Below, one piece after another: positions 1-64,000 of a stretch of DNA of 64,000 nucleotides (position 1 is its first letter; every line of letters begins with the position of its first letter). Both the position numbers and the translations under genes were made by a program. The DNA is from an uncultured virus (IMG/VR IMGVR_UViG_3300035180_001708). Its lineage: Duplodnaviria; Heunggongvirae; Uroviricota; Caudoviricetes. A model generated the notes under the pieces. The model did no database searches. It worked only from the letters and a program-made list of their open reading frames with translations, and had not been told where the DNA came from. The DNA is taken from IMG/VR virus record IMGVR_UViG_3300035180_001708. One strand, 5' to 3'.

Positions 1-1433
1 GTAGACCGACCATCGTAGGCAATCATTGTTGTGCAGTTCTTGGCTACGTTACCGGAAATAACTGTGCCAGTATCGCCAGCAGTAGTTGACGTGGTACCAC
101 TTAGGTCAATGGCAATTGACTGACCGTCAAAGCTGTTGCCTGTAATAGTGACCCCTGTACTGGTGCCTGTGGCGTTGCCCATCCGGACACCCGATCGAGT
201 TCCTGTACCCTTGAAGGTATTGTCAGCAATTACAGCTGTAGACACACCGTCATAGCCAATTTGCCCAATGCCAAAACCACCCTCGAGCGACCCTTGGTTG
301 TTGTTTTCAAAGTGGTTTGAAACAACCTTGACTTGGCTTGCACCTTGGTCGAGAGTCAATCCCTCGAGTCCGTTTAACCGGAAGGTATTACCTATACAGG
401 TCAACCCGATCACCCCTGCGTTAGACAACCCAACACCATCGTTAGAGTCAAACAGAGTGTTAGTCACCATCAGTCGGGTAGTGGTCAGACCTGATGTAGC
501 GTCATAGCCAGTAGCAATGCCATTCTTGGCACTACCTGTCAACCGAGAGTTGCGAACTCGAGCGTCGGCCCCATACACAAACAGCAGAGTAGTATCAGTG
601 GTGTTTACAGCCTTCTGGCCGTCAATTGTTGGTCCGTCCAGGCTAAAGTAAGCCCCATAGACACGAAGCAAGTTGTTAGCAGTGTTAGTGCCTTTGCGGA
701 AAACTCCGTTGCCAACCAGAGCTACATTGTCTTGACCAACATCAACGTTGATTTGAGTATCACAACGCCAGATGCCTCCTGACGTGTCAATCGACCCACC
801 TCCGAGGCTAGCAACATAGTTCACAGCTTGTTTCACTCGCGTACTACAAGTAGTAGTGCCTGTAGGGTCTGCGCCCCAGTGCAGCAAGTGGACAGCAAAG
901 TCAGGAACCCAACCTGGCAAGTCACTAATAGCTGTGCCTGTGCCTAGATATCGGTAGACTTGACCACCGGCTCGCATAACTAGCCCTACTGCAGGAGTTC
1001 GTCCTGTAGCCCAGGTAACAAAATCAGAGCGAGTAGCAAAGTCTTGTCGTTCCAGAGTTGTTCTTGCAGCTACTGGATCGGTGATACCATAGCCTGCTAG
1101 AGTAGTTGGTCGACCCGTGACCCGAGCCCAGGTTGGAGCCACAGTAGCGTTGATAATCGTGTAGTCTAGAGACCAGACAGTACCGCCATCAGAGACAACC
1201 ACATCACCCTTGTCACCATCTGCCACACCACCTGCACCACCCGCAGGGGTAACCCAGGTTCCGTCGTCTCGTAGGTAGGTCAGCCCACTTCCACCAGAAG
1301 CGGGGACCAGCCCGTCAGCAGTACTTGTAAAGCGACCATAGGACGGTACGGTTTCAATGACAACTTCATCACCAGTCGTGTCGTTTAACACAACTGACTC
1401 TTGAGTATCATTAACATAGACAACTTCTGTCAT
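1..1433 (-). CDS. Tailspike / tail fibre with right-handed beta-helix (pectate-lyase-like) domain, runs off window edge
   Basis: Not in ORF track (open at edge). ATG at 1433 overlaps the upstream TGA. Manual translation MTEVVYVNDT...PTTLAGYGITD...HLLHWGADPTGTTTCSTRVKQAVN... followed by repeated 'ITGNSF/IADNTF/ISGNV' beta-helix rungs. Confidence 0.8.
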   Translation of the reverse strand, partial: MTEVVYVNDTQESVVLNDTTGDEVVIETVPSYGRFTSTADGLVPASGGSGLTYLRDDGTWVTPAGGAGGVADGDKGDVVVSDGGTVWSLDYTIINATVAPTWARVTGRPTTLAGYGITDPVAARTTLERQDFATRSDFVTWATGRTPAVGLVMRAGGQVYRYLGTGTAISDLPGWVPDFAVHLLHWGADPTGTTTCSTRVKQAVNYVASLGGGSIDTSGGIWRCDTQINVDVGQDNVALVGNGVFRKGTNTANNLLRVYGAYFSLDGPTIDGQKAVNTTDTTLLFVYGADARVRNSRLTGSAKNGIATGYDATSGLTTTRLMVTNTLFDSNDGVGLSNAGVIGLTCIGNTFRLNGLEGLTLDQGASQVKVVSNHFENNNQGSLEGGFGIGQIGYDGVSTAVIADNTFKGTGTRSGVRMGNATGTSTGVTITGNSFDGQSIAIDLSGTTSTTAGDTGTVISGNVAKNCTTMIAYDGRS

Positions 1434-1732
1434 TTAAGGTAAACTCCAATAGGACCGTAGCCACGACCATCGGACAAGATTACCCGAAACTGAACTTGAG
1501 CTCCTGTGCCTGATGGCCAGTTGCCCGACCAAGGACAGGTGATCCGCAACCGTCCGTTGGCTGCATCAGCAACGATCACAGTCATTGACGATTGTAGACT
1601 TGTTGGAGACACCTCGAACAGGGTCGCAGTCAACCCTACCAGCGAGATAGGGTTTCCTGTTACCTTGTCACGAATTAAAAGGTCTCGAGTAAAGTTTGCC
1701 CCTCGAGTGAGACGGTAGTAAACAATAGACAT
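1430..1732 (-). CDS. BppU-like baseplate / fibre adaptor protein
   Basis: RGANFTRDL...GNPISLVGLTA...DAANGRLRI pattern; directly upstream of tailspike. Confidence 0.55.
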   Translation of the reverse strand: MSIVYYRLTRGANFTRDLLIRDKVTGNPISLVGLTATLFEVSPTSLQSSMTVIVADAANGRLRITCPWSGNWPSGTGAQVQFRVILSDGRGYGPIGVYLK

Positions 1733-1749
1733 TGAGACCTTTCTTAGTC

Positions 1750-4700
1750 TTACGGACCAAAACCATAGCGATCGAAGCCAGGTTTCAGTGGAGCCAGAAT
1801 TTCTTCGGGAGTAAAGCCTTTGTCGAAAAACCCAAGTCGTTCAGCTTCGGCTAGGTACGAGTTGTACAATTCGCGGGGCAACCCGTCAGCCAACAGCGCA
1901 TCCATTGTCTTGCGAATGTTGTTAGACTCACGAGCACGAGCATAGACCCGGAACATGGCGTTGATGCCCTCGGGCAACTCGTTGATGTTCTGGAAGATAG
2001 CGTCGTGAATAGTCGACGTACCCATGTTGAGTTTTCGACCCTCGAGGTGGTAGCCACGAACCAGGGACGCGTCAAGAGCATGGTTGCCGTTAACGCCGAA
2101 GCCCAGTCGAACATCACCGATTTCGGCCTTGCCTAGTAGTTTGCCATCTTCCGCGTCCATCTGATAGATGTTACGGACGTAGCGACGAGACGCTGGGTCA
2201 TAGAACCGAATCTCTTGTTGGATCTTTGGTCGATAGTCTTGATACAGCTTCTTGCCGTCAAAGGTAACCCACGGAATACGAACTTTCTTGGTTGTACGAG
2301 CAAAGTCTGCCCCCACACGCTTCCAGAAGTCGATGTAGGTTTGAGTCACCGGAGCACGCTCGGCTAGTTTTTCAGACATCAGCTTAGCAATTTCACGGAA
2401 GTGATCGGGACCTAGAGCTACGTTGCGATTGTTCGAGTACTTACGAACTAAGTCAGCCACTGCGGGGTGAATTTCTTCAGCCTCGGCGAGAATAGCTGAC
2501 GCCTGAGCAGCGTCTCCTGTGTTGATGATCTCGAGCAACTCTTTCTTTATAGCTAAGAGGTCTACCTTAGTTTCGAGAGCGCCAAGAGCCTCGGCTTCCT
2601 TTGCTTTCTTGTCAATTTCCTTCGTGATAGCCAGAAATTCAGCCCGAGTGGTAACAAGAATGTCTTTTTTACGCAACACCTTTGCTAGCTCTAGAGCCAC
2701 ACGAGCAGTTTGCCCTGTTTGTCCAGCACCATAGAAGGCAATCATGACCTGGTACTTAGACGCCTTTGACAGGTCTTCCCAGGTCAACTTCAATCCTAGA
2801 TCGTCCATTAGTTGCTGGAAGCGGGGGTCAGCAACCACGTCTTGAGCAACGAGGTCATAGATCCGCATCTTACGCGTTGTTGGCAACACATTGCTCGTCA
2901 ACGCTGCCAGTCGGTTTCCCGTTGACAACGAGATGACCTGCAACCCGCTAGCACTAGCGTCAGCTTCACCCATCAACTTAGTCTTGTAGCCCGCTAGGCT
3001 GACTGCATCGAACCGACCACCTGTAGCCTGGTGGATACGATAGTACTCGAGACTAAATCTAGCAATCTTGGCAACCTCTTCCCCGTCGATGGATTGGATA
3101 AAGGGGTCGTCAAGGAACTCACGCAGTCGACGATCTCGTTGAGTAGTCTCGGAGATCAACCGACCAACACGAAGAATTGCCTCCTCGTTGTCTCGGAAAA
3201 TCTGCAACCGCCCAGCGTCAGTCAAGGCCTCTGTGGCAGGCCCGATTACAGCAGCGAGCTGAATACGAATCTGATGCAGCCCCTCGGGTGTCATGGCTGT
3301 AGCTTCGGCTGAGTTCAGGAAAGGGCGAACAACCTCTCCGCCAGTAGGAGTGAGGTAGCCATTGTAGTATACACGACCCCGTCCATCAATCCTAGCCATT
3401 GCACGGAAACGACGACCTGTGGCGCGATAGTAGCGAAGGGCTTCCATGAGTCCATAACCTTGGTCACCACGTCTAATAATCTCCTCTCTAAAGGTGTTCA
3501 GCTCGTCGTAGTGAGCGGCTGCACCGCGATTGTCTTTGAAGCGGACAAGATCGTCCATGAAACTTGTAAACTCAGGGTCTACTTCATATTCCAGTGACAT
3601 GGTATGGTTTAACATGTCCGAGAAGTCACCGTCAATTTGCTTTGCATCAAAGTTAGCCTGAGCTGACCGGGTAATTAGGCTGATGCCTGAGTCTTTCCCC
3701 CGTGAGTTAACATAGGTCTTTCGACCAGGAACAACAACGTAGCGGTTCTCTGGGCGGTCGATGCCGAAGCGATTAGCTAGCTCTAGACGACGATTGTTTG
3801 ACTGCAGTCGTAGCATGTCTGGGTCAAGAACTTGAACTTCACGAGAAACAGTGTCTTTCCAGGCTCCTGACGCTCGGTTAGTTTCAAGGTCGATGACAGC
3901 TCGTCGAGTTACCCCTCGGCTGTTGATACGGATCAACCCCTGGGATCGCATGTACTCAAGGATCTTAGACCCTTCTTCATGATAGTCTTGCAGGCTATGT
4001 CCTAGGTAAGGAACAATGTCACCCCAGGAATCAGCAACTTCACGACCGAGACTAATTGCCAGCGAGTCGTAGTCAGTGGTTCGGCCCTCTGCAACAATGC
4101 GGAACATACGAGCGAGGTTAGACACAGACCGACCCTCTAGATCACGAAGGTTAGTCTTCAAGAAGTCACGCCACAAGTGGAAACGAAGAAACTCCAGGTC
4201 GATGATCGATTGATACTTTTCCTTGATTGTGCGAGTAGCAAAGTCCATGAACCCTTCTTCGTACACAGCTCTAAGGTCCTTGTACCAACCTGGTGTAAAG
4301 AAGCCCTTGATCTCATCGAGTATAATCTTCTTGATTGCAGGAGGCGTCTTGCCATAACGAGTATAGAATTCGAGGGGGTTGTTACGATAGAACACAGACC
4401 GAATAGTACGCTTGAAGAAAGAGTCCTTGACTCGGTCAACAATAGACTTAGGTTTATCAGGCTGGTCAAAAAAGTACGCCTTCCAGGGCGATCGGCCTGT
4501 GTAGTACATGCGACGAGCAAGAGCAGTACCCTGGTCAGCTGTCCAGTCCTGAGCATACAACTCATAAGACCGACGGTTAGCGAGCAAGTCTTCGATCGAG
4601 ATAGTCTCACCACCAATTTGTACACTAGGTTGTGATGGATCACCACGGAACCCAAGGAACAGGCTGTCACGAGCCCGAGACCGGCGGTCCAACAGTCGAG

Positions 4701-6264
4701 AAACGTTGACCACAGAGTAGTTAGTCTCTGCTCGGAAGGTAGCCTGGAAGTCCTCCCAGGGAACAGGAGTCTTCTGGTAGCGTTCAAACACCACACGAAG
4801 AGTTTCTGTGACAACAGACTGTTGATTGACTGACACACGATCGGTCAGCGACTCAACAAAGTTCTCAATGAAGGCTTTTTGTCGACGATCAAGCAGCTTA
4901 GACTGCTGCATGTAGTCGAGTCGTTCACGATACAGAGTAAAGTCAGGGTTGTAGTAGTACGAAGAGCGAACTTCTCCCGTGAAGGGATCGAAGGTAGAGT
5001 TACGAGGGTCAAACTCATTAGTTGACGCAAAGCGAACTCCCCGTTTACCCGCAAGAGACGTACCCCGGTAGTCCACAAGAGACAGGGGTTGTCCTGCATT
5101 GGTAGTATCTGTGATAATCATCTTTGTCAGCTCGTCTGCTGCACGGGTTGACCGTACTAGCTGAAACGGGCGAGACACAGACACTAGACCGTCAAGAGTA
5201 GGAGCGACTGTAGCTGTACCCTCTAGCCCGAAGAACGTAGCAAGGTTGTCCTTGACACGCAACACAGACAGGCTAATCGGATTGCCACGAGCTGTGAAGA
5301 AGTCAGACATTGACAAGGTACCACGCTCAAACAGTCCTACTCGTTCCTCTGTTCCTAGGTGAGACAGCTTAGTAGACATGGACTGACGACGAAGCCAGTC
5401 AGTAAAGGACTCCTTGGCAGGGGCGAGACCGTTCAGTCGGGTCTCGTCAACAGCCTCAAGAGCAGTATGGTTCAACCAGGGAGACTGTACCGAGCGCAAC
5501 ACAGACTTAGCCTTGACAGTCAACACTAGGGTAGAGCGACAGTTCCAGTGCAGAGGGGGTACTACCTTGAGGTTGTCAGGAGTCTGAACCAACCCGTCTG
5601 TAGTTGCACAAATAGAGCTAGTGCGAGAGTCAAGGATAGCGGTGAAGACAAGCCCAGCAATCAGGTCACTGTTAGCCTGAGCTACACGACGCTTTATGAG
5701 TGACTCTGCCTGAGTAAAGTTAGTGACCACCAAGGTCTTGGCCTGAGCCTCGGTCAACCGACTAGTACGGATAATGTCGTCGATCAACTCACGTTCGGTG
5801 GTGCCTGCCACAATGCCACGCCGTACTCTGGCGTTGATACGAGTCAGCTCGTCCGACCCTGCACGGTTAAGGTTCTCGAACAAAGTACCGTGCTCAGTGG
5901 ACGTGTTAGACAACCGAAGAGGGGTTCGGGTAATGTCACGAGCTAACTCACCACGATTAACCGACTGGACCTTGAAGAAGTCACGAACAGAGCGAGACAG
6001 ACTGTTAACTTGAAAGTCAAGTTCAGCCCCCACAAAGTCGTCAATTGCTGACCGACCAATGCCATAAAGCTGTTGTACGTGGCGAGTAACTTCACGCTCT
6101 AGGTCGAGAGACAGCGAAGGGGGTTTAGTACGAAACAGTCGAGACAAGAAGCCACGGTGGGCTGCAGCTTCTCGTTCGATCAAAAGTTTTGCTGCGTCTT
6201 GGTAGCGTCTCGTCAGGATAAGATGTTCAACTTGTCGGTCAAACAAGTCCTGGTTAATAGACAT
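1750..6264 (-). CDS. MuF (SPP1 gp7-like) minor head protein domain fused to T7-family single-subunit RNA polymerase
   Basis: N-term FTAILDSRTSSICATTDG...PPLHWNCRSTL (MuF signature). C-term IDGRGRVY, EADASASGLQ (motif A), KYQVMIAFYG (motif B), NGNHALDAS, TIHDAI (motif C). Confidence 0.9.
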   Translation of the reverse strand: MSINQDLFDRQVEHLILTRRYQDAAKLLIEREAAAHRGFLSRLFRTKPPSLSLDLEREVTRHVQQLYGIGRSAIDDFVGAELDFQVNSLSRSVRDFFKVQSVNRGELARDITRTPLRLSNTSTEHGTLFENLNRAGSDELTRINARVRRGIVAGTTERELIDDIIRTSRLTEAQAKTLVVTNFTQAESLIKRRVAQANSDLIAGLVFTAILDSRTSSICATTDGLVQTPDNLKVVPPLHWNCRSTLVLTVKAKSVLRSVQSPWLNHTALEAVDETRLNGLAPAKESFTDWLRRQSMSTKLSHLGTEERVGLFERGTLSMSDFFTARGNPISLSVLRVKDNLATFFGLEGTATVAPTLDGLVSVSRPFQLVRSTRAADELTKMIITDTTNAGQPLSLVDYRGTSLAGKRGVRFASTNEFDPRNSTFDPFTGEVRSSYYYNPDFTLYRERLDYMQQSKLLDRRQKAFIENFVESLTDRVSVNQQSVVTETLRVVFERYQKTPVPWEDFQATFRAETNYSVVNVSRLLDRRSRARDSLFLGFRGDPSQPSVQIGGETISIEDLLANRRSYELYAQDWTADQGTALARRMYYTGRSPWKAYFFDQPDKPKSIVDRVKDSFFKRTIRSVFYRNNPLEFYTRYGKTPPAIKKIILDEIKGFFTPGWYKDLRAVYEEGFMDFATRTIKEKYQSIIDLEFLRFHLWRDFLKTNLRDLEGRSVSNLARMFRIVAEGRTTDYDSLAISLGREVADSWGDIVPYLGHSLQDYHEEGSKILEYMRSQGLIRINSRGVTRRAVIDLETNRASGAWKDTVSREVQVLDPDMLRLQSNNRRLELANRFGIDRPENRYVVVPGRKTYVNSRGKDSGISLITRSAQANFDAKQIDGDFSDMLNHTMSLEYEVDPEFTSFMDDLVRFKDNRGAAAHYDELNTFREEIIRRGDQGYGLMEALRYYRATGRRFRAMARIDGRGRVYYNGYLTPTGGEVVRPFLNSAEATAMTPEGLHQIRIQLAAVIGPATEALTDAGRLQIFRDNEEAILRVGRLISETTQRDRRLREFLDDPFIQSIDGEEVAKIARFSLEYYRIHQATGGRFDAVSLAGYKTKLMGEADASASGLQVISLSTGNRLAALTSNVLPTTRKMRIYDLVAQDVVADPRFQQLMDDLGLKLTWEDLSKASKYQVMIAFYGAGQTGQTARVALELAKVLRKKDILVTTRAEFLAITKEIDKKAKEAEALGALETKVDLLAIKKELLEIINTGDAAQASAILAEAEEIHPAVADLVRKYSNNRNVALGPDHFREIAKLMSEKLAERAPVTQTYIDFWKRVGADFARTTKKVRIPWVTFDGKKLYQDYRPKIQQEIRFYDPASRRYVRNIYQMDAEDGKLLGKAEIGDVRLGFGVNGNHALDASLVRGYHLEGRKLNMGTSTIHDAIFQNINELPEGINAMFRVYARARESNNIRKTMDALLADGLPRELYNSYLAEAERLGFFDKGFTPEEILAPLKPGFDRYGFGP
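2542..2560 (-). promoter_or_regulatory. Class B phage promoter-like motif inside the MuF-RNAP gene
   Basis: Minus strand CCTCTTAGCTATAAAGAAA; first 18 nt identical to the copies at 10363-10380 and 37849-37866; points toward tail genes. Confidence 0.65.
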
Positions 6265-6274
6265 AGGTGGTTCC

Positions 6275-7564
6275 TTATGCGTAGATGAGATTCAATCCTA
6301 GGATGTCTGCGGCAGCAATGGCTGTAGTATCAGTGTCAACAACTCCGCCTGAGATACCAAAGGCGATACCTGTACCGAGATACAACCCAATCGATGAGAA
6401 GTCTCGAATAAACATAGAGTTAGGGGGCAACACAAAGGTCAATACAGGGCTATCAGTGCCAACAGTAGGAGCAGACGCCTTGTTGTAGATCTTTAGGTAA
6501 CGACGAGTAGCCGACGCGTTGTAACAGTCGATAGTGTACAGCCGACCAGCGCTAGCCTTTACAGAGTTGGGGTTAGTTGTAGCCAACGATGAAAACAAGC
6601 TGAAGGTCGACGTCAACCCACCAGCTACAGCTTCAACTCGAAGCGAGGCAGGAGCCAGGGCGGACGCAGTTACCTGAACAGGCAGACTGTCACTAAGGTC
6701 TGAACGACCAGAGTAGCGGCTAAAGTCAACCGACATACGGTAGTCGTCCTGGACGCTGATAGCATGAACTCGCCAGCTGGTAGAGCTCGCGGGAGCAGTT
6801 GACCCGTTGATACAGCGAATACGAATCTTGTACAGCTTGGTCGGGTCAGGAATACCACCAGTACGTTTACCACCAACAAAACTAGTAGTAGCCGCGTCAA
6901 CAAACTTACTAGTAAACACAACCTGGTCAGTGTCAGCCACAATTTCATACATCCAGCTGTGGATGAAGTCAGGGGTTGTACCCGTGGCGGCAGTGGTACC
7001 AAAGTTGAAGTTCGACGAGACGTACTCGCTAATGCCATAGCCACGAGTCACGTAGTTAGCAACAGCCACAGCAGTACCTGTCCAGCGATAACCAAACAGG
7101 TTAGTTGCGTTCTCAGTCACAGTTCCAGGAAAAGTAGTGTCTGTCTCCACAGCACCGGTAGAGTCAACAGAGACCAACTCTACGTGGAAGGTGGTGTTGG
7201 CAATGCGCTGAGACGCTGACACAGCAACACTGAACTTCAATGGCATGGTAAACGTGTCAACTGACAGCAGCACGGTCTCAGACCCGGCAGTAGTTCCTGC
7301 AGCAATGTTCAGGTAACGGCTAGAGTTAGCTGTACCGTTAACAGTCACTGCTTGGCCTGCTCCCGTTGCAACAGTTACCCACCGAGCAGGGTCAAGCGTC
7401 ATGAAGGCTTCACGATACGAGACCCGGCTGGTGGTGGTCATGGACTCGACATCACTGGCCAGTACAACAGGCAACGAGTCTGCTGCAAGCTTCTGACCAG
7501 TCGAGTCGGCCTTGGCTGCTGTCGTAAACGCTCCATTTGCGTCCTTGATTAGAATTGTAGACAT
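6275..7564 (-). CDS. Putative virion structural protein (beta-rich, Thr/Ala/Ser-rich)
   Basis: 429-aa ORF in late operon between portal and MuF-RNAP; composition typical of virion appendage proteins. Confidence 0.55.
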   Translation of the reverse strand: MSTILIKDANGAFTTAAKADSTGQKLAADSLPVVLASDVESMTTTSRVSYREAFMTLDPARWVTVATGAGQAVTVNGTANSSRYLNIAAGTTAGSETVLLSVDTFTMPLKFSVAVSASQRIANTTFHVELVSVDSTGAVETDTTFPGTVTENATNLFGYRWTGTAVAVANYVTRGYGISEYVSSNFNFGTTAATGTTPDFIHSWMYEIVADTDQVVFTSKFVDAATTSFVGGKRTGGIPDPTKLYKIRIRCINGSTAPASSTSWRVHAISVQDDYRMSVDFSRYSGRSDLSDSLPVQVTASALAPASLRVEAVAGGLTSTFSLFSSLATTNPNSVKASAGRLYTIDCYNASATRRYLKIYNKASAPTVGTDSPVLTFVLPPNSMFIRDFSSIGLYLGTGIAFGISGGVVDTDTTAIAAADILGLNLIYA

Positions 7565-7768
7565 TTATACTCCTTGCCCAACGTCCGGGTAACAGGTAGC
7601 GGTTGCCACCGGAATGTTAGCCGCCTTAGCGGACTCTAGTTGCGTTGAGAGCAGCAGTTGACAGTCAGTTAGAGACAGCAGCTCGGGGTTAATTGATACA
7701 TTACAAGTAGTTGCCGAGTCACCTGTGCACCACAGAAAAACAGCTAAAAACAGAGGGGTCATGGTCAT
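7565..7768 (-). CDS. Small Cys-containing secreted/membrane protein
   Basis: Hydrophobic N-terminus, four Cys; start overlaps portal stop. Confidence 0.5.
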   Translation of the reverse strand: MTMTPLFLAVFLWCTGDSATTCNVSINPELLSLTDCQLLLSTQLESAKAANIPVATATCYPDVGQGV

Positions 7769-9333
7769 TGATTCTCCTGAATTGACACTCTTTCGTTGGC
7801 AGGAAGCAGGGCGTCTTGTTGAATTTCGGCCACCCCGTCATCATCGGAGTAGTCGGAAGGTATGATATCGTGTTGCTTAGCAATTGCGAGCCACACAGAC
7901 CGGGGAATCAATCTGTTCTGATACCATTCTGTAGCAAGTCTCGCCCACTCAGCACCAAGAGGCGCAGGGTTAAAGTCACTCGACAACTTGAAGTCAAGAT
8001 CTGTCATGTCCAGCTCAGTACCATACTTCCAACGAAGCATAGTCTCAATGACGTACTTCATTGTCGTCGAGACCTTCATGTTGATCACAGCCAACTGAGA
8101 CGTCACACTCGAGTTACGAATCTCGAGAGCAATACCCGAGTCAGCTCCAGACCCGTGACCAGACTCAGGAGACAACAACCGTAGCCCCATGCGCATCATG
8201 TCCGCCACAGCTGATTCAATGGATCGCTCCATGTCAGACAGCGCTGCCGTGGGAGTGGCAACACTATCGATCTTGTCTTCACGATTCAGCTTGATCCAGG
8301 TACCCAGCCCAGCGGACACAATACCCTGAAAGTCCTCGTTCGACATGTCCGAGAACACCACAGGAGTAAACGTTGACGCCCCGTACATCAGATGGTTACG
8401 ACGAGACAACTTGTTGTACAACGCCACTTCCCGGTCGATGACAGGAGTCAAGAAAGGAATCTCGAGAGACACTTCCCCGGACAGCGGGTAAATAGGCAAG
8501 TAGTTGACCAACTGACCCCCCATCACGGGTTGCGACTGAGACACCAGCTGCCAGGCATCGGAGCCAGACACTGACCCTGGAATCTGCAGTGTTCCCGATT
8601 GAACGTCAGCAACAGTGGTTCCCACACGATGATAGGTATCAACAGTGTAGTTACCAGACTCGTCGAGGTAATGGTCAGCAGCAACAACCTTCAACACAGG
8701 GTGGAACACCGACACAGCCGGGTCATAGTCCTTGACCAGGTAGCGAAACACAACACGAGACAACCGGACCTTGGACGTGACCGGGTCACGAGTGGTCTGC
8801 CAGTTAATCACGTCCTCGGCTCGCCACAACACAGGGTACGGGAACAGTTGATCACGGTCCTGGGACGACAGTCCAACATAGTCCTCGACCACAGGAAAGT
8901 CAATTGACACCCAGCCTCGGGATGTCACCAACTCTTCCCAGATCGCTGCGTCCAGAAACGCAAACAACGACCGACCGTCCTCGGTGAACCGATTACGCAG
9001 CCAGTCCTCGGCGTCTGCTGGGACTGACGCGGGTAACTCTAGCTGAGGTTTCTTCCTCAACAGCCCTCCAGCAAGGATCTTGGCATACTGAGACACTAGC
9101 CCCGGCAGCTCGGCCTCGGAAACATACCAACGGTAGTGTTCGGGAGACATTCGAGGGCTGAACGGGACAAGCAAGTTTGTATAGTTGACTGTATCTAGGA
9201 TCTCATCATGGGCCTTGGCGTACAGCTCGCCATTGACGACTGCACGAGAACGACGCCACAGGGACTCCATGGACTCGTACTCGTAGCAGGGCGTCCCCAC
9301 GGTCACCCGACCGGTTGGAAAAACTAGGCTCAC
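7765..9333 (-). CDS. Portal protein (DUF4055-like)
   Basis: 522 aa; GGLLRKKPQLELP...EDGRSL...RGWVSIDFP...YPVLWRAEDVINW, typical of DUF4055 portals; upstream of MuF gene. Confidence 0.8.
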   Translation of the reverse strand: MSLVFPTGRVTVGTPCYEYESMESLWRRSRAVVNGELYAKAHDEILDTVNYTNLLVPFSPRMSPEHYRWYVSEAELPGLVSQYAKILAGGLLRKKPQLELPASVPADAEDWLRNRFTEDGRSLFAFLDAAIWEELVTSRGWVSIDFPVVEDYVGLSSQDRDQLFPYPVLWRAEDVINWQTTRDPVTSKVRLSRVVFRYLVKDYDPAVSVFHPVLKVVAADHYLDESGNYTVDTYHRVGTTVADVQSGTLQIPGSVSGSDAWQLVSQSQPVMGGQLVNYLPIYPLSGEVSLEIPFLTPVIDREVALYNKLSRRNHLMYGASTFTPVVFSDMSNEDFQGIVSAGLGTWIKLNREDKIDSVATPTAALSDMERSIESAVADMMRMGLRLLSPESGHGSGADSGIALEIRNSSVTSQLAVINMKVSTTMKYVIETMLRWKYGTELDMTDLDFKLSSDFNPAPLGAEWARLATEWYQNRLIPRSVWLAIAKQHDIIPSDYSDDDGVAEIQQDALLPANERVSIQENQ

Positions 9334-9632
9334 AGCGAGTCATCCGACCAGACTACAGCGGCTGACCCAGTCAACGTTCGTGCAAACACTCGCTTGCCAA
9401 CCACAGCAGGGTTAAGGTCAGTCAACAGTCGACCGTGCAGTGGAGGGTCAGTCGGGCGAAACACATGACCAAGGTCAGAAGCCGCGGGAGGGGTTGCAGT
9501 CGTAGTGACAACAAGAATAACTCCGGCTTGATTACCGGACAGCCAGGTCATGGACGCCTTGGTGCAGTCAGCGTTAGTCAACTCGGTCCAGGTCGAACTG
9601 GACAATTGGTGTACATAGGTGTTACGTGCCAT
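9330..9632 (-). CDS. Hypothetical protein (late operon)
   Basis: Overlap-coupled with phoH and portal. Confidence 0.6.
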   Translation of the reverse strand: MARNTYVHQLSSSTWTELTNADCTKASMTWLSGNQAGVILVVTTTATPPAASDLGHVFRPTDPPLHGRLLTDLNPAVVGKRVFARTLTGSAAVVWSDDSL

Positions 9633-10296
9633 GGGATGCTCCTTCGTGTAGCATGAAGGTTCGGACCAGAGTTGCTACTAGGTCGGAACGAACGATATCG
9701 TCAACAGTGAATTTAATAATAGGAATTTCAGTCTCGAGTCCGTAGTGGTGGACCAGCCCCTCAAACTCGGACAGTCCCGAGTCACGAATGTCACGTTGCA
9801 TGGGGTCACCCATCAACACCATCCTTGACCCTTCACCGATGCGGGTGGTCACAGCCTTGACTTCCTCGTAGTCTAGATTCTGGGCTTCATCAACAAGAAC
9901 AACAGAGTCCTCGAACGAGGTACCGCGAATAGTCTCGAGAGGGACATAGACAATAGACCCTGAGTGGACCTTTGAATCGTAGTTGGTTGCTCCTAGACGA
10001 GACCGAGCTACTCCAATCATGGGGGCCAACCAGGGTTCTAGTTTCTCAGTTACAGTTCCGGGAAAGAAGCCTAGGGATCGACCAGTAGGAGCATTGGTTC
10101 GAGTAAAAACAAGTTGTCGAGCTTGACCTGACAACAAGAGATTAACAGCAGCGTTAACAGCACACCATGTCTTACCAACACCCGCAGGGCCAATGGCGAT
10201 TGTCAGCTGAGAACGAGTAATTGCTCTCAACAAACGATCTTGATTGACAGTCTTGGGTTGAATATGAGACGGGGTGTTATCACGATTATTTCTCAT
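9622..10296 (-). CDS. phoH: PhoH-family ATPase
   Basis: GPAGVGKT, LGFFPG, RGTSF, VDEAQN, TRIGEGS, GDPMQRD, DIVRS motifs. Confidence 0.95.
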   Translation of the reverse strand: MRNNRDNTPSHIQPKTVNQDRLLRAITRSQLTIAIGPAGVGKTWCAVNAAVNLLLSGQARQLVFTRTNAPTGRSLGFFPGTVTEKLEPWLAPMIGVARSRLGATNYDSKVHSGSIVYVPLETIRGTSFEDSVVLVDEAQNLDYEEVKAVTTRIGEGSRMVLMGDPMQRDIRDSGLSEFEGLVHHYGLETEIPIIKFTVDDIVRSDLVATLVRTFMLHEGASHGT

Positions 10297-10359
10297 TTAT
10301 CCTCTTAATTTTTATTGATGAGAAGAAACTACAAAACATAATGTTAACATATGTTATCA

Positions 10360-10380
10360 TTCTTCTTTATAGCTAAGAGG
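10360..10380 (-). promoter_or_regulatory. Class B phage promoter-like motif upstream of phoH-portal-MuF/RNAP operon
   Basis: CCTCTTAGCTATAAAGAAGAA on minus strand, 21/21 identical to 37846-37866. Confidence 0.75.
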
Positions 10381-10420
10381 ACTAGGGGTATTATCCAACG
10401 GGGGCAGGGGGGCGGCCCTC

Positions 10421-10439
10421 CCTCTTTAACGCTAAGAGG
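10421..10439 (-). promoter_or_regulatory. Variant class B motif (CCTCTTAGCGTTAAAGAGG)
   Basis: Close variant of the repeated motif about 60 nt upstream of the perfect copy; ends are self-complementary (CCTCTT/AAGAGG). Confidence 0.5.
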
Positions 10440-10443
10440 TGAG

Positions 10444-10481
10444 AACTGAGGGTTTTTATGTATCTATAATGAGAGAATCGA
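10444..10481 (+). promoter_or_regulatory. Class A early promoter-like motif AACTGAG-N9-GTATCTATAA
   Basis: AACTGAG ggtttttat GTATCTATAATGAGAGAATCGA; 24-nt core shared exactly with 13229-13252; at start of the rightward early region. Confidence 0.7.
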
Positions 10482-10510
10482 CTCTCTAGTATAAACTTCA
10501 AGAGGTGACC

Positions 10511-10660
10511 ATGCTGACCTTCTTCAAACGCCTGTTTTCGTCCTGGGTGTGTAGGAGATGCAAGGTGCGCTACCCGATTAACCCAGTGACAGGAGCGCGG
10601 GTGTATGACTCCGGACAAGGGGTATGCCTCAACTGTAACCACATAACCACTCAAGAGTGA
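10511..10660 (+). CDS. Small zinc-ribbon protein (49 aa), first early gene
   Basis: Below ORF-track cutoff. SD GAGGTG; MLTFFKRLFSSWVCRRCKVRY...GVCLNCNHITTQE with two CxxC. Confidence 0.65.
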   Translation: MLTFFKRLFSSWVCRRCKVRYPINPVTGARVYDSGQGVCLNCNHITTQE

Positions 10661-10663
10661 GAG

Positions 10664-11095
10664 ATGACAGCACAAATCGAACTGATGGCGCTGGCGGCGG
10701 AACGTATGAAGCGGGAGGCGGCTGAGGTTTGCGGCAAGATAGACCGTGGAGAACTTGGCGCGGCGTACTGGAATGTTGCGGACTGCGAGCAGGCCATCCT
10801 CGCCCTCCCCATCGGCTACACCGAGGCCCAGCTTGACGCCGAAGCGATGGCGGGGTTCCCCGAGTCGATGCGCCACCTAGTAGAGGTGCAGTTCAATCGA
10901 CTGTGGGACCATGATTGCCGGGGGGTGTCTGAGCAGCAGAGAGCAGCCTATCGGGCTGATGCAGCTGTTGCTCTGGCTGTGGTTCGCTCAGCAACCCGCC
11001 CAGACTGCTGTGATCAATGCAATGGCCACACCTTTGCCGAGCTGCATGATCGGTCTGGGTGGCGTTGCGTTGAGTGCAAGAAAACCTTTCATTAG
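10664..11095 (+). CDS. Hypothetical protein with C-terminal zinc ribbon
   Basis: CDQC...CVEC at C-terminus. Confidence 0.6.
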   Translation: MTAQIELMALAAERMKREAAEVCGKIDRGELGAAYWNVADCEQAILALPIGYTEAQLDAEAMAGFPESMRHLVEVQFNRLWDHDCRGVSEQQRAAYRADAAVALAVVRSATRPDCCDQCNGHTFAELHDRSGWRCVECKKTFH

Positions 11096-11128
11096 GGAAC
11101 AACTGAATCAAGTGGGAGCTTGTAATCC

Positions 11129-11509
11129 ATGGTTAAGACTAAGCAAGAACTGTTTGACGCTGCCTGGCTTGGACTTGTCAGCCAAGGTCGCAAATCGGTG
11201 GACTTCAAAACAAACATTTGTCAATACAACGGACCAGGAGGACGACATTGTGGGGTGGGTTGGTTGCTGACGCATCTTGATCCAGAGGTGGTAGCGACTT
11301 TCGAGGGTAAAGGTATCTCAACCCTCATGCACGATGGCAAGAGCAAACAGTACCTGGTGGAGTTTGAGGGGTCTCTAGCCTTGCTCAGTGAAATCCAGGA
11401 ATGCCATGATGAACTCAACGCGTTGATGCCTTTTGTGCCCAAATTGTATGAGGGATTCAAGAGAATCGCCGAGCGCTTTGAGTTAGACACTAGGGTCCTG
11501 AATCCATGA
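11129..11509 (+). CDS. Hypothetical phage protein
   Basis: SD GGGAG; QGRKS...CQY...CGVGWL...IQECHD pattern seen in phage early proteins. Confidence 0.7.
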   Translation: MVKTKQELFDAAWLGLVSQGRKSVDFKTNICQYNGPGGRHCGVGWLLTHLDPEVVATFEGKGISTLMHDGKSKQYLVEFEGSLALLSEIQECHDELNALMPFVPKLYEGFKRIAERFELDTRVLNP

Positions 11510-11682
11510 AGTACTGGGTGGTGGCAGAAACAACAGCTCCTAAGTTGGCAGACGAAGTCAATCGGTTGTTGGCTCGAGGTTGGAAACTAAAGGGGGAGAC
11601 ACGCTACGCGAGAGACTCGACGTGGTACCAGGTCATGATCTATGATCGTGTTGTCAGTGAAGAAGACTACGAGGGGAACTAA
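11506..11682 (+). CDS. Small DUF1737-like protein (58 aa)
   Basis: ATGA overlap; LADEVNRLLARGWKLKG...WYQVMI. Confidence 0.5.
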   Translation: MKYWVVAETTAPKLADEVNRLLARGWKLKGETRYARDSTWYQVMIYDRVVSEEDYEGN

Positions 11683-11919
11683 ATGCTTGCAATACTTGGA
11701 TTACTGCTTCTTGTGATTGTGGCATCGTTGTGGGGGTTGTACTGCAACGAGAAGACTTATCGTGAGAGGCAGGCTATTCTGCAAAAGCTTCAGTATTCTG
11801 ACCGTTTTTGGCAGTTGATGGAGGTCTATGAGCTTACAACGTATGAACAGCATCTGTGGGCCACTATGCTGTTCTTGCCCAGGAAACGTTTGTACGGGGG
11901 ACAAACAGATTGGACCTGA
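11683..11919 (+). CDS. Hypothetical membrane-anchored protein
   Basis: SD GAGGGG; N-terminal TM segment. Confidence 0.65.
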   Translation: MLAILGLLLLVIVASLWGLYCNEKTYRERQAILQKLQYSDRFWQLMEVYELTTYEQHLWATMLFLPRKRLYGGQTDWT

Positions 11920-12395
11920 ATCTACTAGAACCCCTTACCTTTGCTGTTTCTCCCACGGTACAAGTTGACCGTTCTAGAAACATCTGGGGTATGTTGTACG
12001 ATGCTTCTTAGGATGACAGAGACTGCAGCGCGGAAGTTTGCAGTGGATCGATTGGTCACAGGAACCCTGTCCGGTCAATCTTTCCTGTTGGCGCTGAACG
12101 AGCCAGTCGATCACCTGATTGCCCTTGCAATTAACAAGATTGAGGGGCGGTCCTCGCCCCCTGTCGTGATTTTGTCTACAGGCATTGCCGCTCTTGCGCA
12201 ACGGAAGTTTGTGCATGCGGTTGACTCTTGCCTTGACAATCCTCTATCAATGATAGGGTCACTAGTAATGACTCGAAAGCTCTGCGCTCTTAGCCGTGGG
12301 CTAAGCCTGTACGACTTCGTGGCCTTTGACAATCGAGACTACGTAACTGCAACAACTGCCGCCCTTGTAGCGGCCATAACTCCCTAGGAGAAACC

Positions 12396-12617
12396 ATGAC
12401 TGGTCTTTATGACGTTAACGGGAAAGAGCTGGCGGTAGGTGACATCATCCTCATTGATCTGTCCAGCACACAGATTGACCCGAACTACTGGTACCCTTGT
12501 TACAAGGTAATCTACAAGGCTCCTAGCTTCCAGCTGGAGTACCTTGGTGGGGCCAAGGACTCGAGCATGGCGCGTTGGAGTTTTACCCAAAGCAAAAACG
12601 TTCATGTGTTGCACTGA
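12396..12617 (+). CDS. YopX-like small protein
   Basis: TGLYDVNGKELAVGDII matches the YopX TGLxDxNGxEIxxGDI motif; SD AGGAG. Confidence 0.65.
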   Translation: MTGLYDVNGKELAVGDIILIDLSSTQIDPNYWYPCYKVIYKAPSFQLEYLGGAKDSSMARWSFTQSKNVHVLH

Positions 12618-12631
12618 CCGGGAGTCAAGTG

Positions 12632-13006
12632 ATGATGAATTACTATCTAGTTGAGTTGGCGTTGACAACCTCGTCAAAACCAAGGTCAAGGTCAACGCAT
12701 CTGGTCAAGGTGCCCCACGAGGAAGAAGCTCTGGGGACTATCCTGCTTCACCTTCAGCAACCAATTGCTGACTGGGCAGTTCACCGCAATCACGTTGGTG
12801 ACTGTACTGTTGACATCCAAGTCGGGGAGGTTCCAGACAATCTCCCCAGGTTGATCAGGACCTTCAAGGTCAGGGCTACAAACAAAGAGGAAGCGCTGGG
12901 GTCGGCGCTTTATCACCTGTCGTCAAACGAAGTAATCGCAAGTTATGAGGTAACTGAGAATGCTCAAGGGGTTAATTTTGTCCACAATGCTCGCGGGGTC
13001 CGCTAG
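12632..13006 (+). CDS. Hypothetical protein with internal duplicated 'KV..xEEALG' unit
   Basis: SD GGGAG; LVKVPHEEEALG / FKVRATNKEEALG. Confidence 0.55.
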   Translation: MMNYYLVELALTTSSKPRSRSTHLVKVPHEEEALGTILLHLQQPIADWAVHRNHVGDCTVDIQVGEVPDNLPRLIRTFKVRATNKEEALGSALYHLSSNEVIASYEVTENAQGVNFVHNARGVR

Positions 13007-13220
13007 CGCCGAAAACTACTATGTTGTGATTGACGTTCACATCATGGTCGACAAAGACTCGGAGCTCCAGACTTTTTCAGGGGTGCTGGACTCTGGTTTT
13101 CAGTCGGAAGACCTTTGCAAAGCTGCCACGCAGCTGGCAATGGATAAGTTGCTTCGAGACCAGGCAAAGTTGTTTGGTCTTTGGTACGAGTACCGTTGTA
13201 TTCCTGGTATAAAAAACTGA
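12960..13220 (+). CDS. Small secreted two-Cys protein
   Basis: Signal peptide (ASA-E); FQSEDLC...YRCIP. Confidence 0.6.
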   Translation: MLKGLILSTMLAGSASAENYYVVIDVHIMVDKDSELQTFSGVLDSGFQSEDLCKAATQLAMDKLLRDQAKLFGLWYEYRCIPGIKN

Positions 13221-13252
13221 GGAAAACAATGTATCTATAATGAGAGAATCGA
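13215..13252 (+). promoter_or_regulatory. Class A early promoter-like motif
   Basis: AACTGAG gaaaacaat GTATCTATAATGAGAGAATCGA. Confidence 0.7.
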
Positions 13253-13291
13253 ATCTCAACCCCGGCTTTATAGCCCCAACAGGAGGTCATC

Positions 13292-13543
13292 ATGACCACT
13301 ATCAAAGTTCTTCGGAACTTCCGCATCGTCCCACTTAACGGTGGTGGCGTTTGCGCTATCGGAACCCTCGACGGGGCCGATTGGAAGACCACACGAATCG
13401 TGGGCGCTCAGCCTGGTCATGTGAAGACTGCAAGCGGTACTGTGTACCAACTTGTAGAACCTCACGTTTCATTGTGGGCCTTTAGTCTGCAACTGAAACG
13501 TCCGGAAGAATACAAGAAGCTGGTTGACAACCAGGCTTTTTGA
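13292..13543 (+). CDS. Hypothetical small beta-rich protein
   Basis: Strong SD AGGAGG directly after class A motif. Confidence 0.75.
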   Translation: MTTIKVLRNFRIVPLNGGGVCAIGTLDGADWKTTRIVGAQPGHVKTASGTVYQLVEPHVSLWAFSLQLKRPEEYKKLVDNQAF

Positions 13544-13715
13544 GACTTTAAAACCGCGTTTGTGGGGATCGTAACTTAAAACCCTCTTATCCTCTTACAA
13601 CTAAAATAGACCCAACCAGCTGCAGTCGAGTTCTGCTTTATCTCATCTAAAAAAGGCAACCTAAAAACCTGCAGCGAACTTAGTTAGAGCACCTAAGTCT
13701 ATAAAAGCTCATTCT

Positions 13716-13744
13716 AAAAGGCAAGGTGTTACTTTGCTTTTTTA
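13716..13744. terminator. Intrinsic (probably bidirectional) terminator
   Basis: AAAAG-GCAAGGT-GTT-ACTTTGC-TTTTTTT. Confidence 0.7.
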
Positions 13745-13808
13745 TGCCCACCGCCACGGGTCGTAAACCCTCACACTGGCTTCTGCCCCCAACCCTGATA
13801 GGAATCAA

Positions 13809-14150
13809 ATGATGCAAGTCATTCTAGACTATACCTCCCTTTCGCTTGTCTTGTTCATGGTGATTCTGATCTGTGCAGTTTCAGATTTAAGCAGTATCTT
13901 CTCTAGTATACTGTCAATTGCCATACTGTCAGTTATTTTCTTTGCGATAACTTCCCAGGGCCACACACCTTGGGATCTGAATGCTTCTGTTGGTTTGCGC
14001 AACAGTGACAGCCAAGTTGCTGTTTCCACAATGAGGTTCAACAGCCGACTTGCGTGTGAGACCAAGCTACTGGCACTCAAGATCGGAGTGCCTTCGTCCG
14101 TCGACTTCCATGGCTTTTGCCAACAACCCTCCAAAGGAGAATCCAAATGA
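13809..14150 (+). CDS. Membrane protein with C-terminal two-Cys domain
   Basis: Two TM segments; RFNSRLAC...GFCQQ. Confidence 0.6.
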   Translation: MMQVILDYTSLSLVLFMVILICAVSDLSSIFSSILSIAILSVIFFAITSQGHTPWDLNASVGLRNSDSQVAVSTMRFNSRLACETKLLALKIGVPSSVDFHGFCQQPSKGESK

Positions 14151-14410
14151 AATACGTCTTGGCCTGCCTTGCTGCTCTTGCAGCGTCTCCGTCGAATGCC
14201 TGGGTCATCATGTTCACCGCGTCTACCTATGAGACAGATCATCACTTGATCACGGTGACTTTTTCGTCTGGGTTGGACTACCCAACGAAGCAATTCTGTG
14301 AGCGTGTCCTTGCCGAGACGGTTGGGGACTATCGGCTCTTGCTTGAGGACAAAAAGGCCTCGGGTGAAATTCTCAACGGAGACCTCGTTGGGGTCTGCCT
14401 TGAACACTGA
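14147..14410 (+). CDS. Small secreted two-Cys protein
   Basis: SD AGGAG; signal peptide MKYVLACLAALAASPSNA; YPTKQFC...GVCLE. Confidence 0.65.
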   Translation: MKYVLACLAALAASPSNAWVIMFTASTYETDHHLITVTFSSGLDYPTKQFCERVLAETVGDYRLLLEDKKASGEILNGDLVGVCLEH

Positions 14411-14528
14411 GATTATGGCCTAGTTATAAATAACTAAGGTCTAATGACCCCTGGACCGGGGTTATAGCAAGTAGGGCCCGACCTGAGCACGTGCGTTAAA
14501 CTGCTCTTATGCTAACGAAGGGGTCACA

Positions 14529-17069
14529 ATGAAATCTTTTGTTCTAACACTCGAAGGCCGACTGAAGGTAGTGTCTGGTCCTTTCTCGTCTCTTCCCTGG
14601 AAACTTGACCAGGTTATCGCAACAGGGGAAACGCCTCACGAGGCTGCGCTTGATGTCATGCGTGGTATTAAGGAGTTTCTGCCACTGGACTTCACGTTGA
14701 TCAAGGTGTTCGAGGTCTCCGAAAAGCCTATATTGGAGATCAAGTAATGTTTCCAGGAGACTACACAGACTACGGTGGTTATGCCTACCGTAATGGCTTT
14801 ACCATGATAGACCGATCGGACTGTCTGGTGCGCAAAGGAGCTCTTGTTGGCTCTACTCCTGGATTCTGGCCAGGTCATCGTTGGAAAGACATCAAACCCG
14901 AGGAAGCTTGGCATGTGGTTCTTGGTGAAGGGCCTTTGTTTCTCGGTTTGTACAAGGGGTCTGGCCTTGTTTTTTTCAACGGAGATCATCTTTCACCGAT
15001 AGGGGATCTTTACGACTATCAAGTTCATCGTTATGAAATTGCTGGTCAGAGAGTCATTGCGAAGATTGAGCAACATGAAGGTAGAAACTTCTTGTTGGCC
15101 AAGATGATCATGACAAACAACATCATCTGGTCTGGTTACTCTGGTCCTGAGGTAGGGGCTGGGATCAAGGATGATGTTGAAACTTCTCCACAACGACTGT
15201 GGTTGAATGAAAGGTTGAAGACATGAAAACAAGAGGTCTCCACAAAAACTTTGCCGAGCTTGGGTTGTTTGTGGACGATGTGGTGGTGTGTGAAGCTTCG
15301 ATAAGCCCTGAGTACGTCATTGGTCAGAAGTACAGGATCAAAGCTAACAAGGAAAAAGTCCTGTGTGTCGAGGGCTTTTCCAAGGTTCTGGTGGATGGTC
15401 GGGAAGGCCGGTGGCGGAGAATTACGTCATGAGATACAATCTTTATTGTGACTACCTCTTCATAAAGGTAGAACACGATGGGTTTGGTAGAGTCTGGGAG
15501 CCCGAAGCTGGCCCTATCTGTGAGATCAAGTTGATGAAGCTTAGATCTCAAGAAAGACTTTGGGTTTCCGCAAACCACCGAGAAGATTCTGTTCACAAAT
15601 CGGAAGCCTATTCTTTTGTGAACCAAACAGACCAGACCCTGTGGTTGAACCAGCATCCCACTGCGGTGTACGGTAGGTTTGAAGACCAAAATGACTGGGT
15701 TGTGCGCAAGGCCTGGAAGGGGAGTGCGCCAGTCCACAGTAAAGAGTACGAAGACTGTATGTTTGGTTACTACGACATTAGAAGGTATCTCTGCATAGTG
15801 AAGGAATGGGCTCTTGGGCAGAGACAAGATCCAGAGTTCAAGGCAAGGTTAACCCCAGCCTTGATGAAGGCAATGGCTAAGCACGAAAAGGACATCTGTG
15901 CAAAGCTTTATGGCGACTATGGTATGCATGTCTTGTTCACTCCCTTGATGGAGCAGAACGAGCAAAAAGAGTGGCTGCCCTTGAGAGGGGCAGTACAAGT
16001 TTCCATCAACAAAGGGGGTCTGTAGTGAACTGGAAATTGCTTGCCTGGGAGCCGGTCTTTAACGACCAGAACCAACTCACCCATTTCCTGCAAGACGATG
16101 GAGACAAAGAAGGAAAAATCATCATCCCTCTGGATGAGCAACAAAAGGAGAAGATAAAATGCTTGCACTCTTTCTCGCCGCCGTAATTGGTGGTGGACTG
16201 GTCTACGGAGCATTCCTTTGCCAGGAATACTACCGCTTCCACGCAAGAGTCGCTATTCAGCGTTCTTGGGACTTGACTCCAGGCAAGGCAGGGATTCTTC
16301 TCGAAGCCCACAAACTTGCCATTGACGGCCTCATCCGAGAGGTTAAGTGTGCAATCGAGGAGGGGCGAGACGATGCGCTACCTGCCCTGGTTGCTCGCAT
16401 CAAGCAGCTTGAGGGTAACCGCAAGACGCTGTTTGTTGCCAAGGGTATCGTCCAGAACAATCCTTGGTTCAGGGCAGGCTACGACTACAAACCTGTTCAC
16501 GATGTTGCGAGGGTTATCCGTGAAACCTCGAAAAATCCTGAGAGGGTGCTGGAGAGCTACCGCGTGTTTCCTGGTGAGGCAGGAATCACTGTCTCCGGCA
16601 AAGTGAACGAAAACACGGAAATCCGCTTTGATAACATCGTTTCAATGGCGGACGGCTGGATCACTGGGCCGGACGGTAACAAATACCGGCTAGGGACTCC
16701 CGCCAAGAAAGAGCCTTACAGAAAGGGAGCTGCTAAGTGAGCGAAGGCCCTAGACGATTCGTCGTCTTTGACTACGAGAAAGCTACGTCTGCAATCTTGG
16801 TTGTGGACAGAGCGATCGCAAAAAATAAAGACCAGCTGCACAGGGAGGTTGTGGCTGGTCTTGGTCTGAAACGTTACATCATCGGACCGTTCAAATGGGA
16901 AACAACCCAGGAAGATATCAACAGGGCCTACAGAGAGTTTGTGGAAGTTCCGGGAGGACTTCGCTTTGGTCAAGCTCTCATGAACGAATTCGGGACAAGT
17001 CCCTGCCCAGACCTCTTTTATGAGCGTTCGGCAGAAAAGGCATTGCAGATAGCAGAGAGCTATCTGTAG
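14529..17069 (+). other. Run of coupled hypothetical early CDSs (14529-14747, 14747-15226, 15223-15432, 15429-16025, ~16025-16186, 16159-16740, 16737-17069)
   Basis: Head-to-tail ORFs with TAATG/ATGA/GTGA overlaps; no recognisable family. Confidence 0.65.
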
Positions 17070-17111
17070 GGTTTCGTAACCCAGTAAGCAGCACAAACAA
17101 AAGAGGGAAAG

Positions 17112-19693
17112 ATGATCAGAGACATCAGTATGGGGCTAGTGGTGGCAGTAGTGCTTTGGTACCTGCCTGAGATCATTCACATGACCTTGAGGGTGCTGTA
17201 AATGGTACAGGAGGTTAAGGCCTGGAAGCCAGAAGGCTCTGACGAACTCTTTGACAGCTTGGAGGCTGCCGAGGTGTTTGAGAGGGATTCACGAGTAATG
17301 TTAGCCTTGATTGACCTTGAAGATCCCGGCAATCAGGGCTTTGTTTCGATTCAGTTGGTCATGGACAACCTCGATCGGCTGATCGGGTTGTTGTACGCTC
17401 CCGATGGAGAAACCATTTACAAGAGACTGGAAGAGTAATGATTGTGGTAGGCTCACTGTTGTTGGGTGTGATTATCTACAGCAGTGTCTTGGGTAAGGGG
17501 TTGAAGCTTGGTTACACGGGGGCAATTGTTACTCTTGCAATTGTTCCCGTACTCTACAGTGTAACTTCCAGTTGGGAGTGCACTGTAGGGCTGAGCTTGG
17601 CCACTTTCCTTTTTTTATCACTGTAGGAGACTGCGGTGAGTACAGTCTACAGCACAACAGATGGTTCTTGTTGGGATCATGCTGTTGATGGTAACGGGCT
17701 TGTGTACAGACGGTTGCTCCCTGATGGTCAATGGGAGCAGCTAACTGTGGAAGAGTTGGCTGATTTTTCCACAAACTATCTCGACTTTATTGACAACCTC
17801 AAAACGGTGTAAACATGGACAAACAAACTGAAATCACCCAGGCAGCTGCAACCGCTGAGAAGAAAGACGAGGCCTTCAAGCACTACTTGATGGACTATGC
17901 TGGCTTTGTCACACCCCAACACGGGTTGTGGAATGGGGATGACCGGATGCTGGCAAGGCTGTCTCACTTGTCGATCATCCAGCAGCAAAGGATCATGCGC
18001 GCCAGGGCCGCCCGTCGCCGTCACGAAGAGGCCAAGACCAAGACCAACACCCCGGCGCCTGTCTTCAGCCGTGCCGACTGGTATGCGAAGGTTCAGCTTG
18101 CTCGTCAGGCTCGCGCCTTGCACCTGCTGCGGGCCTTCATGAAGGGTCAACCCTACAAGCAGATCGAGAAAAACATCCGGGACACGACGATGCAGCCCGG
18201 CAGGCTTCTGTGGAGCTACCTTCCTTGTATCCCCCGGTTCTCGAAGGATCCGGCGTTCATCGATATGTTGCTTGCGTGGCTGAAGGAAGCTCCTGAAGAA
18301 AAGGCCGCAGTCCAGGATTCTGGCTGGGTCGACGTTGGCGAGCTCCCGCCCGCTCCCGAAACGAACCCCGATACTGGGTTGGCTTGCTGCTAACCTTATC
18401 ACATAACCGCTAACGCGAGGACTACATGACACTTACTATAGATCAGGCTGTTGCCTACGTTGCAAAAAGAGAAGCGGTAGACTTGGTCTACGGGCAAGTA
18501 CGTCAAACAACACTGGAGGCAGCTCTCAATGAAGGGCTGCTTTCTACCAGGTATGATGAGAAAAAGGGGCGTATTCTCGTCAAAGTTACACCGGAAGGTC
18601 ATCGCCGTTTGTGGGAGATTGCGAATGCTGACTGAGTTGGCGTTGTTTGTGATTGTGTTGGTTCTAGCAGACTGCCTCTACGATGCGGTCTATTACGATG
18701 AGGGCATGCTTAAGATTGTTGTTATCGCGGCAACCGCGGCTGGTTGTCTGGGTATTCTGAGTCTGCTTGAGCATGCCTGAACCTTGGACCGTGGCCGTGT
18801 TGGTCTTTGTCGTGCTCAACTTTTTCGTTAGCATTCTGTCGGCCCGCCAAATGGTGAGTCGATTCACGGTGCTGGCGGTAGCTATGTGGTCAGCCGCGGC
18901 TCTTGTGCTCTCCCTGGTATACATTCTTCTCGGGGTAGGCTACGCTATCTTGCTCATGTTGGTGGTGATTGCCCTTATCATAACAGGAATACTCTAATGA
19001 CTCAACAGCTCATGGAGAGTGTGTTGTTCGTCTGCGCGGTGGCTCTGGCTAGCCTCACCGCCTACAATCTGATTGCGGGAAACCTGGTGGCTTGTCTGGT
19101 TTCCACCACCGTGCTGGTCTGTGTTCTGTTCATGATAAGGAGCGTCAATGAAGACGAGTAGTATCTTATACGGGTTAGCCTGTGTCGTGGTGGGCTTTCT
19201 TCTCGGGCAGTCTGTTCACCAGATCATGTGGATTGTCTGGTCTGGTTTGTTCCTTCTGGTGGCGGGGGTCGGCTTTTGGCAGTTGTTGCACCGGGGTCGG
19301 TAGTTGTCATTCGGGAGTTTGATGACGTGCCTGAGCATCTGTTTCTTGTCGACTCGGTTGAAGAAGACCTAGTAACTGGTTACGCTGTTTCAGGTTGGTT
19401 AGCGGGGGCTTATGGTGAGCCTTCGATTCAACTCATAAAGGAGCTAAAATGACAGACGCTGTCTGTATTCTGATTTTCTTTGTCGTGGCAGCTTGGTTTG
19501 TCTGGGGTATAGGCCAATGATTGCCACTCCTGCCAACATCATTGCTGCGCTTGTGCTGTCGCTCTTGGTTATGATGGGCATCATGCAGTATGTGATCCAT
19601 CTGGAGTGGCAAGCCTGCTTGGTAAAAGGTGGTGATCCCGTCATCATCGAAAATTCTGTGGTCTGTTATGACAAGGGAGTCGTGTTCCAATGA
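17112..19693 (+). other. Cluster of small, mostly hydrophobic early CDSs (incl. 17202-17438, 17438-17626, 17815-18393, 18426-18635, 18767-18997)
   Basis: Dense overlapping short ORFs, many of them 1-3 TM segments. Confidence 0.6.
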
Positions 19694-20331
19694 TCGGTTT
19701 TCGTTTCGGTTTTGAACTCGAGGGATTCAACACCAACAAAGACGGTGAAGTGCAGCTTCCTGAGAAGGGAATGCCGCTGGATGGTTTTCCGGGGCTGGTT
19801 GAGGTCAGAACGTCAGGTGGTCAGACGCTCGAGGACGCTATCTGGTTGCTGAAACGAGAGGTCAGCAAGTACCCCTTGGTGAACTTCAGCCTCTGTCGGC
19901 ATCGCTTCAACGCAGCAGACCTGTCGTTGTTGCGTCGAAACTACCCCTTCTCGAAGCGGCAGGTGGAGGTCAATAACGTGTATGGCCTGAAGCCCCGGTT
20001 GATGGCCGGAATTACAATGTCCAGCCTCCAGATCAGCATCAGTCGGCAGGTTGCCGAACCGTACCAGGTGCAACGAATCGACAGCAACGGGCGTACCTTT
20101 ATCCATAGCCACTCGGCGCAATATGGGTTGTTTGACTTCGTGCCAGTGATCCGAAAGCTCGACAGCTTGTTTGCCGAGCCGATCAAACGGTCGGGACGTG
20201 CGCCGGGGTGGTACGCGGTCAAGGGTGATCGGGTGGAGTACCGGTCGCTGCCGAGCTCTGTCTGGGCTGATTGGGGTTACAAACCGCGCGCTCTTCAGGC
20301 TCTTCTCGAGACCTGTTTCCAACAACCATGA
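19690..20331 (+). CDS. Divergent COOH-NH2 ligase-like protein
   Basis: FGFELEGF, DG...LVEVR, and C-terminal RAPGWYAVKGDRVEYRSLPS; the GGHxH motif is replaced by SSLQIS. Confidence 0.65.
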   Translation: MIGFRFGFELEGFNTNKDGEVQLPEKGMPLDGFPGLVEVRTSGGQTLEDAIWLLKREVSKYPLVNFSLCRHRFNAADLSLLRRNYPFSKRQVEVNNVYGLKPRLMAGITMSSLQISISRQVAEPYQVQRIDSNGRTFIHSHSAQYGLFDFVPVIRKLDSLFAEPIKRSGRAPGWYAVKGDRVEYRSLPSSVWADWGYKPRALQALLETCFQQP

Positions 20332-20606
20332 AAGGTCGTCTTTGTTCACCATAGCTCGTAAGACCCGCCATGCGATAAGGCAACGAGCACTAAGAAAGGT
20401 TCGTCGTTTTGACAACCACCGAGTCTTTGCCTATTGCTCGGCTGTTGAGTATCTTGTTCTGTGTGACTTCTTTGGTTCAGAGGTCATTGACAGAGATTAC
20501 CTTCAAAGTCAGATATCGAAGGGACAGAGTCGCTCTGCTCATCGGTACTTCAATGTTACACCTGAAATAGCCCACCAGTATGAACACTGGAGAAAGAGAC
20601 ACTAAA

Positions 20607-21050
20607 ATGGCTCACGTTGCTACACTCGGTTTGTCGTCCTGCGCAACCATCGCCATCGGCGGGTTCAAGGGGCCATCGATCAAGGCAAACGAGGACTACA
20701 AGGCAAACCCGAAGGACTTCGTCGTCGCTTCGGTGGACGGGCAACAACCCACTATCGAAGACTTTTACTCCAAGATCTTGTATCCGACGAGGCAAGATCT
20801 GGGGCGCACGGTCGACATGCCCTTTGAGCTGCTGATGACCAAGATCAAGGGGTCGAGGCTCGAAACAAAGCTGACGTTGATCGCAATCAATGGCAACCAG
20901 TTCGCCGAACAGGACAACTACTGGCCCAAGGAGTTCAAACGCCATGGGTTCCGGCTGTGGATCAAGACCGGCAACGCCATTGGCTCGACCAACTACATCT
21001 ACTGTCGAGCTCCGCTGGAAATCGCAATCAATCCCAACGAGGTGTTTTGA
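20607..21050 (+). CDS. Hypothetical protein, possible GNAT-like fold
   Basis: IAINGNQ...FKRHGFR...TGNAIGSTNYIY resembles GNAT motif B. Confidence 0.5.
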   Translation: MAHVATLGLSSCATIAIGGFKGPSIKANEDYKANPKDFVVASVDGQQPTIEDFYSKILYPTRQDLGRTVDMPFELLMTKIKGSRLETKLTLIAINGNQFAEQDNYWPKEFKRHGFRLWIKTGNAIGSTNYIYCRAPLEIAINPNEVF

Positions 21051-21832
21051 TGTTCACGATTGGTGCTGATCCGGAAATTTTTATCGGGCAGGGCGGTCAT
21101 TTTCTCAGCGCCCACGGTCTGATACCGGGGACCAAGGAAAAACCTTACCGCGTCGATCGAGGCGCGGTTCAGGTTGACGGTGTTGCTCTGGAGTTCAACA
21201 TTGACCCGGCAACGTCTTACCAGGAATTTCAGCTCAATCTTGACACTGTCCGGGAAAAGCTGAAGTCGATGGTTCCAAACTACGATTTTCTGACAGATGT
21301 CACGGTCGAGCTGGATCCGGGGTACAAGGCACAGTTGCCCCCGGAAGTGGTCGAAATCGGCTGCAAACCTGACATCAATGCCTACACGGAAGAAACAAGT
21401 GAAGGGCCTGATCCCGATACAAACATCCGTGCAGTGGGCGGGCACGTCCACATCGGTGGGCTCTTTGGACCCGAGGACACCACGGCAGACCGCCATCGGC
21501 TGGCGCTTCGCATGACGCGACTGATGGACCAGCACGTGGGGGTCTATTCCTTGCTGTGGGACAAAGACGATCGTCGTCGGTCGATTTACGGCGCTGCAGG
21601 GGCTTGCCGTATCCGTGACTACGGTGTCGAATACCGTTCGCTGAGCAATCAGTGGCTGTTCAGTCCTCGGATCACGAAGTTTGTCTACGAAGGCACCGAG
21701 CGTGCTTTCGCGGCGCTGCGTCGTGGTGAAGACGTCGAGACCGACCTGTATCGGTCAATCATCAACAACTCTGATCGTGGAAACGCTTTCTTCGGCGAGT
21801 CTTCTCTGGCTCGCTACCTGTCAACCCTTTAA
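21050..21832 (+). CDS. phiEco32-like COOH-NH2 ligase type 2
   Basis: TIGADPEIF, IPGTKEKP, QVDGVALEFN, GCKPD, GGHVHIG, YGVEYRSLSNQW. Confidence 0.9.
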   Translation: MFTIGADPEIFIGQGGHFLSAHGLIPGTKEKPYRVDRGAVQVDGVALEFNIDPATSYQEFQLNLDTVREKLKSMVPNYDFLTDVTVELDPGYKAQLPPEVVEIGCKPDINAYTEETSEGPDPDTNIRAVGGHVHIGGLFGPEDTTADRHRLALRMTRLMDQHVGVYSLLWDKDDRRRSIYGAAGACRIRDYGVEYRSLSNQWLFSPRITKFVYEGTERAFAALRRGEDVETDLYRSIINNSDRGNAFFGESSLARYLSTL

Positions 21833-22019
21833 AACGGCAATGCCGGGGTGCTTACTATGCTGATGTTTATTGTGCTGATGTTCGCCCTCGGCATCGCTTT
21901 TCGCTGCTTCAAACTGTGGGGGTTCTGGAAAGGGTTGCTCGCAACCTTGTTGGTCTACTGCTGTGCGATTATTTTTGTTGCACAGGTAATCTCTGTATTT
22001 TATCACTGAAAGGGACTAA

Positions 22020-22733
22020 ATGAAACGAATCTTTTTCGACCAGGACGGAGTTCTCGCGGGATTCGAGGAACACTTTCTCGACCTCTACGGGAAACCCTTC
22101 AAAGAAACTAAGTATGAGGAACGTTGGAAGAAAATCTATGATAACAAGACTTTCTTCGCTGATCTCCCTCTGCTGGCCCACGGATTTCGTTTGTTTCGAA
22201 AACTTTGGGACGCGGGAATGAATCCAATGGTTCTCACTGCGAGCAGGCCGAACCGCTATGACTACATGGCCCCTCAAAAAATGGCCTGGGCGCGTCATTG
22301 GCTCCCCGCGGGAGTGATGCTGATTATGTCTCCGGGGGGAGAGGAGAAGGCTTACTACCTTCAGAATCCCGGTGACGTGCTGATTGATGACAAGGGAGAA
22401 AACTGCCTTGCTTGGAGGGCAGCCGGGGGTAATGCTTTCTTGTGGCCCGACGAAGCTGCCGAAGCTGAGGCTTGCTTGTTCCCAGAGCCAGGATACCACG
22501 TCAAGGAGATCCCTAAGGGAACCCTAGGAGAGGTTTCCAAGATCCAGGAAGAAGTACTCGAATTACAAGATGCAGTTGACCAGGGCATCAAGGTCATGCA
22601 GCTGGTCGAATTGTCTGATCTTGTAGGTGCGGTAAAACTGTTCCTGGAAAAACATCATCAGGGGGTCACTATCTGGGATTTGAACCTGATGTCAAACGTA
22701 ACTCAGAGGGCTTTTCGCAATGGTCGACGTTAA
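22020..22733 (+). CDS. HAD 5'(3')-deoxyribonucleotidase-like domain fused to MazG/NTP-PPase-like helical domain
   Basis: FFDQDGVLAGF...VLIDD (HAD); C-term KIQEEVLELQDA...VELSDLVGAV (EExxE...ExxD). Confidence 0.75.
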   Translation: MKRIFFDQDGVLAGFEEHFLDLYGKPFKETKYEERWKKIYDNKTFFADLPLLAHGFRLFRKLWDAGMNPMVLTASRPNRYDYMAPQKMAWARHWLPAGVMLIMSPGGEEKAYYLQNPGDVLIDDKGENCLAWRAAGGNAFLWPDEAAEAEACLFPEPGYHVKEIPKGTLGEVSKIQEEVLELQDAVDQGIKVMQLVELSDLVGAVKLFLEKHHQGVTIWDLNLMSNVTQRAFRNGRR

Positions 22734-23292
22734 CAGCCAGGAGTTGGCGATACGAGCCTGCCTTCATTACATGACAAACGGGTTCAAGTATCGGTCAACT
22801 CCCTGGGTCGTGTCTTATGAAGCGTTGATGGTTACAACAACAAGGGATCGAGTAACCTGGGTCACAGAAGGTTACGGGGCTGTTGGGTCGACGGAACAAG
22901 GCTTTATCCAGTTGATGCTGTATCGTTCTGGATTGTTGGCAAACAACAAGCAGTATGTGTCTTGGTCTCCTTGCTGGAGGCCAGCAGACAACGGTGTAAG
23001 CCCTTACCACGTTGGTAAGTTCTACAAGTGTGAACTGTTTGTTCCGAACCCGGCTGATCCTGAACTAACCCAACGCCAACTTGAGGCCGCTGCCTTCAAC
23101 TATTTCAAAATTTTGTCTCCGAAATCCGACCTACAACTGGTTGATACCGAAGACGGAAATACCGATCTTGTGCTGAACGGCATTGAGGTCGGTTCTTACG
23201 GTTTCCGTAAACACAAGGGCTTTTCCTGGGTCTACGGGACCGGTCTAGCCGAGCCACGGTTCTCAATGGCAAACGCCGCAACAAAGGAGTGA
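22720..23292 (+). CDS. Minimal class II aminoacyl-tRNA-synthetase-like catalytic domain protein
   Basis: GSTEQGF, SPCWR (motif 2-like), FYKCEL, GIEVGSYG, YGTGLAEPRF (motif 3-like); only 190 aa. Confidence 0.65.
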   Translation: MVDVNSQELAIRACLHYMTNGFKYRSTPWVVSYEALMVTTTRDRVTWVTEGYGAVGSTEQGFIQLMLYRSGLLANNKQYVSWSPCWRPADNGVSPYHVGKFYKCELFVPNPADPELTQRQLEAAAFNYFKILSPKSDLQLVDTEDGNTDLVLNGIEVGSYGFRKHKGFSWVYGTGLAEPRFSMANAATKE

Positions 23293-23294
23293 CT

Positions 23295-23534
23295 ATGATT
23301 AAGAAATCTTTTGCCGAATTGGTGCAAGAGGAGGAGGCAGGCAAACACAACTCTGACTTGAGGAACCTCGCAGCAGCTCTTGCTTACGCACAGGAAGCTG
23401 TGCTGGAGGCAAAAGCGCTGGTTCTTGAGATCGAAGAAACAGCTGCGGCTATAGAAGCCGGAAAAGTTTTTCCGGTCGGGGTAATCAGTGCCCTGTACAA
23501 CAAGTCTCGTCAATCCACAACCTTTGCTCGATAG
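23295..23534 (+). CDS. Hypothetical coiled-coil protein
   Basis: SD AAGGAG; helical Ala/Glu-rich sequence. Confidence 0.6.
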   Translation: MIKKSFAELVQEEEAGKHNSDLRNLAAALAYAQEAVLEAKALVLEIEETAAAIEAGKVFPVGVISALYNKSRQSTTFAR

Positions 23535-23544
23535 GAGCTACCGA

Positions 23545-24339
23545 ATGAAATACGTACTTGCAGCGTTCTTTGCACTGTTTGCCACAGCAGTGTTTGCAGA
23601 CACACTTGTCATCGCCACCGGAAAAGAGGGGGGTCGGTATGACGAACGGGCCCACGTCATCGCCCAGCACTTGACCCAGCGCGGGTCCGTGGTGTCTGTC
23701 GAAAACTTCAACGGGTCCGACGAGATCAGTCTCGCAGTCTGTGGTGGTCGAGCGTCGATTGGCATTGCTCAGCGTGATGCTCTGTTCACACGGTTTACCG
23801 AGGGCTGCGATCTCAAGCCGATCGGCCTGTTTGGGACCGAATACGCAATGATCCTGTTTCCCCCGAAGTCTCCGATCGGAAACTTGTACGACTTGACCGA
23901 CAAGGACACCGTCCAGGTTGACACAATCGGTTCGGGGTCGGAGCTGTTCTGGAAAACGATCACCCGGATCGAGAAGAGTGATGAAGGGTCAAAGGACGCC
24001 TGGGCCAATGCTCAGATCAACAATGACCCGCTGTCTCTCGCTCCTGTGAATGCGGCCAATGGTGACATCAAGGCTGTGGTCATGGTTCGTCAGACCAACA
24101 ACCCCGATGTTACCCGGCTGTTGTCCCTGGGCTGGAAGCTTGGCTATCTCTATGACAAGAACATTGACGATCAGAAATACAAGGACGGATCGTTGTATGT
24201 CAGCAGCAAGATTGCCGTGCGCTATGACGGCTCGACCGCCAAGAACTGGGGTTATGAAATCCCAAGCTTCATCGTGGTGAGCAAGTCTCTGGCCGCAAAC
24301 AAGGCTTTGTTCAGCGACGTTGTTGCCGCTGCGCAGTGA
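23545..24339 (+). CDS. TAXI-type (TRAP) periplasmic solute-binding-like protein
   Basis: Signal peptide; IATGKEGGRY, GSDEI...GIAQRDA, GSGS motifs. Confidence 0.7.
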   Translation: MKYVLAAFFALFATAVFADTLVIATGKEGGRYDERAHVIAQHLTQRGSVVSVENFNGSDEISLAVCGGRASIGIAQRDALFTRFTEGCDLKPIGLFGTEYAMILFPPKSPIGNLYDLTDKDTVQVDTIGSGSELFWKTITRIEKSDEGSKDAWANAQINNDPLSLAPVNAANGDIKAVVMVRQTNNPDVTRLLSLGWKLGYLYDKNIDDQKYKDGSLYVSSKIAVRYDGSTAKNWGYEIPSFIVVSKSLAANKALFSDVVAAAQ

Positions 24340-24375
24340 TCGACCAGGACTGAACCGCTAGAAACGGAGAAAACT

Positions 24376-26439
24376 ATGAATGACTTTGTGAAGTTCCGGT
24401 CGGCTGTGTCTGCACGGCTGGACGCCTTCGGTGATCGGCAGCTGTTCAACTCGGGGATCAGCGGAGACGACTTGTGGAAACTTTACCTTGCTTCTTTTCC
24501 CGAGGGAACCAACGTTGTGTTTCGGAAAAGGGCTGAGTTTGACTGCAACTGCTGCCGCAATTTTGTGAAGAATCTTGGCCGGGTGGTGTGGGTCAACAAC
24601 GGGTTCCTGGTAACTGTCTGGGACGACCTCAACGTTCCCGAGCCTTTTGCAACGGTGGCGCGGTCGCTGTCGGCAGCGGTCAAGGGCGGCGGGGTCAGCG
24701 GTGTCTTTGTCACGTCAATGAAGAGCTTCGGTGTCACCACAAACAGAGACTCCGCCGGGTTGCAGTGGTCTCACTTCTACGGGTCCACACCGAAGCAATC
24801 CGTTTGCATCGAGGTCGACAAGGTTGCAGGCGCAGCTCGCCAAAACCAAGATCTGCTGTTGAGGTCTCTGAGGTTGCTGACCAAGGATAGCCTTCAAGAC
24901 GTCCTCGACCTCATCGACCAAGACGGATTGTATCGTGGCAAGGAAGCACGTCGGGCTGTCGAGTCTTTCTTGGGTCTCAAAAAGCTTCATGACGATTTGC
25001 CCGCGGATAAACAAGAACTGCTGGCCTGGTCCAACCATGGGGCAGCTCCAGAGGTTCACTTCAAGAATTCCTCGATAGGTTCTCTGGTCGAAGATCTGAG
25101 CACAGGCAAGGAGATCGAAGCCGCTGTTGCGTCCTACGAAAAGAAAGTTGCTCCTGAAAACTACAAGCGGCCCAAGGAAGTGGTAACCTCGTCAATGGTT
25201 GCCAGCGCCATGAAGACAATCGAAGGGCTGGAGCTGGAGGCCAGTCTTGAACGTCGCCACGCAACAGAAGCAGACTTGTCGGTGAACGATGTCTTGTTCG
25301 TCGACAACTCTACCCGACCCAACTTGAAGGGGGGCATTGCAGCCTTGCTGGAAGAGGCTGTGGTCTCTCCTGACGCAAAGCTGAAAAACATCAAGGAAAT
25401 TTCAGCCAACGATTTCTTCAATTCGGTGGTTCCTGGGCTGACTGCCATGTCCGTTGTTCTCAAATCCAACCAGCTCGGCAACTTGATGTCTGTGACTGCA
25501 CCTGCGAAGGAAGATACCAAGGCGTTGCTGGACTGGGAGAACGACTTTGCCTGGTCTTACCGGGGAGAGCTTGCGGACTCCAGCCTTCGAGCCCGCGTTG
25601 CTGAATTGGGTGGTCGTGTGGACGGCGTCCTTCGGTTCACACACAGCTGGAACCAGGATGGCCAGAACCAGAGCCTGATGGATTTGCATGTGGTGATGCC
25701 CGATCCGGCAAGACCTGCCGGGGACAAAGGGACTCAGATGAGGACCGGCCCTGGGATTTACCGCCGGGTTTGCTGGTACCGGCGCACAGACACGTTGTCA
25801 GGAGGAGCTCAAGACGTTGACTTTGTGCACGCTCCAGGTGACAAGGTTCCTGTCGAAAACATCACCTTTCCCAACCTCAAGAAGCTTCCGGAAGGCCTGT
25901 ATCGGTTTCTTGTGAACAACTGGTCGGAACGACCACCCTGCAAGTCTGGGTTCATTGCGGAAATCGAGGCCAACGGGGTGTTGTACCAGTACTCCCACCC
26001 CGAGCCGGTCCGCAACCACGGCTGGGTGGAGGTTGCCACGGCAGTGCTGAAGGACGGTGTGTTCACGTTCGATCACAAGCTGAAACCTTCGGCCCTGTCG
26101 AAGAAGGTCTGGGGAATTGAGACCGAAAAGCTGGAGCCAGTGGCTCTGGTCATGAAATCTCCCAATCACTGGGGGAACAACAAGAAGGGTCTGCTGCACC
26201 ATTTCTTCATCCTGAAGAAGGCGGTAAACCCAGAGCCCGTTCGTGGGTTCTACAACGAGTTCTTGTCGACGAAGCTTCGTGAGCACCGTAAGGTCTTTGA
26301 GGTTCTTTCGGCCAAGACCAAGATCCAACCGTCTGACAAGCAGTTGTCGGGCGTTGGCTTCACTGAGGGGCGGGGTGACTCGCTCCTTGTTCTGGCGCAA
26401 GGACCGCGTCAACACCAGGCCTACCAGGTCAAATTCTAG
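24376..26439 (+). CDS. Large hypothetical phage protein (687 aa)
   Basis: SD GGAG; EFDCNCCRNF, KVAPENYKRP, MDLHV, PVENI, SPNHW, RGFYNEFL; function not recognised. Confidence 0.8.
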   Translation: MNDFVKFRSAVSARLDAFGDRQLFNSGISGDDLWKLYLASFPEGTNVVFRKRAEFDCNCCRNFVKNLGRVVWVNNGFLVTVWDDLNVPEPFATVARSLSAAVKGGGVSGVFVTSMKSFGVTTNRDSAGLQWSHFYGSTPKQSVCIEVDKVAGAARQNQDLLLRSLRLLTKDSLQDVLDLIDQDGLYRGKEARRAVESFLGLKKLHDDLPADKQELLAWSNHGAAPEVHFKNSSIGSLVEDLSTGKEIEAAVASYEKKVAPENYKRPKEVVTSSMVASAMKTIEGLELEASLERRHATEADLSVNDVLFVDNSTRPNLKGGIAALLEEAVVSPDAKLKNIKEISANDFFNSVVPGLTAMSVVLKSNQLGNLMSVTAPAKEDTKALLDWENDFAWSYRGELADSSLRARVAELGGRVDGVLRFTHSWNQDGQNQSLMDLHVVMPDPARPAGDKGTQMRTGPGIYRRVCWYRRTDTLSGGAQDVDFVHAPGDKVPVENITFPNLKKLPEGLYRFLVNNWSERPPCKSGFIAEIEANGVLYQYSHPEPVRNHGWVEVATAVLKDGVFTFDHKLKPSALSKKVWGIETEKLEPVALVMKSPNHWGNNKKGLLHHFFILKKAVNPEPVRGFYNEFLSTKLREHRKVFEVLSAKTKIQPSDKQLSGVGFTEGRGDSLLVLAQGPRQHQAYQVKF

Positions 26440-26448
26440 GAGAAGTAC

Positions 26449-26853
26449 ATGGATCCCTTCAAGGAAGCTGCAAAACTGAAGCTGCGTTTTGCGAGTCCCG
26501 TTGGCCCTTTGACCACGGAGCAGTTGTTCGACTTGCCGTTGACAACGGCAAACAGCAAGAGCCCGTCCCTCGACGATATTTATCGTGGGGTGTCGAAATC
26601 GCTGCGGGAAATGAACGACGACTCGCTGCTTGAGACCAAGAACAATCCTCAGAAAAAGGGCATGCAGCTTCAGCAGAACATTCTTCGGCTGGTCATCGAG
26701 GAGAAACTTGAGGCCGCCGCCGCAGCTGTCGAACGCAAGCAACGGGCTGAACTTCGCGACAAGATTGAGGCCGCAATTGCCGACAAGAGCGACCAGGCGC
26801 TTCGGGCAAAGACGCTTGAAGAACTGCAGCAGGAGCTTGCTCGCCTGAGGTAG
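26449..26853 (+). CDS. Coiled-coil hypothetical protein following the 687-aa gene
   Basis: SD AGGAG; KLRFASPVGPLTTEQLFDLPL. Confidence 0.75.
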   Translation: MDPFKEAAKLKLRFASPVGPLTTEQLFDLPLTTANSKSPSLDDIYRGVSKSLREMNDDSLLETKNNPQKKGMQLQQNILRLVIEEKLEAAAAAVERKQRAELRDKIEAAIADKSDQALRAKTLEELQQELARLR

Positions 26854-26863
26854 CTGTAAAACC

Positions 26864-26885
26864 GCCCCAGGTTTCGGCCTGGGGC
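26864..26885. terminator. Strong hairpin (terminator or processing/stability element)
   Basis: GCCCCAGGT-TTCG-GCCTGGGGC; no U-tract on + strand. Confidence 0.5.
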
Positions 26886-26895
26886 AACCCAAGGA

Positions 26896-27801
26896 ATGAT
26901 CATGCCCGAAACTATCTCTTACCATGAAACTTACTGCTGCGGGCTAGAGCGGTTGTCCTGCTCTGGGAGGAGGACCACAAAAAGCCTAGCGTCAATAGGC
27001 CAATTGATTGCTACCAGGATTTTGGCCAAGTCCAAGTTTGATGGAGACATCAAGACGGTGACAACAACAACACAAGGAAAAGATGAAGAACTTGAGGCCT
27101 TGTTGGTGACGTATGGGTTCAAAAAAGAAGATACCTGGAAAGTTGGTGACAAAGTCTTCAACAATTGGAGCCATCTGAAATGACGCTGCCTTGCGCCGAA
27201 ATGGAATGGGACCCCCGGACTTGTGAGGTATTCCTCAGGGGTTGGGGCAACAGGGTTGTAACACAGGAGGGAATGAAGGAGCTTTTTGAGTACATCAAGA
27301 AGCGTTACAAAGGAAGAGCAGGGGTGATGCTCGACACAACTCATGCTGGCACCCAAATAGAGGTGAATGCGGTTGTAATGAAGGAGTCGGGCTGGGAGTT
27401 GAAGTCAAAACACCGAAACCACAACACTGGAAGAACCATCGCGCATTATCGTCGGTGGTTGCAAATAGCAGAGGAATAATTTTTGAATGGCTAAATTTTT
27501 TAGGGTTACTCAAGTTGTAACTCTTGGCATGGGTCTTGCTGGGGAAATTATTCCCCCTTCTCGTTTGTTTGAAAACTTTCCCCCTGTTCGTGATGATGAA
27601 ACTTACGCCTTGTTTAAGAAGGCGATAGTCAGAACGACCAAGAAGACAGGAAGATACAAACGATATCAAGTTTTGGCGGTGTTCACAGAGGCTGAGGAAG
27701 CTGTCTGGGGTGCTGCAATGCTTGAGGAAGGTTACTCCCAGAGTACAATTGTGTACCAAGGAGTTACTAAGTACCGTTACGTAAAACAGTTTGGGGTGTA
27801 A
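26896..27801 (+). other. Three tandem ~100-aa CDSs (26896-27183, 27180-27479, 27487-27801), possibly GNAT-like paralogs
   Basis: Shared C-terminal pattern LVTYGFK / MKESGWE / MLEEGYS. Confidence 0.5.
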
Positions 27802-28161
27802 ATGTTTATTGTTGTTGGCGCTGAGAAAACTTGGTTGGACGAGGTCAAGGTTTTTAGTTACCTGGATCAGCTTCGTAGTGATTGGTCAGATGTGACAGGG
27901 GTTCTGACTGGTAACTACTACGGTCTTGAATATTTGTCGCATAAATGGGCACGGTCTCGTGGGCTAGTGTCCGAAAGAATTTCTCCTAACTGGGTGCTTC
28001 AGGGGAGAGATGCTGGCTATCGTATGTGGGATGCCTTGCTCAATGCTCCGAAGGGTATTGCTGGAGTTATTGTTAACCCCAGTACACCAGGGCTCAGGTA
28101 CCTGCGCGACGAGGCCATGAAGAAGAGGCTTCGAATCCGAACGCCTACTAAACTAAACTGA
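27802..28161 (+). CDS. SLOG-family (DUF2493/YspA-like) protein, divergent
   Basis: GLEYLSHKWARSRG...PNWVLQGRDAGYR...STPG resembles GAD..A..WA...DW...G..AG..RN. Confidence 0.6.
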   Translation: MFIVVGAEKTWLDEVKVFSYLDQLRSDWSDVTGVLTGNYYGLEYLSHKWARSRGLVSERISPNWVLQGRDAGYRMWDALLNAPKGIAGVIVNPSTPGLRYLRDEAMKKRLRIRTPTKLN

Positions 28162-28176
28162 CAAACAGGAGTTATC

Positions 28177-28437
28177 ATGTCAGACGTGAATCAAGCTGTG
28201 GACGAATCGGCAAAAAACAACAACGGCGGGGGTGATCGCCGCCCCATGATCTCCCAGATCTTTGCTGGCAAAGAGCAAGCGGAAAAGAAAAAAGCCCTCG
28301 AAGAGGCCAAGGTTTTGTTTGCCGAGCGTGACAAGGCCAAGGCGGTTCTGGTCGGCATCGAGGCCAAGATCATCGAGGTCCTCGGACCGTTTGACGGCCC
28401 CGAGCTCGTTGCCAAGACTCTGAAAGAGTCGCGGTAA
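28177..28437 (+). CDS. Hypothetical protein
   Basis: SD AGGAG; biased codon usage. Confidence 0.7.
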   Translation: MSDVNQAVDESAKNNNGGGDRRPMISQIFAGKEQAEKKKALEEAKVLFAERDKAKAVLVGIEAKIIEVLGPFDGPELVAKTLKESR

Positions 28438-28441
28438 GACC

Positions 28442-28969
28442 ATGATCCTCCTTTCATTTGCGTATCTCCCCTACGAAGATTGCTGGTCGGCAGTCCAGAC
28501 TGAACTCGAGAAGGAGGAAAGACTCAAGCCTATTTGTTTTGGACCTCTGGAATCGACTCTGGGGGAGCTCTTTGATCGTGGGTACCGACTCGAGGCCTAT
28601 GGAGAGGGACTTCGCCGTCACTCAACTGCAGCCCGAGCTCAAGTGTATCTCACAAAGTTTGGAGTAAAACGTAAGTGGAGGGTGGGTCGTATTCCGCTCA
28701 ATGTTCTGTTCATGTCAAAACGGTCGAACACCCATCTATTAGGTGTTACCTCTCTTCACATCAACGAGAGTATGGTCCCTTGGATCGAAGACCGGCAGTT
28801 CGACACCAACTGGACAGAGCATCAACCAAGGAAAGTTGAGCCTCCTAAACAACAGACTCGGCTGGAATTGCTCACAAAGCTGGCGGAGGAGTACGCTCTT
28901 CCCCCAGAACCAATCATGGTAGGCAACCGAACTCTTGAAGAGTGGAAGCAAGATCAACTGAGGGACTGA
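28442..28969 (+). CDS. Hypothetical protein
   Basis: Fills gap in operon. Confidence 0.55.
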   Translation: MILLSFAYLPYEDCWSAVQTELEKEERLKPICFGPLESTLGELFDRGYRLEAYGEGLRRHSTAARAQVYLTKFGVKRKWRVGRIPLNVLFMSKRSNTHLLGVTSLHINESMVPWIEDRQFDTNWTEHQPRKVEPPKQQTRLELLTKLAEEYALPPEPIMVGNRTLEEWKQDQLRD

Positions 28970-28971
28970 AA

Positions 28972-29781
28972 ATGATCAAGGTCAACGGCGAAGCTATCAA
29001 CTACTCCTTGTTTCCTTTTGGGGAAGTCAAGGTGGAAGTTCCTGAGCACTTTCTTTTGCCTACGGATAACATAGTGTCTGCGTTGTTGCGCAACAGCAAT
29101 GACCTGATGTCATTGTTGCTGGTCACCGATGCAATCAAGAGGACTTGCCCGGCAACAAGGGTCTCTTTGTTTTTGCCCTATGTGCCCTATGGGAGGCAGG
29201 ACAGGGTCAACAACGAGGGTGAGCCCTTGTCAGTGAAGGTTTTTGCTGACCTTCTGAACAATCTGGGTTTCTCAGAGATTCAAACTCTGGACCCTCACAG
29301 CGATGTCACCACAGCGTTGATCAACAACCTTGTGGTTGTGAGTCAATACGAGGCATTGCACGGAGATGTTCTGATGCTGTTTGAAGCTGGTTGGGGCATC
29401 GTCTGCCCTGACGCAGGGGCGGCAAAAAAACTTGGAAACGTTCTGAAGAACCTGGCTCTTGAAGGGGTCTTCCCAGAAGTCATCCAGGCTCAGAAGATCC
29501 GTGACACAAAGACAGGGGCTATCACCGGAACTGTCCTGCACGGTGATCCAGCCGGAAAAGACTGGGTTATCGTTGATGATCTTTGTGACGGAGGAAGAAC
29601 TTTTGTGGAGCTTGGAAAGGCTCTGAGAGCGGGTGGTGCAAGAAAAGTGAGCCTCTCAGTTACCCATGGTGGTTTTACCGCTGGCTTTGACGAACTGAGG
29701 AAGACCATTGACAGAATTTATTGCACCTACTGCTGGTGTGATGTTCCTGATGATGGTTACGTTCAGAGCCTTGAAGGCTAG
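28972..29781 (+). CDS. Ribose-phosphate pyrophosphokinase-like protein (candidate Adps of NARP1)
   Basis: FPFGEV, PYVPYGRQDR, DPHS, CPDAGAAKK, IVDDLCDGGRTF, VTHG. Confidence 0.9.
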   Translation: MIKVNGEAINYSLFPFGEVKVEVPEHFLLPTDNIVSALLRNSNDLMSLLLVTDAIKRTCPATRVSLFLPYVPYGRQDRVNNEGEPLSVKVFADLLNNLGFSEIQTLDPHSDVTTALINNLVVVSQYEALHGDVLMLFEAGWGIVCPDAGAAKKLGNVLKNLALEGVFPEVIQAQKIRDTKTGAITGTVLHGDPAGKDWVIVDDLCDGGRTFVELGKALRAGGARKVSLSVTHGGFTAGFDELRKTIDRIYCTYCWCDVPDDGYVQSLEG

Positions 29782-29795
29782 ATTGGGGTAAACAA

Positions 29796-29996
29796 ATGGG
29801 CAAAAAAGAACTGCTGATCACCTTGGCTATCTTTGTACTTGGCGGCTTCTTTGGGCTGGTCTTGTTCACTGGATCGCTCGGTGACGCCTTGCTGACTCTT
29901 GTTGCAATACTGATGATGTTGACAGCTGCGCTGATGCTGTTGCTGGTTATTGGTATTGTTGTGATACTGCTGAAACATGCCTGGGAAGAGCTGTAG
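29796..29996 (+). CDS. Small two-TM membrane protein
   Basis: Almost entirely hydrophobic. Confidence 0.6.
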   Translation: MGKKELLITLAIFVLGGFFGLVLFTGSLGDALLTLVAILMMLTAALMLLLVIGIVVILLKHAWEEL

Positions 29997-30027
29997 GCCT
30001 TAGCGGCCCTAACGCAGAGAGGTTCCA

Positions 30028-30672
30028 ATGCTATCGATAGATAGACAAAAGTTATCTAAGATCCAGAAAGTGTTGTCAGCAGTTGAAACTATACCGCAAG
30101 GGGGTAACCTGGACGGTATGTGTTCAATCTCTGCAATACACTTTGGATTGGAAGGAGTTGTTGACCAGGAGAGAACTCCGGGAATGTCTCCTGCTGTTTA
30201 CACCTGGATCCGGATGGTTCAACCCTGGATCCCGGTAGAACTGCTCAACCACCCAAGTTGGAAACAGTTGATACCTTTTGCAGCAGCGACAGGGTTGCTG
30301 CATGAAGAACGTCGACAACAAGTGGTGGACGATTGGTTGTGGTGGACCATTGTCCCTTCGTTGGACGACCAAGTTGACCCACCATCGATGCATGACTGGA
30401 GGTTGTTCGGGGTCAATAAGGAACAGATATACCTCGGTAGGCTATTGAAACGTCGGCAAACTGCCTTGCTCAGAACAGGGCTACTTGCTCTCAACAACTA
30501 CCTCAAGCGCCCCTCGGTCAGGAGTGCTTGTTTTGCTGCGTCCCTCGTGATGCAGAATCGTGACTACGACTGGTGGCTGCAATCTCGTACAACCTTGACC
30601 CTGAAAAGGTTGATACAAGTAAGCGTAACCCCTCAAGAGCTTCAACTCCTTCAACCCAGGAACAAAAAATGA
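30028..30672 (+). CDS. Hypothetical protein
   Basis: SD GAGG; stop overlaps start of NAMPT-like gene. Confidence 0.6.
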   Translation: MLSIDRQKLSKIQKVLSAVETIPQGGNLDGMCSISAIHFGLEGVVDQERTPGMSPAVYTWIRMVQPWIPVELLNHPSWKQLIPFAAATGLLHEERRQQVVDDWLWWTIVPSLDDQVDPPSMHDWRLFGVNKEQIYLGRLLKRRQTALLRTGLLALNNYLKRPSVRSACFAASLVMQNRDYDWWLQSRTTLTLKRLIQVSVTPQELQLLQPRNKK

Positions 30673-32165
30673 GCACGTCTTTCCGTACCTTGTCCATGCT
30701 GATGACTGACTTCTACAAGGTGGATCATCATCGCCAGTACCCCGCCAACACCCAGGAGGTGTACTCCAACTTGACTGCACGGTCCAACGTCCATGCAATC
30801 AGAGACTTTCCTGATTTTGCTGACAAAGTTGTGGTCTTCGGGATTCAAGCCTTCATCCTTGAAATCTTGGTTACCCATTTCCATGAAAACTTCTTCTCTT
30901 TGAAGAGGGAAGCTGTCCGTTACTATTATCAAAGGAGGATGGACACCTCTCTTGGCAAAGGTGCAGTTGACATTGAGAACATCTTGTCGCTGCACAAGCT
31001 CGGCTTCCTGCCGATCAAAATCAAGGCGTTGCCGGAAGGTTCGCTTTGCCCCATGAAAGTTCCGTTTTTGACCATTCGGAACACCAACAAAGACTTTGGT
31101 TGGTTGACAAACAGCCTTGAAACCATGATCTCTGACCACATCTGGAAACCGATGACCAGCGCAACCACGGCCTACCGCTTCAGACGAAACTTTGAACGGT
31201 TTGCCGAGATCACCGGGGCTGACAAGGCCTTCATCGATTGGCAGGGCCACGATTTCAGCTTCCGTGGCATGAACGGGTTCTGGGATGCTGCCTCGTCCGG
31301 CGGTGGTCACCTGCTGAGCTTTCTGGGAACAGACACCATTCCGGCAATTGACTGGCTGGAGCAGTTCTACATGGCCGACTCTGAAGAAGAGATGGTTGGT
31401 GGTTCGGTGTTTGCAACAGAGCATGCGGTGATGTGCCTCGGGCTGGAAGAGGGGGAAGAAGACACTTTCGACCGGCTGTTGTTCAAGACCTATCCGTCTG
31501 CCGTGGTGTCTATCGTGTCTGACACCTGGGACTACTGGTCGGTTCTGAACACCTACTGTCGGTCCCGAGCAGACGCAATCAAGGCACGGGGAGGCAAGTT
31601 TGTTGTTCGCCCCGACTCTGGTGATCCGCTGCTGATCATTTGTGGTGATCCTTCGTCGGATGACGAGCGCGCCAAAGTCGGCACCCTTGAGCTGCTCTGG
31701 TCTATCTTTGGGGGAACTTTCAACGAGAAAGGGTATCGAAAACTACACCCGTCTGTCGGCCTGATCTACGGTGACTCTATTACCCTGGCAAGGCAACAAG
31801 CGATACTTGGCTGCATGGAGGAAATGGGCTTTGCGTCGGACAACGTGGTCTTTGGTCTGGGCTCGTTTACTTACCAGTACGTCACTCGCGACACCTATGG
31901 TTTTGCCATCAAGGCAACCTCGGGTGTTGTGAATGGTGTTCGCCACGCCTTGCAGAAAACTCCCGCCACAGATGTGGGATCGAAGAAATCTGCTCGCGGG
32001 TTGCTGCGAGTGGAAGCTGATGCCGCCCATGGTTTCATTCTCCATGAAGATCAGACTCCAGAGCAAGAAGAAACAGGCGCTCTAGAAACGGTCTATCTTG
32101 ACGGCAAACTTGTTCGGGTGCGCACTCTCGCGGAGATTCGTTCGCGATTGAGACTGACCGCCTGA
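30669..32165 (+). CDS. Nicotinamide phosphoribosyltransferase-like protein (candidate Namat of NARP1)
   Basis: TDFYKVDH..QYP, HDFSFRG, ATEHAVM, SIVSDTWD, VRPDSGDP, IYGDSIT, TRDT, KKSARG. Confidence 0.92.
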   Translation: MSTSFRTLSMLMTDFYKVDHHRQYPANTQEVYSNLTARSNVHAIRDFPDFADKVVVFGIQAFILEILVTHFHENFFSLKREAVRYYYQRRMDTSLGKGAVDIENILSLHKLGFLPIKIKALPEGSLCPMKVPFLTIRNTNKDFGWLTNSLETMISDHIWKPMTSATTAYRFRRNFERFAEITGADKAFIDWQGHDFSFRGMNGFWDAASSGGGHLLSFLGTDTIPAIDWLEQFYMADSEEEMVGGSVFATEHAVMCLGLEEGEEDTFDRLLFKTYPSAVVSIVSDTWDYWSVLNTYCRSRADAIKARGGKFVVRPDSGDPLLIICGDPSSDDERAKVGTLELLWSIFGGTFNEKGYRKLHPSVGLIYGDSITLARQQAILGCMEEMGFASDNVVFGLGSFTYQYVTRDTYGFAIKATSGVVNGVRHALQKTPATDVGSKKSARGLLRVEADAAHGFILHEDQTPEQEETGALETVYLDGKLVRVRTLAEIRSRLRLTA

Positions 32166-32188
32166 CCCTCGGTCAGAGCACTCAAACT

Positions 32189-32225
32189 GGCGGCGGTTGG
32201 TGAACTCCTGGCATCAACCGCCGTT
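32189..32225. other. Long intergenic hairpin after NAMPT-like gene
   Basis: CGGCGGTTGGTG-N9-CATCAACCGCCG, 12-bp stem with one G-U; preceded by CTGACC-CTC-GGTCAG. Confidence 0.6.
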
Positions 32226-32246
32226 ATCTTAACCTAGAGGAAAATC

Positions 32247-32690
32247 ATGGCAGATACTGTTAATAAAGTAGTGGACGTGGCCAGTCAGCTAAATGGAGCC
32301 CTGGCCGATATTACAACAGCAATGAAGGGGGCTATCTCAACCTATGGGCCGGATGCTGTTCATGTGGTGATGCTGTCCTTCCGAGTGGAGGCTGGACAAC
32401 AACTTCTTGGAGGAATTTTTTTGATTGGGCTGTTGATCTGCCTGATTGCCTTCGGGAAAAAATCGTGGATCTATTTTTCAAAAATGGAAAAAGAGTCCGA
32501 AACCTCAAGTGATGAGGAAGGCGCGCAGTTCATGAAATTGGCGTCGAGTGTTTTCACTTCAATCCTCGGTATTGTCTGCCTTGTTTCCGCCTACCAGGCA
32601 ATTTCTGACCTGTCAGCCTGGATGGCTGTGTTTGGTTGGCATGAATTGAGAATTGCAACCAAGGCATTGCATGCAGCGGGGTTGATGTGA
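32247..32690 (+). CDS. Membrane protein
   Basis: SD GAGG; two TM segments. Confidence 0.7.
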   Translation: MADTVNKVVDVASQLNGALADITTAMKGAISTYGPDAVHVVMLSFRVEAGQQLLGGIFLIGLLICLIAFGKKSWIYFSKMEKESETSSDEEGAQFMKLASSVFTSILGIVCLVSAYQAISDLSAWMAVFGWHELRIATKALHAAGLM

Positions 32691-32757
32691 TGTGGATTGA
32701 ACACAACGGTTTCACGGAAGGTGGCTACTGGGCTGAGCTGGAGGGAAATCCTCGTAG

Positions 32758-33255
32758 GTGTCAGCTTCAGTGCGGACCAAGGTTAGGCTTCTTTCTTGGA
32801 GCAGTGCCAACGATTGCTGTTCTACTGCTCTTTCATCTTCTCACTCGCAAAAAGGTGAAAAAGTGAAGCAATTCAAAGATCTCACCAAAAAAGAGAAAAT
32901 TGATTTGTTCAGCAGCTGGGTAGAAGACCCCCGCTGTATCCAGTACTACAGCTCCGAACATGACACCTGGACAACAATACCAAATCCGGGCTGGATGAGT
33001 ACAACCATATACAGAGCAACAATTGCCCCAGACTACATTGACTGGTCTCACGTAGCCCCCGACTTGAAGTTCATGACTAGAGAGAGTACTGGGGCCGCTT
33101 GGCTCTGGCGTAGTCGTCCACGGGTTTTTATGGATTACTATTGGGCTTTGCCACTTACAGATGGCCACGCCGCTTGTTCGGCAAACAACTTTTCAAGCTA
33201 CAAGAAAGGGGCAACTCGTTGGCAAGAATCTCTGGTTTGTCGGCCAGAAAACTGA
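32758..33255 (+). CDS. Hypothetical protein (true start probably ~32863)
   Basis: PDYIDWSHV...W...P...W...WQESLVCRP phage-type motif. Confidence 0.6.
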   Translation: MSASVRTKVRLLSWSSANDCCSTALSSSHSQKGEKVKQFKDLTKKEKIDLFSSWVEDPRCIQYYSSEHDTWTTIPNPGWMSTTIYRATIAPDYIDWSHVAPDLKFMTRESTGAAWLWRSRPRVFMDYYWALPLTDGHAACSANNFSSYKKGATRWQESLVCRPEN

Positions 33256-33275
33256 GAAAACACACGTATCTATAA
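33250..33275 (+). promoter_or_regulatory. Class A promoter-like motif, third copy
   Basis: AACTGAG aaaacacac GTATCTATAA, same 9-nt spacer. Confidence 0.65.
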
Positions 33276-33951
33276 CCCTATGGAGGGCGCATTGCGCATA
33301 CTGTCCTCAAAGACCATGGAGCTTCGCCCTGTTGATGTGGATTCTGTTGAAACCACTGAGATACTTAGTACCTATGTCCTGGGGACTGAGGAGGTTCGAA
33401 CTGCAATAGTTTCTCTTGTTGTCGTCGGAGTAGACACGATTCCGAGCAGACGAACCCGAGCCCTTGACCCTATGGCCTCGGAAAAGAGGAAGCCTTGATC
33501 ATAGCAGAGTTGATCACCAGCGCCACAAGCAAGAAACATTAGAGGTAAAAATGACACTCTGGGTTATCCATCCTGAAGGTTCCACTCCTGGGCCCAAGAC
33601 TTATGATAGCCCCTTGTGGGACGAACGGGGTCTCAGATCCCTGAGAAAGGACAACTACGAAAGCCACCACGAAGCTTGTGTGGCGGCTCAATTTATCAGC
33701 AGCGGAAACAAATTCAATTTCATTGTGAGTGAGGCTCAAAATGCAACCATCGGAAGCAGAACTCGAAGAAGTTCAAAAGGGCCTGGCGCATTGCAAGGTC
33801 TTGATTCGCCGGTCTAAGACCGCAAAACTGGCGAAGGAGCCTTTCCATCGTCAGTATCTCTACGAGGCAAACACGATTCTCAAGTCGTTGCCTCGAACCT
33901 ACGAAGTTGTCAAGCTTGACAACTTTGTGAAACAATTTCGGAACTAAGGAA

Positions 33952-33989
33952 CCGCCCCTTCGGGGGCGGGTAGCTACTTTCCTTTTTTT
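33952..33989 (+). terminator. Intrinsic terminator
   Basis: CCGCCCC-TTCG-GGGGCGG followed by T-rich tract. Confidence 0.7.
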
Positions 33990-34006
33990 ATCACAAAGGG
34001 GTCTGA

Positions 34007-34755
34007 ATGATTCTTGCTCCATACAAAATGCCTAGCTGGGAGCCACACACAACAATTAACCCAGAGGAGGCAGGCAAGCCTCACCCAAAGGTTTTGCCTT
34101 ATTTTGACCGAGATGGTAGGTTGGTTTACCGAGTTTCGACCAACGATTTGCCATTCAAAAGCAGCCCAGTGCGGTATGCAGACTGGGTGGAAGGAGATGG
34201 ACCAGGACCTAACAAATGGTTTTCCTGGAGAGCTCTGATCATGGACAAAAAACCAGAGTTGAGGCAAGCTGGTAGCCTCTTCGGAGATGACATACCAGCT
34301 GCTGTGCAAGAAGTATTCACTGCTCGCTTCCAATTGAGGCATTTATCGCAGTTGAATCTGACTTGGTCTACAGAGCTATTGGTTCAGGCTGAAACTCTGT
34401 GGCGAGAGAAATCAAATCAGAGAGCAGGAGTGAATCATCCATGAAATTGTACTTGACAGTTGGAGACAACTGGAAAGACTACTTCTCGGTTGGTCTTGAC
34501 AAGGTGGTTTGTGTTCAAACCTTGTCTGGAGGCACAGTCAAAGAGGGTACTGGTGGTCTGTTTCTCATAACAGACTACTATCTAAAAATCAGCACAATAA
34601 GAGGCAACTCCTACTTGTCTAGCTTTGACAATCCAGGAGATCGTGATGACCTCTTAGCTATGTTGGTAAAAGAGGGGCTGCCAGATTTCCCGGAGGATTT
34701 GGCAACCCCTGTCTATGGTAACTTCAAAAGAAATGGGGGCTTTGTGCAAATATAG
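34007..34755 (+). other. Two hypothetical CDSs (34007-34444, 34441-34755)
   Basis: SD sequences and ATGA coupling; second converges on terminase. Confidence 0.6.
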
Positions 34756-36085
34756 GTTTGCTGTAGTTGAGTGGCCACAGGTAATCAACAAGATACCTTA
34801 GTCCATCACTAAAGTGTTCTACACCTTGAGTCTTGTCAATGGTAGCAGTTTCAGGTCTGCTTTCCAACCACACTGTTCGTTCGATAGAGTCAATAAACCC
34901 TTTGCACCTTGGGTGGACATACATGTCGATGTCCCCTGCAGCATTCATCATCTTGCGGTTGACTGCTGCAACACTATCAACAAGAGGTGGTGCTTTATCA
35001 CGAGCAAGGACAGTAAAACCTGCTTCTCGTAGAATACTAAAGTCTGTGGCTCCAATTGCGGCTGAGGTCTTACGAGCTCGGCCAGAAGGATCTGGATAAC
35101 AAATAATTCTAGAACGAGGGTATTTACTACGAATTACATGAGCAAGCTGCTCAGTGTTTGCGGAACCCTTTGACTCGTCTAGAGTGTGAAGTTGGCCACC
35201 ACGAATAGCATGAAAGCTAGTGCAGTTCAACATGATGTTAAAGTCAATTGCAACATGCACGTCTTCCCCCTCCATAAAATCTGGAAGGTTTGAATCAACA
35301 TGAAGTTTTCGATCCCAGGTATGAAACAGAGTCAAACCGGACTCTTCAAAGGAGGCTAGATACTCACGAGCAAAACGCAAAGGATCAGCATGTTTCTTTG
35401 CTTCCTCAATTTCTTCGTAGGACAACAAAGGAGAATCTTTATAGGTGTATTTAAAAGTCTTCCAGCGTTGATCTGTGTGCTCGCGCTGTGCGAGATCATA
35501 GAAGTAGTCTTTACCTTTAGGGGTACTGGGGATCAGGGCTCTACCAGGACTAGCTGCTCCGACCAGAGCTGCTTGCTTAGGGGACCAACGGGTAACAATG
35601 CAAGGCTCAATGACTGATTCCCAGGCGTTACGAATATCAGAACCACGAACTTCCCAACTTGGCATTTCGTCAGCAACAACAAGGTATTGGCCAGACCCAC
35701 GCATACGTTCGTGAGCGTCCGAAGACCAGCAACGAACTTCAGTTCCATTCTTGAAGACAAATTTACCCAGAGCTCTTGAAGAGCTTTTGGCTCGAGACTC
35801 AAGCCCGAATTGGTAAGCAAGCATTGGCCAGTAAATGTCTGTAACCTGAGTATAGGAACCGCACAACAGCGCAATGTTCTTGTTAGGAACAGATACTGGA
35901 AGACGTTCTAGCTCTTCAACAGCGAGAGTCACAGCCGAACCAGACATAAAGGATTTACCGAGACCACGAGACCCAACCACAACAGCAAAACGCATCTTCC
36001 AGTCGGGAGAACCAACTAGCTGGGGAGTGAATAAATGGCTCACAACCTCAGACTGAGATCGATGGAGATTAATGGTTAAAGTCAT
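34724..36085 (-). CDS. terL: Terminase large subunit
   Basis: Walker A GSRGLGKS, Walker B LVVADE, STPKG, F.REYLASF, nuclease IDFN and HFSDGLRY. Confidence 0.92.
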   Translation of the reverse strand: MTLTINLHRSQSEVVSHLFTPQLVGSPDWKMRFAVVVGSRGLGKSFMSGSAVTLAVEELERLPVSVPNKNIALLCGSYTQVTDIYWPMLAYQFGLESRAKSSSRALGKFVFKNGTEVRCWSSDAHERMRGSGQYLVVADEMPSWEVRGSDIRNAWESVIEPCIVTRWSPKQAALVGAASPGRALIPSTPKGKDYFYDLAQREHTDQRWKTFKYTYKDSPLLSYEEIEEAKKHADPLRFAREYLASFEESGLTLFHTWDRKLHVDSNLPDFMEGEDVHVAIDFNIMLNCTSFHAIRGGQLHTLDESKGSANTEQLAHVIRSKYPRSRIICYPDPSGRARKTSAAIGATDFSILREAGFTVLARDKAPPLVDSVAAVNRKMMNAAGDIDMYVHPRCKGFIDSIERTVWLESRPETATIDKTQGVEHFSDGLRYLVDYLWPLNYSKPIFAQSPHFF

Positions 36086-36443
36086 AAATGTTTTTACCGA
36101 AATAGATCTTGCAAAGAAACTAAAGGAAAAGTTTCCTCATATTAAATATCACTACCATCGTCGTGTAGTGCGCTTGATCTTTGCTACAATAATTGAAGGT
36201 CTAGAGGCAGGTTGGCCTGTAGACCTGGGGACACAGCTAGGTAAGTTTGTTGTTCAAGAGATAACAACTACCTTCGGCAACTTAAAGAAAGGTCACGGAA
36301 ACCACAGCAGAAAAACTAAACGAGTTCAGTTCAGACCGAGTTCAAGCTTCAAAGAAAGGTATTCCTATGTTCCTCCTCACGATCCTGTGTTTGATTGCGG
36401 CAATCAACCTGTCAGCGCTGTGCCTGACGAGCATACTGATTGA
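36072..36443 (+). CDS. HU/IHF-like DNA-binding protein
   Basis: SD GGAG; IFATIIEGLEAGWPVDLGTQLGKFVV...KRVQFRPSSSFKE. Confidence 0.7.
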   Translation: MVKVINVFTEIDLAKKLKEKFPHIKYHYHRRVVRLIFATIIEGLEAGWPVDLGTQLGKFVVQEITTTFGNLKKGHGNHSRKTKRVQFRPSSSFKERYSYVPPHDPVFDCGNQPVSAVPDEHTD

Positions 36444-36680
36444 TGACAAAGAGATGTCCGCGTTGATCAAGTTGCGTAACTGCTTGCTTGCAATCTTTTT
36501 CGGATTACCGATTGGTATTATTGCTTCTTTTGCAGTAGGAATTGAATCCGTGCAACAATCACGTCGCCACCCGCCAAAGTCATAAGCTCCTTGTAAAGGG
36601 CTGCGTAGGGGTCATTCTTTGCAATAACCACTTCGCCAGCGTCAGCTTTGTTCAGTGCAATTGCGTCGTCGGAGAGTTCT

Positions 36681-37249
36681 TCAGCCATTATCTTGTTTCC
36701 TTGTGATGAGTAGTTTCAATTTGATTACACCTGGAGTCTCTTCATTAGACCCAGCAAGCAAATAGTTGATTGGCCCCTGCTCATGTTCTTCAATGAACTT
36801 CTTAAGTTCGGGCCAGTCATAGTGATTAAATACCCGGTAAGCCAGGTTGTTTGCTTGTTCAGGAGTCAAGTCACGACCCCAAGCAATTCGATCTTCCTTA
36901 GTACGGGGAGAAAACCAGTGGATCTGTAGTTCTGTCAATGGAGCACCTTCAATTCTAATTCTGAAAAGTTATTTGCGTCTTCGTCATCACCAATAAAGAT
37001 GGCAACAGCTTCTAGGTAGAAGCCCTTAGGGTAAAGCTTTAGCCCAAACTTTTTAACCTCGGATGGTACACGGCCTTGTTCAGACATCTCAAGAAAGATT
37101 TGGTTGTCTCGATCTGCATTGTGAAGCTGCAATAGAAACAGCCTACATTCGTTCAAAGTCTGGTCAGGTGATCTCATTGCGAGTTGAATCATGGGAGAGA
37201 ATAATCCTAATAGGTTCTGCTTGATCTGTAGATTCTTGGCTGACAGCAC
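36681..37249 (-). other. Two hypothetical CDSs in terminase island (36681-36938; 36935 to ~37177/37249)
   Basis: Coupled minus-strand ORFs. Confidence 0.55.
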
Positions 37250-37643
37250 CAGCTTCTCGATAACGATATTTCAGCAGAGCTGCTGCAATACGCTCTTGAA
37301 TTGTAATAAGATTATTGATAACGGTAGCGCGTGGTTGAGCTGCAGCCAACTCTTTCTTCAAGAGTTTTTTGTACTCATCTAACTGGCAAACCAGTTCATC
37401 AATAGGATCAAACCCAATGTCAATCAATTTGACAGGTCCTTCAATGTTATTAGAAGGTGGAGGGCTAGCAATAGCTCTTAGAGCCTCTAGTGCTTTCTTA
37501 TTCAATTTGTATCGCTCCGGTGGTGGTCTCCATGTCTGTGTGTAGGGGTCATAACCTGCCATATAGGCATCTAGATTCTTACCAACTGGACTTCCTCTTG
37601 TTTTTTGGTGAGAGAAATCAGTCTTAGACTTATACAGGGTCAT
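37164..37643 (-). CDS. Putative terminase small subunit
   Basis: Helical 159 aa, GFDPIDELV...AAALLKYRY, C-terminal PIRIIL strand; upstream of terL on same strand. Confidence 0.5.
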   Translation of the reverse strand: MTLYKSKTDFSHQKTRGSPVGKNLDAYMAGYDPYTQTWRPPPERYKLNKKALEALRAIASPPPSNNIEGPVKLIDIGFDPIDELVCQLDEYKKLLKKELAAAQPRATVINNLITIQERIAAALLKYRYREAGAVSQESTDQAEPIRIILSHDSTRNEIT

Positions 37644-37821
37644 GATTGAGAGTATAGAGAATTAGGTTGGGTTTAAAGACTACATTAAAGGCCTCAGACT
37701 GGCGGGTAGCTAGCTCTCCAAGGGCAGTAATCCGAAGGTTATCAGAGCCAGGAGTTGTGGTCAACTCAACAATAGCAGGAGAACCTGTGTAAAGGGTGTT
37801 GAAGTAGTCAGAGTAGTTCAT
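37630..37821 (-). CDS. Hypothetical protein, first gene of terminase island
   Basis: SD GAGGAG; 25 nt downstream of class B motif. Confidence 0.65.
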   Translation of the reverse strand: MNYSDYFNTLYTGSPAIVELTTTPGSDNLRITALGELATRQSEAFNVVFKPNLILYTLNHDPV

Positions 37822-37845
37822 GGAGTCTCCTCATTGGTAGGGGGT

Positions 37846-37866
37846 TTCTTCTTTATAGCTAAGAGG
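37846..37866 (-). promoter_or_regulatory. Class B phage promoter-like motif upstream of terminase island
   Basis: CCTCTTAGCTATAAAGAAGAA on minus strand, identical to 10360-10380. Confidence 0.75.
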
Positions 37867-37872
37867 TGTGAA

Positions 37873-38259
37873 ATGCTGTTTTTCGTCTATGGGTCTTTAA
37901 AGGCAGGACAACGTTTGTCTCCGGCGATGCGAAGATTGGAGTTTGTTGCTGAGGCAAGAACTACAAAACCTGCTGTCCTGTTTCAAGGAGACTCTTGGCC
38001 CTGGGTTTCCCTGTCCGATTTATCCAGTGGTGTTCTTCCTGTTCATGGGGAACTCTACAGAGGAGACGAAAGTTGCAAAGACTTGCTCGACTATGTGGAG
38101 GGTTACCCCACGTTGTTCTATCGGAGTAAGATCAGTGTGACAGTGTTTGAAGAAGCTGAAGTAACTGCCTGGATTTATCACCGGGAGTGTAATCACCCTG
38201 CTGTGGCAGATAAGGTGGTTAAAAATGAGGTATTGGGGTACTGCTGGTCCCCGAAGTAG
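37873..38259 (+). CDS. Gamma-glutamylcyclotransferase (AIG2-like)
   Basis: FFVYGSLKAG, VHGELY, LDYVEGYP..YR, AWIY. Confidence 0.9.
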   Translation: MLFFVYGSLKAGQRLSPAMRRLEFVAEARTTKPAVLFQGDSWPWVSLSDLSSGVLPVHGELYRGDESCKDLLDYVEGYPTLFYRSKISVTVFEEAEVTAWIYHRECNHPAVADKVVKNEVLGYCWSPK

Positions 38260-38563
38260 AAAGGAAATAAAAATAGACCTGATAGCAATGCTTTTGGCCG
38301 TTGGCCTTGTGAAGCTCTTGCTATCTTCCAAAGATCGTGTGAATAAGGCTCGTAAGAGAACTCCTTAAGGATAAACGATGAAAGATAACAACAACAAAAA
38401 AGACTTGTCCTTTTCTTCATTGATTAGAGAAATTGACGCTAAATGGGGGCACACTTATGAAAAAGTTTCCGTAGAACAAGAGTTGGAAGAATTTACTTCC
38501 GTAGAGTCTGGTGTTCTTGTCATTGACCAAACAGACATAGTTTCAAGATTGAAATGGTGATTA

Positions 38564-38580
38564 CCACTTAGCTATAAAGC
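38564..38580 (+). promoter_or_regulatory. Class B motif variant upstream of stand-alone RNAP gene
   Basis: CCACTTAGCTATAAAGC, 15 of first 16 nt match consensus, 25 nt before ATG. Confidence 0.65.
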
Positions 38581-38605
38581 AGACCAGAAAATTTTAAGGA
38601 GACTA

Positions 38606-40786
38606 ATGTCAGATAACTCTATTTTAACAAAACTCGTCGTTGACTTCGACGATAGAAAATCAATTTTAAGAGCTGACCGAAATCAATACACCCACTTCTT
38701 GAAGGAAGAAGATGGAAGAAAAATAATCCTGTACTCCTTCGCCCATGTAATCAAGGGAGTTGAACGCAAGGCAACTCTTGTAGATTTGTCAGTCACTCTA
38801 GGTCGTAGAGTAAGACAAAAACTAAGGTTGAAGAGAAATTCTGTAGCCGCTTGCCAAGTTGGATGGTTTATTCTTGTCTCTTTCTTTGAGGTAGGTCTAC
38901 TCCACTACACACTGGAAAAAGCAGATAAGAAAGGTCGCAAGTCTAAATACCTGGCCTATATAATCACCGTCAAGGATCGAAAAAGTTTGTTTGATCTTTG
39001 GGATGAGTTGAACAAGGAAGAGCAGATTGACTTGTTTCCAACAGGCCAACCTCCTGGCGACTGGACTTCACCAACACACGACCTTGGGTATGTCATTATC
39101 AAGAAATCTAGCCCCGAGATTACCTCAAAGCTAGTACCAGAAACAGCACCACTAATCTATGAGATGTTGAATAAACTAGGGCGTCAGCCTTGGATCATCA
39201 ACACTCCCATGTTGGAGGTGCTAGAATATTTTATGGATCAGCCAGCGGAAGGAAACCCTCTAAAACATAAGACTGAACGTGATCCTGAACGTCGAGCTAG
39301 TTTGACTATTGAAATTGAAGCCATTGTGAGGTTGGCACGTCGAAATTCAGAAAGGCTGTTTTACCACCTTTACAATCTAGATTTTCGAGGGAGAATCTAC
39401 CCAAATTCTGCATATTTGCACGAGCAATCGTCTGACAATGCAAAGAGTCTGTTGCTGTTTGCCAAGGGGGTTCCCCTGGGAGAAACAGGGTTGTACTGGT
39501 TGTTGCTCCATGGTGCGAACACCTGGGGTAATGACAAGGTCTCTCTTGATGACCGAGTCGAGTTTTGTCTAACAAACTATGACACTTTTGTGGAGTATGC
39601 ACGAAATCCCTATGAAGTCAGAGGTTGGATGGAGGCTGATAAGCCTTTTAGCTTTCTAGCTTTTTGTCATGAGTTAATGTATTTGCAAGATTGGGTGTCA
39701 GCTGGAAACCTCCAGAATGAGTTTGTTTCTAACCTAGTGTTGTATCTCGATGGTAGCTGTAATGGCACACAGCATCTCGTAGCAATGTCTAAAGATGAAG
39801 AGCTCGCACCTTACGTAAACCTGGTCCCTGAAGAGGTGCCAGGAGACTTGTACAGTTATGTTGCGGACAAAGTCTGGGCTAGGCTCGACCGTCTTGCAGC
39901 TGCTGTACCCCCTGAGATTGCTTGTCAGCTAGACGATGTTTTGAATCGTCTTGAGACACTGCAAGAAGCCTATGACACAGCTCCTGCAGGATCTGAACGC
40001 AAGGCGATTGCCTACACTGAGGTCCAAACTTGGCGTAATAACAATCGTAAGCTGCGTGAGATGCTCTACCCGATCTATTGGGCGCGCATCACAGATCGGA
40101 AGCTACGGCGTAAGTTAGTTAAGCGGGGAGTAATGACTTCCAGCTATGGTGCGGTTCCTTTCGGAATGGGACAACAAGTGTGGGATGACACCCGAGGGCT
40201 CAGCCCTTATCTTGCTAGTCAAGAAAAGTTGTGGTCATCGATGCTTGGATTGGAATTGTATCAGACTTGCCGCGAAGACCTTGTTGGTCCAGGTAAGTTA
40301 CTGGCTCTTTTTGAGTCTATCGCCGATGCTTACAATGAGAAGCATGAATACATGGCTTGGTTTAGCCCTGTAACAGGGTTTCCGGTAGTTCAGCACTATC
40401 GCCAACCTTTGTCAACCCGAACTTGGCTGTCTTATGGAGAAAATCGCTTTCATGTTGTTGTTGAAAATTGGGAGGAAGCTACTCTTGACAAGGACTCACA
40501 ACGTCTTGGTGCGTCTCCAAACATTGTGCACAGTCTTGATGCTACCCACATGACCATGGTTATTTGTGCTGCGTACTTTGATGTGGCAGCAATACACGAC
40601 TCTTGGGGCTGTGTGGCTGGAAACATGGAGAAACTTTTTGTCTTGATCCGAGAAAAATTTGTAGAGTTGTATGAGAAAGACCCTTTGAAGCAGATTCTGT
40701 CGCAGCTAGATGCTGAGACAATGATGCCAAAAAGAGGTAGCCTACAGTTGGAAGGAGTGCTTGAGAGTGACTACTGCTTCTGCTGA
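38606..40786 (+). CDS. T7/T3-family single-subunit DNA-directed RNA polymerase
   Basis: LDFRGRIY, LDGSCNGTQH, RKLVKRGVMTSSYG, PNIVHSLDA, IHDSW. Confidence 0.95.
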   Translation: MSDNSILTKLVVDFDDRKSILRADRNQYTHFLKEEDGRKIILYSFAHVIKGVERKATLVDLSVTLGRRVRQKLRLKRNSVAACQVGWFILVSFFEVGLLHYTLEKADKKGRKSKYLAYIITVKDRKSLFDLWDELNKEEQIDLFPTGQPPGDWTSPTHDLGYVIIKKSSPEITSKLVPETAPLIYEMLNKLGRQPWIINTPMLEVLEYFMDQPAEGNPLKHKTERDPERRASLTIEIEAIVRLARRNSERLFYHLYNLDFRGRIYPNSAYLHEQSSDNAKSLLLFAKGVPLGETGLYWLLLHGANTWGNDKVSLDDRVEFCLTNYDTFVEYARNPYEVRGWMEADKPFSFLAFCHELMYLQDWVSAGNLQNEFVSNLVLYLDGSCNGTQHLVAMSKDEELAPYVNLVPEEVPGDLYSYVADKVWARLDRLAAAVPPEIACQLDDVLNRLETLQEAYDTAPAGSERKAIAYTEVQTWRNNNRKLREMLYPIYWARITDRKLRRKLVKRGVMTSSYGAVPFGMGQQVWDDTRGLSPYLASQEKLWSSMLGLELYQTCREDLVGPGKLLALFESIADAYNEKHEYMAWFSPVTGFPVVQHYRQPLSTRTWLSYGENRFHVVVENWEEATLDKDSQRLGASPNIVHSLDATHMTMVICAAYFDVAAIHDSWGCVAGNMEKLFVLIREKFVELYEKDPLKQILSQLDAETMMPKRGSLQLEGVLESDYCFC

Positions 40787-42668
40787 AATCACTATCTATG
40801 GCTACATTGAAGTAGATGAGTCGGATAATTTTCATCAAGAGTTCTTTACTACAAAGAGGTTGGAAGACTATTTTTCCTATGTAGAGAATGTTCCTACCCT
40901 CACTCCAAGTAGTATCTTGACTTTTCGATCTCAGGATGATCTCGACATGGAGTGTCTGCTTGTTCTTGACTGGGACTATTATTTTAATCCAGAGTCCAAT
41001 CACGACGACTACTGGGGAGAGTTGGTGCTGAAATGACTGAGAAGAACTGGGGTTGTATAAACTGTTCAGGTTGGGACTGTGCTTGTGACAAACCCAAGAC
41101 TGTTGAGTTGACTCCTGAACGATACCAAGAGTTGCTTGACGCTGAGGATAAACTTATTAAACTTGAGGCAGGAGGTGTTGACAACTGGGATGGGTATGAG
41201 TTTTGTTTTGAGGAAGAATGATGAGAAGACCACTTGTTTGGGTTGCTCCACGAGAACACAGTGCTTGTTGGTGCTGCCCAGGCCACGACAAGTTTCCCAC
41301 AGAGACCTACCGTAATAGACGGTCCAAACACGCTCGGGCTCGCGATCGACAGATTGAAAACCAACTTGTAAGAACAATACAGAAAAGGACACTGAAACAT
41401 GCGGTTGACCAAGGCAATTATTACGGCAATTACTAAAGTAAAACAAGAAGAAAAAGTAAACAATGTTCTTACGTTGGACTTCCAGGCTGCCCTCAACAAG
41501 GCAGTAGGTTTATCTTGGAGTGACTTCAATACAATTCGAAAAATTGAAGATTCAATGTTAGAGGGTAGAATTCTACAATACTACAAAGGTTTTTATGGCT
41601 TTTACAATTCAAATAACCAATATGCTACCTTGGTTTTTGATGGTGTTGTCTATGTTCCTTTTAACATAAGTACAAACACTATTCGATCTGTTTGCGGTAG
41701 CTTTATCACAAAAGAGGTTGTTAAGGACTGGGCTACAGTGTTGTCAGCCTTCACAAACGTTGAAGCAGCCATTGCAGTTTATCCTGAGTTGAAGCCTCGG
41801 TTTGTGGCCTTGTTTGGGGAGGTGTTCTGATGGCTAAGTTTATGGTGGTGTGCAAGTTAGAAACAACTGTTGTTGTTGAAGCAGGTAGCCCTAGCGAAGC
41901 TATCGACCGTTGGGGGCAATTACAAGAAGAAGGTCTTCTGACTCTTGACCATTATGTGATAGATCAAGATGAACCTTATACAATTCAAGTAGATAATCAG
42001 ACAAAGGAGACTATTAGTGTCTAAATGGGCTAATGAACCTTACGTGTCGAGTCCTTTTGTAGTATATGGCTACGTGGCAGATGGCGGTGATGGGTCTTAT
42101 AGTATTTTCTGGCTTGATGGGAAAATAGAAGATCACACAGATGAAGATTATATTGAAGGAGTGTCTGACGGAGACGGACTAAGCTATCGATCAAAACTGA
42201 CTTTTGATTCCAAAGAGGCAGCTATAAAAGCTGGTATTCGATACGAGCCAGTCCTGAACTGGCTGCAAGAGCATGGAATTAAAACAAGGGAAGTTTGATG
42301 TCACTAACTTTTCTGCAGCATACCTACATTGCGCGCTGAAATTGAATTTTGAAAGCACCAGGTAGCTATAAAGAGGAACAAAATCAATGAGCACTATTGA
42401 ACTCCATGACTACAATCCGACCTCTAAATCTGGGTCCAAAGGAATCTTTTTGTCTGTAGGGCCTGAGCGGCGGCGCAAGGTTTATCGCATTACGTCAAAG
42501 ACTGGCCGTGCGCTGTTTCTCAAGTATGCGTCGCGCTGGAACACAATGCAAGTTCATAACTACCATCATCTAGGTGTTGGTCTTCGAATTACCAAAAATT
42601 TGAAATGCTCTTACCTAGGCAAAGTCATTTCTACCCGCAAAGCCTTCAAGCTTATTGCTAACAGCTGA
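40761..42668 (+). other. Run of small hypothetical CDSs (incl. 41033-41221, 41218-41436, 41399-41830, 41830-42024, 42017-42298, 42387-42668)
   Basis: Coupled short ORFs between RNAP and SSB. Confidence 0.6.
42358..42376 (+). promoter_or_regulatory. Class B motif variant ahead of replication genes
   Basis: CCAGGTAGCTATAAAGAGG, intergenic, shares TAGCTATAAAGA core. Confidence 0.5.
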
Positions 42669-42723
42669 GGACTGGTTTTACAGTCCAACTTTATTTTAAC
42701 GAAACATATAGGAAAACAAATTA

Positions 42724-43227
42724 ATGCCGATTATTCAAGACGTGTCTGTGTTTTGGGTCAAACTGAATCCCGCTAAGCCGGAACGTTACCAAGGAAAAGG
42801 TCCTGCAAAGAACACTGTTCAAATCCGAGTGTATGAACGTGCCAAAAAAGATCAACTGGAAAAAGAGTACGGATTTAAATTCACTCCCAAGGAAGATGCT
42901 ACGACTGGTAAACTCTATTATCAGACCTCAATCTCCGCGTTTACCTATGGGACTGATGCCGACAAAAACGAAGACACTAACAACCAAAACAAGCCTGTCG
43001 AGGTTCGGACTGCCGATCTTCGCCCTCTTGACCCTGACACAGTAGGTAATGGTTCGATTGCAAACATTCGCTTCCGTATGAAGGACGATAAGTCTTCGCG
43101 TACCATTACCGGTATGCAAGTAACGAAGCTCGTTGTCTACAAGGGTCGTGAAGAAGAAGAATTCACTCGTTCTGACAACTTTGAAATCATTGGTGATGCT
43201 GGTGACAGCACAGGGGAAGAGTATTGA
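42724..43227 (+). CDS. ssb: Single-stranded DNA-binding protein (T7 gp2.5-like)
   Basis: VGNGSIANI, GMQVTKLVVY, acidic tail ending in aromatic residue (GEEY). Confidence 0.75.
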   Translation: MPIIQDVSVFWVKLNPAKPERYQGKGPAKNTVQIRVYERAKKDQLEKEYGFKFTPKEDATTGKLYYQTSISAFTYGTDADKNEDTNNQNKPVEVRTADLRPLDPDTVGNGSIANIRFRMKDDKSSRTITGMQVTKLVVYKGREEEEFTRSDNFEIIGDAGDSTGEEY

Positions 43228-43640
43228 ACTCAGTTTACCTTGCAGGCCCCATGGAAGGGGTTGATAAGGTAGTAGCAAACGCCTGGCGGGTAACTGTCAG
43301 GCGCGAGCTTGCCTTATCTGGAATAAACACCTTGGATCCTGCTAGACGACAAAGATACCACGACCAACCACCGTCTCTAAACTTGTCCAGAAAGATAGTT
43401 TCCCTTGACCTGCACGACATAAGTTCTTGTCGGCTAGTCTTGGCAAATCTATCCGAGCTGGGGGGAGGCCGTGCTTGGGGCACTGTTATGGAAGTTGCCT
43501 TGGCGGCTTACCACTTTCGAAAACCCGTAATTGTTCTTGCAGAAAAGGACTTCAAACATCCCTTCATTGAAACTTTCGCTACTGAGCTGGTCTATGATCT
43601 AAATGAAGCAATAGCTTCCTGCAAAGGTTACTTTCAATGA
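43224..43640 (+). CDS. Nucleoside 2-deoxyribosyltransferase-family protein
   Basis: VYLAGPM, LDP, DLHDI, GTVMEV, KPVIV. Confidence 0.85.
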   Translation: MNSVYLAGPMEGVDKVVANAWRVTVRRELALSGINTLDPARRQRYHDQPPSLNLSRKIVSLDLHDISSCRLVLANLSELGGGRAWGTVMEVALAAYHFRKPVIVLAEKDFKHPFIETFATELVYDLNEAIASCKGYFQ

Positions 43641-43894
43641 GCCAAAATCACGTCAGATATGAGCTGGTGGATACACAGCTTGACGGGCTACTGATGAAGA
43701 CAAAGTACCACCACAAACTTGAAAAACACTACGAAAAGATTATTCGTAGAGCTCCGCAGCTGGAAGGCTATATCTGTCTTCGTGTTATTCTTGTGCGATC
43801 AAATCTTCTCTGGTTCACACCAAGATTGGAAGATTTTCAAAAATTCAGACAGAACTTTGTGACAGCGTATATTGCAACAGAAGAAGTGGAATGA
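43637..43894 (+). CDS. Hypothetical protein
   Basis: ATGA coupling on both sides. Confidence 0.6.
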   Translation: MSQNHVRYELVDTQLDGLLMKTKYHHKLEKHYEKIIRRAPQLEGYICLRVILVRSNLLWFTPRLEDFQKFRQNFVTAYIATEEVE

Positions 43895-44172
43895 CAATGG
43901 CAGATCCAATTAATCCTGACTACTATAAAGGAGTTCTTGTAATTCCTAAGCATCGCCTAGCAGAGTTCACCACACCCAGTGGTGACATCTCTCTGGAATA
44001 CATGGATCTGATGGAGTTTGTCATGACTCCAGACCAGTTTGAAGGTCACTTGAAGGGGCAAGTATGGAAGTACTTGCTCCGTCTTGGAGGCAAAGATGAC
44101 CCAGTTCAAGAAGTTAAAAAATCTAGCTGGTACTTGACTCGTCTTGTGAAGTTTATTACAGGGAAAAAGTAA
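43891..44172 (+). CDS. DUF3310 / T7 gp1.7-like nucleotide kinase domain protein
   Basis: DPINPDYY...GQVWKYLLRLGGKDD..QEVKKSSWYL. Confidence 0.8.
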   Translation: MTMADPINPDYYKGVLVIPKHRLAEFTTPSGDISLEYMDLMEFVMTPDQFEGHLKGQVWKYLLRLGGKDDPVQEVKKSSWYLTRLVKFITGKK

Positions 44173-44987
44173 TGAAAATTCCTGCTGAGCGATTGTATTC
44201 AGTTGCAGAAAAAATCTTTTCGGAAACACCTGTGCAGATCGGGGAAGAAAAAAAGGTGAAAATGTTTAACCGAGGAGCTTATCTTGCAGGAGGGGCTATT
44301 GTAAACACTCTTCTCGGTAGTGAGCCCAACGATTATGACATCTTCTTTCGTGACAAAGACTTGGCATTGGACTTTGCTAGAGCAGCGGTAAGGGGGCTGC
44401 CAGTGACTGCTTCGGTTGTGCAGGTTAATGACAAGGTTGATCGGGTTGTACTTGAAGCAAACTTCAGCACTATTAATCGTATATTGAAGGCTGACAAGAA
44501 AAATGAATTGTCTTTTGTATCAAATACTGCCTTGAGCTACAAGAATAAGCTTCAAGTCATCACGGCCTTCATCGGAGAGCCCGAAGATGTCTTTAAGTTC
44601 TTTGACTATGAGCACTGCAAGGTCTATATGGACTTTAACATTGTCGAAGAAAAGTTTGTGGTTGGGGATGAACAAACTATCTCTGCAATTCTCACCAAGG
44701 ATCTGATTTATACAGGCGGGTCTAAGTACATCCTGTCTGCACTCATGCGATCTCAAAAGTTTGCAAAGAGAGGATGGAGCATGAAGCTTAGCTCTGCTCT
44801 TCGTTTGTCAAAAGGTCTTGGTGAGATTGACTTGACAAACAAAAAAGAGTTGAAAGAACAGTTGATTAGCTTTTACGGGTTGTCTGATGCAGCAGATGAC
44901 TTGTTGAACCAAGCTACTCGACTAGATGATTTTTCGTCAATTGATTTTGACAAATTGATTACAGTATTGGAAGGCGTTTACAAATGA
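44172..44987 (+). CDS. Pol-beta-superfamily nucleotidyltransferase-like protein
   Basis: YLAGGAI, PNDYDIFF, FDYEHC, R.QKF.KRGW. Confidence 0.75.
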   Translation: MKIPAERLYSVAEKIFSETPVQIGEEKKVKMFNRGAYLAGGAIVNTLLGSEPNDYDIFFRDKDLALDFARAAVRGLPVTASVVQVNDKVDRVVLEANFSTINRILKADKKNELSFVSNTALSYKNKLQVITAFIGEPEDVFKFFDYEHCKVYMDFNIVEEKFVVGDEQTISAILTKDLIYTGGSKYILSALMRSQKFAKRGWSMKLSSALRLSKGLGEIDLTNKKELKEQLISFYGLSDAADDLLNQATRLDDFSSIDFDKLITVLEGVYK

Positions 44988-45227
44988 TTGAGACTGTTGT
45001 TGTTGTGGAAAAAGGAACGAAGTACGAGTCCGGAGTTGGTTACACCGGTGCTGTTTTGTCTCGGTTGGGATTCCCCGAAGGACCCTATACTCCCAAGATT
45101 GCAAAGATTTTTGTGAGCCAGGCACGCTCTGTTGACTCTACCTTGAAGTTTGAGATCAAGCCTTACCGAGTCTAAACAACTCTTGGCCAGTGGGAGACTG
45201 CTGGCCAACCAAATAGAAAGGTAATAA

Positions 45228-47093
45228 TTGAAAAGACGAGTAGTATATGATATTGAGACTAACGGGCTGCAATCAACAGTAGACACACTGTGGATTGTGG
45301 TCGCCTACGACATTGATGAAAAAAAGTATTACACCTTTACTGACTGTGAAGACAACGACACTCGACAACCTTTGTCAGACTTGATCCCTTTCCTTGACGA
45401 TTGCAGGGTCTTGATTGCTCACAATCAGATGATGTATGACATTCCTGTTCTGCGCAAACTGATTGGTTGGATTCCTTCTCCTGATGTTGTGTTCTATGAC
45501 ACAATGATCTTGTCACAAGTTCTAAACTATAAACGATTTGGCTTTGGCCACAGCCTGGCTAAGTGGGGTGAGTTTTTAAACTATGCCAAGGTAGAGCATG
45601 AAGAGTGGAATCGTTATTCTCCCGAAATGAGAAAACGCTGCCAAGTCGACGTAGAGCTTAACGTAAAAGTTTGGGAGCACTTGTCAGCTGAACTGCAATC
45701 ACGAAAGAACAAAGAAACTCTTAAACTAGGCATCAGAGGCGAGCATTACGCCTCTTATTTTACTGGACGAGCAAACGCGGGTGGCTGGCCTTTTGACGTT
45801 GAAGCTGCTAAGCTGCTGCTGACTCGTATTGGTCATGAGCTGTTGCTGATCAAGGAAGTAGTCGAGCCTCAGTTGAAGCTCAAGATTGCTCAACTTGATA
45901 ATAATCCTGAGTTCAAGTCTCCTGCTTGGATCAAGAATGGAGACTACGCAGCAAGAACTGCTGGTTGGTTTGAAATTTCCCCTAGGCTTGGCCAGGAAGA
46001 AGATCGCCCTATCTGGGGTGACTACTGCCGAGTTCAAGCAGTAAAACCAGACATTGGTTCGATGGAATCTGTGAAGGGCTTGCTTTTTAGCCTTGGTTGG
46101 GTTCCTGATGAGTACAATTATGTAAAAAACGCTGCTGGAAAACTTATCCAGTCTACTCCGAAATTGACAGAGTCTAGCCTAGAGCCTCTTGGTAAAATCG
46201 GAGAAATGATTGGTGATTTTTATTCTCTTCGCGCAAGACACTCCGTTCTTCAAACCTGGATTGATTCTGTTGTTGACGGTAGGTTGCATGGAGACTGTTT
46301 TGTCATAGGAACACCCACTGGTAGAGCACGACACGAAATCATTGCCAACATTCCGTCAGCTGACGCTAAGTATGGCCCTGAGATTAGAGCCTTGTTCATT
46401 GCTCCACCTGGTTATGTTGTTGTTGGTGTTGACTCAAAAGGGAATCAGAACAGAGCTCTAGCTCATTACCTAAACAACAAAGATTACACCGAGGCTGTTT
46501 GCACCGGTGATATCCATGAATACAACAAGGGAATTCTAGAAACAATTCTAGGCAATATGGGAGCGGCAGGTCGTAAAAAAGCCAAGGCCTTCTTCTATGC
46601 TCTTATCTTTGCTGGAGGTGCTGGAAAGCTTGCACTTATCACTACAGGTAAAAGAGACCCTGTTCGTGGTAGTGTAATCAAGGAGTCTTTTCTCAAGGGA
46701 ATTCCAGGTCTTAAAAAGCTGGTTAGCTCTCTTGAAGACATGTTTACAGTTACCCAAGAGAAAACTGGAAAGGGGTACATCCTTGCTCTTGACGGTCGAC
46801 CTATCTTCATGGAAGCAGCTCGGCTAGCGCTGAACTACTTGCTTCAATCTTTTGAGAAGATTACAGTTTCTTTGTCCATTCAACAAGTGGTTGAAGAGCT
46901 GGACCGTGGTAGGTTTGATTGGCAACCGCTGATTTTCTACCATGACGAAATTCAGTTCTATGTTAAAGAGGATCAAGCCGAAGCTGCAAAGGAAATTGGC
47001 TTGAAGGCGTTCAAGGAAGCACCTAATAAACTCGGAGTCTCTATCATGGAAGGCTCTGCAGCAATAGGTAAAAACTGGTTCGAAACTCACTGA
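45228..47093 (+). CDS. Family A DNA polymerase with 3'-5' exonuclease
   Basis: YDIETNG, AHN..YD, TGR, DIH, RKKAKAFFY, ALNYLLQS, YHDEIQ. Confidence 0.95.
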   Translation: MKRRVVYDIETNGLQSTVDTLWIVVAYDIDEKKYYTFTDCEDNDTRQPLSDLIPFLDDCRVLIAHNQMMYDIPVLRKLIGWIPSPDVVFYDTMILSQVLNYKRFGFGHSLAKWGEFLNYAKVEHEEWNRYSPEMRKRCQVDVELNVKVWEHLSAELQSRKNKETLKLGIRGEHYASYFTGRANAGGWPFDVEAAKLLLTRIGHELLLIKEVVEPQLKLKIAQLDNNPEFKSPAWIKNGDYAARTAGWFEISPRLGQEEDRPIWGDYCRVQAVKPDIGSMESVKGLLFSLGWVPDEYNYVKNAAGKLIQSTPKLTESSLEPLGKIGEMIGDFYSLRARHSVLQTWIDSVVDGRLHGDCFVIGTPTGRARHEIIANIPSADAKYGPEIRALFIAPPGYVVVGVDSKGNQNRALAHYLNNKDYTEAVCTGDIHEYNKGILETILGNMGAAGRKKAKAFFYALIFAGGAGKLALITTGKRDPVRGSVIKESFLKGIPGLKKLVSSLEDMFTVTQEKTGKGYILALDGRPIFMEAARLALNYLLQSFEKITVSLSIQQVVEELDRGRFDWQPLIFYHDEIQFYVKEDQAEAAKEIGLKAFKEAPNKLGVSIMEGSAAIGKNWFETH

Positions 47094-47100
47094 GGTAAAA

Positions 47101-47517
47101 ATGACGTATGTAGAAACAGCCTTTGACTACCCCACCGTTGCCCAATTTGATGAAGAAGCAGCTCGGGTGGTTAATGTAGAAGATGCTCAGTTGGGGGTAC
47201 TACTTTACCTGCTGGTGTCTTACATCTACAAAAAAGACAACATCGAGTGTATGACAAGGGAGCGTTTCTACTCGCTTTGCGGTTTTCTTGAAGATCACAT
47301 TAGTCAACTGCCGGATAACAGTGCGAAGTTGATCAAGAAAGAGGATCTTGCAAAACGTGTCTGCACCTTGGTTATTCCAAGGAGCAAAGGGGAGTACTAC
47401 GTGAAAGGTAAGGAGATGCCTCCTGATCTTGACAAGAAGGCATTTCGTTACCTGCACAGTTTTAACTTTGGTTCAAAAGCAGAAAGTTGGGAGACTATTG
47501 AAGCTAGCACTGATTGA
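47101..47517 (+). CDS. Hypothetical protein, possible stand-alone LigA domain Ia-like
   Basis: YLLVSYIYKKDNIECMTRERFYSLCGFL. Confidence 0.5.
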   Translation: MTYVETAFDYPTVAQFDEEAARVVNVEDAQLGVLLYLLVSYIYKKDNIECMTRERFYSLCGFLEDHISQLPDNSAKLIKKEDLAKRVCTLVIPRSKGEYYVKGKEMPPDLDKKAFRYLHSFNFGSKAESWETIEASTD

Positions 47518-48220
47518 TGGTGACGTTCTTCTACACTGGTCTATGTGGAAAACACAGTCTGTAGAAGAAGCTATTGAACGATACAATTTTACATTGAATG
47601 AATGGGTAGAGGGGGTCTTTACATACGACTATCTAGTGTGTCTAGGCCCTCTTGACGGAAAGAACTTCCGAGATGACCTCTGGCCCCTGTACAAACAAAC
47701 CGCTTCCAGGGTATCTGGACGAGGGACAAGACCGGATCATCAACCTGCTTTTAAGGGCTGGGTTTACGATCAAAAAAACACGGTGATTGCTGACAACATC
47801 GAGGCGGATGATTTGCTTGGTATTTACAGCAACCAAGTAGACTCAGTGATTATCAGTGTTGATAAAGACCTGAACCAACTCGAGGGTTTTCACTACAATC
47901 CAAACCAAGGTGGGTTGTATTACCAAGACGAAGTTGGCTCAAAGAAGTTCTTGCTTGAACAGCTAGTCAAGGGAGACCCAATAGATAAAATCCCAGGGAT
48001 ACCTGGTATGGGAGATAAGAAAGCCAGAGCCTACCTAGAGCCTGCAGGAGACAACGTTCCTCAAGCTGCCGCCATGGTTCAGGATTTGTACACTAAGACG
48101 TACGGAGAAGAAGCAGAGTCTGCCCTCTTGTTTAATGGCAAACTCCTATATTTGATGAGAAAAGATTATGATTGGTTTACAATGAAAACCTTTCAGGAAT
48201 TGTTTACACAAGGATTGTAA
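47498..48220 (+). CDS. 5'-3' exonuclease (T7 gp6-like)
   Basis: LIDGD, NFR...YK, EADD, SVDKDL, GDPIDKIPG; TTG start after GGGAG. Confidence 0.92.
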   Translation: MKLALIDGDVLLHWSMWKTQSVEEAIERYNFTLNEWVEGVFTYDYLVCLGPLDGKNFRDDLWPLYKQTASRVSGRGTRPDHQPAFKGWVYDQKNTVIADNIEADDLLGIYSNQVDSVIISVDKDLNQLEGFHYNPNQGGLYYQDEVGSKKFLLEQLVKGDPIDKIPGIPGMGDKKARAYLEPAGDNVPQAAAMVQDLYTKTYGEEAESALLFNGKLLYLMRKDYDWFTMKTFQELFTQGL

Positions 48221-48238
48221 TGAACAACAAAGAGGTAA

Positions 48239-48712
48239 ATGTCTGATACTGGCCATTGGTCCGCTCAGGGTCTCAATCTAGACCCTGTCAAAGCGGTAGG
48301 CTTTGTATACATGATTATCGATCTTGATACCAATCAAAAGTATATTGGTAAGAAGAACTTCACTGGACGAGGAAAACTTAATAAAGGAGAGCCATCTAAC
48401 TGGAAAAGCTACAGCAGCTCTAGCAAGTACGTTCAACAAATGATCTCTGAAAAAGGAGAAGACAGATTTAAGTTCATCATCTTAGAGCAATACTTTACAG
48501 TAGGAGGTCTTACTTTTGCCGAAACTTGGTCTCAAATTGTTTGTGAAACCCCTTGTAACAACGATGAGTTTCTAAATCGATTTATCGACAAGATCACGTT
48601 CAAGGTAACAGAACCAGTAAGTCTCCATCACCGAAACCGATTGAAGTACTATCTGAGGAAATACAAATATGAAAAAACAGCTAAACCTGTTGAACCTGCA
48701 AGTGACGATTGA
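48239..48712 (+). CDS. GIY-YIG-family endonuclease
   Basis: GFVYMI...KYIGKK...WKSYSSS. Confidence 0.75.
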   Translation: MSDTGHWSAQGLNLDPVKAVGFVYMIIDLDTNQKYIGKKNFTGRGKLNKGEPSNWKSYSSSSKYVQQMISEKGEDRFKFIILEQYFTVGGLTFAETWSQIVCETPCNNDEFLNRFIDKITFKVTEPVSLHHRNRLKYYLRKYKYEKTAKPVEPASDD

Positions 48713-48816
48713 GTGGCTACAGTCGAGGTTCAAGACTAAAACCCCAGCATTGAAGTCATTGATGAAAGAGCTACTTGATGAAGAACTAGAACTATTGGAA
48801 ATCAAGGAATAAAAGT

Positions 48817-49221
48817 ATGCCTGTTAAATACTTAGAGTTCTACACAAGACAGTTTGTTGCTTCAAACCAAGATGCATTTTTTGTCTTTGGTGATAATGAA
48901 GCTCGGTGCGGAATTCAAGGTCAAGCACGTGCATGTCGTGGTTTTATGAACACTATAGGTATTACCACTAAAAAGTTTCCAGGCAACAAAGCAGAAGACT
49001 ATTATGACAAAGAGTCTTTTCATGCCTGGTACAATTTCAATCAAACGGCTTTGCAGAGAATTGCTGACTTGTTGTGGATCAATAAGGCGGTAGTTTATTT
49101 TCCAAAAGACGGCATCGGTACAGGGTTTGCGCAGTTGGCTCAACGTTGTCCCGAAATACTACAGTTTATCAAACGTTGGACAGTAGGAATGGAACAGGTA
49201 GGAGAAGCTGGAAATGTTTAA
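48817..49221 (+). CDS. Conserved-looking phage protein with FVFGDN...GQA...IGITTK motif
   Basis: Motif recognition only; possible nucleotide/ADP-ribose-handling fold. Confidence 0.6.
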   Translation: MPVKYLEFYTRQFVASNQDAFFVFGDNEARCGIQGQARACRGFMNTIGITTKKFPGNKAEDYYDKESFHAWYNFNQTALQRIADLLWINKAVVYFPKDGIGTGFAQLAQRCPEILQFIKRWTVGMEQVGEAGNV

Positions 49222-49444
49222 ACACACCTGCGAGTACAAGGATTGCTGCAAGTTTTTGAAAACTACCAACAGGTATGATATTTATATCACAGCTGGTGGT
49301 GAAGCAGTCTTGATGAGATACTCTGACGAACCTGATGGTTTTTTCTTGTTCTCTCTGAAAAGGTGCGAAGAAAGCTCTGACCCTAGTTTAGTTTATGCAG
49401 CAAAGTTAGTAATGGAATTTAAACAAGAAATTACTCTACATTAA
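49214..49444 (+). CDS. Hypothetical protein
   Basis: Coupled ORF. Confidence 0.5.
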   Translation: MFKHTCEYKDCCKFLKTTNRYDIYITAGGEAVLMRYSDEPDGFFLFSLKRCEESSDPSLVYAAKLVMEFKQEITLH

Positions 49445-49453
49445 GGAGAGTCA

Positions 49454-51139
49454 ATGGGGCGTATTGTAAAGCGAAATCAACCATGCCTGCGGTGCAAGTC
49501 TTCAGACGCATTGCAGGTTTTTGAGGATGGTGGAGCTAAATGTTTTTCTTGCGGAGCTGCATTCAATTTTGAAAAAGAGTATGCAGCTAAGAATGGTACT
49601 GCTGTACAGTGGAAAGAAGATAATTTCCGGCGTAACCATTTTAAAAAAGAGCTGACAATCGAGGACATCTTGTCTTTGCCCGAAAGGGGTATCAAGGATA
49701 GACTGATCACCAGAGAAGTTGCTAAGTTTTTTGGTGTTCGGGCCAGCTACTTGCCTGATGGGACGGTTGAACGGTTTTATTTTCCCTTTACAAAGCAAGG
49801 AACCAACGAAATTGTTGGTTTCAAGATGAAAAATCCAGCTGAGAAGCACGATATGCTAACAATGGGTTCACCTAAAAACCTGTTTGGCATCGAGCATTTT
49901 CTCAATGGAGGTAAGCGTATTGTCCTGACAGAGGGGGAAGAAGATACCCTTGCTGTTGCCCAGATGTCAATGAACCAGTACAACACTATTTACCCTGTTG
50001 CGTCCATGGGTGGTGTTAATCAATTAAGTTACCTTCTTGATAACCGTGATATTCTAAGGAAGTTTGACGAGATTGTAATCTGGTTTGATGCTGATGAGCA
50101 AGGAATCAAGGCCTCAACAGAAGCAGCTAAAATCCTAGGAGCAGACAAGTGTAAGATTGTTTCTTCAAATGAGAAAGATGCTTGCGACACTCTTCGCAAG
50201 TTTGGCTCAGACTCTAAGGCTGGTTGGCGCTATATTTGGGATGCAAAACCATACAGTCCTGCGGGTATTGTTCACGGAGAAGATACTTGGGCTAAGTATC
50301 AAGAATTCAAAAACCTAAAGTTTATTCCTTGGCCACCTTTCCTGACAAAACTAGGTCGAATGACCTATGGTCGAGCGTTGAAGACAATCACCTTGTTTGC
50401 TGCAGGAACTGGTGTTGGTAAGTCAACTCTTTTGCGAGAAGATTTTATTCACCTGTTAGAAACAACCGACTACAAGATTGGTTGTATCTTTCTGGAAGAA
50501 GACGTAGGTGAGACTACTGCTGCTATAATGGGTATGCATCTTAACCGGCGATTAGGGCTCCCAGGAGTAGAGATAACCCCGGAGGAAGAGCTAGAAGCTT
50601 GGCAAGCCACAATTGGCCAGCCTGGTCGTGTGATGCTGCTTGACCACCAAGGCTCTGTGTCTGATGGTTCCTTGATTGACAAAATCGAGTTCATGGCCTT
50701 GTCTGGTTGTCGTTGTATTTACCTCGACCACATCACAATTGCAGTGAGTGATACAGAAGACACGAATGTTAACACAGCCATTGATAAGTTCATGTCAGAG
50801 CTGTTGAAACTTGTAAAGAGACACGAAGTTTGGATTGGTGTTGTTTCCCACTTGCGTAAGGTGAAGTCAGGCGAAGATTCTTTTGAAACGGGTGCTCCAA
50901 TTAGTGAAGATGATCTCAAAGGATCAGGTTCCTTGAAACAAATTAGTTTTCAGACCATTGCCTTGTCGCGTAACAAAATGTCTGAGAACGAAGCGGTTAG
51001 GCATAGAACAGATCTTTACCTGTTGAAAGATCGAAAGACAGGTGAAACAGGCCCTGCTGGTGCCTACAGCTTTGTGGGATCAACAGGACGATTGAAAGAA
51101 GCGGTTGTAACAGAACAGGAGTTTGAGTTTATAAATTGA
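49454..51139 (+). CDS. Primase-helicase (T7 gp4-like)
   Basis: Zn finger CLRC...CFSC, TOPRIM TEGEED / FDADEQG, Walker A AGTGVGKST, LDHI, VVSHL, LKGSG. Confidence 0.95.
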   Translation: MGRIVKRNQPCLRCKSSDALQVFEDGGAKCFSCGAAFNFEKEYAAKNGTAVQWKEDNFRRNHFKKELTIEDILSLPERGIKDRLITREVAKFFGVRASYLPDGTVERFYFPFTKQGTNEIVGFKMKNPAEKHDMLTMGSPKNLFGIEHFLNGGKRIVLTEGEEDTLAVAQMSMNQYNTIYPVASMGGVNQLSYLLDNRDILRKFDEIVIWFDADEQGIKASTEAAKILGADKCKIVSSNEKDACDTLRKFGSDSKAGWRYIWDAKPYSPAGIVHGEDTWAKYQEFKNLKFIPWPPFLTKLGRMTYGRALKTITLFAAGTGVGKSTLLREDFIHLLETTDYKIGCIFLEEDVGETTAAIMGMHLNRRLGLPGVEITPEEELEAWQATIGQPGRVMLLDHQGSVSDGSLIDKIEFMALSGCRCIYLDHITIAVSDTEDTNVNTAIDKFMSELLKLVKRHEVWIGVVSHLRKVKSGEDSFETGAPISEDDLKGSGSLKQISFQTIALSRNKMSENEAVRHRTDLYLLKDRKTGETGPAGAYSFVGSTGRLKEAVVTEQEFEFIN

Positions 51140-51579
51140 TTAGAGATCTTCAAAAAGTACAGGATTTTGACGAAGTAGTTCGTCTTGCAACTTCTTTTTA
51201 CCAAGAGCAAGAAACAAAGTTTACTCTTGATACAGACGGTATGCGGTTGCTGCTACAGCAAGCAATGATCCCTGAACTGTCAATCTATTTCTGTAAACTT
51301 CTCGAACACGAAGAAACTGTCCAAGGATTTATCTTTGGAGTGTTGGGTCGACCAGCTTACTTTAAAGAGGTTATTGCAGCCGAGCTGGCTTGGTACGTGG
51401 CTCCTGCTGCACGAGGCGGTCCGTCCTCTGTAAAGTTGCTTCGAGCTTTTGAAGACTGGGCAAAGTATCGTGGTGCAGACTACGTAGCCCTGTCGCACCT
51501 AGGTGACCCAATGATTGACAACTTGTACCAGCGTTATGGCTACGCTTTGAAAGAACATGTCTACGTAAAGGGAATGTGA
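51136..51579 (+). CDS. GNAT-family acetyltransferase
   Basis: ELAWYVAPAARGG...KLLRAFEDWAK.RGA...LYQRYGY. Confidence 0.85.
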   Translation: MIRDLQKVQDFDEVVRLATSFYQEQETKFTLDTDGMRLLLQQAMIPELSIYFCKLLEHEETVQGFIFGVLGRPAYFKEVIAAELAWYVAPAARGGPSSVKLLRAFEDWAKYRGADYVALSHLGDPMIDNLYQRYGYALKEHVYVKGM

Positions 51580-52100
51580 TGGCTCGCGAATGTTTTGTTA
51601 TCTCTGACACACACTTTGGTCACAAGAACATCTTGAAGTTTACAGGAGCAAATGATGAGTTGATTCGTCCTTTTGACTCTGTGGAAGAGATGGACGAACA
51701 CATGGTTGAACGATGGAATTCTGTGGTTGGAAAAGGAGACATTGTTTACCACCTTGGTGATGTCTTCATGGGCTCTAAAACCTCTTTCGACAAAGTCTGG
51801 TCGAGGTTGAAGGGTTCTAAGAACCTGGTCATTGGTAATCACGATGACATTCGCTACTTGTCTTCCGGGGGTTACTTCAAAGAAATCTGTATGTGGAAGA
51901 AGATGACCTACTTTGGTCTGTTGTTGACTCATGTTCCTGTTCATTTGTCAACAATACAGCACCCTGGCAAAGAACCTTGGGGTGTCAATGTTCATGGGCA
52001 TATCCATGAAAAACCTAGTCCAGCAGGCCCCTACTGCTGTGTTTCTGTTGAACAAGTTGGCTACGTGCCAGTAAGCATCGATCAACTTCGGGTGAAGTAA
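51576..52100 (+). CDS. Calcineurin-like metallophosphoesterase
   Basis: SDTHFGH, HLGD, GNHD, TH.P, HGHIH. Confidence 0.92.
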   Translation: MMARECFVISDTHFGHKNILKFTGANDELIRPFDSVEEMDEHMVERWNSVVGKGDIVYHLGDVFMGSKTSFDKVWSRLKGSKNLVIGNHDDIRYLSSGGYFKEICMWKKMTYFGLLLTHVPVHLSTIQHPGKEPWGVNVHGHIHEKPSPAGPYCCVSVEQVGYVPVSIDQLRVK

Positions 52101-52755
52101 TGCGAAAAGCTGACTACAATGACAAGGTTAAAAACTTAATAAAGGAAAACAAACATGAGTTTGGGCTAAGGATTTTTGCCATACATTGCTACTGCCACTG
52201 CTTCCAAGACTACGAGGTGTTGAACAATAGAAGCCTTACACAGTTGTGTGGGTTCTTGTATCGAAACTACGATAAACTTGAGGAGTCAGAGCTACAGCAA
52301 TGGCTGTTGAGAATAGATTTGATCCAGGGTAACACTCTGTTTATACCTGAAGACAAGTACCCTGTGTCTATTAGAAATCTAGCCAAGGTGGCATCGAGGT
52401 AATCATGGAAGACTACATGGTCTTGTCGGATAACTATATTGATTATCTGATTGGCACTTGCAACTACCGCAGGTTGGCTACCTTGTTGGCCTGTGACTCC
52501 TACGGTTATCTGTTCAATGATCGTAGGTTGTTGAACGATGCCTGTCTTGAAAAAATCAATTTCTTTCTGTATGATAATTACTGGGATATCCCTGGCTGCC
52601 CAGCAAAAAAACTTATAACCTCAGAGGCGTTATTGCAGGATTCTGTGGAGGGAGACTACCACCTGATTTTGTTCGAGAGTGATTTTCCATACTCTTTGGC
52701 AAATCAGTACTACGAGCAAGTATATGCTCTCGACAACGATTTTTCTGACGTATAA
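52100..52755 (+). other. Two hypothetical CDSs (52100-52402, 52405-52755), possible LigA-Ia-like paralogs
   Basis: HCYCHCFQDYEVLNNRSLTQLCGFLYRNYDKL and DSYGYLFNDRRLLNDACLEKINFFLYDNYWDI. Confidence 0.5.
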
Positions 52756-52768
52756 CAAAAGGATTACT

Positions 52769-53755
52769 ATGGGACTATTCGACAAACAAACAGCTAGAAA
52801 ACCAAATCTCTACCCGGAAACAGAACAGTTCATTTCAGCTATGTGGACTGGCTTCTGGACTCCTAATGAGTTCTCCTTCAAATCCGATTACAATCAGTTC
52901 AAGAGTAATTTGAGCGAGCAAGAGCAAGGTATTGTTACCAGAACGCTCTCAGCAATTGGACAAATTGAAGTTGCAGTAAAGACTTTTTGGGCAAGGCTTG
53001 GGGATCATTTGCCCCACCCAAGCATCAAAGACCTTGGATACGTTATGGCTAACTCGGAGGTTGTTCACAACATTGCCTACGAGAAGCTACTGACTGTTCT
53101 CGGTCTTGAACGAATATTTGAAGAAAACCTGAAAGAAGGGGTTGTAGCAAGACGTGTAGACTACCTCCAGAAATACCTGGAAAAAGTCTACAAAGACAAT
53201 CGAAAACAATACATCTACGCTATCTGCCTCTTCACTTTGTTTGTGGAAAACGTTTCTCTGTTCAGCCAGTTCTACACTATTCTTCATTTCAATCGTTTTG
53301 ATAATGTCTTGAAGGATACGGCTCAACAAATTCAGTACACCAGAAACGAAGAAATGCTCCATGCTCAGGTAGGTATTTTTCTGATCAACAAGCTCAGAGA
53401 AGAGTATCCTGACTTGTTTGATCAAGAGCTGATGGAGAGAATTGTAAACGAATGCAAGTCAGCCTTTGAAGCAGAGTCGCAGGTCATTGACTGGATTCTC
53501 CAAGGCTACACAAACAAGTATTTGTCAGCACCAACGCTGAAAGCTTATATTAAACGCAGGCTTAATGACTCTCTAAACCAGATTGGTTTTGTTGGTGGGT
53601 TGGCCGAAACAGAGCAAGATTTGGCTCTGATTAAGACTACACTGTGGATGGAAGAAGAAACTCTCGGGGGTAATAAAACAGATTTCTTCCATAAACGTCC
53701 AGTAGATTACGCAAAAAACATTGGTGGGTTCGATTTGGAGGATCTCTTTGGCTAA
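52769..53755 (+). CDS. nrdB: Class I ribonucleotide reductase beta subunit
   Basis: FWTPNEF, EVVHNIAY, ENVSLFSQF, NEEMLH, DFFHKRPVDY. Confidence 0.93.
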   Translation: MGLFDKQTARKPNLYPETEQFISAMWTGFWTPNEFSFKSDYNQFKSNLSEQEQGIVTRTLSAIGQIEVAVKTFWARLGDHLPHPSIKDLGYVMANSEVVHNIAYEKLLTVLGLERIFEENLKEGVVARRVDYLQKYLEKVYKDNRKQYIYAICLFTLFVENVSLFSQFYTILHFNRFDNVLKDTAQQIQYTRNEEMLHAQVGIFLINKLREEYPDLFDQELMERIVNECKSAFEAESQVIDWILQGYTNKYLSAPTLKAYIKRRLNDSLNQIGFVGGLAETEQDLALIKTTLWMEEETLGGNKTDFFHKRPVDYAKNIGGFDLEDLFG

Positions 53756-55439
53756 TAAACTACAACCTTGGTATTGGGTAAATGAAGACACAGTAGACTT
53801 CATGTCACGAGGCTACCTTCTACCAGGAGAAACTGTGCAAGAACGTGTTCGGTCCATCGGGGATCGAGCAGAGTTTCTGCTAAAAGAAAGTTGCCTTAAT
53901 GCAGCAGATCGATCTCGTTTCAACGGCTACTCTGACAAATTCGTTGACTACATGGCAGCAGGCTACTACAGTCTTGCTAGCCCAATTTGGAGCAATTTTG
54001 GTAGGACTGGGCTCCCTATTTCTTGTAATGGTGTTTTTATTTCAGATACCATGGCTTCAATTCTTGAGAAGTTTTCTGAAATTGGCATGCAAACTAAGTA
54101 TGGTGCTGGCACTTCTGCCTATTTGGGAGCGATTCGCCCTAGGGGTTCTGCTATTACTGGCGCTGGTTTCGCTGATGGGCCGTTGAACTTTGCGGAAATT
54201 GGTCAAACAATTACATCGGTAATCAGTCAAGGTGCTGTGCGAAGAGGTAACCTTGCTGTATATCTTGATGTTGACCACCCTGACATTGAAGAGTGGTTGA
54301 CTATTCGTGAAGAAGGCTCTCCAATTCAAACTCTATCCTATGGTGTTTGTCTGAGTGACTCGTTCATGACTCGTGTCTCCAAACGAGAACGAGAAGCTTC
54401 GCTCCTGTGGCTTCGAATTCTTCGTAACCGAGCCGAGACAGGTTACCCCTACCTGTTCTTCTCCGACAACGCCAATCACGGGGCACCGCAAGTCTACAAA
54501 GACAAAGGTATGAGGATTTGGGCTTCAAACCTTTGCACTGAAATTATGTTGGCTTCCAGCGAAGACTCTAGCTTTGTTTGCGACCTTTCTTCAATGGACA
54601 TCTTCACCTGGGAAAACTGGCGGGAGATTCCTGACTCGGTGGAAGTGCTTGCCTTGCTACTTGATGCTGTTATGTCAGAATACATTACAAAAACTGACAA
54701 CATTAAGTTCATGGAGGCTTCCAATCGCTTTGCTCGTACACAGCGAGCTCTTGGCATCGGAACCCTTGGGTATCACTCCTACCTGCAGTCGATTAATGTT
54801 GCCTTTGAGTCTGAAGAAGCTCGAGCAGTCAACGAAGCAGTTCACTCTTGGATTTCAGACAAGGCGGCTGCAGCTACATCAATGATGGCTGAGCTGTTTG
54901 GTGAGCCTGAGCTGCTTGTAGGGACTGGAAACCGTAATGTAACCATGATGGCTATTGCTCCGACAACGAGCTCTAGTTTTATAAAGGGAGCAGTTTCTCC
55001 GTCAATTGAACCACTTCATTCAAACTATTTTACCAAGGATCTTGCCAAGGGGAAATACACTTACCGCAACCCTGAACTGAATCGGGTTCTGACTGCTCAT
55101 GTTCAAAACACCGAAGAAGTGTGGTCGTCAATTTTGGTTAGGAAAGGTTCTGTTCAACATCTTGACTTCTTGTCTAGTCATGAAAAAGATGTGTTTAAGA
55201 CCTTCGGTGAAATTTCTCAACTGGAAATTGTTATCCAGGCTGCAGATCGCCAAGGTTTCATTGACCAAGCTCAGTCACTCAATCTTATGATTCACCCGAA
55301 AACCCCTGTAAAGGATGTTTCGTCGCTGTATCTTACTGCTTGGCAACTTGGTCTAAAGTCTTTGTACTATCAACATTCAACCAACCCTGTTCAGGAGCTT
55401 GTTGCAAGTTTGGTCTCCTGCACTAGCTGTGAGGCTTAA
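53748..55439 (+). CDS. nrdA: Class I ribonucleotide reductase alpha subunit
   Basis: PISC, RRG, SNLCTEI, VCDL, AIAPT.SSS, KSLYY, C-terminal CTSCEA; TTG start after GGAGG. Confidence 0.95.
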   Translation: MANKLQPWYWVNEDTVDFMSRGYLLPGETVQERVRSIGDRAEFLLKESCLNAADRSRFNGYSDKFVDYMAAGYYSLASPIWSNFGRTGLPISCNGVFISDTMASILEKFSEIGMQTKYGAGTSAYLGAIRPRGSAITGAGFADGPLNFAEIGQTITSVISQGAVRRGNLAVYLDVDHPDIEEWLTIREEGSPIQTLSYGVCLSDSFMTRVSKREREASLLWLRILRNRAETGYPYLFFSDNANHGAPQVYKDKGMRIWASNLCTEIMLASSEDSSFVCDLSSMDIFTWENWREIPDSVEVLALLLDAVMSEYITKTDNIKFMEASNRFARTQRALGIGTLGYHSYLQSINVAFESEEARAVNEAVHSWISDKAAAATSMMAELFGEPELLVGTGNRNVTMMAIAPTTSSSFIKGAVSPSIEPLHSNYFTKDLAKGKYTYRNPELNRVLTAHVQNTEEVWSSILVRKGSVQHLDFLSSHEKDVFKTFGEISQLEIVIQAADRQGFIDQAQSLNLMIHPKTPVKDVSSLYLTAWQLGLKSLYYQHSTNPVQELVASLVSCTSCEA

Positions 55440-55669
55440 TGGAATCAATTTATATTAGGGTTGTTGGAAGAACAACTCCTGTTTGTGCATATTGTGAGTT
55501 GGCTAAAAAGCTCCTTGAGAGGAAAGGGCTAGCCTATGAGTTTGTTGAACTCGCAACTTCACCTGAATACCAGAACCTGTTTGCAGAGCTTGGTATCAGA
55601 ACTGTCCCTGCAATCTTTCTTGACTCAGAGTACCTAGGAGGCTACACTGAACTACTAGCCTATGTCTAA
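55439..55669 (+). CDS. Glutaredoxin
   Basis: CAYC, RTVPAIF, GGYTEL. Confidence 0.9.
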   Translation: MESIYIRVVGRTTPVCAYCELAKKLLERKGLAYEFVELATSPEYQNLFAELGIRTVPAIFLDSEYLGGYTELLAYV

Positions 55670-56693
55670 GCTAAAGGCCCAGATTACTGGGCTTTTTTCT
55701 CATTTTAGCAAAGAGGTTATCTTGGCTACCATTCAAGAGTACATTAACCAACACGAAGCTGGTGTGTTTGGAATCAAACAAAAGATTTCCAGTGTCAAGG
55801 CAAGTTTGCTGCCAGAGAAAGGAGAAATGTATCAAGGTGATGGTCCTTGTCATTATTTCTTGCTACCCGCTGCTCAGTCTATGGTAAGGAAGACAAAGAT
55901 TCTAGGGGTAGTCACCCACAGCACTAAAGACCTGTCAAACTATACTAGTATCGTAGCTTACTACGACTGGTTGTTGAACAGATCCTTGTTGAGGGATTGC
56001 TACATCACAAAAAAGGCAGAAGTAGCTGCTAAACACGGGGTGATTCAACGAATTGATCTTGAAGCAAACCTCTTCTTGCTTGCAGCACAGCTGGCCCGCT
56101 GGCCTTGGACTGAGTATGAGGTCTACGTAGAACCTTTTGACCGTCTCGTGAAAGATGGTTATAAGCTTCCTTGGTTGTTGCAGCTTGCCTTGGTTACGAG
56201 TGGCCAACTGTGCTTGTCTAACGATAAGCTCTATTGGGTTGCAGGAGCCCAAAGCCATACTAGCCATTCTTTGTTTGGCACAGGGACTTCCCATCATTTG
56301 CCTTGGTCTGTGCAGATGAACTACCTTGGGGGACTTAAGAATCTGTGTAGAAGTGAACTGCAACAAGGTTTTCAGGGTATCTCCTTTTTGAAGGGTAGAA
56401 AACTCTTTGGGATGGATAGTAGCATCTGTGTCAAAAACTGGGATGGCTACGCAACAAAACTTTTGCTTGGTGAGATCAACGGAGAGATTATTCCAGTCAG
56501 GGATTACCACGGCAAAAATCAAACCCGTGTAGGAGGTAGAACAGAAGAGATCGAACCGGCATACCAATACTTCTGGGAGCAAGCAGTTAGCCAGCTGCCT
56601 AGCTCCAACAAAGCCAGCATCTCTAAGATCTCGGTAGATCTTCCGTGGTTTGAAAACTTCGTGGCGAAAAACAACATAACAACTGGAATGTGA
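55662..56693 (+). CDS. Hypothetical protein leading the amidoligase cluster
   Basis: 343-aa coupled ORF. Confidence 0.65.
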   Translation: MSKLKAQITGLFSHFSKEVILATIQEYINQHEAGVFGIKQKISSVKASLLPEKGEMYQGDGPCHYFLLPAAQSMVRKTKILGVVTHSTKDLSNYTSIVAYYDWLLNRSLLRDCYITKKAEVAAKHGVIQRIDLEANLFLLAAQLARWPWTEYEVYVEPFDRLVKDGYKLPWLLQLALVTSGQLCLSNDKLYWVAGAQSHTSHSLFGTGTSHHLPWSVQMNYLGGLKNLCRSELQQGFQGISFLKGRKLFGMDSSICVKNWDGYATKLLLGEINGEIIPVRDYHGKNQTRVGGRTEEIEPAYQYFWEQAVSQLPSSNKASISKISVDLPWFENFVAKNNITTGM

Positions 56694-57310
56694 ACAAGAT
56701 GAAAACCTTTACAATGTCGCACCCTGACTTCAACGTTGCCAGCTGGGTTGAAGATGCTCTGGGTTGGAAACCTGCCAAGCAAGATGCAGGTGGCCCGCTC
56801 CCTGACTTTCTAATCCTTCCGGGAGGGGCTGATGTGAACCCCATTCTGTATGGAGAGAAAGCCCACCGTTTTACCTCCCCTGCCCCTTTGAACCGTGACT
56901 ACAATGAGTTTGAGTCAATTCTCCGCTACCGGCTGCAAGGTGTTCCAATGATCGGTATTTGCAGGGGAATGCAGATGCTTCATATTTCTACAGGAGGTCG
57001 TCTGACGCAGCACATAAACGACCACAAGGCCCGAGATCACCGAGTTGTTCTGGTCTCAGGAGCAAACCCGCTGAAGGATGAAGACTGGTACACCAACACT
57101 TACCACCATCAGCAAGTGCCTCTTGATGAGACTGCTCAGTATGACCTTGTCATGGGCGTTGTCGATGATCGTACCCATGTGGAGGTTATCCACAGCCAAC
57201 GATACAACTTCCTAGGGATGCAGTTTCACCCAGAGTATGACTCCAAGCTGACAGGGGAAACCTCGACCCTTGCCCGTGACCTCATTCTGAATTACTACGG
57301 AGAGAAGTGA
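56690..57310 (+). CDS. Class I glutamine amidotransferase / peptidase C26-like
   Basis: PGGADVNP..YG, GICRGMQ, HHQ, QFHPE. Confidence 0.92.
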   Translation: MNKMKTFTMSHPDFNVASWVEDALGWKPAKQDAGGPLPDFLILPGGADVNPILYGEKAHRFTSPAPLNRDYNEFESILRYRLQGVPMIGICRGMQMLHISTGGRLTQHINDHKARDHRVVLVSGANPLKDEDWYTNTYHHQQVPLDETAQYDLVMGVVDDRTHVEVIHSQRYNFLGMQFHPEYDSKLTGETSTLARDLILNYYGEK

Positions 57311-58417
57311 ATGTGTGGACTTGTAGGTATGGCAGGAACGGATCTGAGCAATAACATTGACTTGGAAACCTTCCGTTGGATGCTGAACTTTGACTCGACT
57401 CGCGGCGAAGACTCCACAGGTGTTGCTATCAAGCGGGTCAAGCTTTCAAACAATCGGGGTCGTGTTGACCTGCGGAAGACCGAAGGAGCTCCTGGTAACT
57501 TGTTTGCCAGGAACCCTGGTTTCTTCAACACCCTGGGTCGTATTGAAGCCCCTCTTGGTGAAAGAATCGAGTTTATCATTGGCCACAACCGGGCTGCCTC
57601 TGTCGGCGGGCCCGGTGTCATGAATGCTCACCCTTTCCGTCAGGGCAACATCGTGGGCGCTCACAATGGCACGATCAACCAAGGGTTGTTCCAGCTGCCC
57701 CATGTTCAGGGAGACTTGCAGGGAACCACTGACTCGGAAAAAATGTTCCATGCCTTGTCGAAGGACTGGCCGCTTCAAAAGGTTGTGAACACAGTCACAG
57801 GTGCTCTTGCTCTCACCTGGTATGACGATAAGACCAACACGATCAACCTTTACAGGAACAAAGAACGTCCGTTGTTCTTTGTCTTTGACCAACCCTATGG
57901 CAAGCTGGCCTGGGCGTCAGAAGAGTGGATGTTGAAGCTGGCAGCTCGCCAGGGCAAATGCACCTGGATCAAACCTGAGATGGTAACATCTCTCGACGAA
58001 AACAAACACTTGACCTTCAAGCTGTCAAAGACTACTGGCAGAATTGAGTCCATGACTGTTGAGGTTGTTGAGAAGGAGGTAGTTGCGGCAACCCCCGCAG
58101 CTGACAACTTTCAACAACGAGGCGCACTTACAGTCCCAGGAGTATCAAGACTGGTGGGACATGGCCGGGAGGTACCACATGCAGTAGTGCCTTTTCGTCG
58201 TCAAGGCTCCAAGAGACTCGGAATCGAAGACGGATGGTACATTCATAGTAGTCCTGTTACTGCTGCTCTTTTTGCTGATTTGTCTCATGGTGGGTGCGCC
58301 TGCTGTGGGGCCGATCTGAACTTTGAAGACTGCACAAACGGGAGAATCAAATGGGCAAACAAGCTGCTTCCTGTTTGCCATAGCTGCGCCCTTGAGTTTG
58401 AAATGTTGGAGTCGTGA
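57311..58417 (+). CDS. Class II (Ntn) glutamine amidotransferase with C-terminal Cys cluster
   Basis: MCGLVG, RGEDSTG, GHNRAAS, NAHPF, HNGTI, TDSE; C-term CACC...CHSC. Confidence 0.92.
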   Translation: MCGLVGMAGTDLSNNIDLETFRWMLNFDSTRGEDSTGVAIKRVKLSNNRGRVDLRKTEGAPGNLFARNPGFFNTLGRIEAPLGERIEFIIGHNRAASVGGPGVMNAHPFRQGNIVGAHNGTINQGLFQLPHVQGDLQGTTDSEKMFHALSKDWPLQKVVNTVTGALALTWYDDKTNTINLYRNKERPLFFVFDQPYGKLAWASEEWMLKLAARQGKCTWIKPEMVTSLDENKHLTFKLSKTTGRIESMTVEVVEKEVVAATPAADNFQQRGALTVPGVSRLVGHGREVPHAVVPFRRQGSKRLGIEDGWYIHSSPVTAALFADLSHGGCACCGADLNFEDCTNGRIKWANKLLPVCHSCALEFEMLES

Positions 58418-59265
58418 TGAAGCTGAACAAAGGTAGCCTTGAATTGATGTTGGGTTGTGACCCCGAGGTCTTTGTAAAAGACAGTTCGGGCAAGCATGTC
58501 AGTGCCCATGGCCTGATTCCTGGAACCAAGGACAACCCTCTCAAGGTGAAAGACGGGATGGTTCAGGTCGATGGTATGGCACTTGAGTTTGGGGTAGATC
58601 CTTGTGCCACTGAGGATGAGTTTGTCACTCGAATTTCCTCAGTCATGACGCAGTTGGCGTCTATGCTGCCGAAGGGTTACACGCTGGATGTTGTTCCGGT
58701 TGTGGTCTTCGATGAGACAATTATCCGAGCACAACCTCCCGAGGCTCTCGAGTTAGGTTGTGATCCCGATTACAACGCCTACACAAGGATGACAAACCCG
58801 AAACCGAACCTTACAGATCCTTGCATGCGGTCTGCGGGGGGTCATGTCCACTTTGGTTGGGGAAAGAATTTCAGACCCAATGGTGCGCATATCAATGCTT
58901 GTGCTGCTCTTGCAATCCAGCTGGACAACTTTCTAGGAGTTCCATCGCTTGGTTGGGATGACAACGCCTTGCGTCGTGCGCTCTACGGGGCTGCAGGAGC
59001 TTTCCGACCGAAGCCCTACGGAATGGAGTACCGTTCTCTCAGCAATCAATGGCTGTTGAAGGAGTCCACAACACGCTTTGTCTACCGCAGAGCGGTGGCG
59101 GCCTTTGCACAGCTGGCAATGAACAGCGAAAAAGCAACGTTGATGCCCAAGGTTGCGGCAATCAACAATCGTGCAGGCTACCAAGCGCAGGCTGTTATCA
59201 ACAACAACATGGCTGAAATTGGCGCAGCTATCTATGAGAAGGTTCGTCATGAAAATTCCCTTTAA
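58414..59265 (+). CDS. phiEco32-like COOH-NH2 ligase type 2
   Basis: LGCDPEVF, IPGTKDNP, QVDGMALEF, GCDPD, GGHVHFG, YGMEYRSLSNQW. Confidence 0.92.
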   Translation: MMKLNKGSLELMLGCDPEVFVKDSSGKHVSAHGLIPGTKDNPLKVKDGMVQVDGMALEFGVDPCATEDEFVTRISSVMTQLASMLPKGYTLDVVPVVVFDETIIRAQPPEALELGCDPDYNAYTRMTNPKPNLTDPCMRSAGGHVHFGWGKNFRPNGAHINACAALAIQLDNFLGVPSLGWDDNALRRALYGAAGAFRPKPYGMEYRSLSNQWLLKESTTRFVYRRAVAAFAQLAMNSEKATLMPKVAAINNRAGYQAQAVINNNMAEIGAAIYEKVRHENSL

Positions 59266-59854
59266 CAACGAAATGTCTTGGGCTCATTCCCGACTCCACA
59301 TGTCTTGGTTGAAGATGAAAGGGGTTGGTATTGTCCAGGTAGGAGAAATGACTGGCATAAACAACAAGCTGGAAACTGCGAAGATTTCTGTTGCCAACAA
59401 AGGACTGTTCTCTGGCTGGAGACAAACGACCTGGGACACTCTTGAGTATGTGCCGGGAGAGCTCGGCTACATTGGGCCGTACTATGTCGTGCGTAGTCCT
59501 CTGCGTCGAAACTTTAAACAAGGCCTCACCAGTGGGACCATGTTCATCCTTGGAGAAAAAGGAAACCTGAGTGGGTTCAGCGAAAGAATCTTCACTGACA
59601 ACGCCAAGGATGTCTCTATCTGTCTGGAAAACACTTACCGCAAGATTGATGACGTCATGGAAGAATTGGAGGAAACAGGGGAACAGCAACCGCTGTCTCG
59701 TTCCTTCTGCCTGAGTGGTGACTACAAGCTGAAGTACAAGGAGATTCCTATCGGTCGACTGACTGGTAACGATAAGTTTAAACTTGAGTCAAATTTTGAC
59801 TTCTTGTCGCAAGAGCTCGGAGGAACTGTAGGCTATGAGCGTATTTCTTTCTAA
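59249..59854 (+). CDS. Hypothetical protein of the amidoligase cluster
   Basis: LGY...R.P.RR.FKQGL; coupled ORF. Confidence 0.65.
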   Translation: MKIPFNNEMSWAHSRLHMSWLKMKGVGIVQVGEMTGINNKLETAKISVANKGLFSGWRQTTWDTLEYVPGELGYIGPYYVVRSPLRRNFKQGLTSGTMFILGEKGNLSGFSERIFTDNAKDVSICLENTYRKIDDVMEELEETGEQQPLSRSFCLSGDYKLKYKEIPIGRLTGNDKFKLESNFDFLSQELGGTVGYERISF

Positions 59855-60665
59855 GGTGCTTGGCACGCACTATCGTCACACCATCCGAAAAGAACTCTAT
59901 GGTGTTGAGGTTGAAGTTGAAGGTCCTGCACCTTTCCCTGAAATGGTGGCGGGGGTTGATCCTGACAACGCGTGGTGGAATTCCAAACCCGATGGCTCTT
60001 TGCGGGGTCATTCCATGGAGTACGTGTCAGGCGTTTTTCCTGATGCATTGAAGGCAAAGAAGGAAGTTGTCAGACTCTACGACAAAATCGGAACAGTCAA
60101 CGATTCGATGAGAGCTGGTGTACACATACACTACAACGTTCAATCGTGGACAGTTCAGGAGCTGTTTACTTTCTTGTCGTTGTACTACTTGTTTGAAGAC
60201 ACGCTCTTTGTTTTCCTGGGAGAAGAACGAAAGGGCAATCTCTTTTGCCTTGACGCAAAGGAAGCCGGGTACATTCCTCATGGTTTGTATCAGTGTTTGC
60301 AGAGTGAAACCTTCGAAGCAATGCTGTTCAACAACCAAGACATGCGCTACTCCGCGCTTAACTTGTACTCGGTGAAGAAGTTTGGTTCGATTGAATTCCG
60401 AGCCTTGCGCACTCCCGTCACAGCAGCCCCCATACTGACTTGGATTGACATCATTGAGTGCCTGGTCCAGGGGGCGAAGCGATTCAACAACCCACAGGAG
60501 GTCATTGACAGCTTCTCAGCCATTGGCTTTGAAACCGTTGCCAATACGGTGTTTGGGGCGTATGCTCCGAAGATCACCAAACAACCCAATTTTGAAGACA
60601 AAATTCGTGGTTGTATCTACCTTCACCAGTTCTGGATCTATCTGAAAAAATGGAGCACCAAATAA
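59835..60665 (+). CDS. Putative amidoligase (COOH-NH2 ligase superfamily)
   Basis: YGVEVEVE, KPDGSLRG, AGVHIH, RYSALN, GSIEFR. Confidence 0.88.
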   Translation: MSVFLSKVLGTHYRHTIRKELYGVEVEVEGPAPFPEMVAGVDPDNAWWNSKPDGSLRGHSMEYVSGVFPDALKAKKEVVRLYDKIGTVNDSMRAGVHIHYNVQSWTVQELFTFLSLYYLFEDTLFVFLGEERKGNLFCLDAKEAGYIPHGLYQCLQSETFEAMLFNNQDMRYSALNLYSVKKFGSIEFRALRTPVTAAPILTWIDIIECLVQGAKRFNNPQEVIDSFSAIGFETVANTVFGAYAPKITKQPNFEDKIRGCIYLHQFWIYLKKWSTK

Positions 60666-61438
60666 TGTACATTCTTCCCTACAAAGCCGGTTCCAAGTCT
60701 GCTCTCGCGCTAGCCAAGGGCACAGAGAGTCTCTTGATTCGTCTTGAAGGCTCCAAGTTCAAACCGAGTGCCAAGAAGCTTGTTCTGAACTGGGGCTCCA
60801 GCTCGCTGCCTGCTCACTGGGAAGGAACAGGGGTGAAGGTCATCAACCACCCCAACAAGACTTCCCGAGCTACCAACAAGAAGACCTTCTTTGAAGACAT
60901 GGCAGCTGCAGGGGTTTCTATTCCTCGCTTCACGACTGACAAGGAAGTTGCTCGTTCCTATTTTGATACAGGAGCAAAGATGGTGTTTGCTCGCACTGTG
61001 TTGAATGGGCACAGCGGTGTTGGTATTGTTGTTGTGAACAGCAAGGAAGAGCTCGATGCAATTGCTCCTGGAACGCTGTTGGTGGAGTATATTCCCAAGC
61101 GGCATGAATACCGCATCCACACCAAGGGTGATGGCACCGTGTTCTCGATTCAACAAAAAAAGAGGGACATGGACATCCCTGAGGACAAGGTGAACTTCAA
61201 GATTCGGAACCATGACAATGGTTTCATCTTTGCTCGAAATGACATTGATGTTCCCCCGAATGTTCTTGAAGAAGCGTCCAAGGCAGCCAAGGCTTCTGGT
61301 CTTGACTTTGGAGCCTTTGACATTATCTACAATGAGAGGAAAAAACAACCTTTTGTTCTTGAAGCAAACACCGCCCCTGGCTTGTCGGGGACCACGGTGA
61401 ATGACTATATTACCATGATTGGAGCAATTGCTGTATGA
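60665..61438 (+). CDS. ATP-grasp peptide/amide ligase (RimK-like)
   Basis: NWG, NK..F, GHSGVGI, EYRIH, RNHDNG, GLDFGAFDI, LEANTAPGL. Confidence 0.9.
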   Translation: MYILPYKAGSKSALALAKGTESLLIRLEGSKFKPSAKKLVLNWGSSSLPAHWEGTGVKVINHPNKTSRATNKKTFFEDMAAAGVSIPRFTTDKEVARSYFDTGAKMVFARTVLNGHSGVGIVVVNSKEELDAIAPGTLLVEYIPKRHEYRIHTKGDGTVFSIQQKKRDMDIPEDKVNFKIRNHDNGFIFARNDIDVPPNVLEEASKAAKASGLDFGAFDIIYNERKKQPFVLEANTAPGLSGTTVNDYITMIGAIAV

Positions 61439-62310
61439 GTAAAAGCTACGAAATTATGGCGGCCCTGACACCTCTGCGATACCTCGGTTCACCATTTTCA
61501 AGCAAGATCAAGGCTGGTCGTGAAGTGGATTGTATCAAGGCTGCAAAGGAGAGCGCTGAGTATTACGATGCTCACTTTGGCCGCAGAATTGAACCGGAAC
61601 AATTTGCGGAAGTTTGTACTGATCTGAAAATGTTTCTGAACTACGCAGCACAATTGTCAGTTCAAGTAGGGCTCAGTGAGTCCCCCCGAAGTATGGTGCT
61701 GCGTGCTCTCAAGGCCCAACACTTCAAGTTCTATGTGCAGGTAGTGCGGAAAGGCGCTCCTAGCTTTGTAGATAGCGGAGCACTAACTGACTACTTGCCC
61801 TCGGAAACAGATTACCCTGAAATACTATCTCAGATGGTAGATGCGATGCAAGTGGTAATCAATCTGCTGCCAACCTACCTGCCAATGGCAATTGTAGATC
61901 TCGAGGGATTGAAAACCCTGGGGGTCACAGGTTTGACACAACAAGAAAGGATTGACTACATCGTCAACAAACCTTTGTACGAGTTGTATGAAGCCTTTGA
62001 CTGGAAAGCCACCAAGAATGGATTCTATTTTTGGTGCTCAAAGTTATTGGACTACAACGAGTATGGGGCTCGCCGAGCTTTTCTGCGAGAAGCTATAAAC
62101 TTTGACTTTCACCTGGAAGAGGTGAAGCTTGCATCTGCTAGCCCCAAGAAGTTTCCAGGAGGACCAATAAAGTGGAAAGCTGCCACTGACCCTGCTCCTG
62201 CAGATGATTTCTGGAATGCAGGGATTGGCGCACAAGAAGAAGGCCCGGTCCATATGGCTGATGTGCCTGCAGCCAACAATATTGTACTGAACCCCGGCGA
62301 GGAGTTCTAA
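61435..62310 (+). CDS. Hypothetical protein
   Basis: 291-aa ORF, ATGA coupled, ends at terminator. Confidence 0.65.
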   Translation: MSKSYEIMAALTPLRYLGSPFSSKIKAGREVDCIKAAKESAEYYDAHFGRRIEPEQFAEVCTDLKMFLNYAAQLSVQVGLSESPRSMVLRALKAQHFKFYVQVVRKGAPSFVDSGALTDYLPSETDYPEILSQMVDAMQVVINLLPTYLPMAIVDLEGLKTLGVTGLTQQERIDYIVNKPLYELYEAFDWKATKNGFYFWCSKLLDYNEYGARRAFLREAINFDFHLEEVKLASASPKKFPGGPIKWKAATDPAPADDFWNAGIGAQEEGPVHMADVPAANNIVLNPGEEF

Positions 62311-62364
62311 AAAAAAAGGACCCTTCTGGCATTACGCCGGAGGGGTCCACTTTCTTTTTTTTTT
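62309..62364. terminator. Bidirectional intrinsic terminator
   Basis: A-tract, GGACCCTTCTGGC-ATTAC-GCCGGAGGGGTCC, long T-tract, between convergent operons. Confidence 0.9.
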
Positions 62365-62368
62365 CTGA

Positions 62369-62590
62369 TCAACAACCAGCATCAAAACCGGAGATTAGTT
62401 TCTCTCCAGCAACAACAGACACAGGGCCTCCATCTACCAGGAGAGCGTCATTCAAGTTGTCAATCAAGGGTGACAATCCGTCACAAACACCACGTTCAGT
62501 TACTACCGGGCTTATTTTTACGAGCGGCTTGCCTTGCTCGCAGGCGCTCAAGAGCAACGGCAGTACTGTTAGGAACACTAGTAGCTTCAT
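62369..62590 (-). CDS. o-spanin (Rz1-like lipoprotein)
   Basis: MKLLVFLTVLPLLLSA-C lipobox; overlaps upstream gene in a different frame. Confidence 0.75.
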   Translation of the reverse strand: MKLLVFLTVLPLLLSACEQGKPLVKISPVVTERGVCDGLSPLIDNLNDALLVDGGPVSVVAGEKLISGFDAGC

Positions 62591-62693
62591 TGATTCTCTC
62601 CTTGGTCTTGTCAGCCTTTGCAGAGGCAAAAATACTAAGCAACTTGTAGAGACTATCTACAATTGCAGACAAAATAGACACAAAATTAATCAT
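62496..62693 (-). CDS. i-spanin (Rz-like), unusually short
   Basis: N-terminal hydrophobic segment plus helical charged tail; in lysis cassette. Confidence 0.6.
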   Translation of the reverse strand: MINFVSILSAIVDSLYKLLSIFASAKADKTKERINEATSVPNSTAVALERLRARQAARKNKPGSN

Positions 62694-62857
62694 TGCTTCT
62701 TTTCCTGTTTAGTCCACCAGTCAGCTCCAAAAGCAGCACCAGCAAAGGTTGTAAAGGGCCAAGCAACGATTTTCAAGGCCTCTAGGTGATTATACCAGAG
62801 CAGTACTCCAAGAGTCAAGAGGAGTACCGATGCAATTTCACGTTTCCAAGTTTTCAT
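62690..62857 (-). CDS. Putative holin (55 aa)
   Basis: Below ORF cutoff: MKTWKREIASVLLLTLGVLLWYNHLEALKIVAWPFTTFAGAAFGADWWTKQEKKQ; ATGA overlaps on both sides. Confidence 0.65.
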   Translation of the reverse strand: MKTWKREIASVLLLTLGVLLWYNHLEALKIVAWPFTTFAGAAFGADWWTKQEKKQ

Positions 62858-63327
62858 TTAATCAACTCAAAATGTGGCCAATCATTAAAGTCAGAACCAG
62901 GATGTTTCAAGTTGTAACGTAGAGGTGCTGCCTTGATATCCGAAAGAGAAGAGCCATAGTCTCTCATGTCTTCGTACCAGTTACCACCCCAAATCAAACC
63001 GAGATCAAGGTGTTTAGCTGCCAGAGACATGGCGACAGCAATGGTCAACTGCCTCGGAATAGAGTTTACGTCAAAGCCTGAGCCTGCTACGTAGGGAGTT
63101 AGATCAACTGCTCTACCTGATTGATGGTTAGATTTTTTGTTGTAGCCATCCAATTGTGACAAGCCTCGTTTAAACAACTGGTTTTGATAGGCTGCTGTTC
63201 GGTAGGCTACATCAGTAACACCAAAATCTTGAGTGCTAACAGACAAAGCGTACTTTACAAGATCAATCATACGAGGATCAACTCCACGAAGGTTTTCTAG
63301 TGAACGAGTACTCAGTGTGTAAGGCAT
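62854..63327 (-). CDS. Endolysin, M15 L-Ala-D-Glu peptidase family
   Basis: LSTRSLENLRGVDP, YRT...Q, SNHQSGRAVDL, WGGNW, DWPHFEL. Confidence 0.92.
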   Translation of the reverse strand: MPYTLSTRSLENLRGVDPRMIDLVKYALSVSTQDFGVTDVAYRTAAYQNQLFKRGLSQLDGYNKKSNHQSGRAVDLTPYVAGSGFDVNSIPRQLTIAVAMSLAAKHLDLGLIWGGNWYEDMRDYGSSLSDIKAAPLRYNLKHPGSDFNDWPHFELIK

Positions 63328-63749
63328 TAGCTGACTCCTAGAACAGTCAAGACTGTTTGTTTGTCAAGAGAAAGACTTTCAATTACGTCATCAAACAACG
63401 CAGAGGTGCAGTCTACTTCAGACAACACAAACCATTCTATTTCATTTTCAAAACAAGTAGTTGGGTCTGGGTTAGTTGAGCTATAGCCGTTCAGAACAAG
63501 AGAGTAAGCTACTTCTCGGGAAATTAGCGCGTTGTAGAAAAGTGTCTTGACAAAGTCTACTTTTTTTACCTTGTGTTGTAAAGAGGTAACAGGCGCGCCT
63601 GAGTTGACCCAACCAGAAGTGGACCAGACTTGATCTCCAACAGGTTCAGGGACTTCAATTGCTCCTTCAGGTGGTTCGGCCCCGTCAATAAAGGCTCCGA
63701 GCAAGTTGCCTTGGTCATCTTTATAAAATTTAACTGACATTACAGCCAA
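63327..63749 (-). CDS. Tail-fibre assembly/chaperone-like protein
   Basis: PPEGAIEVPEP..DQVW..SGW; follows a fibre-like C-terminus. Confidence 0.5.
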   Translation of the reverse strand: MAVMSVKFYKDDQGNLLGAFIDGAEPPEGAIEVPEPVGDQVWSTSGWVNSGAPVTSLQHKVKKVDFVKTLFYNALISREVAYSLVLNGYSSTNPDPTTCFENEIEWFVLSEVDCTSALFDDVIESLSLDKQTVLTVLGVS

Positions 63750-64000
63750 GCCCTCACAATCAAGTTCCAGTAGTTCTTATCAAAGCCCATTGTGCTACCA
63801 GCTGGTGCGTAGGTAGTTGCTGGGTAAGTAGCAGAAAGTTTTAGATAAATGTTAGTGTCGTCTGCAAACATACCAAAAGTCAAGGTAGTAAGGTGAAACT
63901 GAACTTCGGTACCAACTGTAAAACCATAGGTTCCTATTTTACAAATAAAACTACCATTCAGCAGCAAGGGTACATCACCAAGCCCGTGAGCAAAAGTGTA
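63740..64000 (-). CDS. C-terminal end of a probable tail fibre (partial)
   Basis: Frame continues upstream (..TFAHGLGDVPLL..) and ends WNLIVRAWL. Confidence 0.5.
   Translation of the reverse strand, partial: YTFAHGLGDVPLLLNGSFICKIGTYGFTVGTEVQFHLTTLTFGMFADDTNIYLKLSATYPATTYAPAGSTMGFDKNYWNLIVRAWL

Follow-up and report, generated by a model that had tools for sequence, protein, structure and literature searches.

A MuF–RNA polymerase fusion in the head module

The window, a 64,000-nucleotide stretch from an uncultured virus (IMG/VR record IMGVR_UViG_3300035180_001708), carries on its minus strand, at positions 1750–6264, a single 1504-aa open reading frame with an ATG start, no internal stops and a stop codon at 1750–1752. 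The ORF joins a MuF head-morphogenesis domain (aa 1–345) to a family-specific helical domain (aa 346–555) and a complete T7-like RNA polymerase (RNAP; aa 556–1504), in a protein with a predicted size of 168 kDa. An earlier, sequence-only reading of this DNA had placed one uninterrupted ORF of exactly this position and length here, leaving the minus strand unstated, and every motif it had quoted (the MuF signature and the T7-RNAP DxRGRxY and motifs A, B and C) was found in the ORF. Three of its suggested checks were computational and were run: Phage_Mu_F and RNA_pol both scored above their Pfam cutoffs, a search of phage databases recovered the same architecture in 570 IMG/VR stretches, and structure prediction gave a T7-RNAP polymerase fold. 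The MuF plus T7-like RNAP architecture is confirmed, more strongly than had been proposed.

The N-terminal domain, of the MuF/SPP1 gp7 type (positions 5230–6264, minus strand), was recognized by Pfam, PHROGs, AF2 modelling and Foldseek comparison with BFVD. Phage_Mu_F (PF04233) matched aa 142–246 (nt 5527–5841) with an E-value of 5.5e-10 and 40.4 bits against a cutoff of 29.6, phrog_241 (head morphogenesis) matched at E 7.5e-47, and residues C219, H239 and C242 are invariant in an alignment of 121 family proteins. The AF2 model of this part (pLDDT 89.2) had 95 BFVD matches at E<=1e-3, chiefly phage minor capsid and head morphogenesis proteins, including a MuF protein named ADP-ribosyltransferase and another with a zeta-toxin domain. 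As modelled, the fold matches that of other cargo-carrying MuF proteins. The adjoining, mostly helical domain of about 210 aa (positions 4600–5229, minus strand) is conserved across the fusion family and flanked in the AF2 models by low-confidence linkers at aa 347–356 and 537–541. It had no match in a Pfam search and no usable match in the Atlas, and lies outside the alignment to T7 RNAP. Only this segment (aa ~346–555) is left of the ~650-aa middle region previously described as unassigned, most of which is the N-terminal domain and thumb of the T7-like RNAP.

The RNAP part (positions 1753–4599, minus strand) comprises N-terminal domain, thumb, palm and fingers. By sequence it matched RNA_pol (PF00940) over aa 1091–1422 (E 3.9e-6, 26.4 bits against a cutoff of 22) and phrog_414 (RNA polymerase; E 2.2e-18); in a library-wide phmmer search it was related to canonical RNAPs only at E>=1e-4, and hhalign linked it to them with a probability of 99.3 and an E-value of 9.5e-21. 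Its AF2 model (pLDDT 86.7, pTM 0.81) matched T7 RNAP in Foldseek at E 1e-19, and aa 556–1503 aligned with T7 RNAP residues ~30–883. VIA comparisons gave Z 31.5 with T7 RNAP 8dh5_M (rmsd 3.6 over 518 residues), Z 26.9 with 3e2e_A (659 residues) and Z 18.0 with the N4 mini-vRNAP 2po4. Within the catalytic block (aa 958–1424; positions 1993–3393, minus strand), the 121 family proteins invariably retain D960, R962, R964 and Y966 of DxRGRxY, D1102 (motif A), K1170, Y1178 and G1179 (motif B), H1395 and D1398, and H1420–D1421 (motif C); the catalytic residues, which include the metal-binding aspartates, are kept in 37 of 37 relatives at 39–71% identity. The suspected replacement of the motif-B Arg by Ser was borne out by profile–profile alignment, S1166 aligning with R502, which is Arg in nine of nine canonical RNAPs. 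Across the family this position is Ala in 69, Gln in 32, Ser in 11, Asn in 5 and Val in 2 of 121 proteins, Arg not being among the five commonest residues, and the adjoining K1167 is Lys in 116 of 121.

That a sequencing or assembly error had joined two genes, a possible refutation recognized at the outset, is extremely improbable. Besides the 570 IMG/VR stretches, which were confirmed by tblastn, the uninterrupted architecture occurs in two cultured phages, DSS3_VP1 and DSS3_PM1; 182 protein clusters match at E<=1e-3, with both Pfam domains present in nearly all of the 120 that were listed. MuF was present in all 16 long representatives (1301–2073 aa) among 24 proteins scanned for it, down to 25% identity. 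Nothing was found in favour of an artefact. In EBPR siphovirus 1 the region is annotated as two genes, but its halves rejoin in frame; what splits them, exactly within motif B, is an intron-like insertion that contains an HNH gene. Neither chance nor sequencing error can plausibly account for the architecture, and we rejected the joined-gene explanation.

Upstream of the fusion gene lie the portal protein gene (positions 7765–9333, minus strand; phrog_145 E 3.3e-41; DUF4055) and two minus-strand ORFs of 67 and 429 aa (positions 6275–7768), which matched no known family in Pfam or PHROGs. The fusion gene is the third after the portal, as the sequence-only reading had it. On contig L003, where the fusion is 100% identical, scaffold, major head protein, adaptor and tail genes come after it. 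Across 43 related loci in which a portal precedes the fusion, the gap between the two genes was <=150 nt in 27, 151–1000 nt in 11 and >1 kb in 5. The fusion gene belongs to the head module.

A standalone polymerase and two promoter-like motifs

The window also encodes a second, canonical T7-like RNAP of 726 aa that is not fused (positions 38606–40786, plus strand; PF00940 E 4.9e-76, phrog_414 E 2e-131), a gene the sequence-only reading had overlooked. It shares 44% identity with the RNA polymerase annotated in DSS3_VP1 and matches the RNAP part of the fusion at E 0.002 only. This second enzyme is present in the window, DSS3_VP1, DSS3_PM1 and 7 of 15 fusion-bearing IMG/VR records; the sole complete record of the 15 has it, and the eight without it are 41–86% complete. 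Conservation of the specificity-hairpin segment (60% against 56% overall in the fusion, 51% against 52% in the standalone RNAP) does not, as a sequence argument, discriminate between the two enzymes.

A T7/T3-like, phage-specific motif (L) precedes middle and late operons, with seven sites in the window at <=3 mismatches against 0.16 expected. On the minus strand, CCTCTTAGCTATAAAGA lies directly upstream of the PhoH–portal–fusion operon (10364–10380) with a variant nearby (10423–10439). One exact copy falls within the fusion ORF at aa ~1236–1241 (2544–2560), facing the downstream virion genes; in relatives at 60–66% identity the motif stands just past the ORF instead. Another exact copy (37850–37866) heads the leftward block whose last gene is the large terminase (34724–36085). 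On the plus strand, a variant with two mismatches (38564–38580) precedes the standalone RNAP gene by 26 nt, and another (42358–42374) stands before the replication genes. L motifs vary from phage to phage.

The second motif (E), AAAAA[GC]TGAG-N11-ATCTATAATGA followed by a hairpin, is conserved in the family and heads early genes. Its first copy in the window (CTGAG-N11-ATCTATAATGA at 10446–10486, plus strand) heads the rightward early block, with an inverted repeat GAGAG..CTCTC at 10471–10486 and a first ORF at 10505–10660; the second (13217–13258, plus strand; inverted repeat TGAGA..TCTCA) lies upstream of a plus-strand ORF at 13292–13543. Of all 11-mers, E alone was present two or more times in all three of the window, G002 and DSS3_VP1, and at least 136 IMG/VR stretches match the pattern. 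At 45 of 69 E sites the core's TGA begins a perfect inverted repeat of >=5 bp, as against 8/69 and 0/69 in control regions and a mean of 4.5 (maximum 10) in shuffles. The standalone RNAP gene lay within 6 kb of E in 37 of 79 loci fetched, and in 25 of 25 distinct other loci every E copy was upstream of that gene and on the same strand, the nearest at 0.8–4.2 kb. In DSS3_VP1, no L copy separates the E copies (35811, 36258) from the downstream RNAP gene (42436–44634), and three follow closely after it (45926, 46393, 46551). At <=1 mismatch, E was found in 6 of the 15 fusion-bearing records and was absent from G003 (88% complete) and G005 (83%), both with two polymerases.

A candidate virion polymerase and its alternatives

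Judged from the layout of these promoter-like motifs, some polymerase must be on hand at time zero. We favour, at a probability of roughly 0.6, a two-polymerase relay in which the fusion would be a capsid-packaged, ejected early RNAP. It would be made late, behind an L-type late promoter-like motif, and brought into the procapsid via the portal by its MuF domain, a step proposed because the MuF/SPP1 gp7 proteins form part of the head and MuF is known to carry enzymatic cargo; the available portions of PMC5512222 and PMC5576092 propose that such cargo is delivered with the DNA. A few copies would be packaged and leave the capsid alongside the DNA at the next infection, and the RNAP part would initiate at E sites before the early genes. 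In most relatives the early block holds the standalone RNAP gene, and this second enzyme would then read the phage-specific L promoters of the replication, packaging and structural operons, the fusion gene included. MuF fusion thus probably lets the RNAP ride in the particle and start viral transcription in the next cell. The earlier proposal that a MuF tag delivers an RNAP for early transcription is partly supported, being coherent with the head-module site, the MuF fold, the invariant catalytic site, the second RNAP and the promoter layout. The relay is less tidy in the window than in relatives: some 25 kb, including a minus-strand block, separates the E copies (10462, 13233) from the standalone RNAP gene, which has an L-type variant alone in front.

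Several points speak against a virion RNAP: a 168-kDa protein would have to traverse a siphovirus-type tail, the motif-B Arg of canonical enzymes is missing family-wide, and E was found in only 6 of the 15 fusion-bearing records. The missing Arg would also suit a packaged fusion that is not the early transcriptase. Within the E core lies TATAAT, a perfect match to the sigma-70 -10 hexamer. Host RNAP could therefore be the early enzyme that reads E, which would make an injected-polymerase step unnecessary; the RNAP part might instead prime replication, pull the genome in or hold a DNA end. T7 early genes use host RNAP, and T7 and mitochondrial RNAPs prime replication. We nevertheless consider this unlikely: an inactive or DNA-binding domain is not expected to hold all catalytic residues over 25–79% identity, the E sites examined lacked a -35 element, with no TTGACA-like hexamer at 16–18 nt, and kept at least 16 positions fixed outside TATAAT across the family, and priming or pulling would still need polymerase activity and a start site, overlapping in part with the relay. 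It is quite improbable that the fusion works solely in the producing cell, whether as a late-phase polymerase, either unattached or anchored to the portal or procapsid, or with a MuF part doing its head job and an RNAP part released by cleavage to act during that infection. The late-type motif in front of the gene would fit this, and the low-confidence linkers in the model could be cleavage sites, but a canonical RNAP is already there, with its promoters preceding late genes, a late-only polymerase cannot account for E-site reading at time zero, and keeping MuF fused, as in every long representative scanned, would make no sense for parts that act independently.

With an ejected early RNAP, independence of host RNAP may matter because DNA in the cultured relatives is dU-substituted. 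For this phage dU-DNA may at most be a possibility; a search for the DSS3_VP1 deaminase and dTMP phosphatase gave no homologue of either. The available part of PMC8323127 yielded no virion proteomics for DSS3_VP1, and our literature search found no paper describing a MuF–RNAP fusion.

Comparison with known systems

The relay would follow the logic of N4 with other components, namely MuF as the tag and an enzyme of T7 size: N4 (gp50, RNAPII; Schitoviridae) pairs a virion RNAP with a second RNAP, as is proposed here. N4 early promoters contain hairpins, which parallel the inverted repeat at the E sites. According to the portions of PMC5512222 available, gp50 belongs to the T7 polymerase family, travels in the capsid and is injected to transcribe early genes, with a second phage RNAP acting afterwards, and N4-like vRNAPs occur in N4-like phages only. 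The same source gives gp50 ~3500 aa, of which 998 aa serve injection and 1400 aa, including a zincin peptidase, serve encapsidation; it is without MuF, and its polymerase module is structurally further from the fusion (Z 15.5–18.0) than T7 RNAP (Z up to 31.5). In Thermus phage P23-45, the tape-measure-fused vRNAP gp96 transcribes pre-early genes including that of a second RNAP, nvRNAP gp64 (PMC10770324, a paper in which the word MuF does not occur). Both systems join a polymerase to a structural protein, ejected in P23-45 and probably so here, and have a second, non-virion RNAP; the P23-45 enzyme is a two-barrel, cellular-type polymerase carried by the tail tape measure, whereas ours is T7-like and carried by MuF. 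The uracil-DNA jumbo phages AR9 and PBS2 inject an early polymerase and make a second one later (PMC5449584, PMC5312081, partial texts). They resemble the proposed system as dU-DNA phages with virion and non-virion RNAPs, but their enzymes are multisubunit relatives of the cellular RNAPs and have no head protein attached.

SPP1 gp7 proteins and MuF polymorphic toxins share with the fusion an N-terminal MuF domain, a portal-adjacent gene and a variable C-terminal enzymatic cargo. Known MuF cargos are toxins or host-modifying enzymes of a few hundred residues, mostly from temperate Firmicutes phages (PMC5576092, a paper in which the word 'polymerase' does not occur), whereas here the cargo would be a polymerase of ~950 aa and the phages are marine and of lytic type. 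The roseophages DSS3_VP1 and DSS3_PM1 (Naomviridae, dU-DNA) encode a full-length homologue that is 40% identical, also carry the second RNAP and the E motif, and are syntenic in their replication genes; there the fusion is annotated only 'head morphogenesis' or 'minor head protein-like', and neither 'RNA polymerase' nor 'MuF' occurs in the main text of PMC8323127, PMC12697855 or PMC12669031. With T7 RNAP and the phage's own 726-aa RNAP, the fusion shares a fold spanning almost all of the T7 chain, DxRGRxY and motifs A, B and C, and its beta-hairpin segment aligned to the T7 specificity-loop region; it differs from T7 RNAP in being 14–18% identical, in the replaced motif-B Arg and in a new N-terminal extension of ~555 aa.

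The fusion protein, its genomic setting and its spread

A single uninterrupted ORF of 1504 aa lies on the minus strand of the window at 1750-6264, and the two parts that the sequence-only reading had recognized in it, MuF and a T7-type RNA polymerase (RNAP), were both recovered above the curated cutoffs of Pfam. Phage_Mu_F (PF04233) matches aa 142-246 (40.4 bits, cutoff 29.6) and RNA_pol (PF00940) matches aa 1091-1422 (26.4 bits, cutoff 22). PHROGs likewise matches both parts, with phrog_241 (head morphogenesis, E 7.5e-47) and phrog_414 (RNA polymerase, E 2.2e-18). Upstream on the same strand, PhoH (9622-10296) and a 100-aa ORF come before the portal (7765-9333, phrog_145), which is separated from the fusion by ORFs of 67 and 429 aa; the fusion is thus third past the portal, as had been claimed. 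Downstream follow another 100-aa ORF and a beta-helix protein that leaves the window. An Atlas search with the 429-aa neighbour returned viral hypothetical proteins only. In 27 of 43 related loci the distance from portal to fusion is at most 150 nt. Contig L003 of IMG/VR, which encodes an identical (100%) fusion, extends beyond the left end of the window; it has genes there for an 897-aa virion protein, for scaffold and major head proteins, for the head-tail adaptor Ad1, and for a tail terminator and the major tail protein. Because of this gene content and the neighbours in the window, we place the fusion gene inside a head-and-tail morphogenesis operon. Megablast of window positions 1-20000 against phages gave no match, and the record nearest to the window, the 21-kb G001, lacks any match to the fusion.

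The same architecture was recovered in cultured roseophages, in protein clusters and in IMG/VR, and this repeated occurrence rules out a sequencing error that joined two genes. A tblastn search of 50,697 phage records gave three full-length matches at 40% identity, all from roseophages DSS3_VP1 and DSS3_PM1, where the homologues bear the labels 'minor head protein-like' or 'head morphogenesis'; the DSS3_VP1 homologue is gp108 (YP_010105321.1). With aa 850-1504 as query, 182 clusters were found at E ≤ 1e-3; among the 120 listed, most are 1400-1600 aa long and nearly all carry both Pfam domains. Fusion-family clusters derive from contigs of up to 104 kb. A phmmer search with aa 680-1504 against 1.84 billion representatives yielded 117 proteins; its full-length matches (1300-2073 aa) align from about their residue 600-680, and canonical RNAPs (~810-840 aa) were reached only at E ≥ 1e-4. 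When 24 of these proteins were scanned with Pfam, MuF was present in all 16 long ones (1301-2073 aa), even at 25-27% identity. In IMG/VR, at least 570 stretches encode the fusion, as confirmed by tblastn.

Two of the database proteins depart from this pattern. P0122 (785 aa) is identical to aa 720-1504 of the fusion. Rather than pointing to a separate product, it most likely reflects a truncated contig on which the gene was called from the first in-frame Met. P0163 (1301 aa, metagenome) carries MuF plus the initial ~360 aa of the polymerase-like region, followed by NTP_transf_2 and GNAT, with the catalytic palm replaced; it represents either a cargo swap or a chimeric contig.

The MuF part was modelled over aa 1-620 (pLDDT 89.2, with low-confidence linkers at aa 347-356 and 537-541). 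In a comparison of predicted with predicted structures, this model matched 95 BFVD entries at E ≤ 1e-3, mostly minor capsid or head morphogenesis (MuF) proteins and including MuF proteins with other cargo. Solved structures (Foldseek/pdb, VIA-wide) gave generic helical bundles only (Z ≤ 9.4). By sequence, gene position and predicted fold, the N-terminus of the fusion fits the Phage_Mu_F/SPP1 gp7 family; SPP1 gp7 binds the portal. The stretch that follows, aa ~346-555, is a family-specific domain, for which Pfam contained nothing and an Atlas search of aa 345-560 no usable match.

Pelagibacter phage Kolga (L231, 45152-47053) encodes a 633-aa MuF protein that has no RNAP part and resembles the window protein over aa 1-335 only. 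A HEFAHH string in its C-terminal part is reminiscent of zinc-peptidase motifs. The phage also encodes one T7-like RNAP and a thymidylate synthase.

Inteins were considered for the longer family members (1561-2073 aa) and rejected, as the extra length consists of variable segments, none of them at motif A. The inserts lie after aa 257 (131 aa, in MuF), after aa 852 (187 aa), at aa 1083-1089 (~90-125 aa) and directly ahead of the conserved C-terminal tail (..YGIGP; 290-345 aa). Found in P0100, P0109, P0114, P0111, P0131, P0137, P0139 and P0145, they are lineage-specific and leave all catalytic motifs free.

Fold and catalytic residues of the polymerase part

Structure prediction also placed a polymerase fold in the C-terminal part. 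An AlphaFold2 model of aa 340-1504, built from an 84-row alignment (pLDDT 86.7, pTM 0.81), had T7 RNAP as its top Foldseek match (E 1e-19). VIA-align superimposed it on the T7 elongation complex 8dh5_M with Z 31.5 and an rmsd of 3.6 Å over 518 aligned residues, and on 3e2e_A with Z 26.9 over 659 residues, model residues 217-1164 lying on T7 residues 31-883. Mitochondrial RNAPs scored Z ~21-28.5 (T7 and mitochondrial enzymes together, Z 20-31.5), and the N4 mini-vRNAP entries merely Z 15.5-18.0. The structural alignment to T7 indicates that aa ~556-1504 form a complete T7-like polymerase including its N-terminal domain, so that the model predicts a whole-enzyme T7 fold with N-terminal domain, thumb, palm and fingers. 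This explains most of the ~650-aa middle region that had been left unassigned as N-terminal parts of the RNAP, all but aa ~346-555.

At the sequence level the relationship is distant. A phmmer search of the whole fusion against PDB sequences found nothing at E ≤ 1, and a profile of the fusion family gave weak, colinear matches to T7 RNAP (E 1.4e-6). Compared by hhalign with canonical RNAPs, the family scored a probability of 99.3 (E 9.5e-21, 477 columns). The T7-RNAP motifs noticed in the C-terminal region are present, and the family profile lines them up with T7: D960..Y966 with T7 D421..Y427, D1102 with D537, and H1420-D1421 with H811-D812. Across 121 family proteins, D960, R962, R964, Y966, D1102, K1170, Y1178, G1179, H1395, D1398, H1420 and D1421 are invariant. 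K1170, M1174 and Y1178 align with K506, M510 and Y514 of the standalone RNAP encoded elsewhere in the same phage.

The replacement of the motif B arginine by serine, also pointed out from the sequence, is real: S1166 aligns with R502 of the standalone enzyme, which is invariant in 9/9 canonical sequences and which we take to be the equivalent of T7 R627. Family members have A, Q, S, N or V here, and at the adjoining position (K1167) 116 of 121 proteins have Lys. Arg alone is missing from motif B; its K, Y and G are present and invariant. The loss of the arginine is an old, fixed family trait rather than decay. Conservation of the specificity hairpin does not discriminate between the two polymerases (fusion 60% versus 56% overall, standalone RNAP 51% versus 52%; 6 genomes).

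In EBPR siphovirus 1 (JF412302, L094, 5780-6730) an insert that lies exactly within motif B (..KAAKAQNMV | FYGAG..) interrupts the fusion homologue. It encodes an HNH endonuclease and also matches a group I intron below threshold (RF00028, E 1.2e-8, 40.5 bits, gathering score 50), and the exons rejoin in frame. The record labels the two halves 'head protein' and 'hypothetical protein'.

Two polymerases and two promoter-like motifs

The window encodes a second, canonical T7-like RNAP of 726 aa at 38606-40786 (PF00940, E 4.9e-76; phrog_414, E 2e-131), which shares 44% identity with gp080, the enzyme annotated as RNA polymerase in DSS3_VP1. Its similarity to the polymerase part of the fusion is barely detectable (BLASTP, E 0.002 over 90 aa), and the two are not recent duplicates. 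A standalone RNAP also occurs in 7 of 15 fusion-carrying IMG/VR records, including the only complete one (G002, 76.9 kb); the 8 records without it are fragments, 41-86% complete. The replication module (DNA polymerase, exonuclease, primase/helicase and ribonucleotide reductase) is syntenic with that of DSS3_VP1.

A phage-specific promoter-like motif, L (CCTCTTAGCTATAAAGA), occurs at 7 window sites with ≤3 mismatches, against 0.16 expected. Exact copies lie ahead of the PhoH-portal-fusion operon (10364-10380, leftward), ahead of the leftward terminase block (37850-37866) and within the fusion ORF (2544-2560). Variants precede the standalone RNAP gene (38564-38580) and the replication genes (42358-42374), and a further leftward variant at 10423-10439 resembles the L motif GCGTTAAAGAGGG of DSS3_VP1. 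G002 and DSS3_VP1 have L versions of their own, ACCAGGGGACGCTAAAGAGAGA in 4 copies and AATAGGGTGCGTTAAAGAGGGG in 7 copies plus variants, respectively, all on the gene strand. DSS3_VP1 has no L copy from its two upstream copies of the second motif, E, to the RNAP gene, and three close behind that gene, at 45926, 46393 and 46551. The L motifs resemble T3/SP6-type promoters (..CTAAAG/CTATAG, then purines).

The E motif is conserved across the family. Its core, ATCTATAATGA, is the sole 11-mer with two or more copies in all three of the window, G002 and DSS3_VP1, and all E sites of these three have AAAAA[GC]TGAG at a constant 11-nt distance from it. In the window, E lies on the plus strand at 10462 (within 10446-10486) and 13233, heads a rightward block of small ORFs starting at 10505 and diverges from the leftward L sites. 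The interval 10297-10500 is a compact divergent control region, in which two leftward L sites face one rightward E site (10446-10486) across a GC-rich stretch. A minus-strand assignment of the 43-nt repeat that contains E (10444-10486 and 13215-13257) was dropped, since the plus orientation is conserved in G002 and DSS3_VP1. Minus-strand ORFs at 10391-10876, 10893-11111, 13042-13392 and 13829-14407 have no family match and overlap the plus-strand ORF series behind the E motifs; they are probably spurious.

When IMG/VR was scanned for [GC]TGAG-N11-ATCTATAATGA, the pattern was found in at least 136 stretches. Homologues of window proteins were present in 47 of the 79 loci examined, and a standalone RNAP lay within 6 kb in 37. 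In 25 of 25 deduplicated loci, every E copy is upstream of the standalone RNAP gene on the same strand, the nearest at 0.8-4.2 kb. Over 91 distinct E sites, conservation extends to positions outside the search pattern: an A-tract, AAAA following GTGAG, and G[CT] directly ahead of ATC. Of 69 sites, 45 have perfect inverted repeats (≥5 bp, 13 stem sequences in all) that start at the core TGA; the corresponding numbers were 8 and 0 of 69 in two control regions and, in shuffles, 4.5 on average and 10 at most. The Kolga genome, a single and therefore weak outgroup, lacks the E core and has one 1-mismatch site against 3.7 expected.

The layout in DSS3_VP1, in G002 and in the 25 loci means that some polymerase present at time zero must read E. 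We consider it about an even bet whether this is the injected fusion or the RNAP of the host. A TATAAT inside E and the missing motif B arginine of the fusion both weaken the case for an injected enzyme. At none of the E sites, the 91 distinct ones and those of the window, G002 and DSS3_VP1, does a TTGACA-like hexamer lie 16-18 nt upstream of TATAAT. A sigma-70 consensus scan of window positions 1-20000 was uninformative, with 16 sites against 14.3 expected.

Our overall reading, to which we assign a probability of roughly 0.6, is that the fusion is a capsid-packaged, ejected early RNAP in a two-polymerase relay. The MuF part would carry the fusion into the procapsid, and the enzyme would exit the capsid with the DNA and initiate at E sites. 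The early block would then yield the standalone RNAP, which would act at the L sites ahead of middle and late genes, the fusion gene included. The relay has its own weak points: the standalone RNAP gene of the window is untidily placed, with no E nearby, and E occurs in just 6 of 15 fusion-bearing records.

Relation to known virion polymerases and to uracil DNA

Both virion RNAPs and MuF proteins as cargo carriers are known kinds. Each of the handful of virion-delivered RNAP systems brought a new transcription and protein-ejection mechanism, and crAss-like phages also have a virion RNAP. Other examples are gp50 of coliphage N4 (PMC5512222), the multisubunit enzymes of jumbo phages and the tape-measure fusion of P23-45. 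MuF proteins are described as head components whose fused enzymes are proposed to travel with the DNA (PMC5512222, PMC5576092). The sequence-only reading had taken the N4 enzyme to be much larger and differently organised, and the fusion indeed differs from it in overall layout and in its polymerase module. According to PMC5512222, gp50 is a giant protein with an injection part, a polymerase and an encapsidation part with a zincin peptidase. In contrast, the fusion has 1504 aa, an N-terminal MuF, nothing beyond the polymerase and no peptidase domain in Pfam; its polymerase module is nearer to T7 and mitochondrial RNAPs, and phrog_2166 matches at merely E 6e-5. The same paper, a polyvalent-protein survey, confines N4-like vRNAPs to N4-like phages.

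A full-text literature search returned no paper, supplements aside, that describes a MuF-RNAP fusion. The terms 'RNA polymerase' and 'MuF' are absent from the main text of three papers on the phage group (PMC8323127, PMC12697855, PMC12669031), and the word 'polymerase' from the MuF toxin paper PMC5576092. The fusion joins two well-studied modules in a combination not found described in the papers searched. It is widespread, yet labelled a plain head protein in the cultured and genetically accessible DSS3_VP1 and DSS3_PM1, which grow on Ruegeria pomeroyi. Testable predictions follow from our reading: the fusion should occur in virions, start at a defined candidate promoter and make early RNA in the presence of rifampicin. 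The fusion also bears on the export of a large enzyme from the capsid by a MuF tag, so far no more than a hypothesis for MuF toxins.

More tentatively, and with the balance somewhat against it, the system could be a second, independent T7-family route to a virion RNAP, in which a MuF-tagged, normal-sized single-subunit enzyme would pass through portal and long tail and serve a family-wide promoter of ~40 nt (A-tract, GTGAG, ATCTATAATGA and start-site hairpin) in a two-polymerase cascade. Its bearers would be an abundant marine phage group, largely invisible in metagenomes and with uracil DNA in its cultured members. MuF would then be an ejection tag of general use, capable of carrying an enzyme of ~100 kDa, and the phage group would be independent of host RNAP from the first minute.

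Cultured relatives of the DSS3 type substitute dU for dT (PMC8323127), and the dU phage AR9 has an injected RNAP and a later one (PMC5449584, PMC5312081). By analogy with AR9, dU-DNA suggests a rationale for an injected RNAP; the fusion and E form a compact candidate polymerase-promoter pair that may work on dU-DNA. Homologues of the DSS3_VP1 deoxycytidylate (dCTP) deaminase and HD-family dTMP phosphatase were not found in the window (tblastn at 1e-4, Pfam). The window encodes a 5' deoxynucleotidase (22020-22733) of the NT5C family, to which the dTMP phosphatase of PBS1 belongs according to PMC12697855. A nucleoside 2-deoxyribosyltransferase-like protein is encoded at 43224-43640. Opposite the terminase block, a plus-strand ORF at 36072-36443 would, if real, encode an HU-like Bac_DNA_binding protein (E 2.4e-6). 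An NAD salvage pair, ribose-phosphate pyrophosphokinase and nicotinamide phosphoribosyltransferase, occupies 28942-32165, and a glutamine amidotransferase, two COOH-NH2 ligases, an amidoligase and an S6-glutaminyl-transferase-like gene are clustered at 55662-62310.

What the first reader, a model, noticed from the sequence alone, without database searches (positions are those of the whole stretch)
1750..40786. Two divergent single-subunit RNAPs plus two promoter classes suggest a self-contained transcription cascade
Seen: a second, stand-alone 726-aa T7-family RNAP at 38606-40786, and two different repeated motifs. Class A precedes rightward early genes; class B precedes late and middle operons; both contain CTATAA. 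Inference: the injected MuF-RNAP reads class A, and the newly made RNAP reads class B, including the operon encoding MuF-RNAP, closing the loop. The assignment could be reversed or involve host RNAP. If correct, it offers two orthogonal RNAP/promoter pairs.
Basis: inference. Interest (0 to 1): 0.88.

Follow-up and report, generated by a model that had tools for sequence, protein, structure and literature searches.

The report
Two-polymerase relay with two promoter classes
This phage encodes one RNA polymerase fused to a head protein, probably carried in the particle, and a second free one, each apparently matched to its own promoter type, so it may run its gene programme with little help from the host enzyme.

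Summary
The window is a phage distantly related (40-45% aa) to the Naomviridae roseophages DSS3_VP1/PM1. It encodes a 1504-aa MuF head protein fused to a divergent single-subunit RNAP with all catalytic motifs intact (1750-6264, -), and a 726-aa T7-like RNAP (38606-40786, +).

There are two real motif classes:
- **Class A** (AAAAASTGAGRAAA-N6-GYATCTATAAT) has 3 copies, all on +.
- **Class B** (CACCTCTTAGCTATAAAG) has 6 strong copies, all co-oriented with the next gene.

- Class A is nearly invariant in at least 135 viral contig stretches. In 43 of 43 loci holding both, it lies upstream of and co-oriented with the free RNAP gene. It lacks a -35 box. One variant co-occurs with changes in the MuF-RNAP specificity-loop region.
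- Class B is T7-like in size, differs between clades, and tracks the free RNAP's specificity loop.

Nothing is shown biochemically. In this phage, class A does not directly precede the RNAP gene; class B does.

My literature searches found no paper describing this design. This scan had already noted the same design on other DNA. I rate it a new variant of the virion-RNAP/second-RNAP relay known from N4 and P23-45.

The parts
1750..6264 (-). MuF(SPP1 gp7-like)-RNAP fusion gene, 1504 aa. MuF domain about 74-342; RNAP body about 710-1504.
   Evidence: Pfam and PHROGs. In 20 family members the T/DxxGR motif (D960..G963 R964), motif A D1102, motif B K1170..Y1178 G1179 and motif C H1420 D1421 are invariant. 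The family profile hits T7 RNAP in the PDB at 2.7e-8. Only two Cys, both in the MuF domain.
38606..40786 (+). Stand-alone T7-like single-subunit RNAP, 726 aa.
   Evidence: Pfam RNA_pol 4.9e-76. T7 RNAP 6.2e-60, with motifs A, B and C and the specificity-loop region aligned. 70% identical in G002/G003 and 44.5% in DSS3_VP1.
13210..13243 (+). Class A promoter candidate, canonical copy (TAAAAAACTGAGGAAAACAATGTATCTATAATGAG), followed by a hairpin at 13241-13258.
   Evidence: PWM 49.9 of 57.5 bits; exact pattern match; downstream fold z = -2.79.
10439..10472 (+). Class A copy with a degenerate upstream half. It lies back to back with class B at 10416-10443 and heads the rightward block that starts at ATG 10511.
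   Evidence: hairpin GAGAG..CTCTC at 10471-10486.
33245..33278 (+). Class A copy with TATAAC instead of TATAAT, near the end of the rightward block.
10357..10384 (-). Class B promoter candidate upstream of the operon PhoH (9622-10296), portal (7765-9333), a 429-aa ORF and MuF-RNAP.
   Evidence: PWM 34.8 bits; exact match of the 15-mer; sequence context.
10416..10443 (-). Class B variant (CACCTCTTAGCGTTAAAGAGGG), in tandem with the copy above.
   Evidence: PWM 31.4 bits. The same CGYTAAAG variant occurs in G002.
37843..37870 (-). Class B upstream of the leftward packaging operon (37821 down to terminase 34724-36085).
   Evidence: PWM 39.3 bits. An orthologous site occurs in G002 at 44288 and in G003 at 32089.
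38560..38587 (+). Class B (one mismatch, CCACTTAG), 27 nt upstream of the free RNAP's start codon.
   Evidence: B-like motifs sit at the same place in relatives L011, L024, L025 and L012.
42354..42381 (+). Weaker class B heading the replication and nucleotide-metabolism block (42387 to about 62310).
   Evidence: PWM 18.6 bits.
2537..2564 (-). Class B copy inside the MuF-RNAP ORF, co-oriented with it. Possible internal promoter for the downstream structural genes.
   Evidence: Exact 15-mer match; PWM 29.4 bits.
62318..62348 (+). Terminator-like hairpin (13 pairs followed by a T run) that closes the rightward block.
33952..33969 (.). GC-rich 7-bp hairpin between the convergent early block and the packaging operon. 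The scan tool does not call it a canonical terminator.
   Evidence: Fold z = -2.9 on + and -4.0 on -; not listed.

Best explanation
The window is part of a Naomviridae-like long-tailed phage genome of at least 92 kb that runs a relay of two single-subunit RNAPs.

**Step 1 (inferred).** The 1504-aa MuF-RNAP is built into the head through its MuF/gp7 module next to the portal and leaves the capsid with the DNA.

**Step 2 (inferred from comparison).** This enzyme recognises the bipartite class A promoter, which is conserved across the whole family: an A tract plus STGAG about 25 nt upstream, and GYATCTATAAT at the start site. It transcribes the early block. Here that block runs from 10.5 to 33.9 kb and holds small ORFs and NAD-salvage genes. 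Many of these messages begin with a short hairpin.

**Step 3.** In relatives this early unit includes the free RNAP gene. In this phage and its close kin an opposite-strand packaging operon lies in between. The free RNAP gene must therefore be reached by read-through or by weak use of the class B copy in front of it.

**Step 4 (inferred from comparison).** The free 726-aa T7-like RNAP reads the roughly 20-nt class B promoters (CACCTCTTAGCTATAAA|G). These stand in front of its own gene (positive feedback), the replication block, the packaging operon and the operon PhoH-portal-MuF-RNAP, which reloads new particles with MuF-RNAP.

**Shown:** both genes, intact catalytic motifs, both motif classes, and their positions and conservation. 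**Not shown:** packaging, any transcription start, and which enzyme reads which motif.
For: **Two real, distant RNAPs.**
- Searches identify both.
- A profile-profile alignment covers 609 columns at 19% identity, E = 4e-4.
- Catalytic residues of MuF-RNAP are invariant in 20 of 20 family members.

**The fusion is a stable family.**
- 181 proteins at E <= 0.001. The 120 listed are almost all 1400-1600 aa and carry PF04233.
- 118 representatives at E <= 0.001 in the exhaustive search, with the RNAP part at about 620-720 to the C-terminus in the full-length hits.

**Signature of an exported protein.**
- 20 of 20 MuF-RNAPs have exactly two Cys, both in the MuF domain.
- 9 of 9 free RNAPs have 5-10 Cys.

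**Class A conservation and position.**
- At least 135 viral contig stretches match the pattern.
- 93 distinct sites share the consensus aAAAAAGTGAGaAAAa..GcATCTATAATGA.
- It is present in DSS3_VP1, G002, G003, G006, G007, G009 and G010, with 0 matches to the reversed control pattern.
- In 43 of 43 loci (40 contigs) that hold class A and a free-RNAP hit, every class A copy lies 0.8-9.6 kb upstream of that gene on the same strand.

**Class A does not look like a host promoter.**
- The sigma-70 scan does not call any of the window's class A sites.
- There is no excess of sigma-70-like sites: 14 against 12.7 expected.

**The free RNAP's specificity loop does not track class A.**
- The loop takes 26 different forms among loci that share class A.
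- Loop identity is 0.45 against 0.58 for the protein as a whole.
- In MuF-RNAP the matching region is as conserved as the rest: 0.56 against 0.55.

**Covariation with MuF-RNAP.**
- The one clear class A variant (GTGGGG..CCCTCTATAAT) co-occurs in 3 contigs (L116, L131, G007) with changes at near-invariant MuF-RNAP loop residues (YRP to YRV/T; LLGK to L[AML]S[PQE]).
- The free RNAP loops of two of those contigs differ strongly from each other.

**Class B behaves like a T7-type promoter of the free RNAP.**
- 6 of 6 strong sites in the window are co-oriented with the next gene, 14-69 nt before its start.
- It is identical in G002 and G003, whose loop keeps the same key residues.
- It differs in each other loop group:
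  - DSS3_VP1: ATAGGKNRCGTTAAAGAGGGG, about 17 sites, all on +.
  - G006: AAATACTGCCGCCTAATGA, 4 sites.
  - Three further groups.

**Control.** Pelagibacter phage Kolga has a free RNAP (29% identity) and a MuF protein without RNAP. It has no class A beyond chance: 6 against 5.92 expected.
Against: - No transcription start, RNA or protein data exist. No RNA run could be listed, and the Naomviridae papers I searched do not mention RNAPs.
- In this window no class A site lies before the RNAP block (PWM scan). Class B sits 27 nt before the RNAP gene. A GC hairpin and a 3.9-kb opposite-strand operon separate the last class A copy from it.
- Class A carries a perfect sigma-70 -10 hexamer (TATAAT) in 2 of the 3 copies here and in the family consensus.
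- The loop-conservation contrast is modest (0.45/0.58 against 0.56/0.55). It rests on related sequences, and the class A covariation is probably a single evolutionary event.
- Only two of the three class A copies here keep the full consensus downstream half, and only one scores high.
- EBPR siphovirus 1 has a split MuF-RNAP (31% identity). It shows no canonical class A in the 50 of 54.5 kb examined: 1 match against 0.65 expected.
- In G002 and G003 one class B copy points antisense inside the class A-driven block.
- Packaging of MuF-RNAP is inferred from the MuF family only.
Confidence: 0.6

Rival explanations
1. Host RNAP holoenzyme reads class A, as in T7 where host RNAP makes the early messages including the phage RNAP. 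The free RNAP reads class B. The RNAP domain on MuF does something else, for example pulling DNA in, priming, or transcribing only a few sites.
For: Class A ends in a perfect TATAAT and has an A-rich upstream part that could act like an UP element. Its near-invariance across many phages would fit a universal host signal. No class A lies before the RNAP block here.
Against: There is no -35 hexamer and no TGn extension, and the sigma-70 scan does not call the sites. Conserved positions (STGAG, GYATC) go beyond what sigma-70 needs. The GTGGGG/CCCTC variant travels with changes in the MuF-RNAP loop. Kolga, which lacks the fusion, lacks class A.
Confidence: 0.2
2. The assignment is reversed: MuF-RNAP reads class B and the free RNAP reads class A.
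For: In this window class B, not class A, directly precedes the free RNAP gene, as expected if the injected enzyme had to switch it on.
Against: Class A lies upstream of the free RNAP gene in 43 of 43 related loci. Class B stands before late structural operons and changes with the free RNAP's specificity loop. The free RNAP's loop is highly variable among phages that share one class A.
Confidence: 0.07
3. One enzyme, the free RNAP, reads both classes as strong and weak or early and late variants (like T7 class II and III). The MuF-fused domain is a structural relic.
For: Both classes share the core CTATAA(A/T)G in this phage.
Against: All catalytic motifs of the fused RNAP are invariant in 20 of 20 members at 39-71% identity. 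In DSS3_VP1 the two cores differ: CGTTAAAG against TCTATAATG. Class A must fire before the free RNAP exists.
Confidence: 0.05
4. Class A is not a promoter but another conserved signal, for example a regulatory RNA start, a processing site or a replication or packaging site.
For: There are only 1-5 copies per genome, and a conserved hairpin follows it.
Against: It always sits in intergenic gaps, co-oriented with and shortly before gene starts. It has the same core as class B.
Confidence: 0.05

Closest known systems
Coliphage N4 / Schitoviridae polymerase relay (vRNAP gp50, then RNAPII gp15/16, then host RNAP)
   Same: An injected single-subunit-type RNAP for early genes is followed by a second T7-like RNAP (N4 review PMC4496689, abstract as listed; Iyer 2017 PMC5512222, passages). 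The Cys-poor signature of the injected enzyme was an earlier scan note, re-tested here.
   Different: The enzyme here is 1504 aa and anchored by an N-terminal MuF domain, not a ~3500-aa protein with a zincin peptidase region. The family profile finds T7 RNAP but no N4 vRNAP chain at E <= 0.01. The second RNAP is one chain. Late operons carry the phage promoter (class B) rather than host promoters. Promoters are linear and bipartite, with the hairpin after the TATAAT rather than before the start.
Thermus phage P23-45: tape-measure-fused virion RNAP plus non-virion RNAP (Chaban et al. 2024, PMC10770324; abstract read)
   Same: A virion structural protein is fused to an RNAP that transcribes the first genes, including the gene of a second, free RNAP. 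Two distinct DNA motifs serve the two enzymes (a section heading seen in the outline).
   Different: Those are two-barrel (cellular-type) RNAPs fused to the tape measure. Here both are single-subunit T7-type enzymes and the carrier is the MuF head protein.
T7/T3/SP6-type RNAP-promoter pairs (Autographiviridae)
   Same: The free RNAP aligns with T7 RNAP over residues 389-883, including motifs A, B and C and the specificity loop. Class B is about 20 nt, ends in TAWAAG, and co-varies with the loop.
   Different: The N-terminal domain is shorter (726 against 883 aa). The phage is long-tailed. Early genes appear not to depend on host promoters. TSS positions are not mapped.
MuF polymorphic toxins / polyvalent proteins (MuF domain fused to deliverable effector domains)
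   Same: An N-terminal MuF module carries a C-terminal enzymatic cargo, presumed to be delivered with the DNA (Iyer 2017, passages; PMC12226406, abstract start).
   Different: The cargo is an RNAP. [quoted passage not shown]
Naomviridae (DSS3_VP1, DSS3_PM1; Rihtman et al. 2021, PMC8323127)
   Same: Nearest isolates. 18 DSS3_VP1 ORFs have hits in the window, among them MuF-RNAP, the free RNAP, portal, terminase, PhoH, DNA polymerase and RNR. Class A is present in both isolates.
   Different: Identity is only 27-61% aa. Gene strands are rearranged. No homologue of the DSS3_VP1 dCTP deaminase or nucleotide kinase was found in the window, so dU-DNA cannot be inferred. The paper's text contains no mention of RNA polymerase, MuF or head morphogenesis.

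Membership tests
Single-subunit (T7-type) RNAP, Pfam PF00940: free RNAP 38606-40786 | Sequence match above the curated cut-off, with motifs T/DxxGR, A (D), B (R..K..Y G) and C (H D) | tested here: met
   256.8 bits against a cut-off of 22. DFRGR, YLDGSCNG, KRGVMTSSYG and IHDSWG align to T7.
Single-subunit (T7-type) RNAP: C-terminal part of 1750-6264 | Sequence match above the cut-off and catalytic motifs conserved | tested here: met
   26.4 bits against a cut-off of 22. Profile against PDB hits T7 RNAP at 2.7e-8, collinear over three blocks. D960/G963/R964, D1102, K1170/Y1178/G1179 and H1420/D1421 are invariant in 20 of 20.
Single-subunit RNAP fold of the fused domain | Predicted or solved right-hand polymerase fold | not testable with these tools
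   Structure prediction did not accept jobs.
MuF / SPP1 gp7 head protein family (PF04233) | MuF domain present; gene sits in the head module next to the portal | tested here: met
   40.4 bits against a cut-off of 29.6; PHROG 241 head morphogenesis 7.5e-47. The portal (7765-9333) is two genes upstream in the same operon.
MuF / SPP1 gp7 head protein family | Protein present in virions and ejected | not testable with these tools
N4-like virion RNAP (gp50 family) | Giant (~3500 aa) protein with a zincin peptidase region; sequence nearest to N4 mini-vRNAP | tested here: not met
   The protein is 1504 aa with no peptidase family in Pfam. The PDB profile search returns T7 and mitochondrial RNAPs only at E <= 0.01.
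N4-like virion RNAP | Promoter is a DNA hairpin upstream of the start (recalled from the N4 literature, not from a call) | tested here: inconclusive
   The inverted repeat lies after TATAAT. In 49 of 80 unique sites the hairpin starts at the first base after TATAA. The TSS is unknown.
T7-type promoter (class B) | Roughly 20-nt asymmetric motif, co-oriented with and close to gene starts, co-varying with the RNAP specificity loop | tested here: met
   6 of 6 window sites are co-oriented. Five loop groups have five motif variants.
T7-type promoter (class B) | Transcription starts at the motif | not testable with these tools
   No RNA run was listed.
Sigma-70 promoter (class A) | -35 TTGACA-like hexamer 16-18 nt before a TATAAT-like hexamer | tested here: not met
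   The -10 hexamer is present, but none of the three sites is called by the scan. The hexamers at the -35 position are AAACTG or GAACTG (read and 51 output).
Naomviridae | Shared core genes with DSS3_VP1/PM1 | tested here: met
   18 DSS3_VP1 ORFs hit the window. These are the best phage hits for both RNAPs.
Naomviridae | dU-DNA synthesis genes (Dcd, Dtm; PMC12697855, passages) | tested here: not met
   No tblastn hit to DSS3_VP1 ORFs at 47637-48511, and no deaminase in Pfam among the ORFs tested. The window is only part of the genome.

The most novel reading that the evidence does not exclude
A whole, widespread family of long-tailed phages is independent of host RNAP. A MuF-anchored, injected single-subunit RNAP reads a bipartite early promoter that has stayed almost unchanged in more than a hundred phages and starts messages with a 5' hairpin. 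It hands over to a compact T7-like RNAP whose promoter evolves freely. That would give two small, naturally orthogonal RNAP-promoter pairs in one genome, and a new way (MuF fusion) to ship a polymerase in a capsid.
Probability: 0.45. Interest if true: 0.9.

Novelty: new variant of a known kind. Interest (0 to 1): 0.8.

Why it matters
Virion-carried RNAPs are known from N4-like podophages, jumbo phages, crAss-like phages and P23-45. A T7-type enzyme riding on the MuF head protein of a siphophage-like family would be a further, compact solution.

- It would explain how these abundant marine and lake phages, some with dU-DNA, start infection.
- It would show that MuF can deliver a 90-kDa enzyme.
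- The family offers dozens of natural free-RNAP/promoter variants plus one very conserved second pair, useful as orthogonal expression parts.
- DSS3_VP1 is in culture, so the model is directly testable.

Tried and rejected
- **Structure prediction.** Prediction of the RNAP part (alignment A2) was not accepted four times, so there was no fold comparison with T7 or N4 enzymes.
- **Complex prediction.** Complex prediction for portal with the MuF domain was not available.
- **RNA evidence.** No RNA holder was listed, and read laying was therefore not used.
- **Own assembly.** It is not held.
- **Sigma-70 scans.** They gave no excess: 6 against 3.5, 14 against 12.7.
- **CTATAA as a unit.** It is not enriched.
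- **Wrong spacers.** Two pattern searches with a wrong spacer length found nothing and were corrected (then 84).
- **Third motif.** A motif seen next to class A in relatives (AATTNAACGGGCTTTGT) is not in the window: 5 one-mismatch matches against 3.87 expected.
- **EBPR siphovirus 1.** No canonical class A. This is inconclusive, because the record is partial and the relative distant.
- **dU-DNA.** No Dcd or kinase homologue was found, so I dropped the idea of tying the relay to dU-DNA for this phage.
- **G002.** CheckV calls it 100% complete, but it ends inside the MuF-RNAP gene, so its RNAP domain could not be compared.
- **Literature.** Searches found no description of a MuF-RNAP fusion or of Naomviridae transcription. 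Supplements were not read.

Full report
**What the window is**

The 64-kb window is phage DNA.
- Genes run leftward from 10.3 kb to 1: PhoH, portal, a 429-aa ORF, MuF-RNAP and a beta-helix protein.
- They run rightward from 10.5 to 33.9 kb: many small ORFs and NAD-salvage genes.
- They run leftward from 37.8 to 34.0 kb: small ORFs and the large terminase.
- They run rightward from 37.9 to 62.3 kb: a GGACT-like protein, the free RNAP, DNA polymerase, primase-helicase, RNR and amidoligases.

The best phage hits for both RNAPs are the roseophages DSS3_VP1 and DSS3_PM1 (Naomviridae), at 40% identity for the fusion and 44.5% for the free RNAP. 18 DSS3_VP1 ORFs have hits in the window. An identical portal protein is on record from a 92,202-bp contig, so the genome is larger than the window. 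The window's own assembly is not held. Fragments identical to it are in IMG/VR (L002, L003, L085).

**The two polymerases**

ORF 1750-6264(-) is 1504 aa.
- It carries Phage_Mu_F (142-246, 5.5e-10) and RNA_pol (1091-1422, 3.9e-6).
- PHROGs give head morphogenesis (7.5e-47) and RNA polymerase (2.2e-18).
- A single-sequence search of the PDB finds nothing. A profile of 20 family members finds T7 RNAP at 2.7e-8 in three collinear blocks: the T/DxxGR motif, motif A, and the specificity loop plus motif C. No N4 vRNAP chain appears at E <= 0.01.
- D960, G963 and R964; D1102; K1170, Y1178 and G1179; and H1420 and D1421 are invariant in 20 of 20 sequences that are 39-71% identical to the window protein.

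The architecture is a stable family.
- The word-indexed search finds 181 proteins at E <= 0.001. The 120 listed are nearly all 1400-1600 aa and carry PF04233.
- The exhaustive search finds 118 representatives at E <= 0.001 and 54 at <= 1e-30. In full-length hits the RNAP part always starts near residue 620-720.

ORF 38606-40786(+) is a 726-aa T7-like RNAP (Pfam 4.9e-76; T7 RNAP 6.2e-60) with all motifs and an alignable specificity loop. The two families align over 609 columns at 19% identity, hhalign E = 4e-4. They are very distant paralogues.

Following a lead from an earlier scan note, I counted cysteines. 20 of 20 MuF-RNAPs have exactly two, both in the MuF domain. 9 of 9 free RNAPs have 5-10.

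**The motifs in the window**

Class A (AACTGAG-N9-GTATCTATAA) occurs three times, all on +, against 0.00 expected. The copies lie in intergenic gaps before rightward genes.
- The copy at 13210-13243 is canonical (49.9 of 57.5 PWM bits).
- The copies at 10439-10472 and 33245-33278 are degenerate (9.5 and 16.5 bits).
- No other site exceeds 8 bits, and no site reaches 6 bits in 10 block shuffles.

Class B has six strong sites (one search gives 8 against 1.49 expected).
- Two stand in tandem before PhoH-portal-MuF-RNAP.
- One stands before the packaging operon.
- One lies 27 nt before the free RNAP's ATG.
- One stands before the replication block.
- One lies inside the MuF-RNAP ORF.

All six point the same way as the next gene. 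At the two divergent regions the upstream end of class B, read on the other strand (TAAGAGGTG), doubles as the ribosome-binding site of the first rightward gene.

A weaker B-like site at 55693-55720 points antisense. Sigma-70-like sites are at chance level.

**Class B in relatives**

The same motif is the largest repeat family in the related contigs G002 and G003, whose free RNAP is 70% identical. The reversed control pattern gives 0 matches. In G002 it precedes RNR, the gene after the RNAP, the packaging operon and a tRNA-Arg.

Other clades have other motifs at equivalent places.
- DSS3_VP1 has ATAGGKNRCGTTAAAGAGGGG at about 17 sites, all on the coding strand.
- G006 has AAATACTGCCGCCTAATGA at 4 sites.
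- Three further groups have ATASCTGACSTTAAAG, TAGGTGACGTTAAAG and CCAGGGTACGCTAAAG.

These groups coincide with different sequences of the free RNAP's specificity loop. The window, G002 and G003 share both the loop's key residues and the motif. The part next to the presumed start (TWAAAG) stays the same, and the part further upstream changes, as in T7-type pairs. This points to the free RNAP as reader of class B. The groups are related by descent, so these are not independent trials.

**Class A in relatives**

Class A is almost unchanged in DSS3_VP1 (35812, 36259 and a partial copy at 67796), G002, G003, G006, G009 and G010. G007 carries a variant.

The 77 loci fetched hold 93 distinct sites with the consensus aAAAAAGTGAGaAAAa..GcATCTATAATGA.

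In 43 of 43 loci (40 contigs) that hold class A and a free-RNAP hit, every class A copy lies 0.8-9.6 kb upstream of that gene on the same strand. This is conserved synteny rather than 43 independent events.

- The free RNAP's loop takes 26 different forms among these loci.
- Mean pairwise identity is 0.45 in the loop against 0.58 over residues 300-720 (31 unique sequences). In MuF-RNAP it is 0.56 in the matching region against 0.55 over 900-1504 (40 sequences). The contrast is modest.
- The one clear class A variant (GTGGGG...CCCTCTATAAT) occurs in L116, L131 and G007. Their MuF-RNAP loop differs at near-invariant positions. The free RNAP loops of L131 and G007 are unlike each other.
- Pelagibacter phage Kolga has a free RNAP and a 633-aa MuF protein without RNAP. 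It has no class A beyond chance.
- EBPR siphovirus 1, with a distant, split MuF-RNAP, also shows none in the 50 kb examined. That does not help the model.
- Among isolated phages only DSS3_VP1 and DSS3_PM1 match class A.

**Hairpin after class A**

I folded 80 unique 28-nt stretches that follow TATAA.
- They fold better than shuffles: mean -3.42 against -0.94 kcal/mol.
- 54 of 80 have z < -1.
- In 49 of 80 the stem starts at the first base.
- In the window the copies at 10.47 and 13.24 kb show it, and the one at 33.27 kb does not.

This agrees with an earlier scan note. It suggests that transcripts start at or next to the T or G of TGA, but no start is mapped.

**What does not fit**

In the window, G002 and G003 the packaging operon lies on the opposite strand between the class A block and the RNAP block. 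In the window a GC hairpin (33952-33969), which the scan tool does not call a terminator, also lies between them. How the free RNAP is first made here is open. Candidates are read-through, weak use of the class B copy before it, or host RNAP.

In G002 and G003 a conserved class B copy (54243+ and 40521+) sits inside the class A-driven block. It points against that block's genes and toward PhoH, 3.6-3.9 kb away.

**Comparison with what is known**

The logic matches N4 (PMC4496689 and PMC5512222) and P23-45 (PMC10770324, abstract). The carrier (MuF), the enzyme type for a long-tailed phage, and the promoters differ.
- Iyer et al. 2017 state that virion RNAP modules occur only in N4-like phages.
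- The Naomviridae papers I searched contain no mention of RNA polymerase or MuF.
- Five literature searches found no description of the fusion. Supplements were not read.
- This scan had already flagged the same design and both promoter types on other DNA. I re-tested those claims here rather than relying on them.

**Verdict**

I give 0.6 to the full relay model and 0.2 to host RNAP reading class A; the remainder goes to the other rivals.

Noticed in passing
window 28942-32165 (also 24376-26853): NAD-salvage genes (ribose-phosphate pyrophosphokinase, NAMPT) and a 687-aa PHROG 1735 protein lie in the class A-driven block. In DSS3_VP1 the homologous cluster (67835-71862) follows the partial class A copy at 67796. 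Early expression would suit a counter-defence role (idea only).
   Followed up: partly
window 56690-61438 and 20957-21832: Cluster of glutamine amidotransferases, two COOH-NH2 ligases, an amidoligase and an S6-glutaminyl-transferase-like ATP-grasp protein. Also a nucleoside 2-deoxyribosyltransferase-like ORF (43224-43640) and a DUF3310 ORF. Possibly metabolite, peptide or DNA modification.
   Followed up: no
window 1-34000 against 34000-56000: G+C is about 0.49-0.55 in the structural and early blocks but 0.41-0.45 in the packaging, RNAP and replication blocks.
   Followed up: no
window 33904-33925: Perfect 22-bp palindrome AAGTTGTCAAGCTTGACAACTT just before the GC hairpin, at the junction of the convergent blocks. 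Related 12-mers recur elsewhere.
   Followed up: no
G007 (L066-L068) 39114-40406; EBPR siphovirus 1 gp48: The MuF-RNAP gene is interrupted at motif B by an insert that encodes an HNH endonuclease. In EBPR siphovirus 1 an HNH endonuclease gene likewise splits the gene.
   Followed up: partly
G002 54243-54258(+), G003 40521-40536(+): A conserved class B copy points antisense inside the class A-driven early block, 3.6-3.9 kb upstream of PhoH. Possibly late antisense transcription across early genes.
   Followed up: partly
window 55693-55720(-): B-like site (17.6 bits) pointing antisense inside the rightward block.
   Followed up: no
window 62789-62818(-): Near-consensus sigma-70-like site (TTGACT, 18 nt, TATAAT with TG; 11 of 12) downstream of the endolysin gene.
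   Followed up: no
relatives L094, L093, L111, L097, L144: A third repeated motif, AATTNAACGGGCTTTGT, sits directly upstream of class A in some of these loci. It is absent from the window.
   Followed up: partly
L110 10001-11600: In a 60%-identical relative, a small class A-driven cassette on the opposite strand is wedged between MuF-RNAP and the scaffold and capsid genes.
   Followed up: no
G002 50705-50807(-): A class B variant stands 12 nt before a tRNA-Arg(TCT) gene. The window itself has no tRNA.
   Followed up: yes
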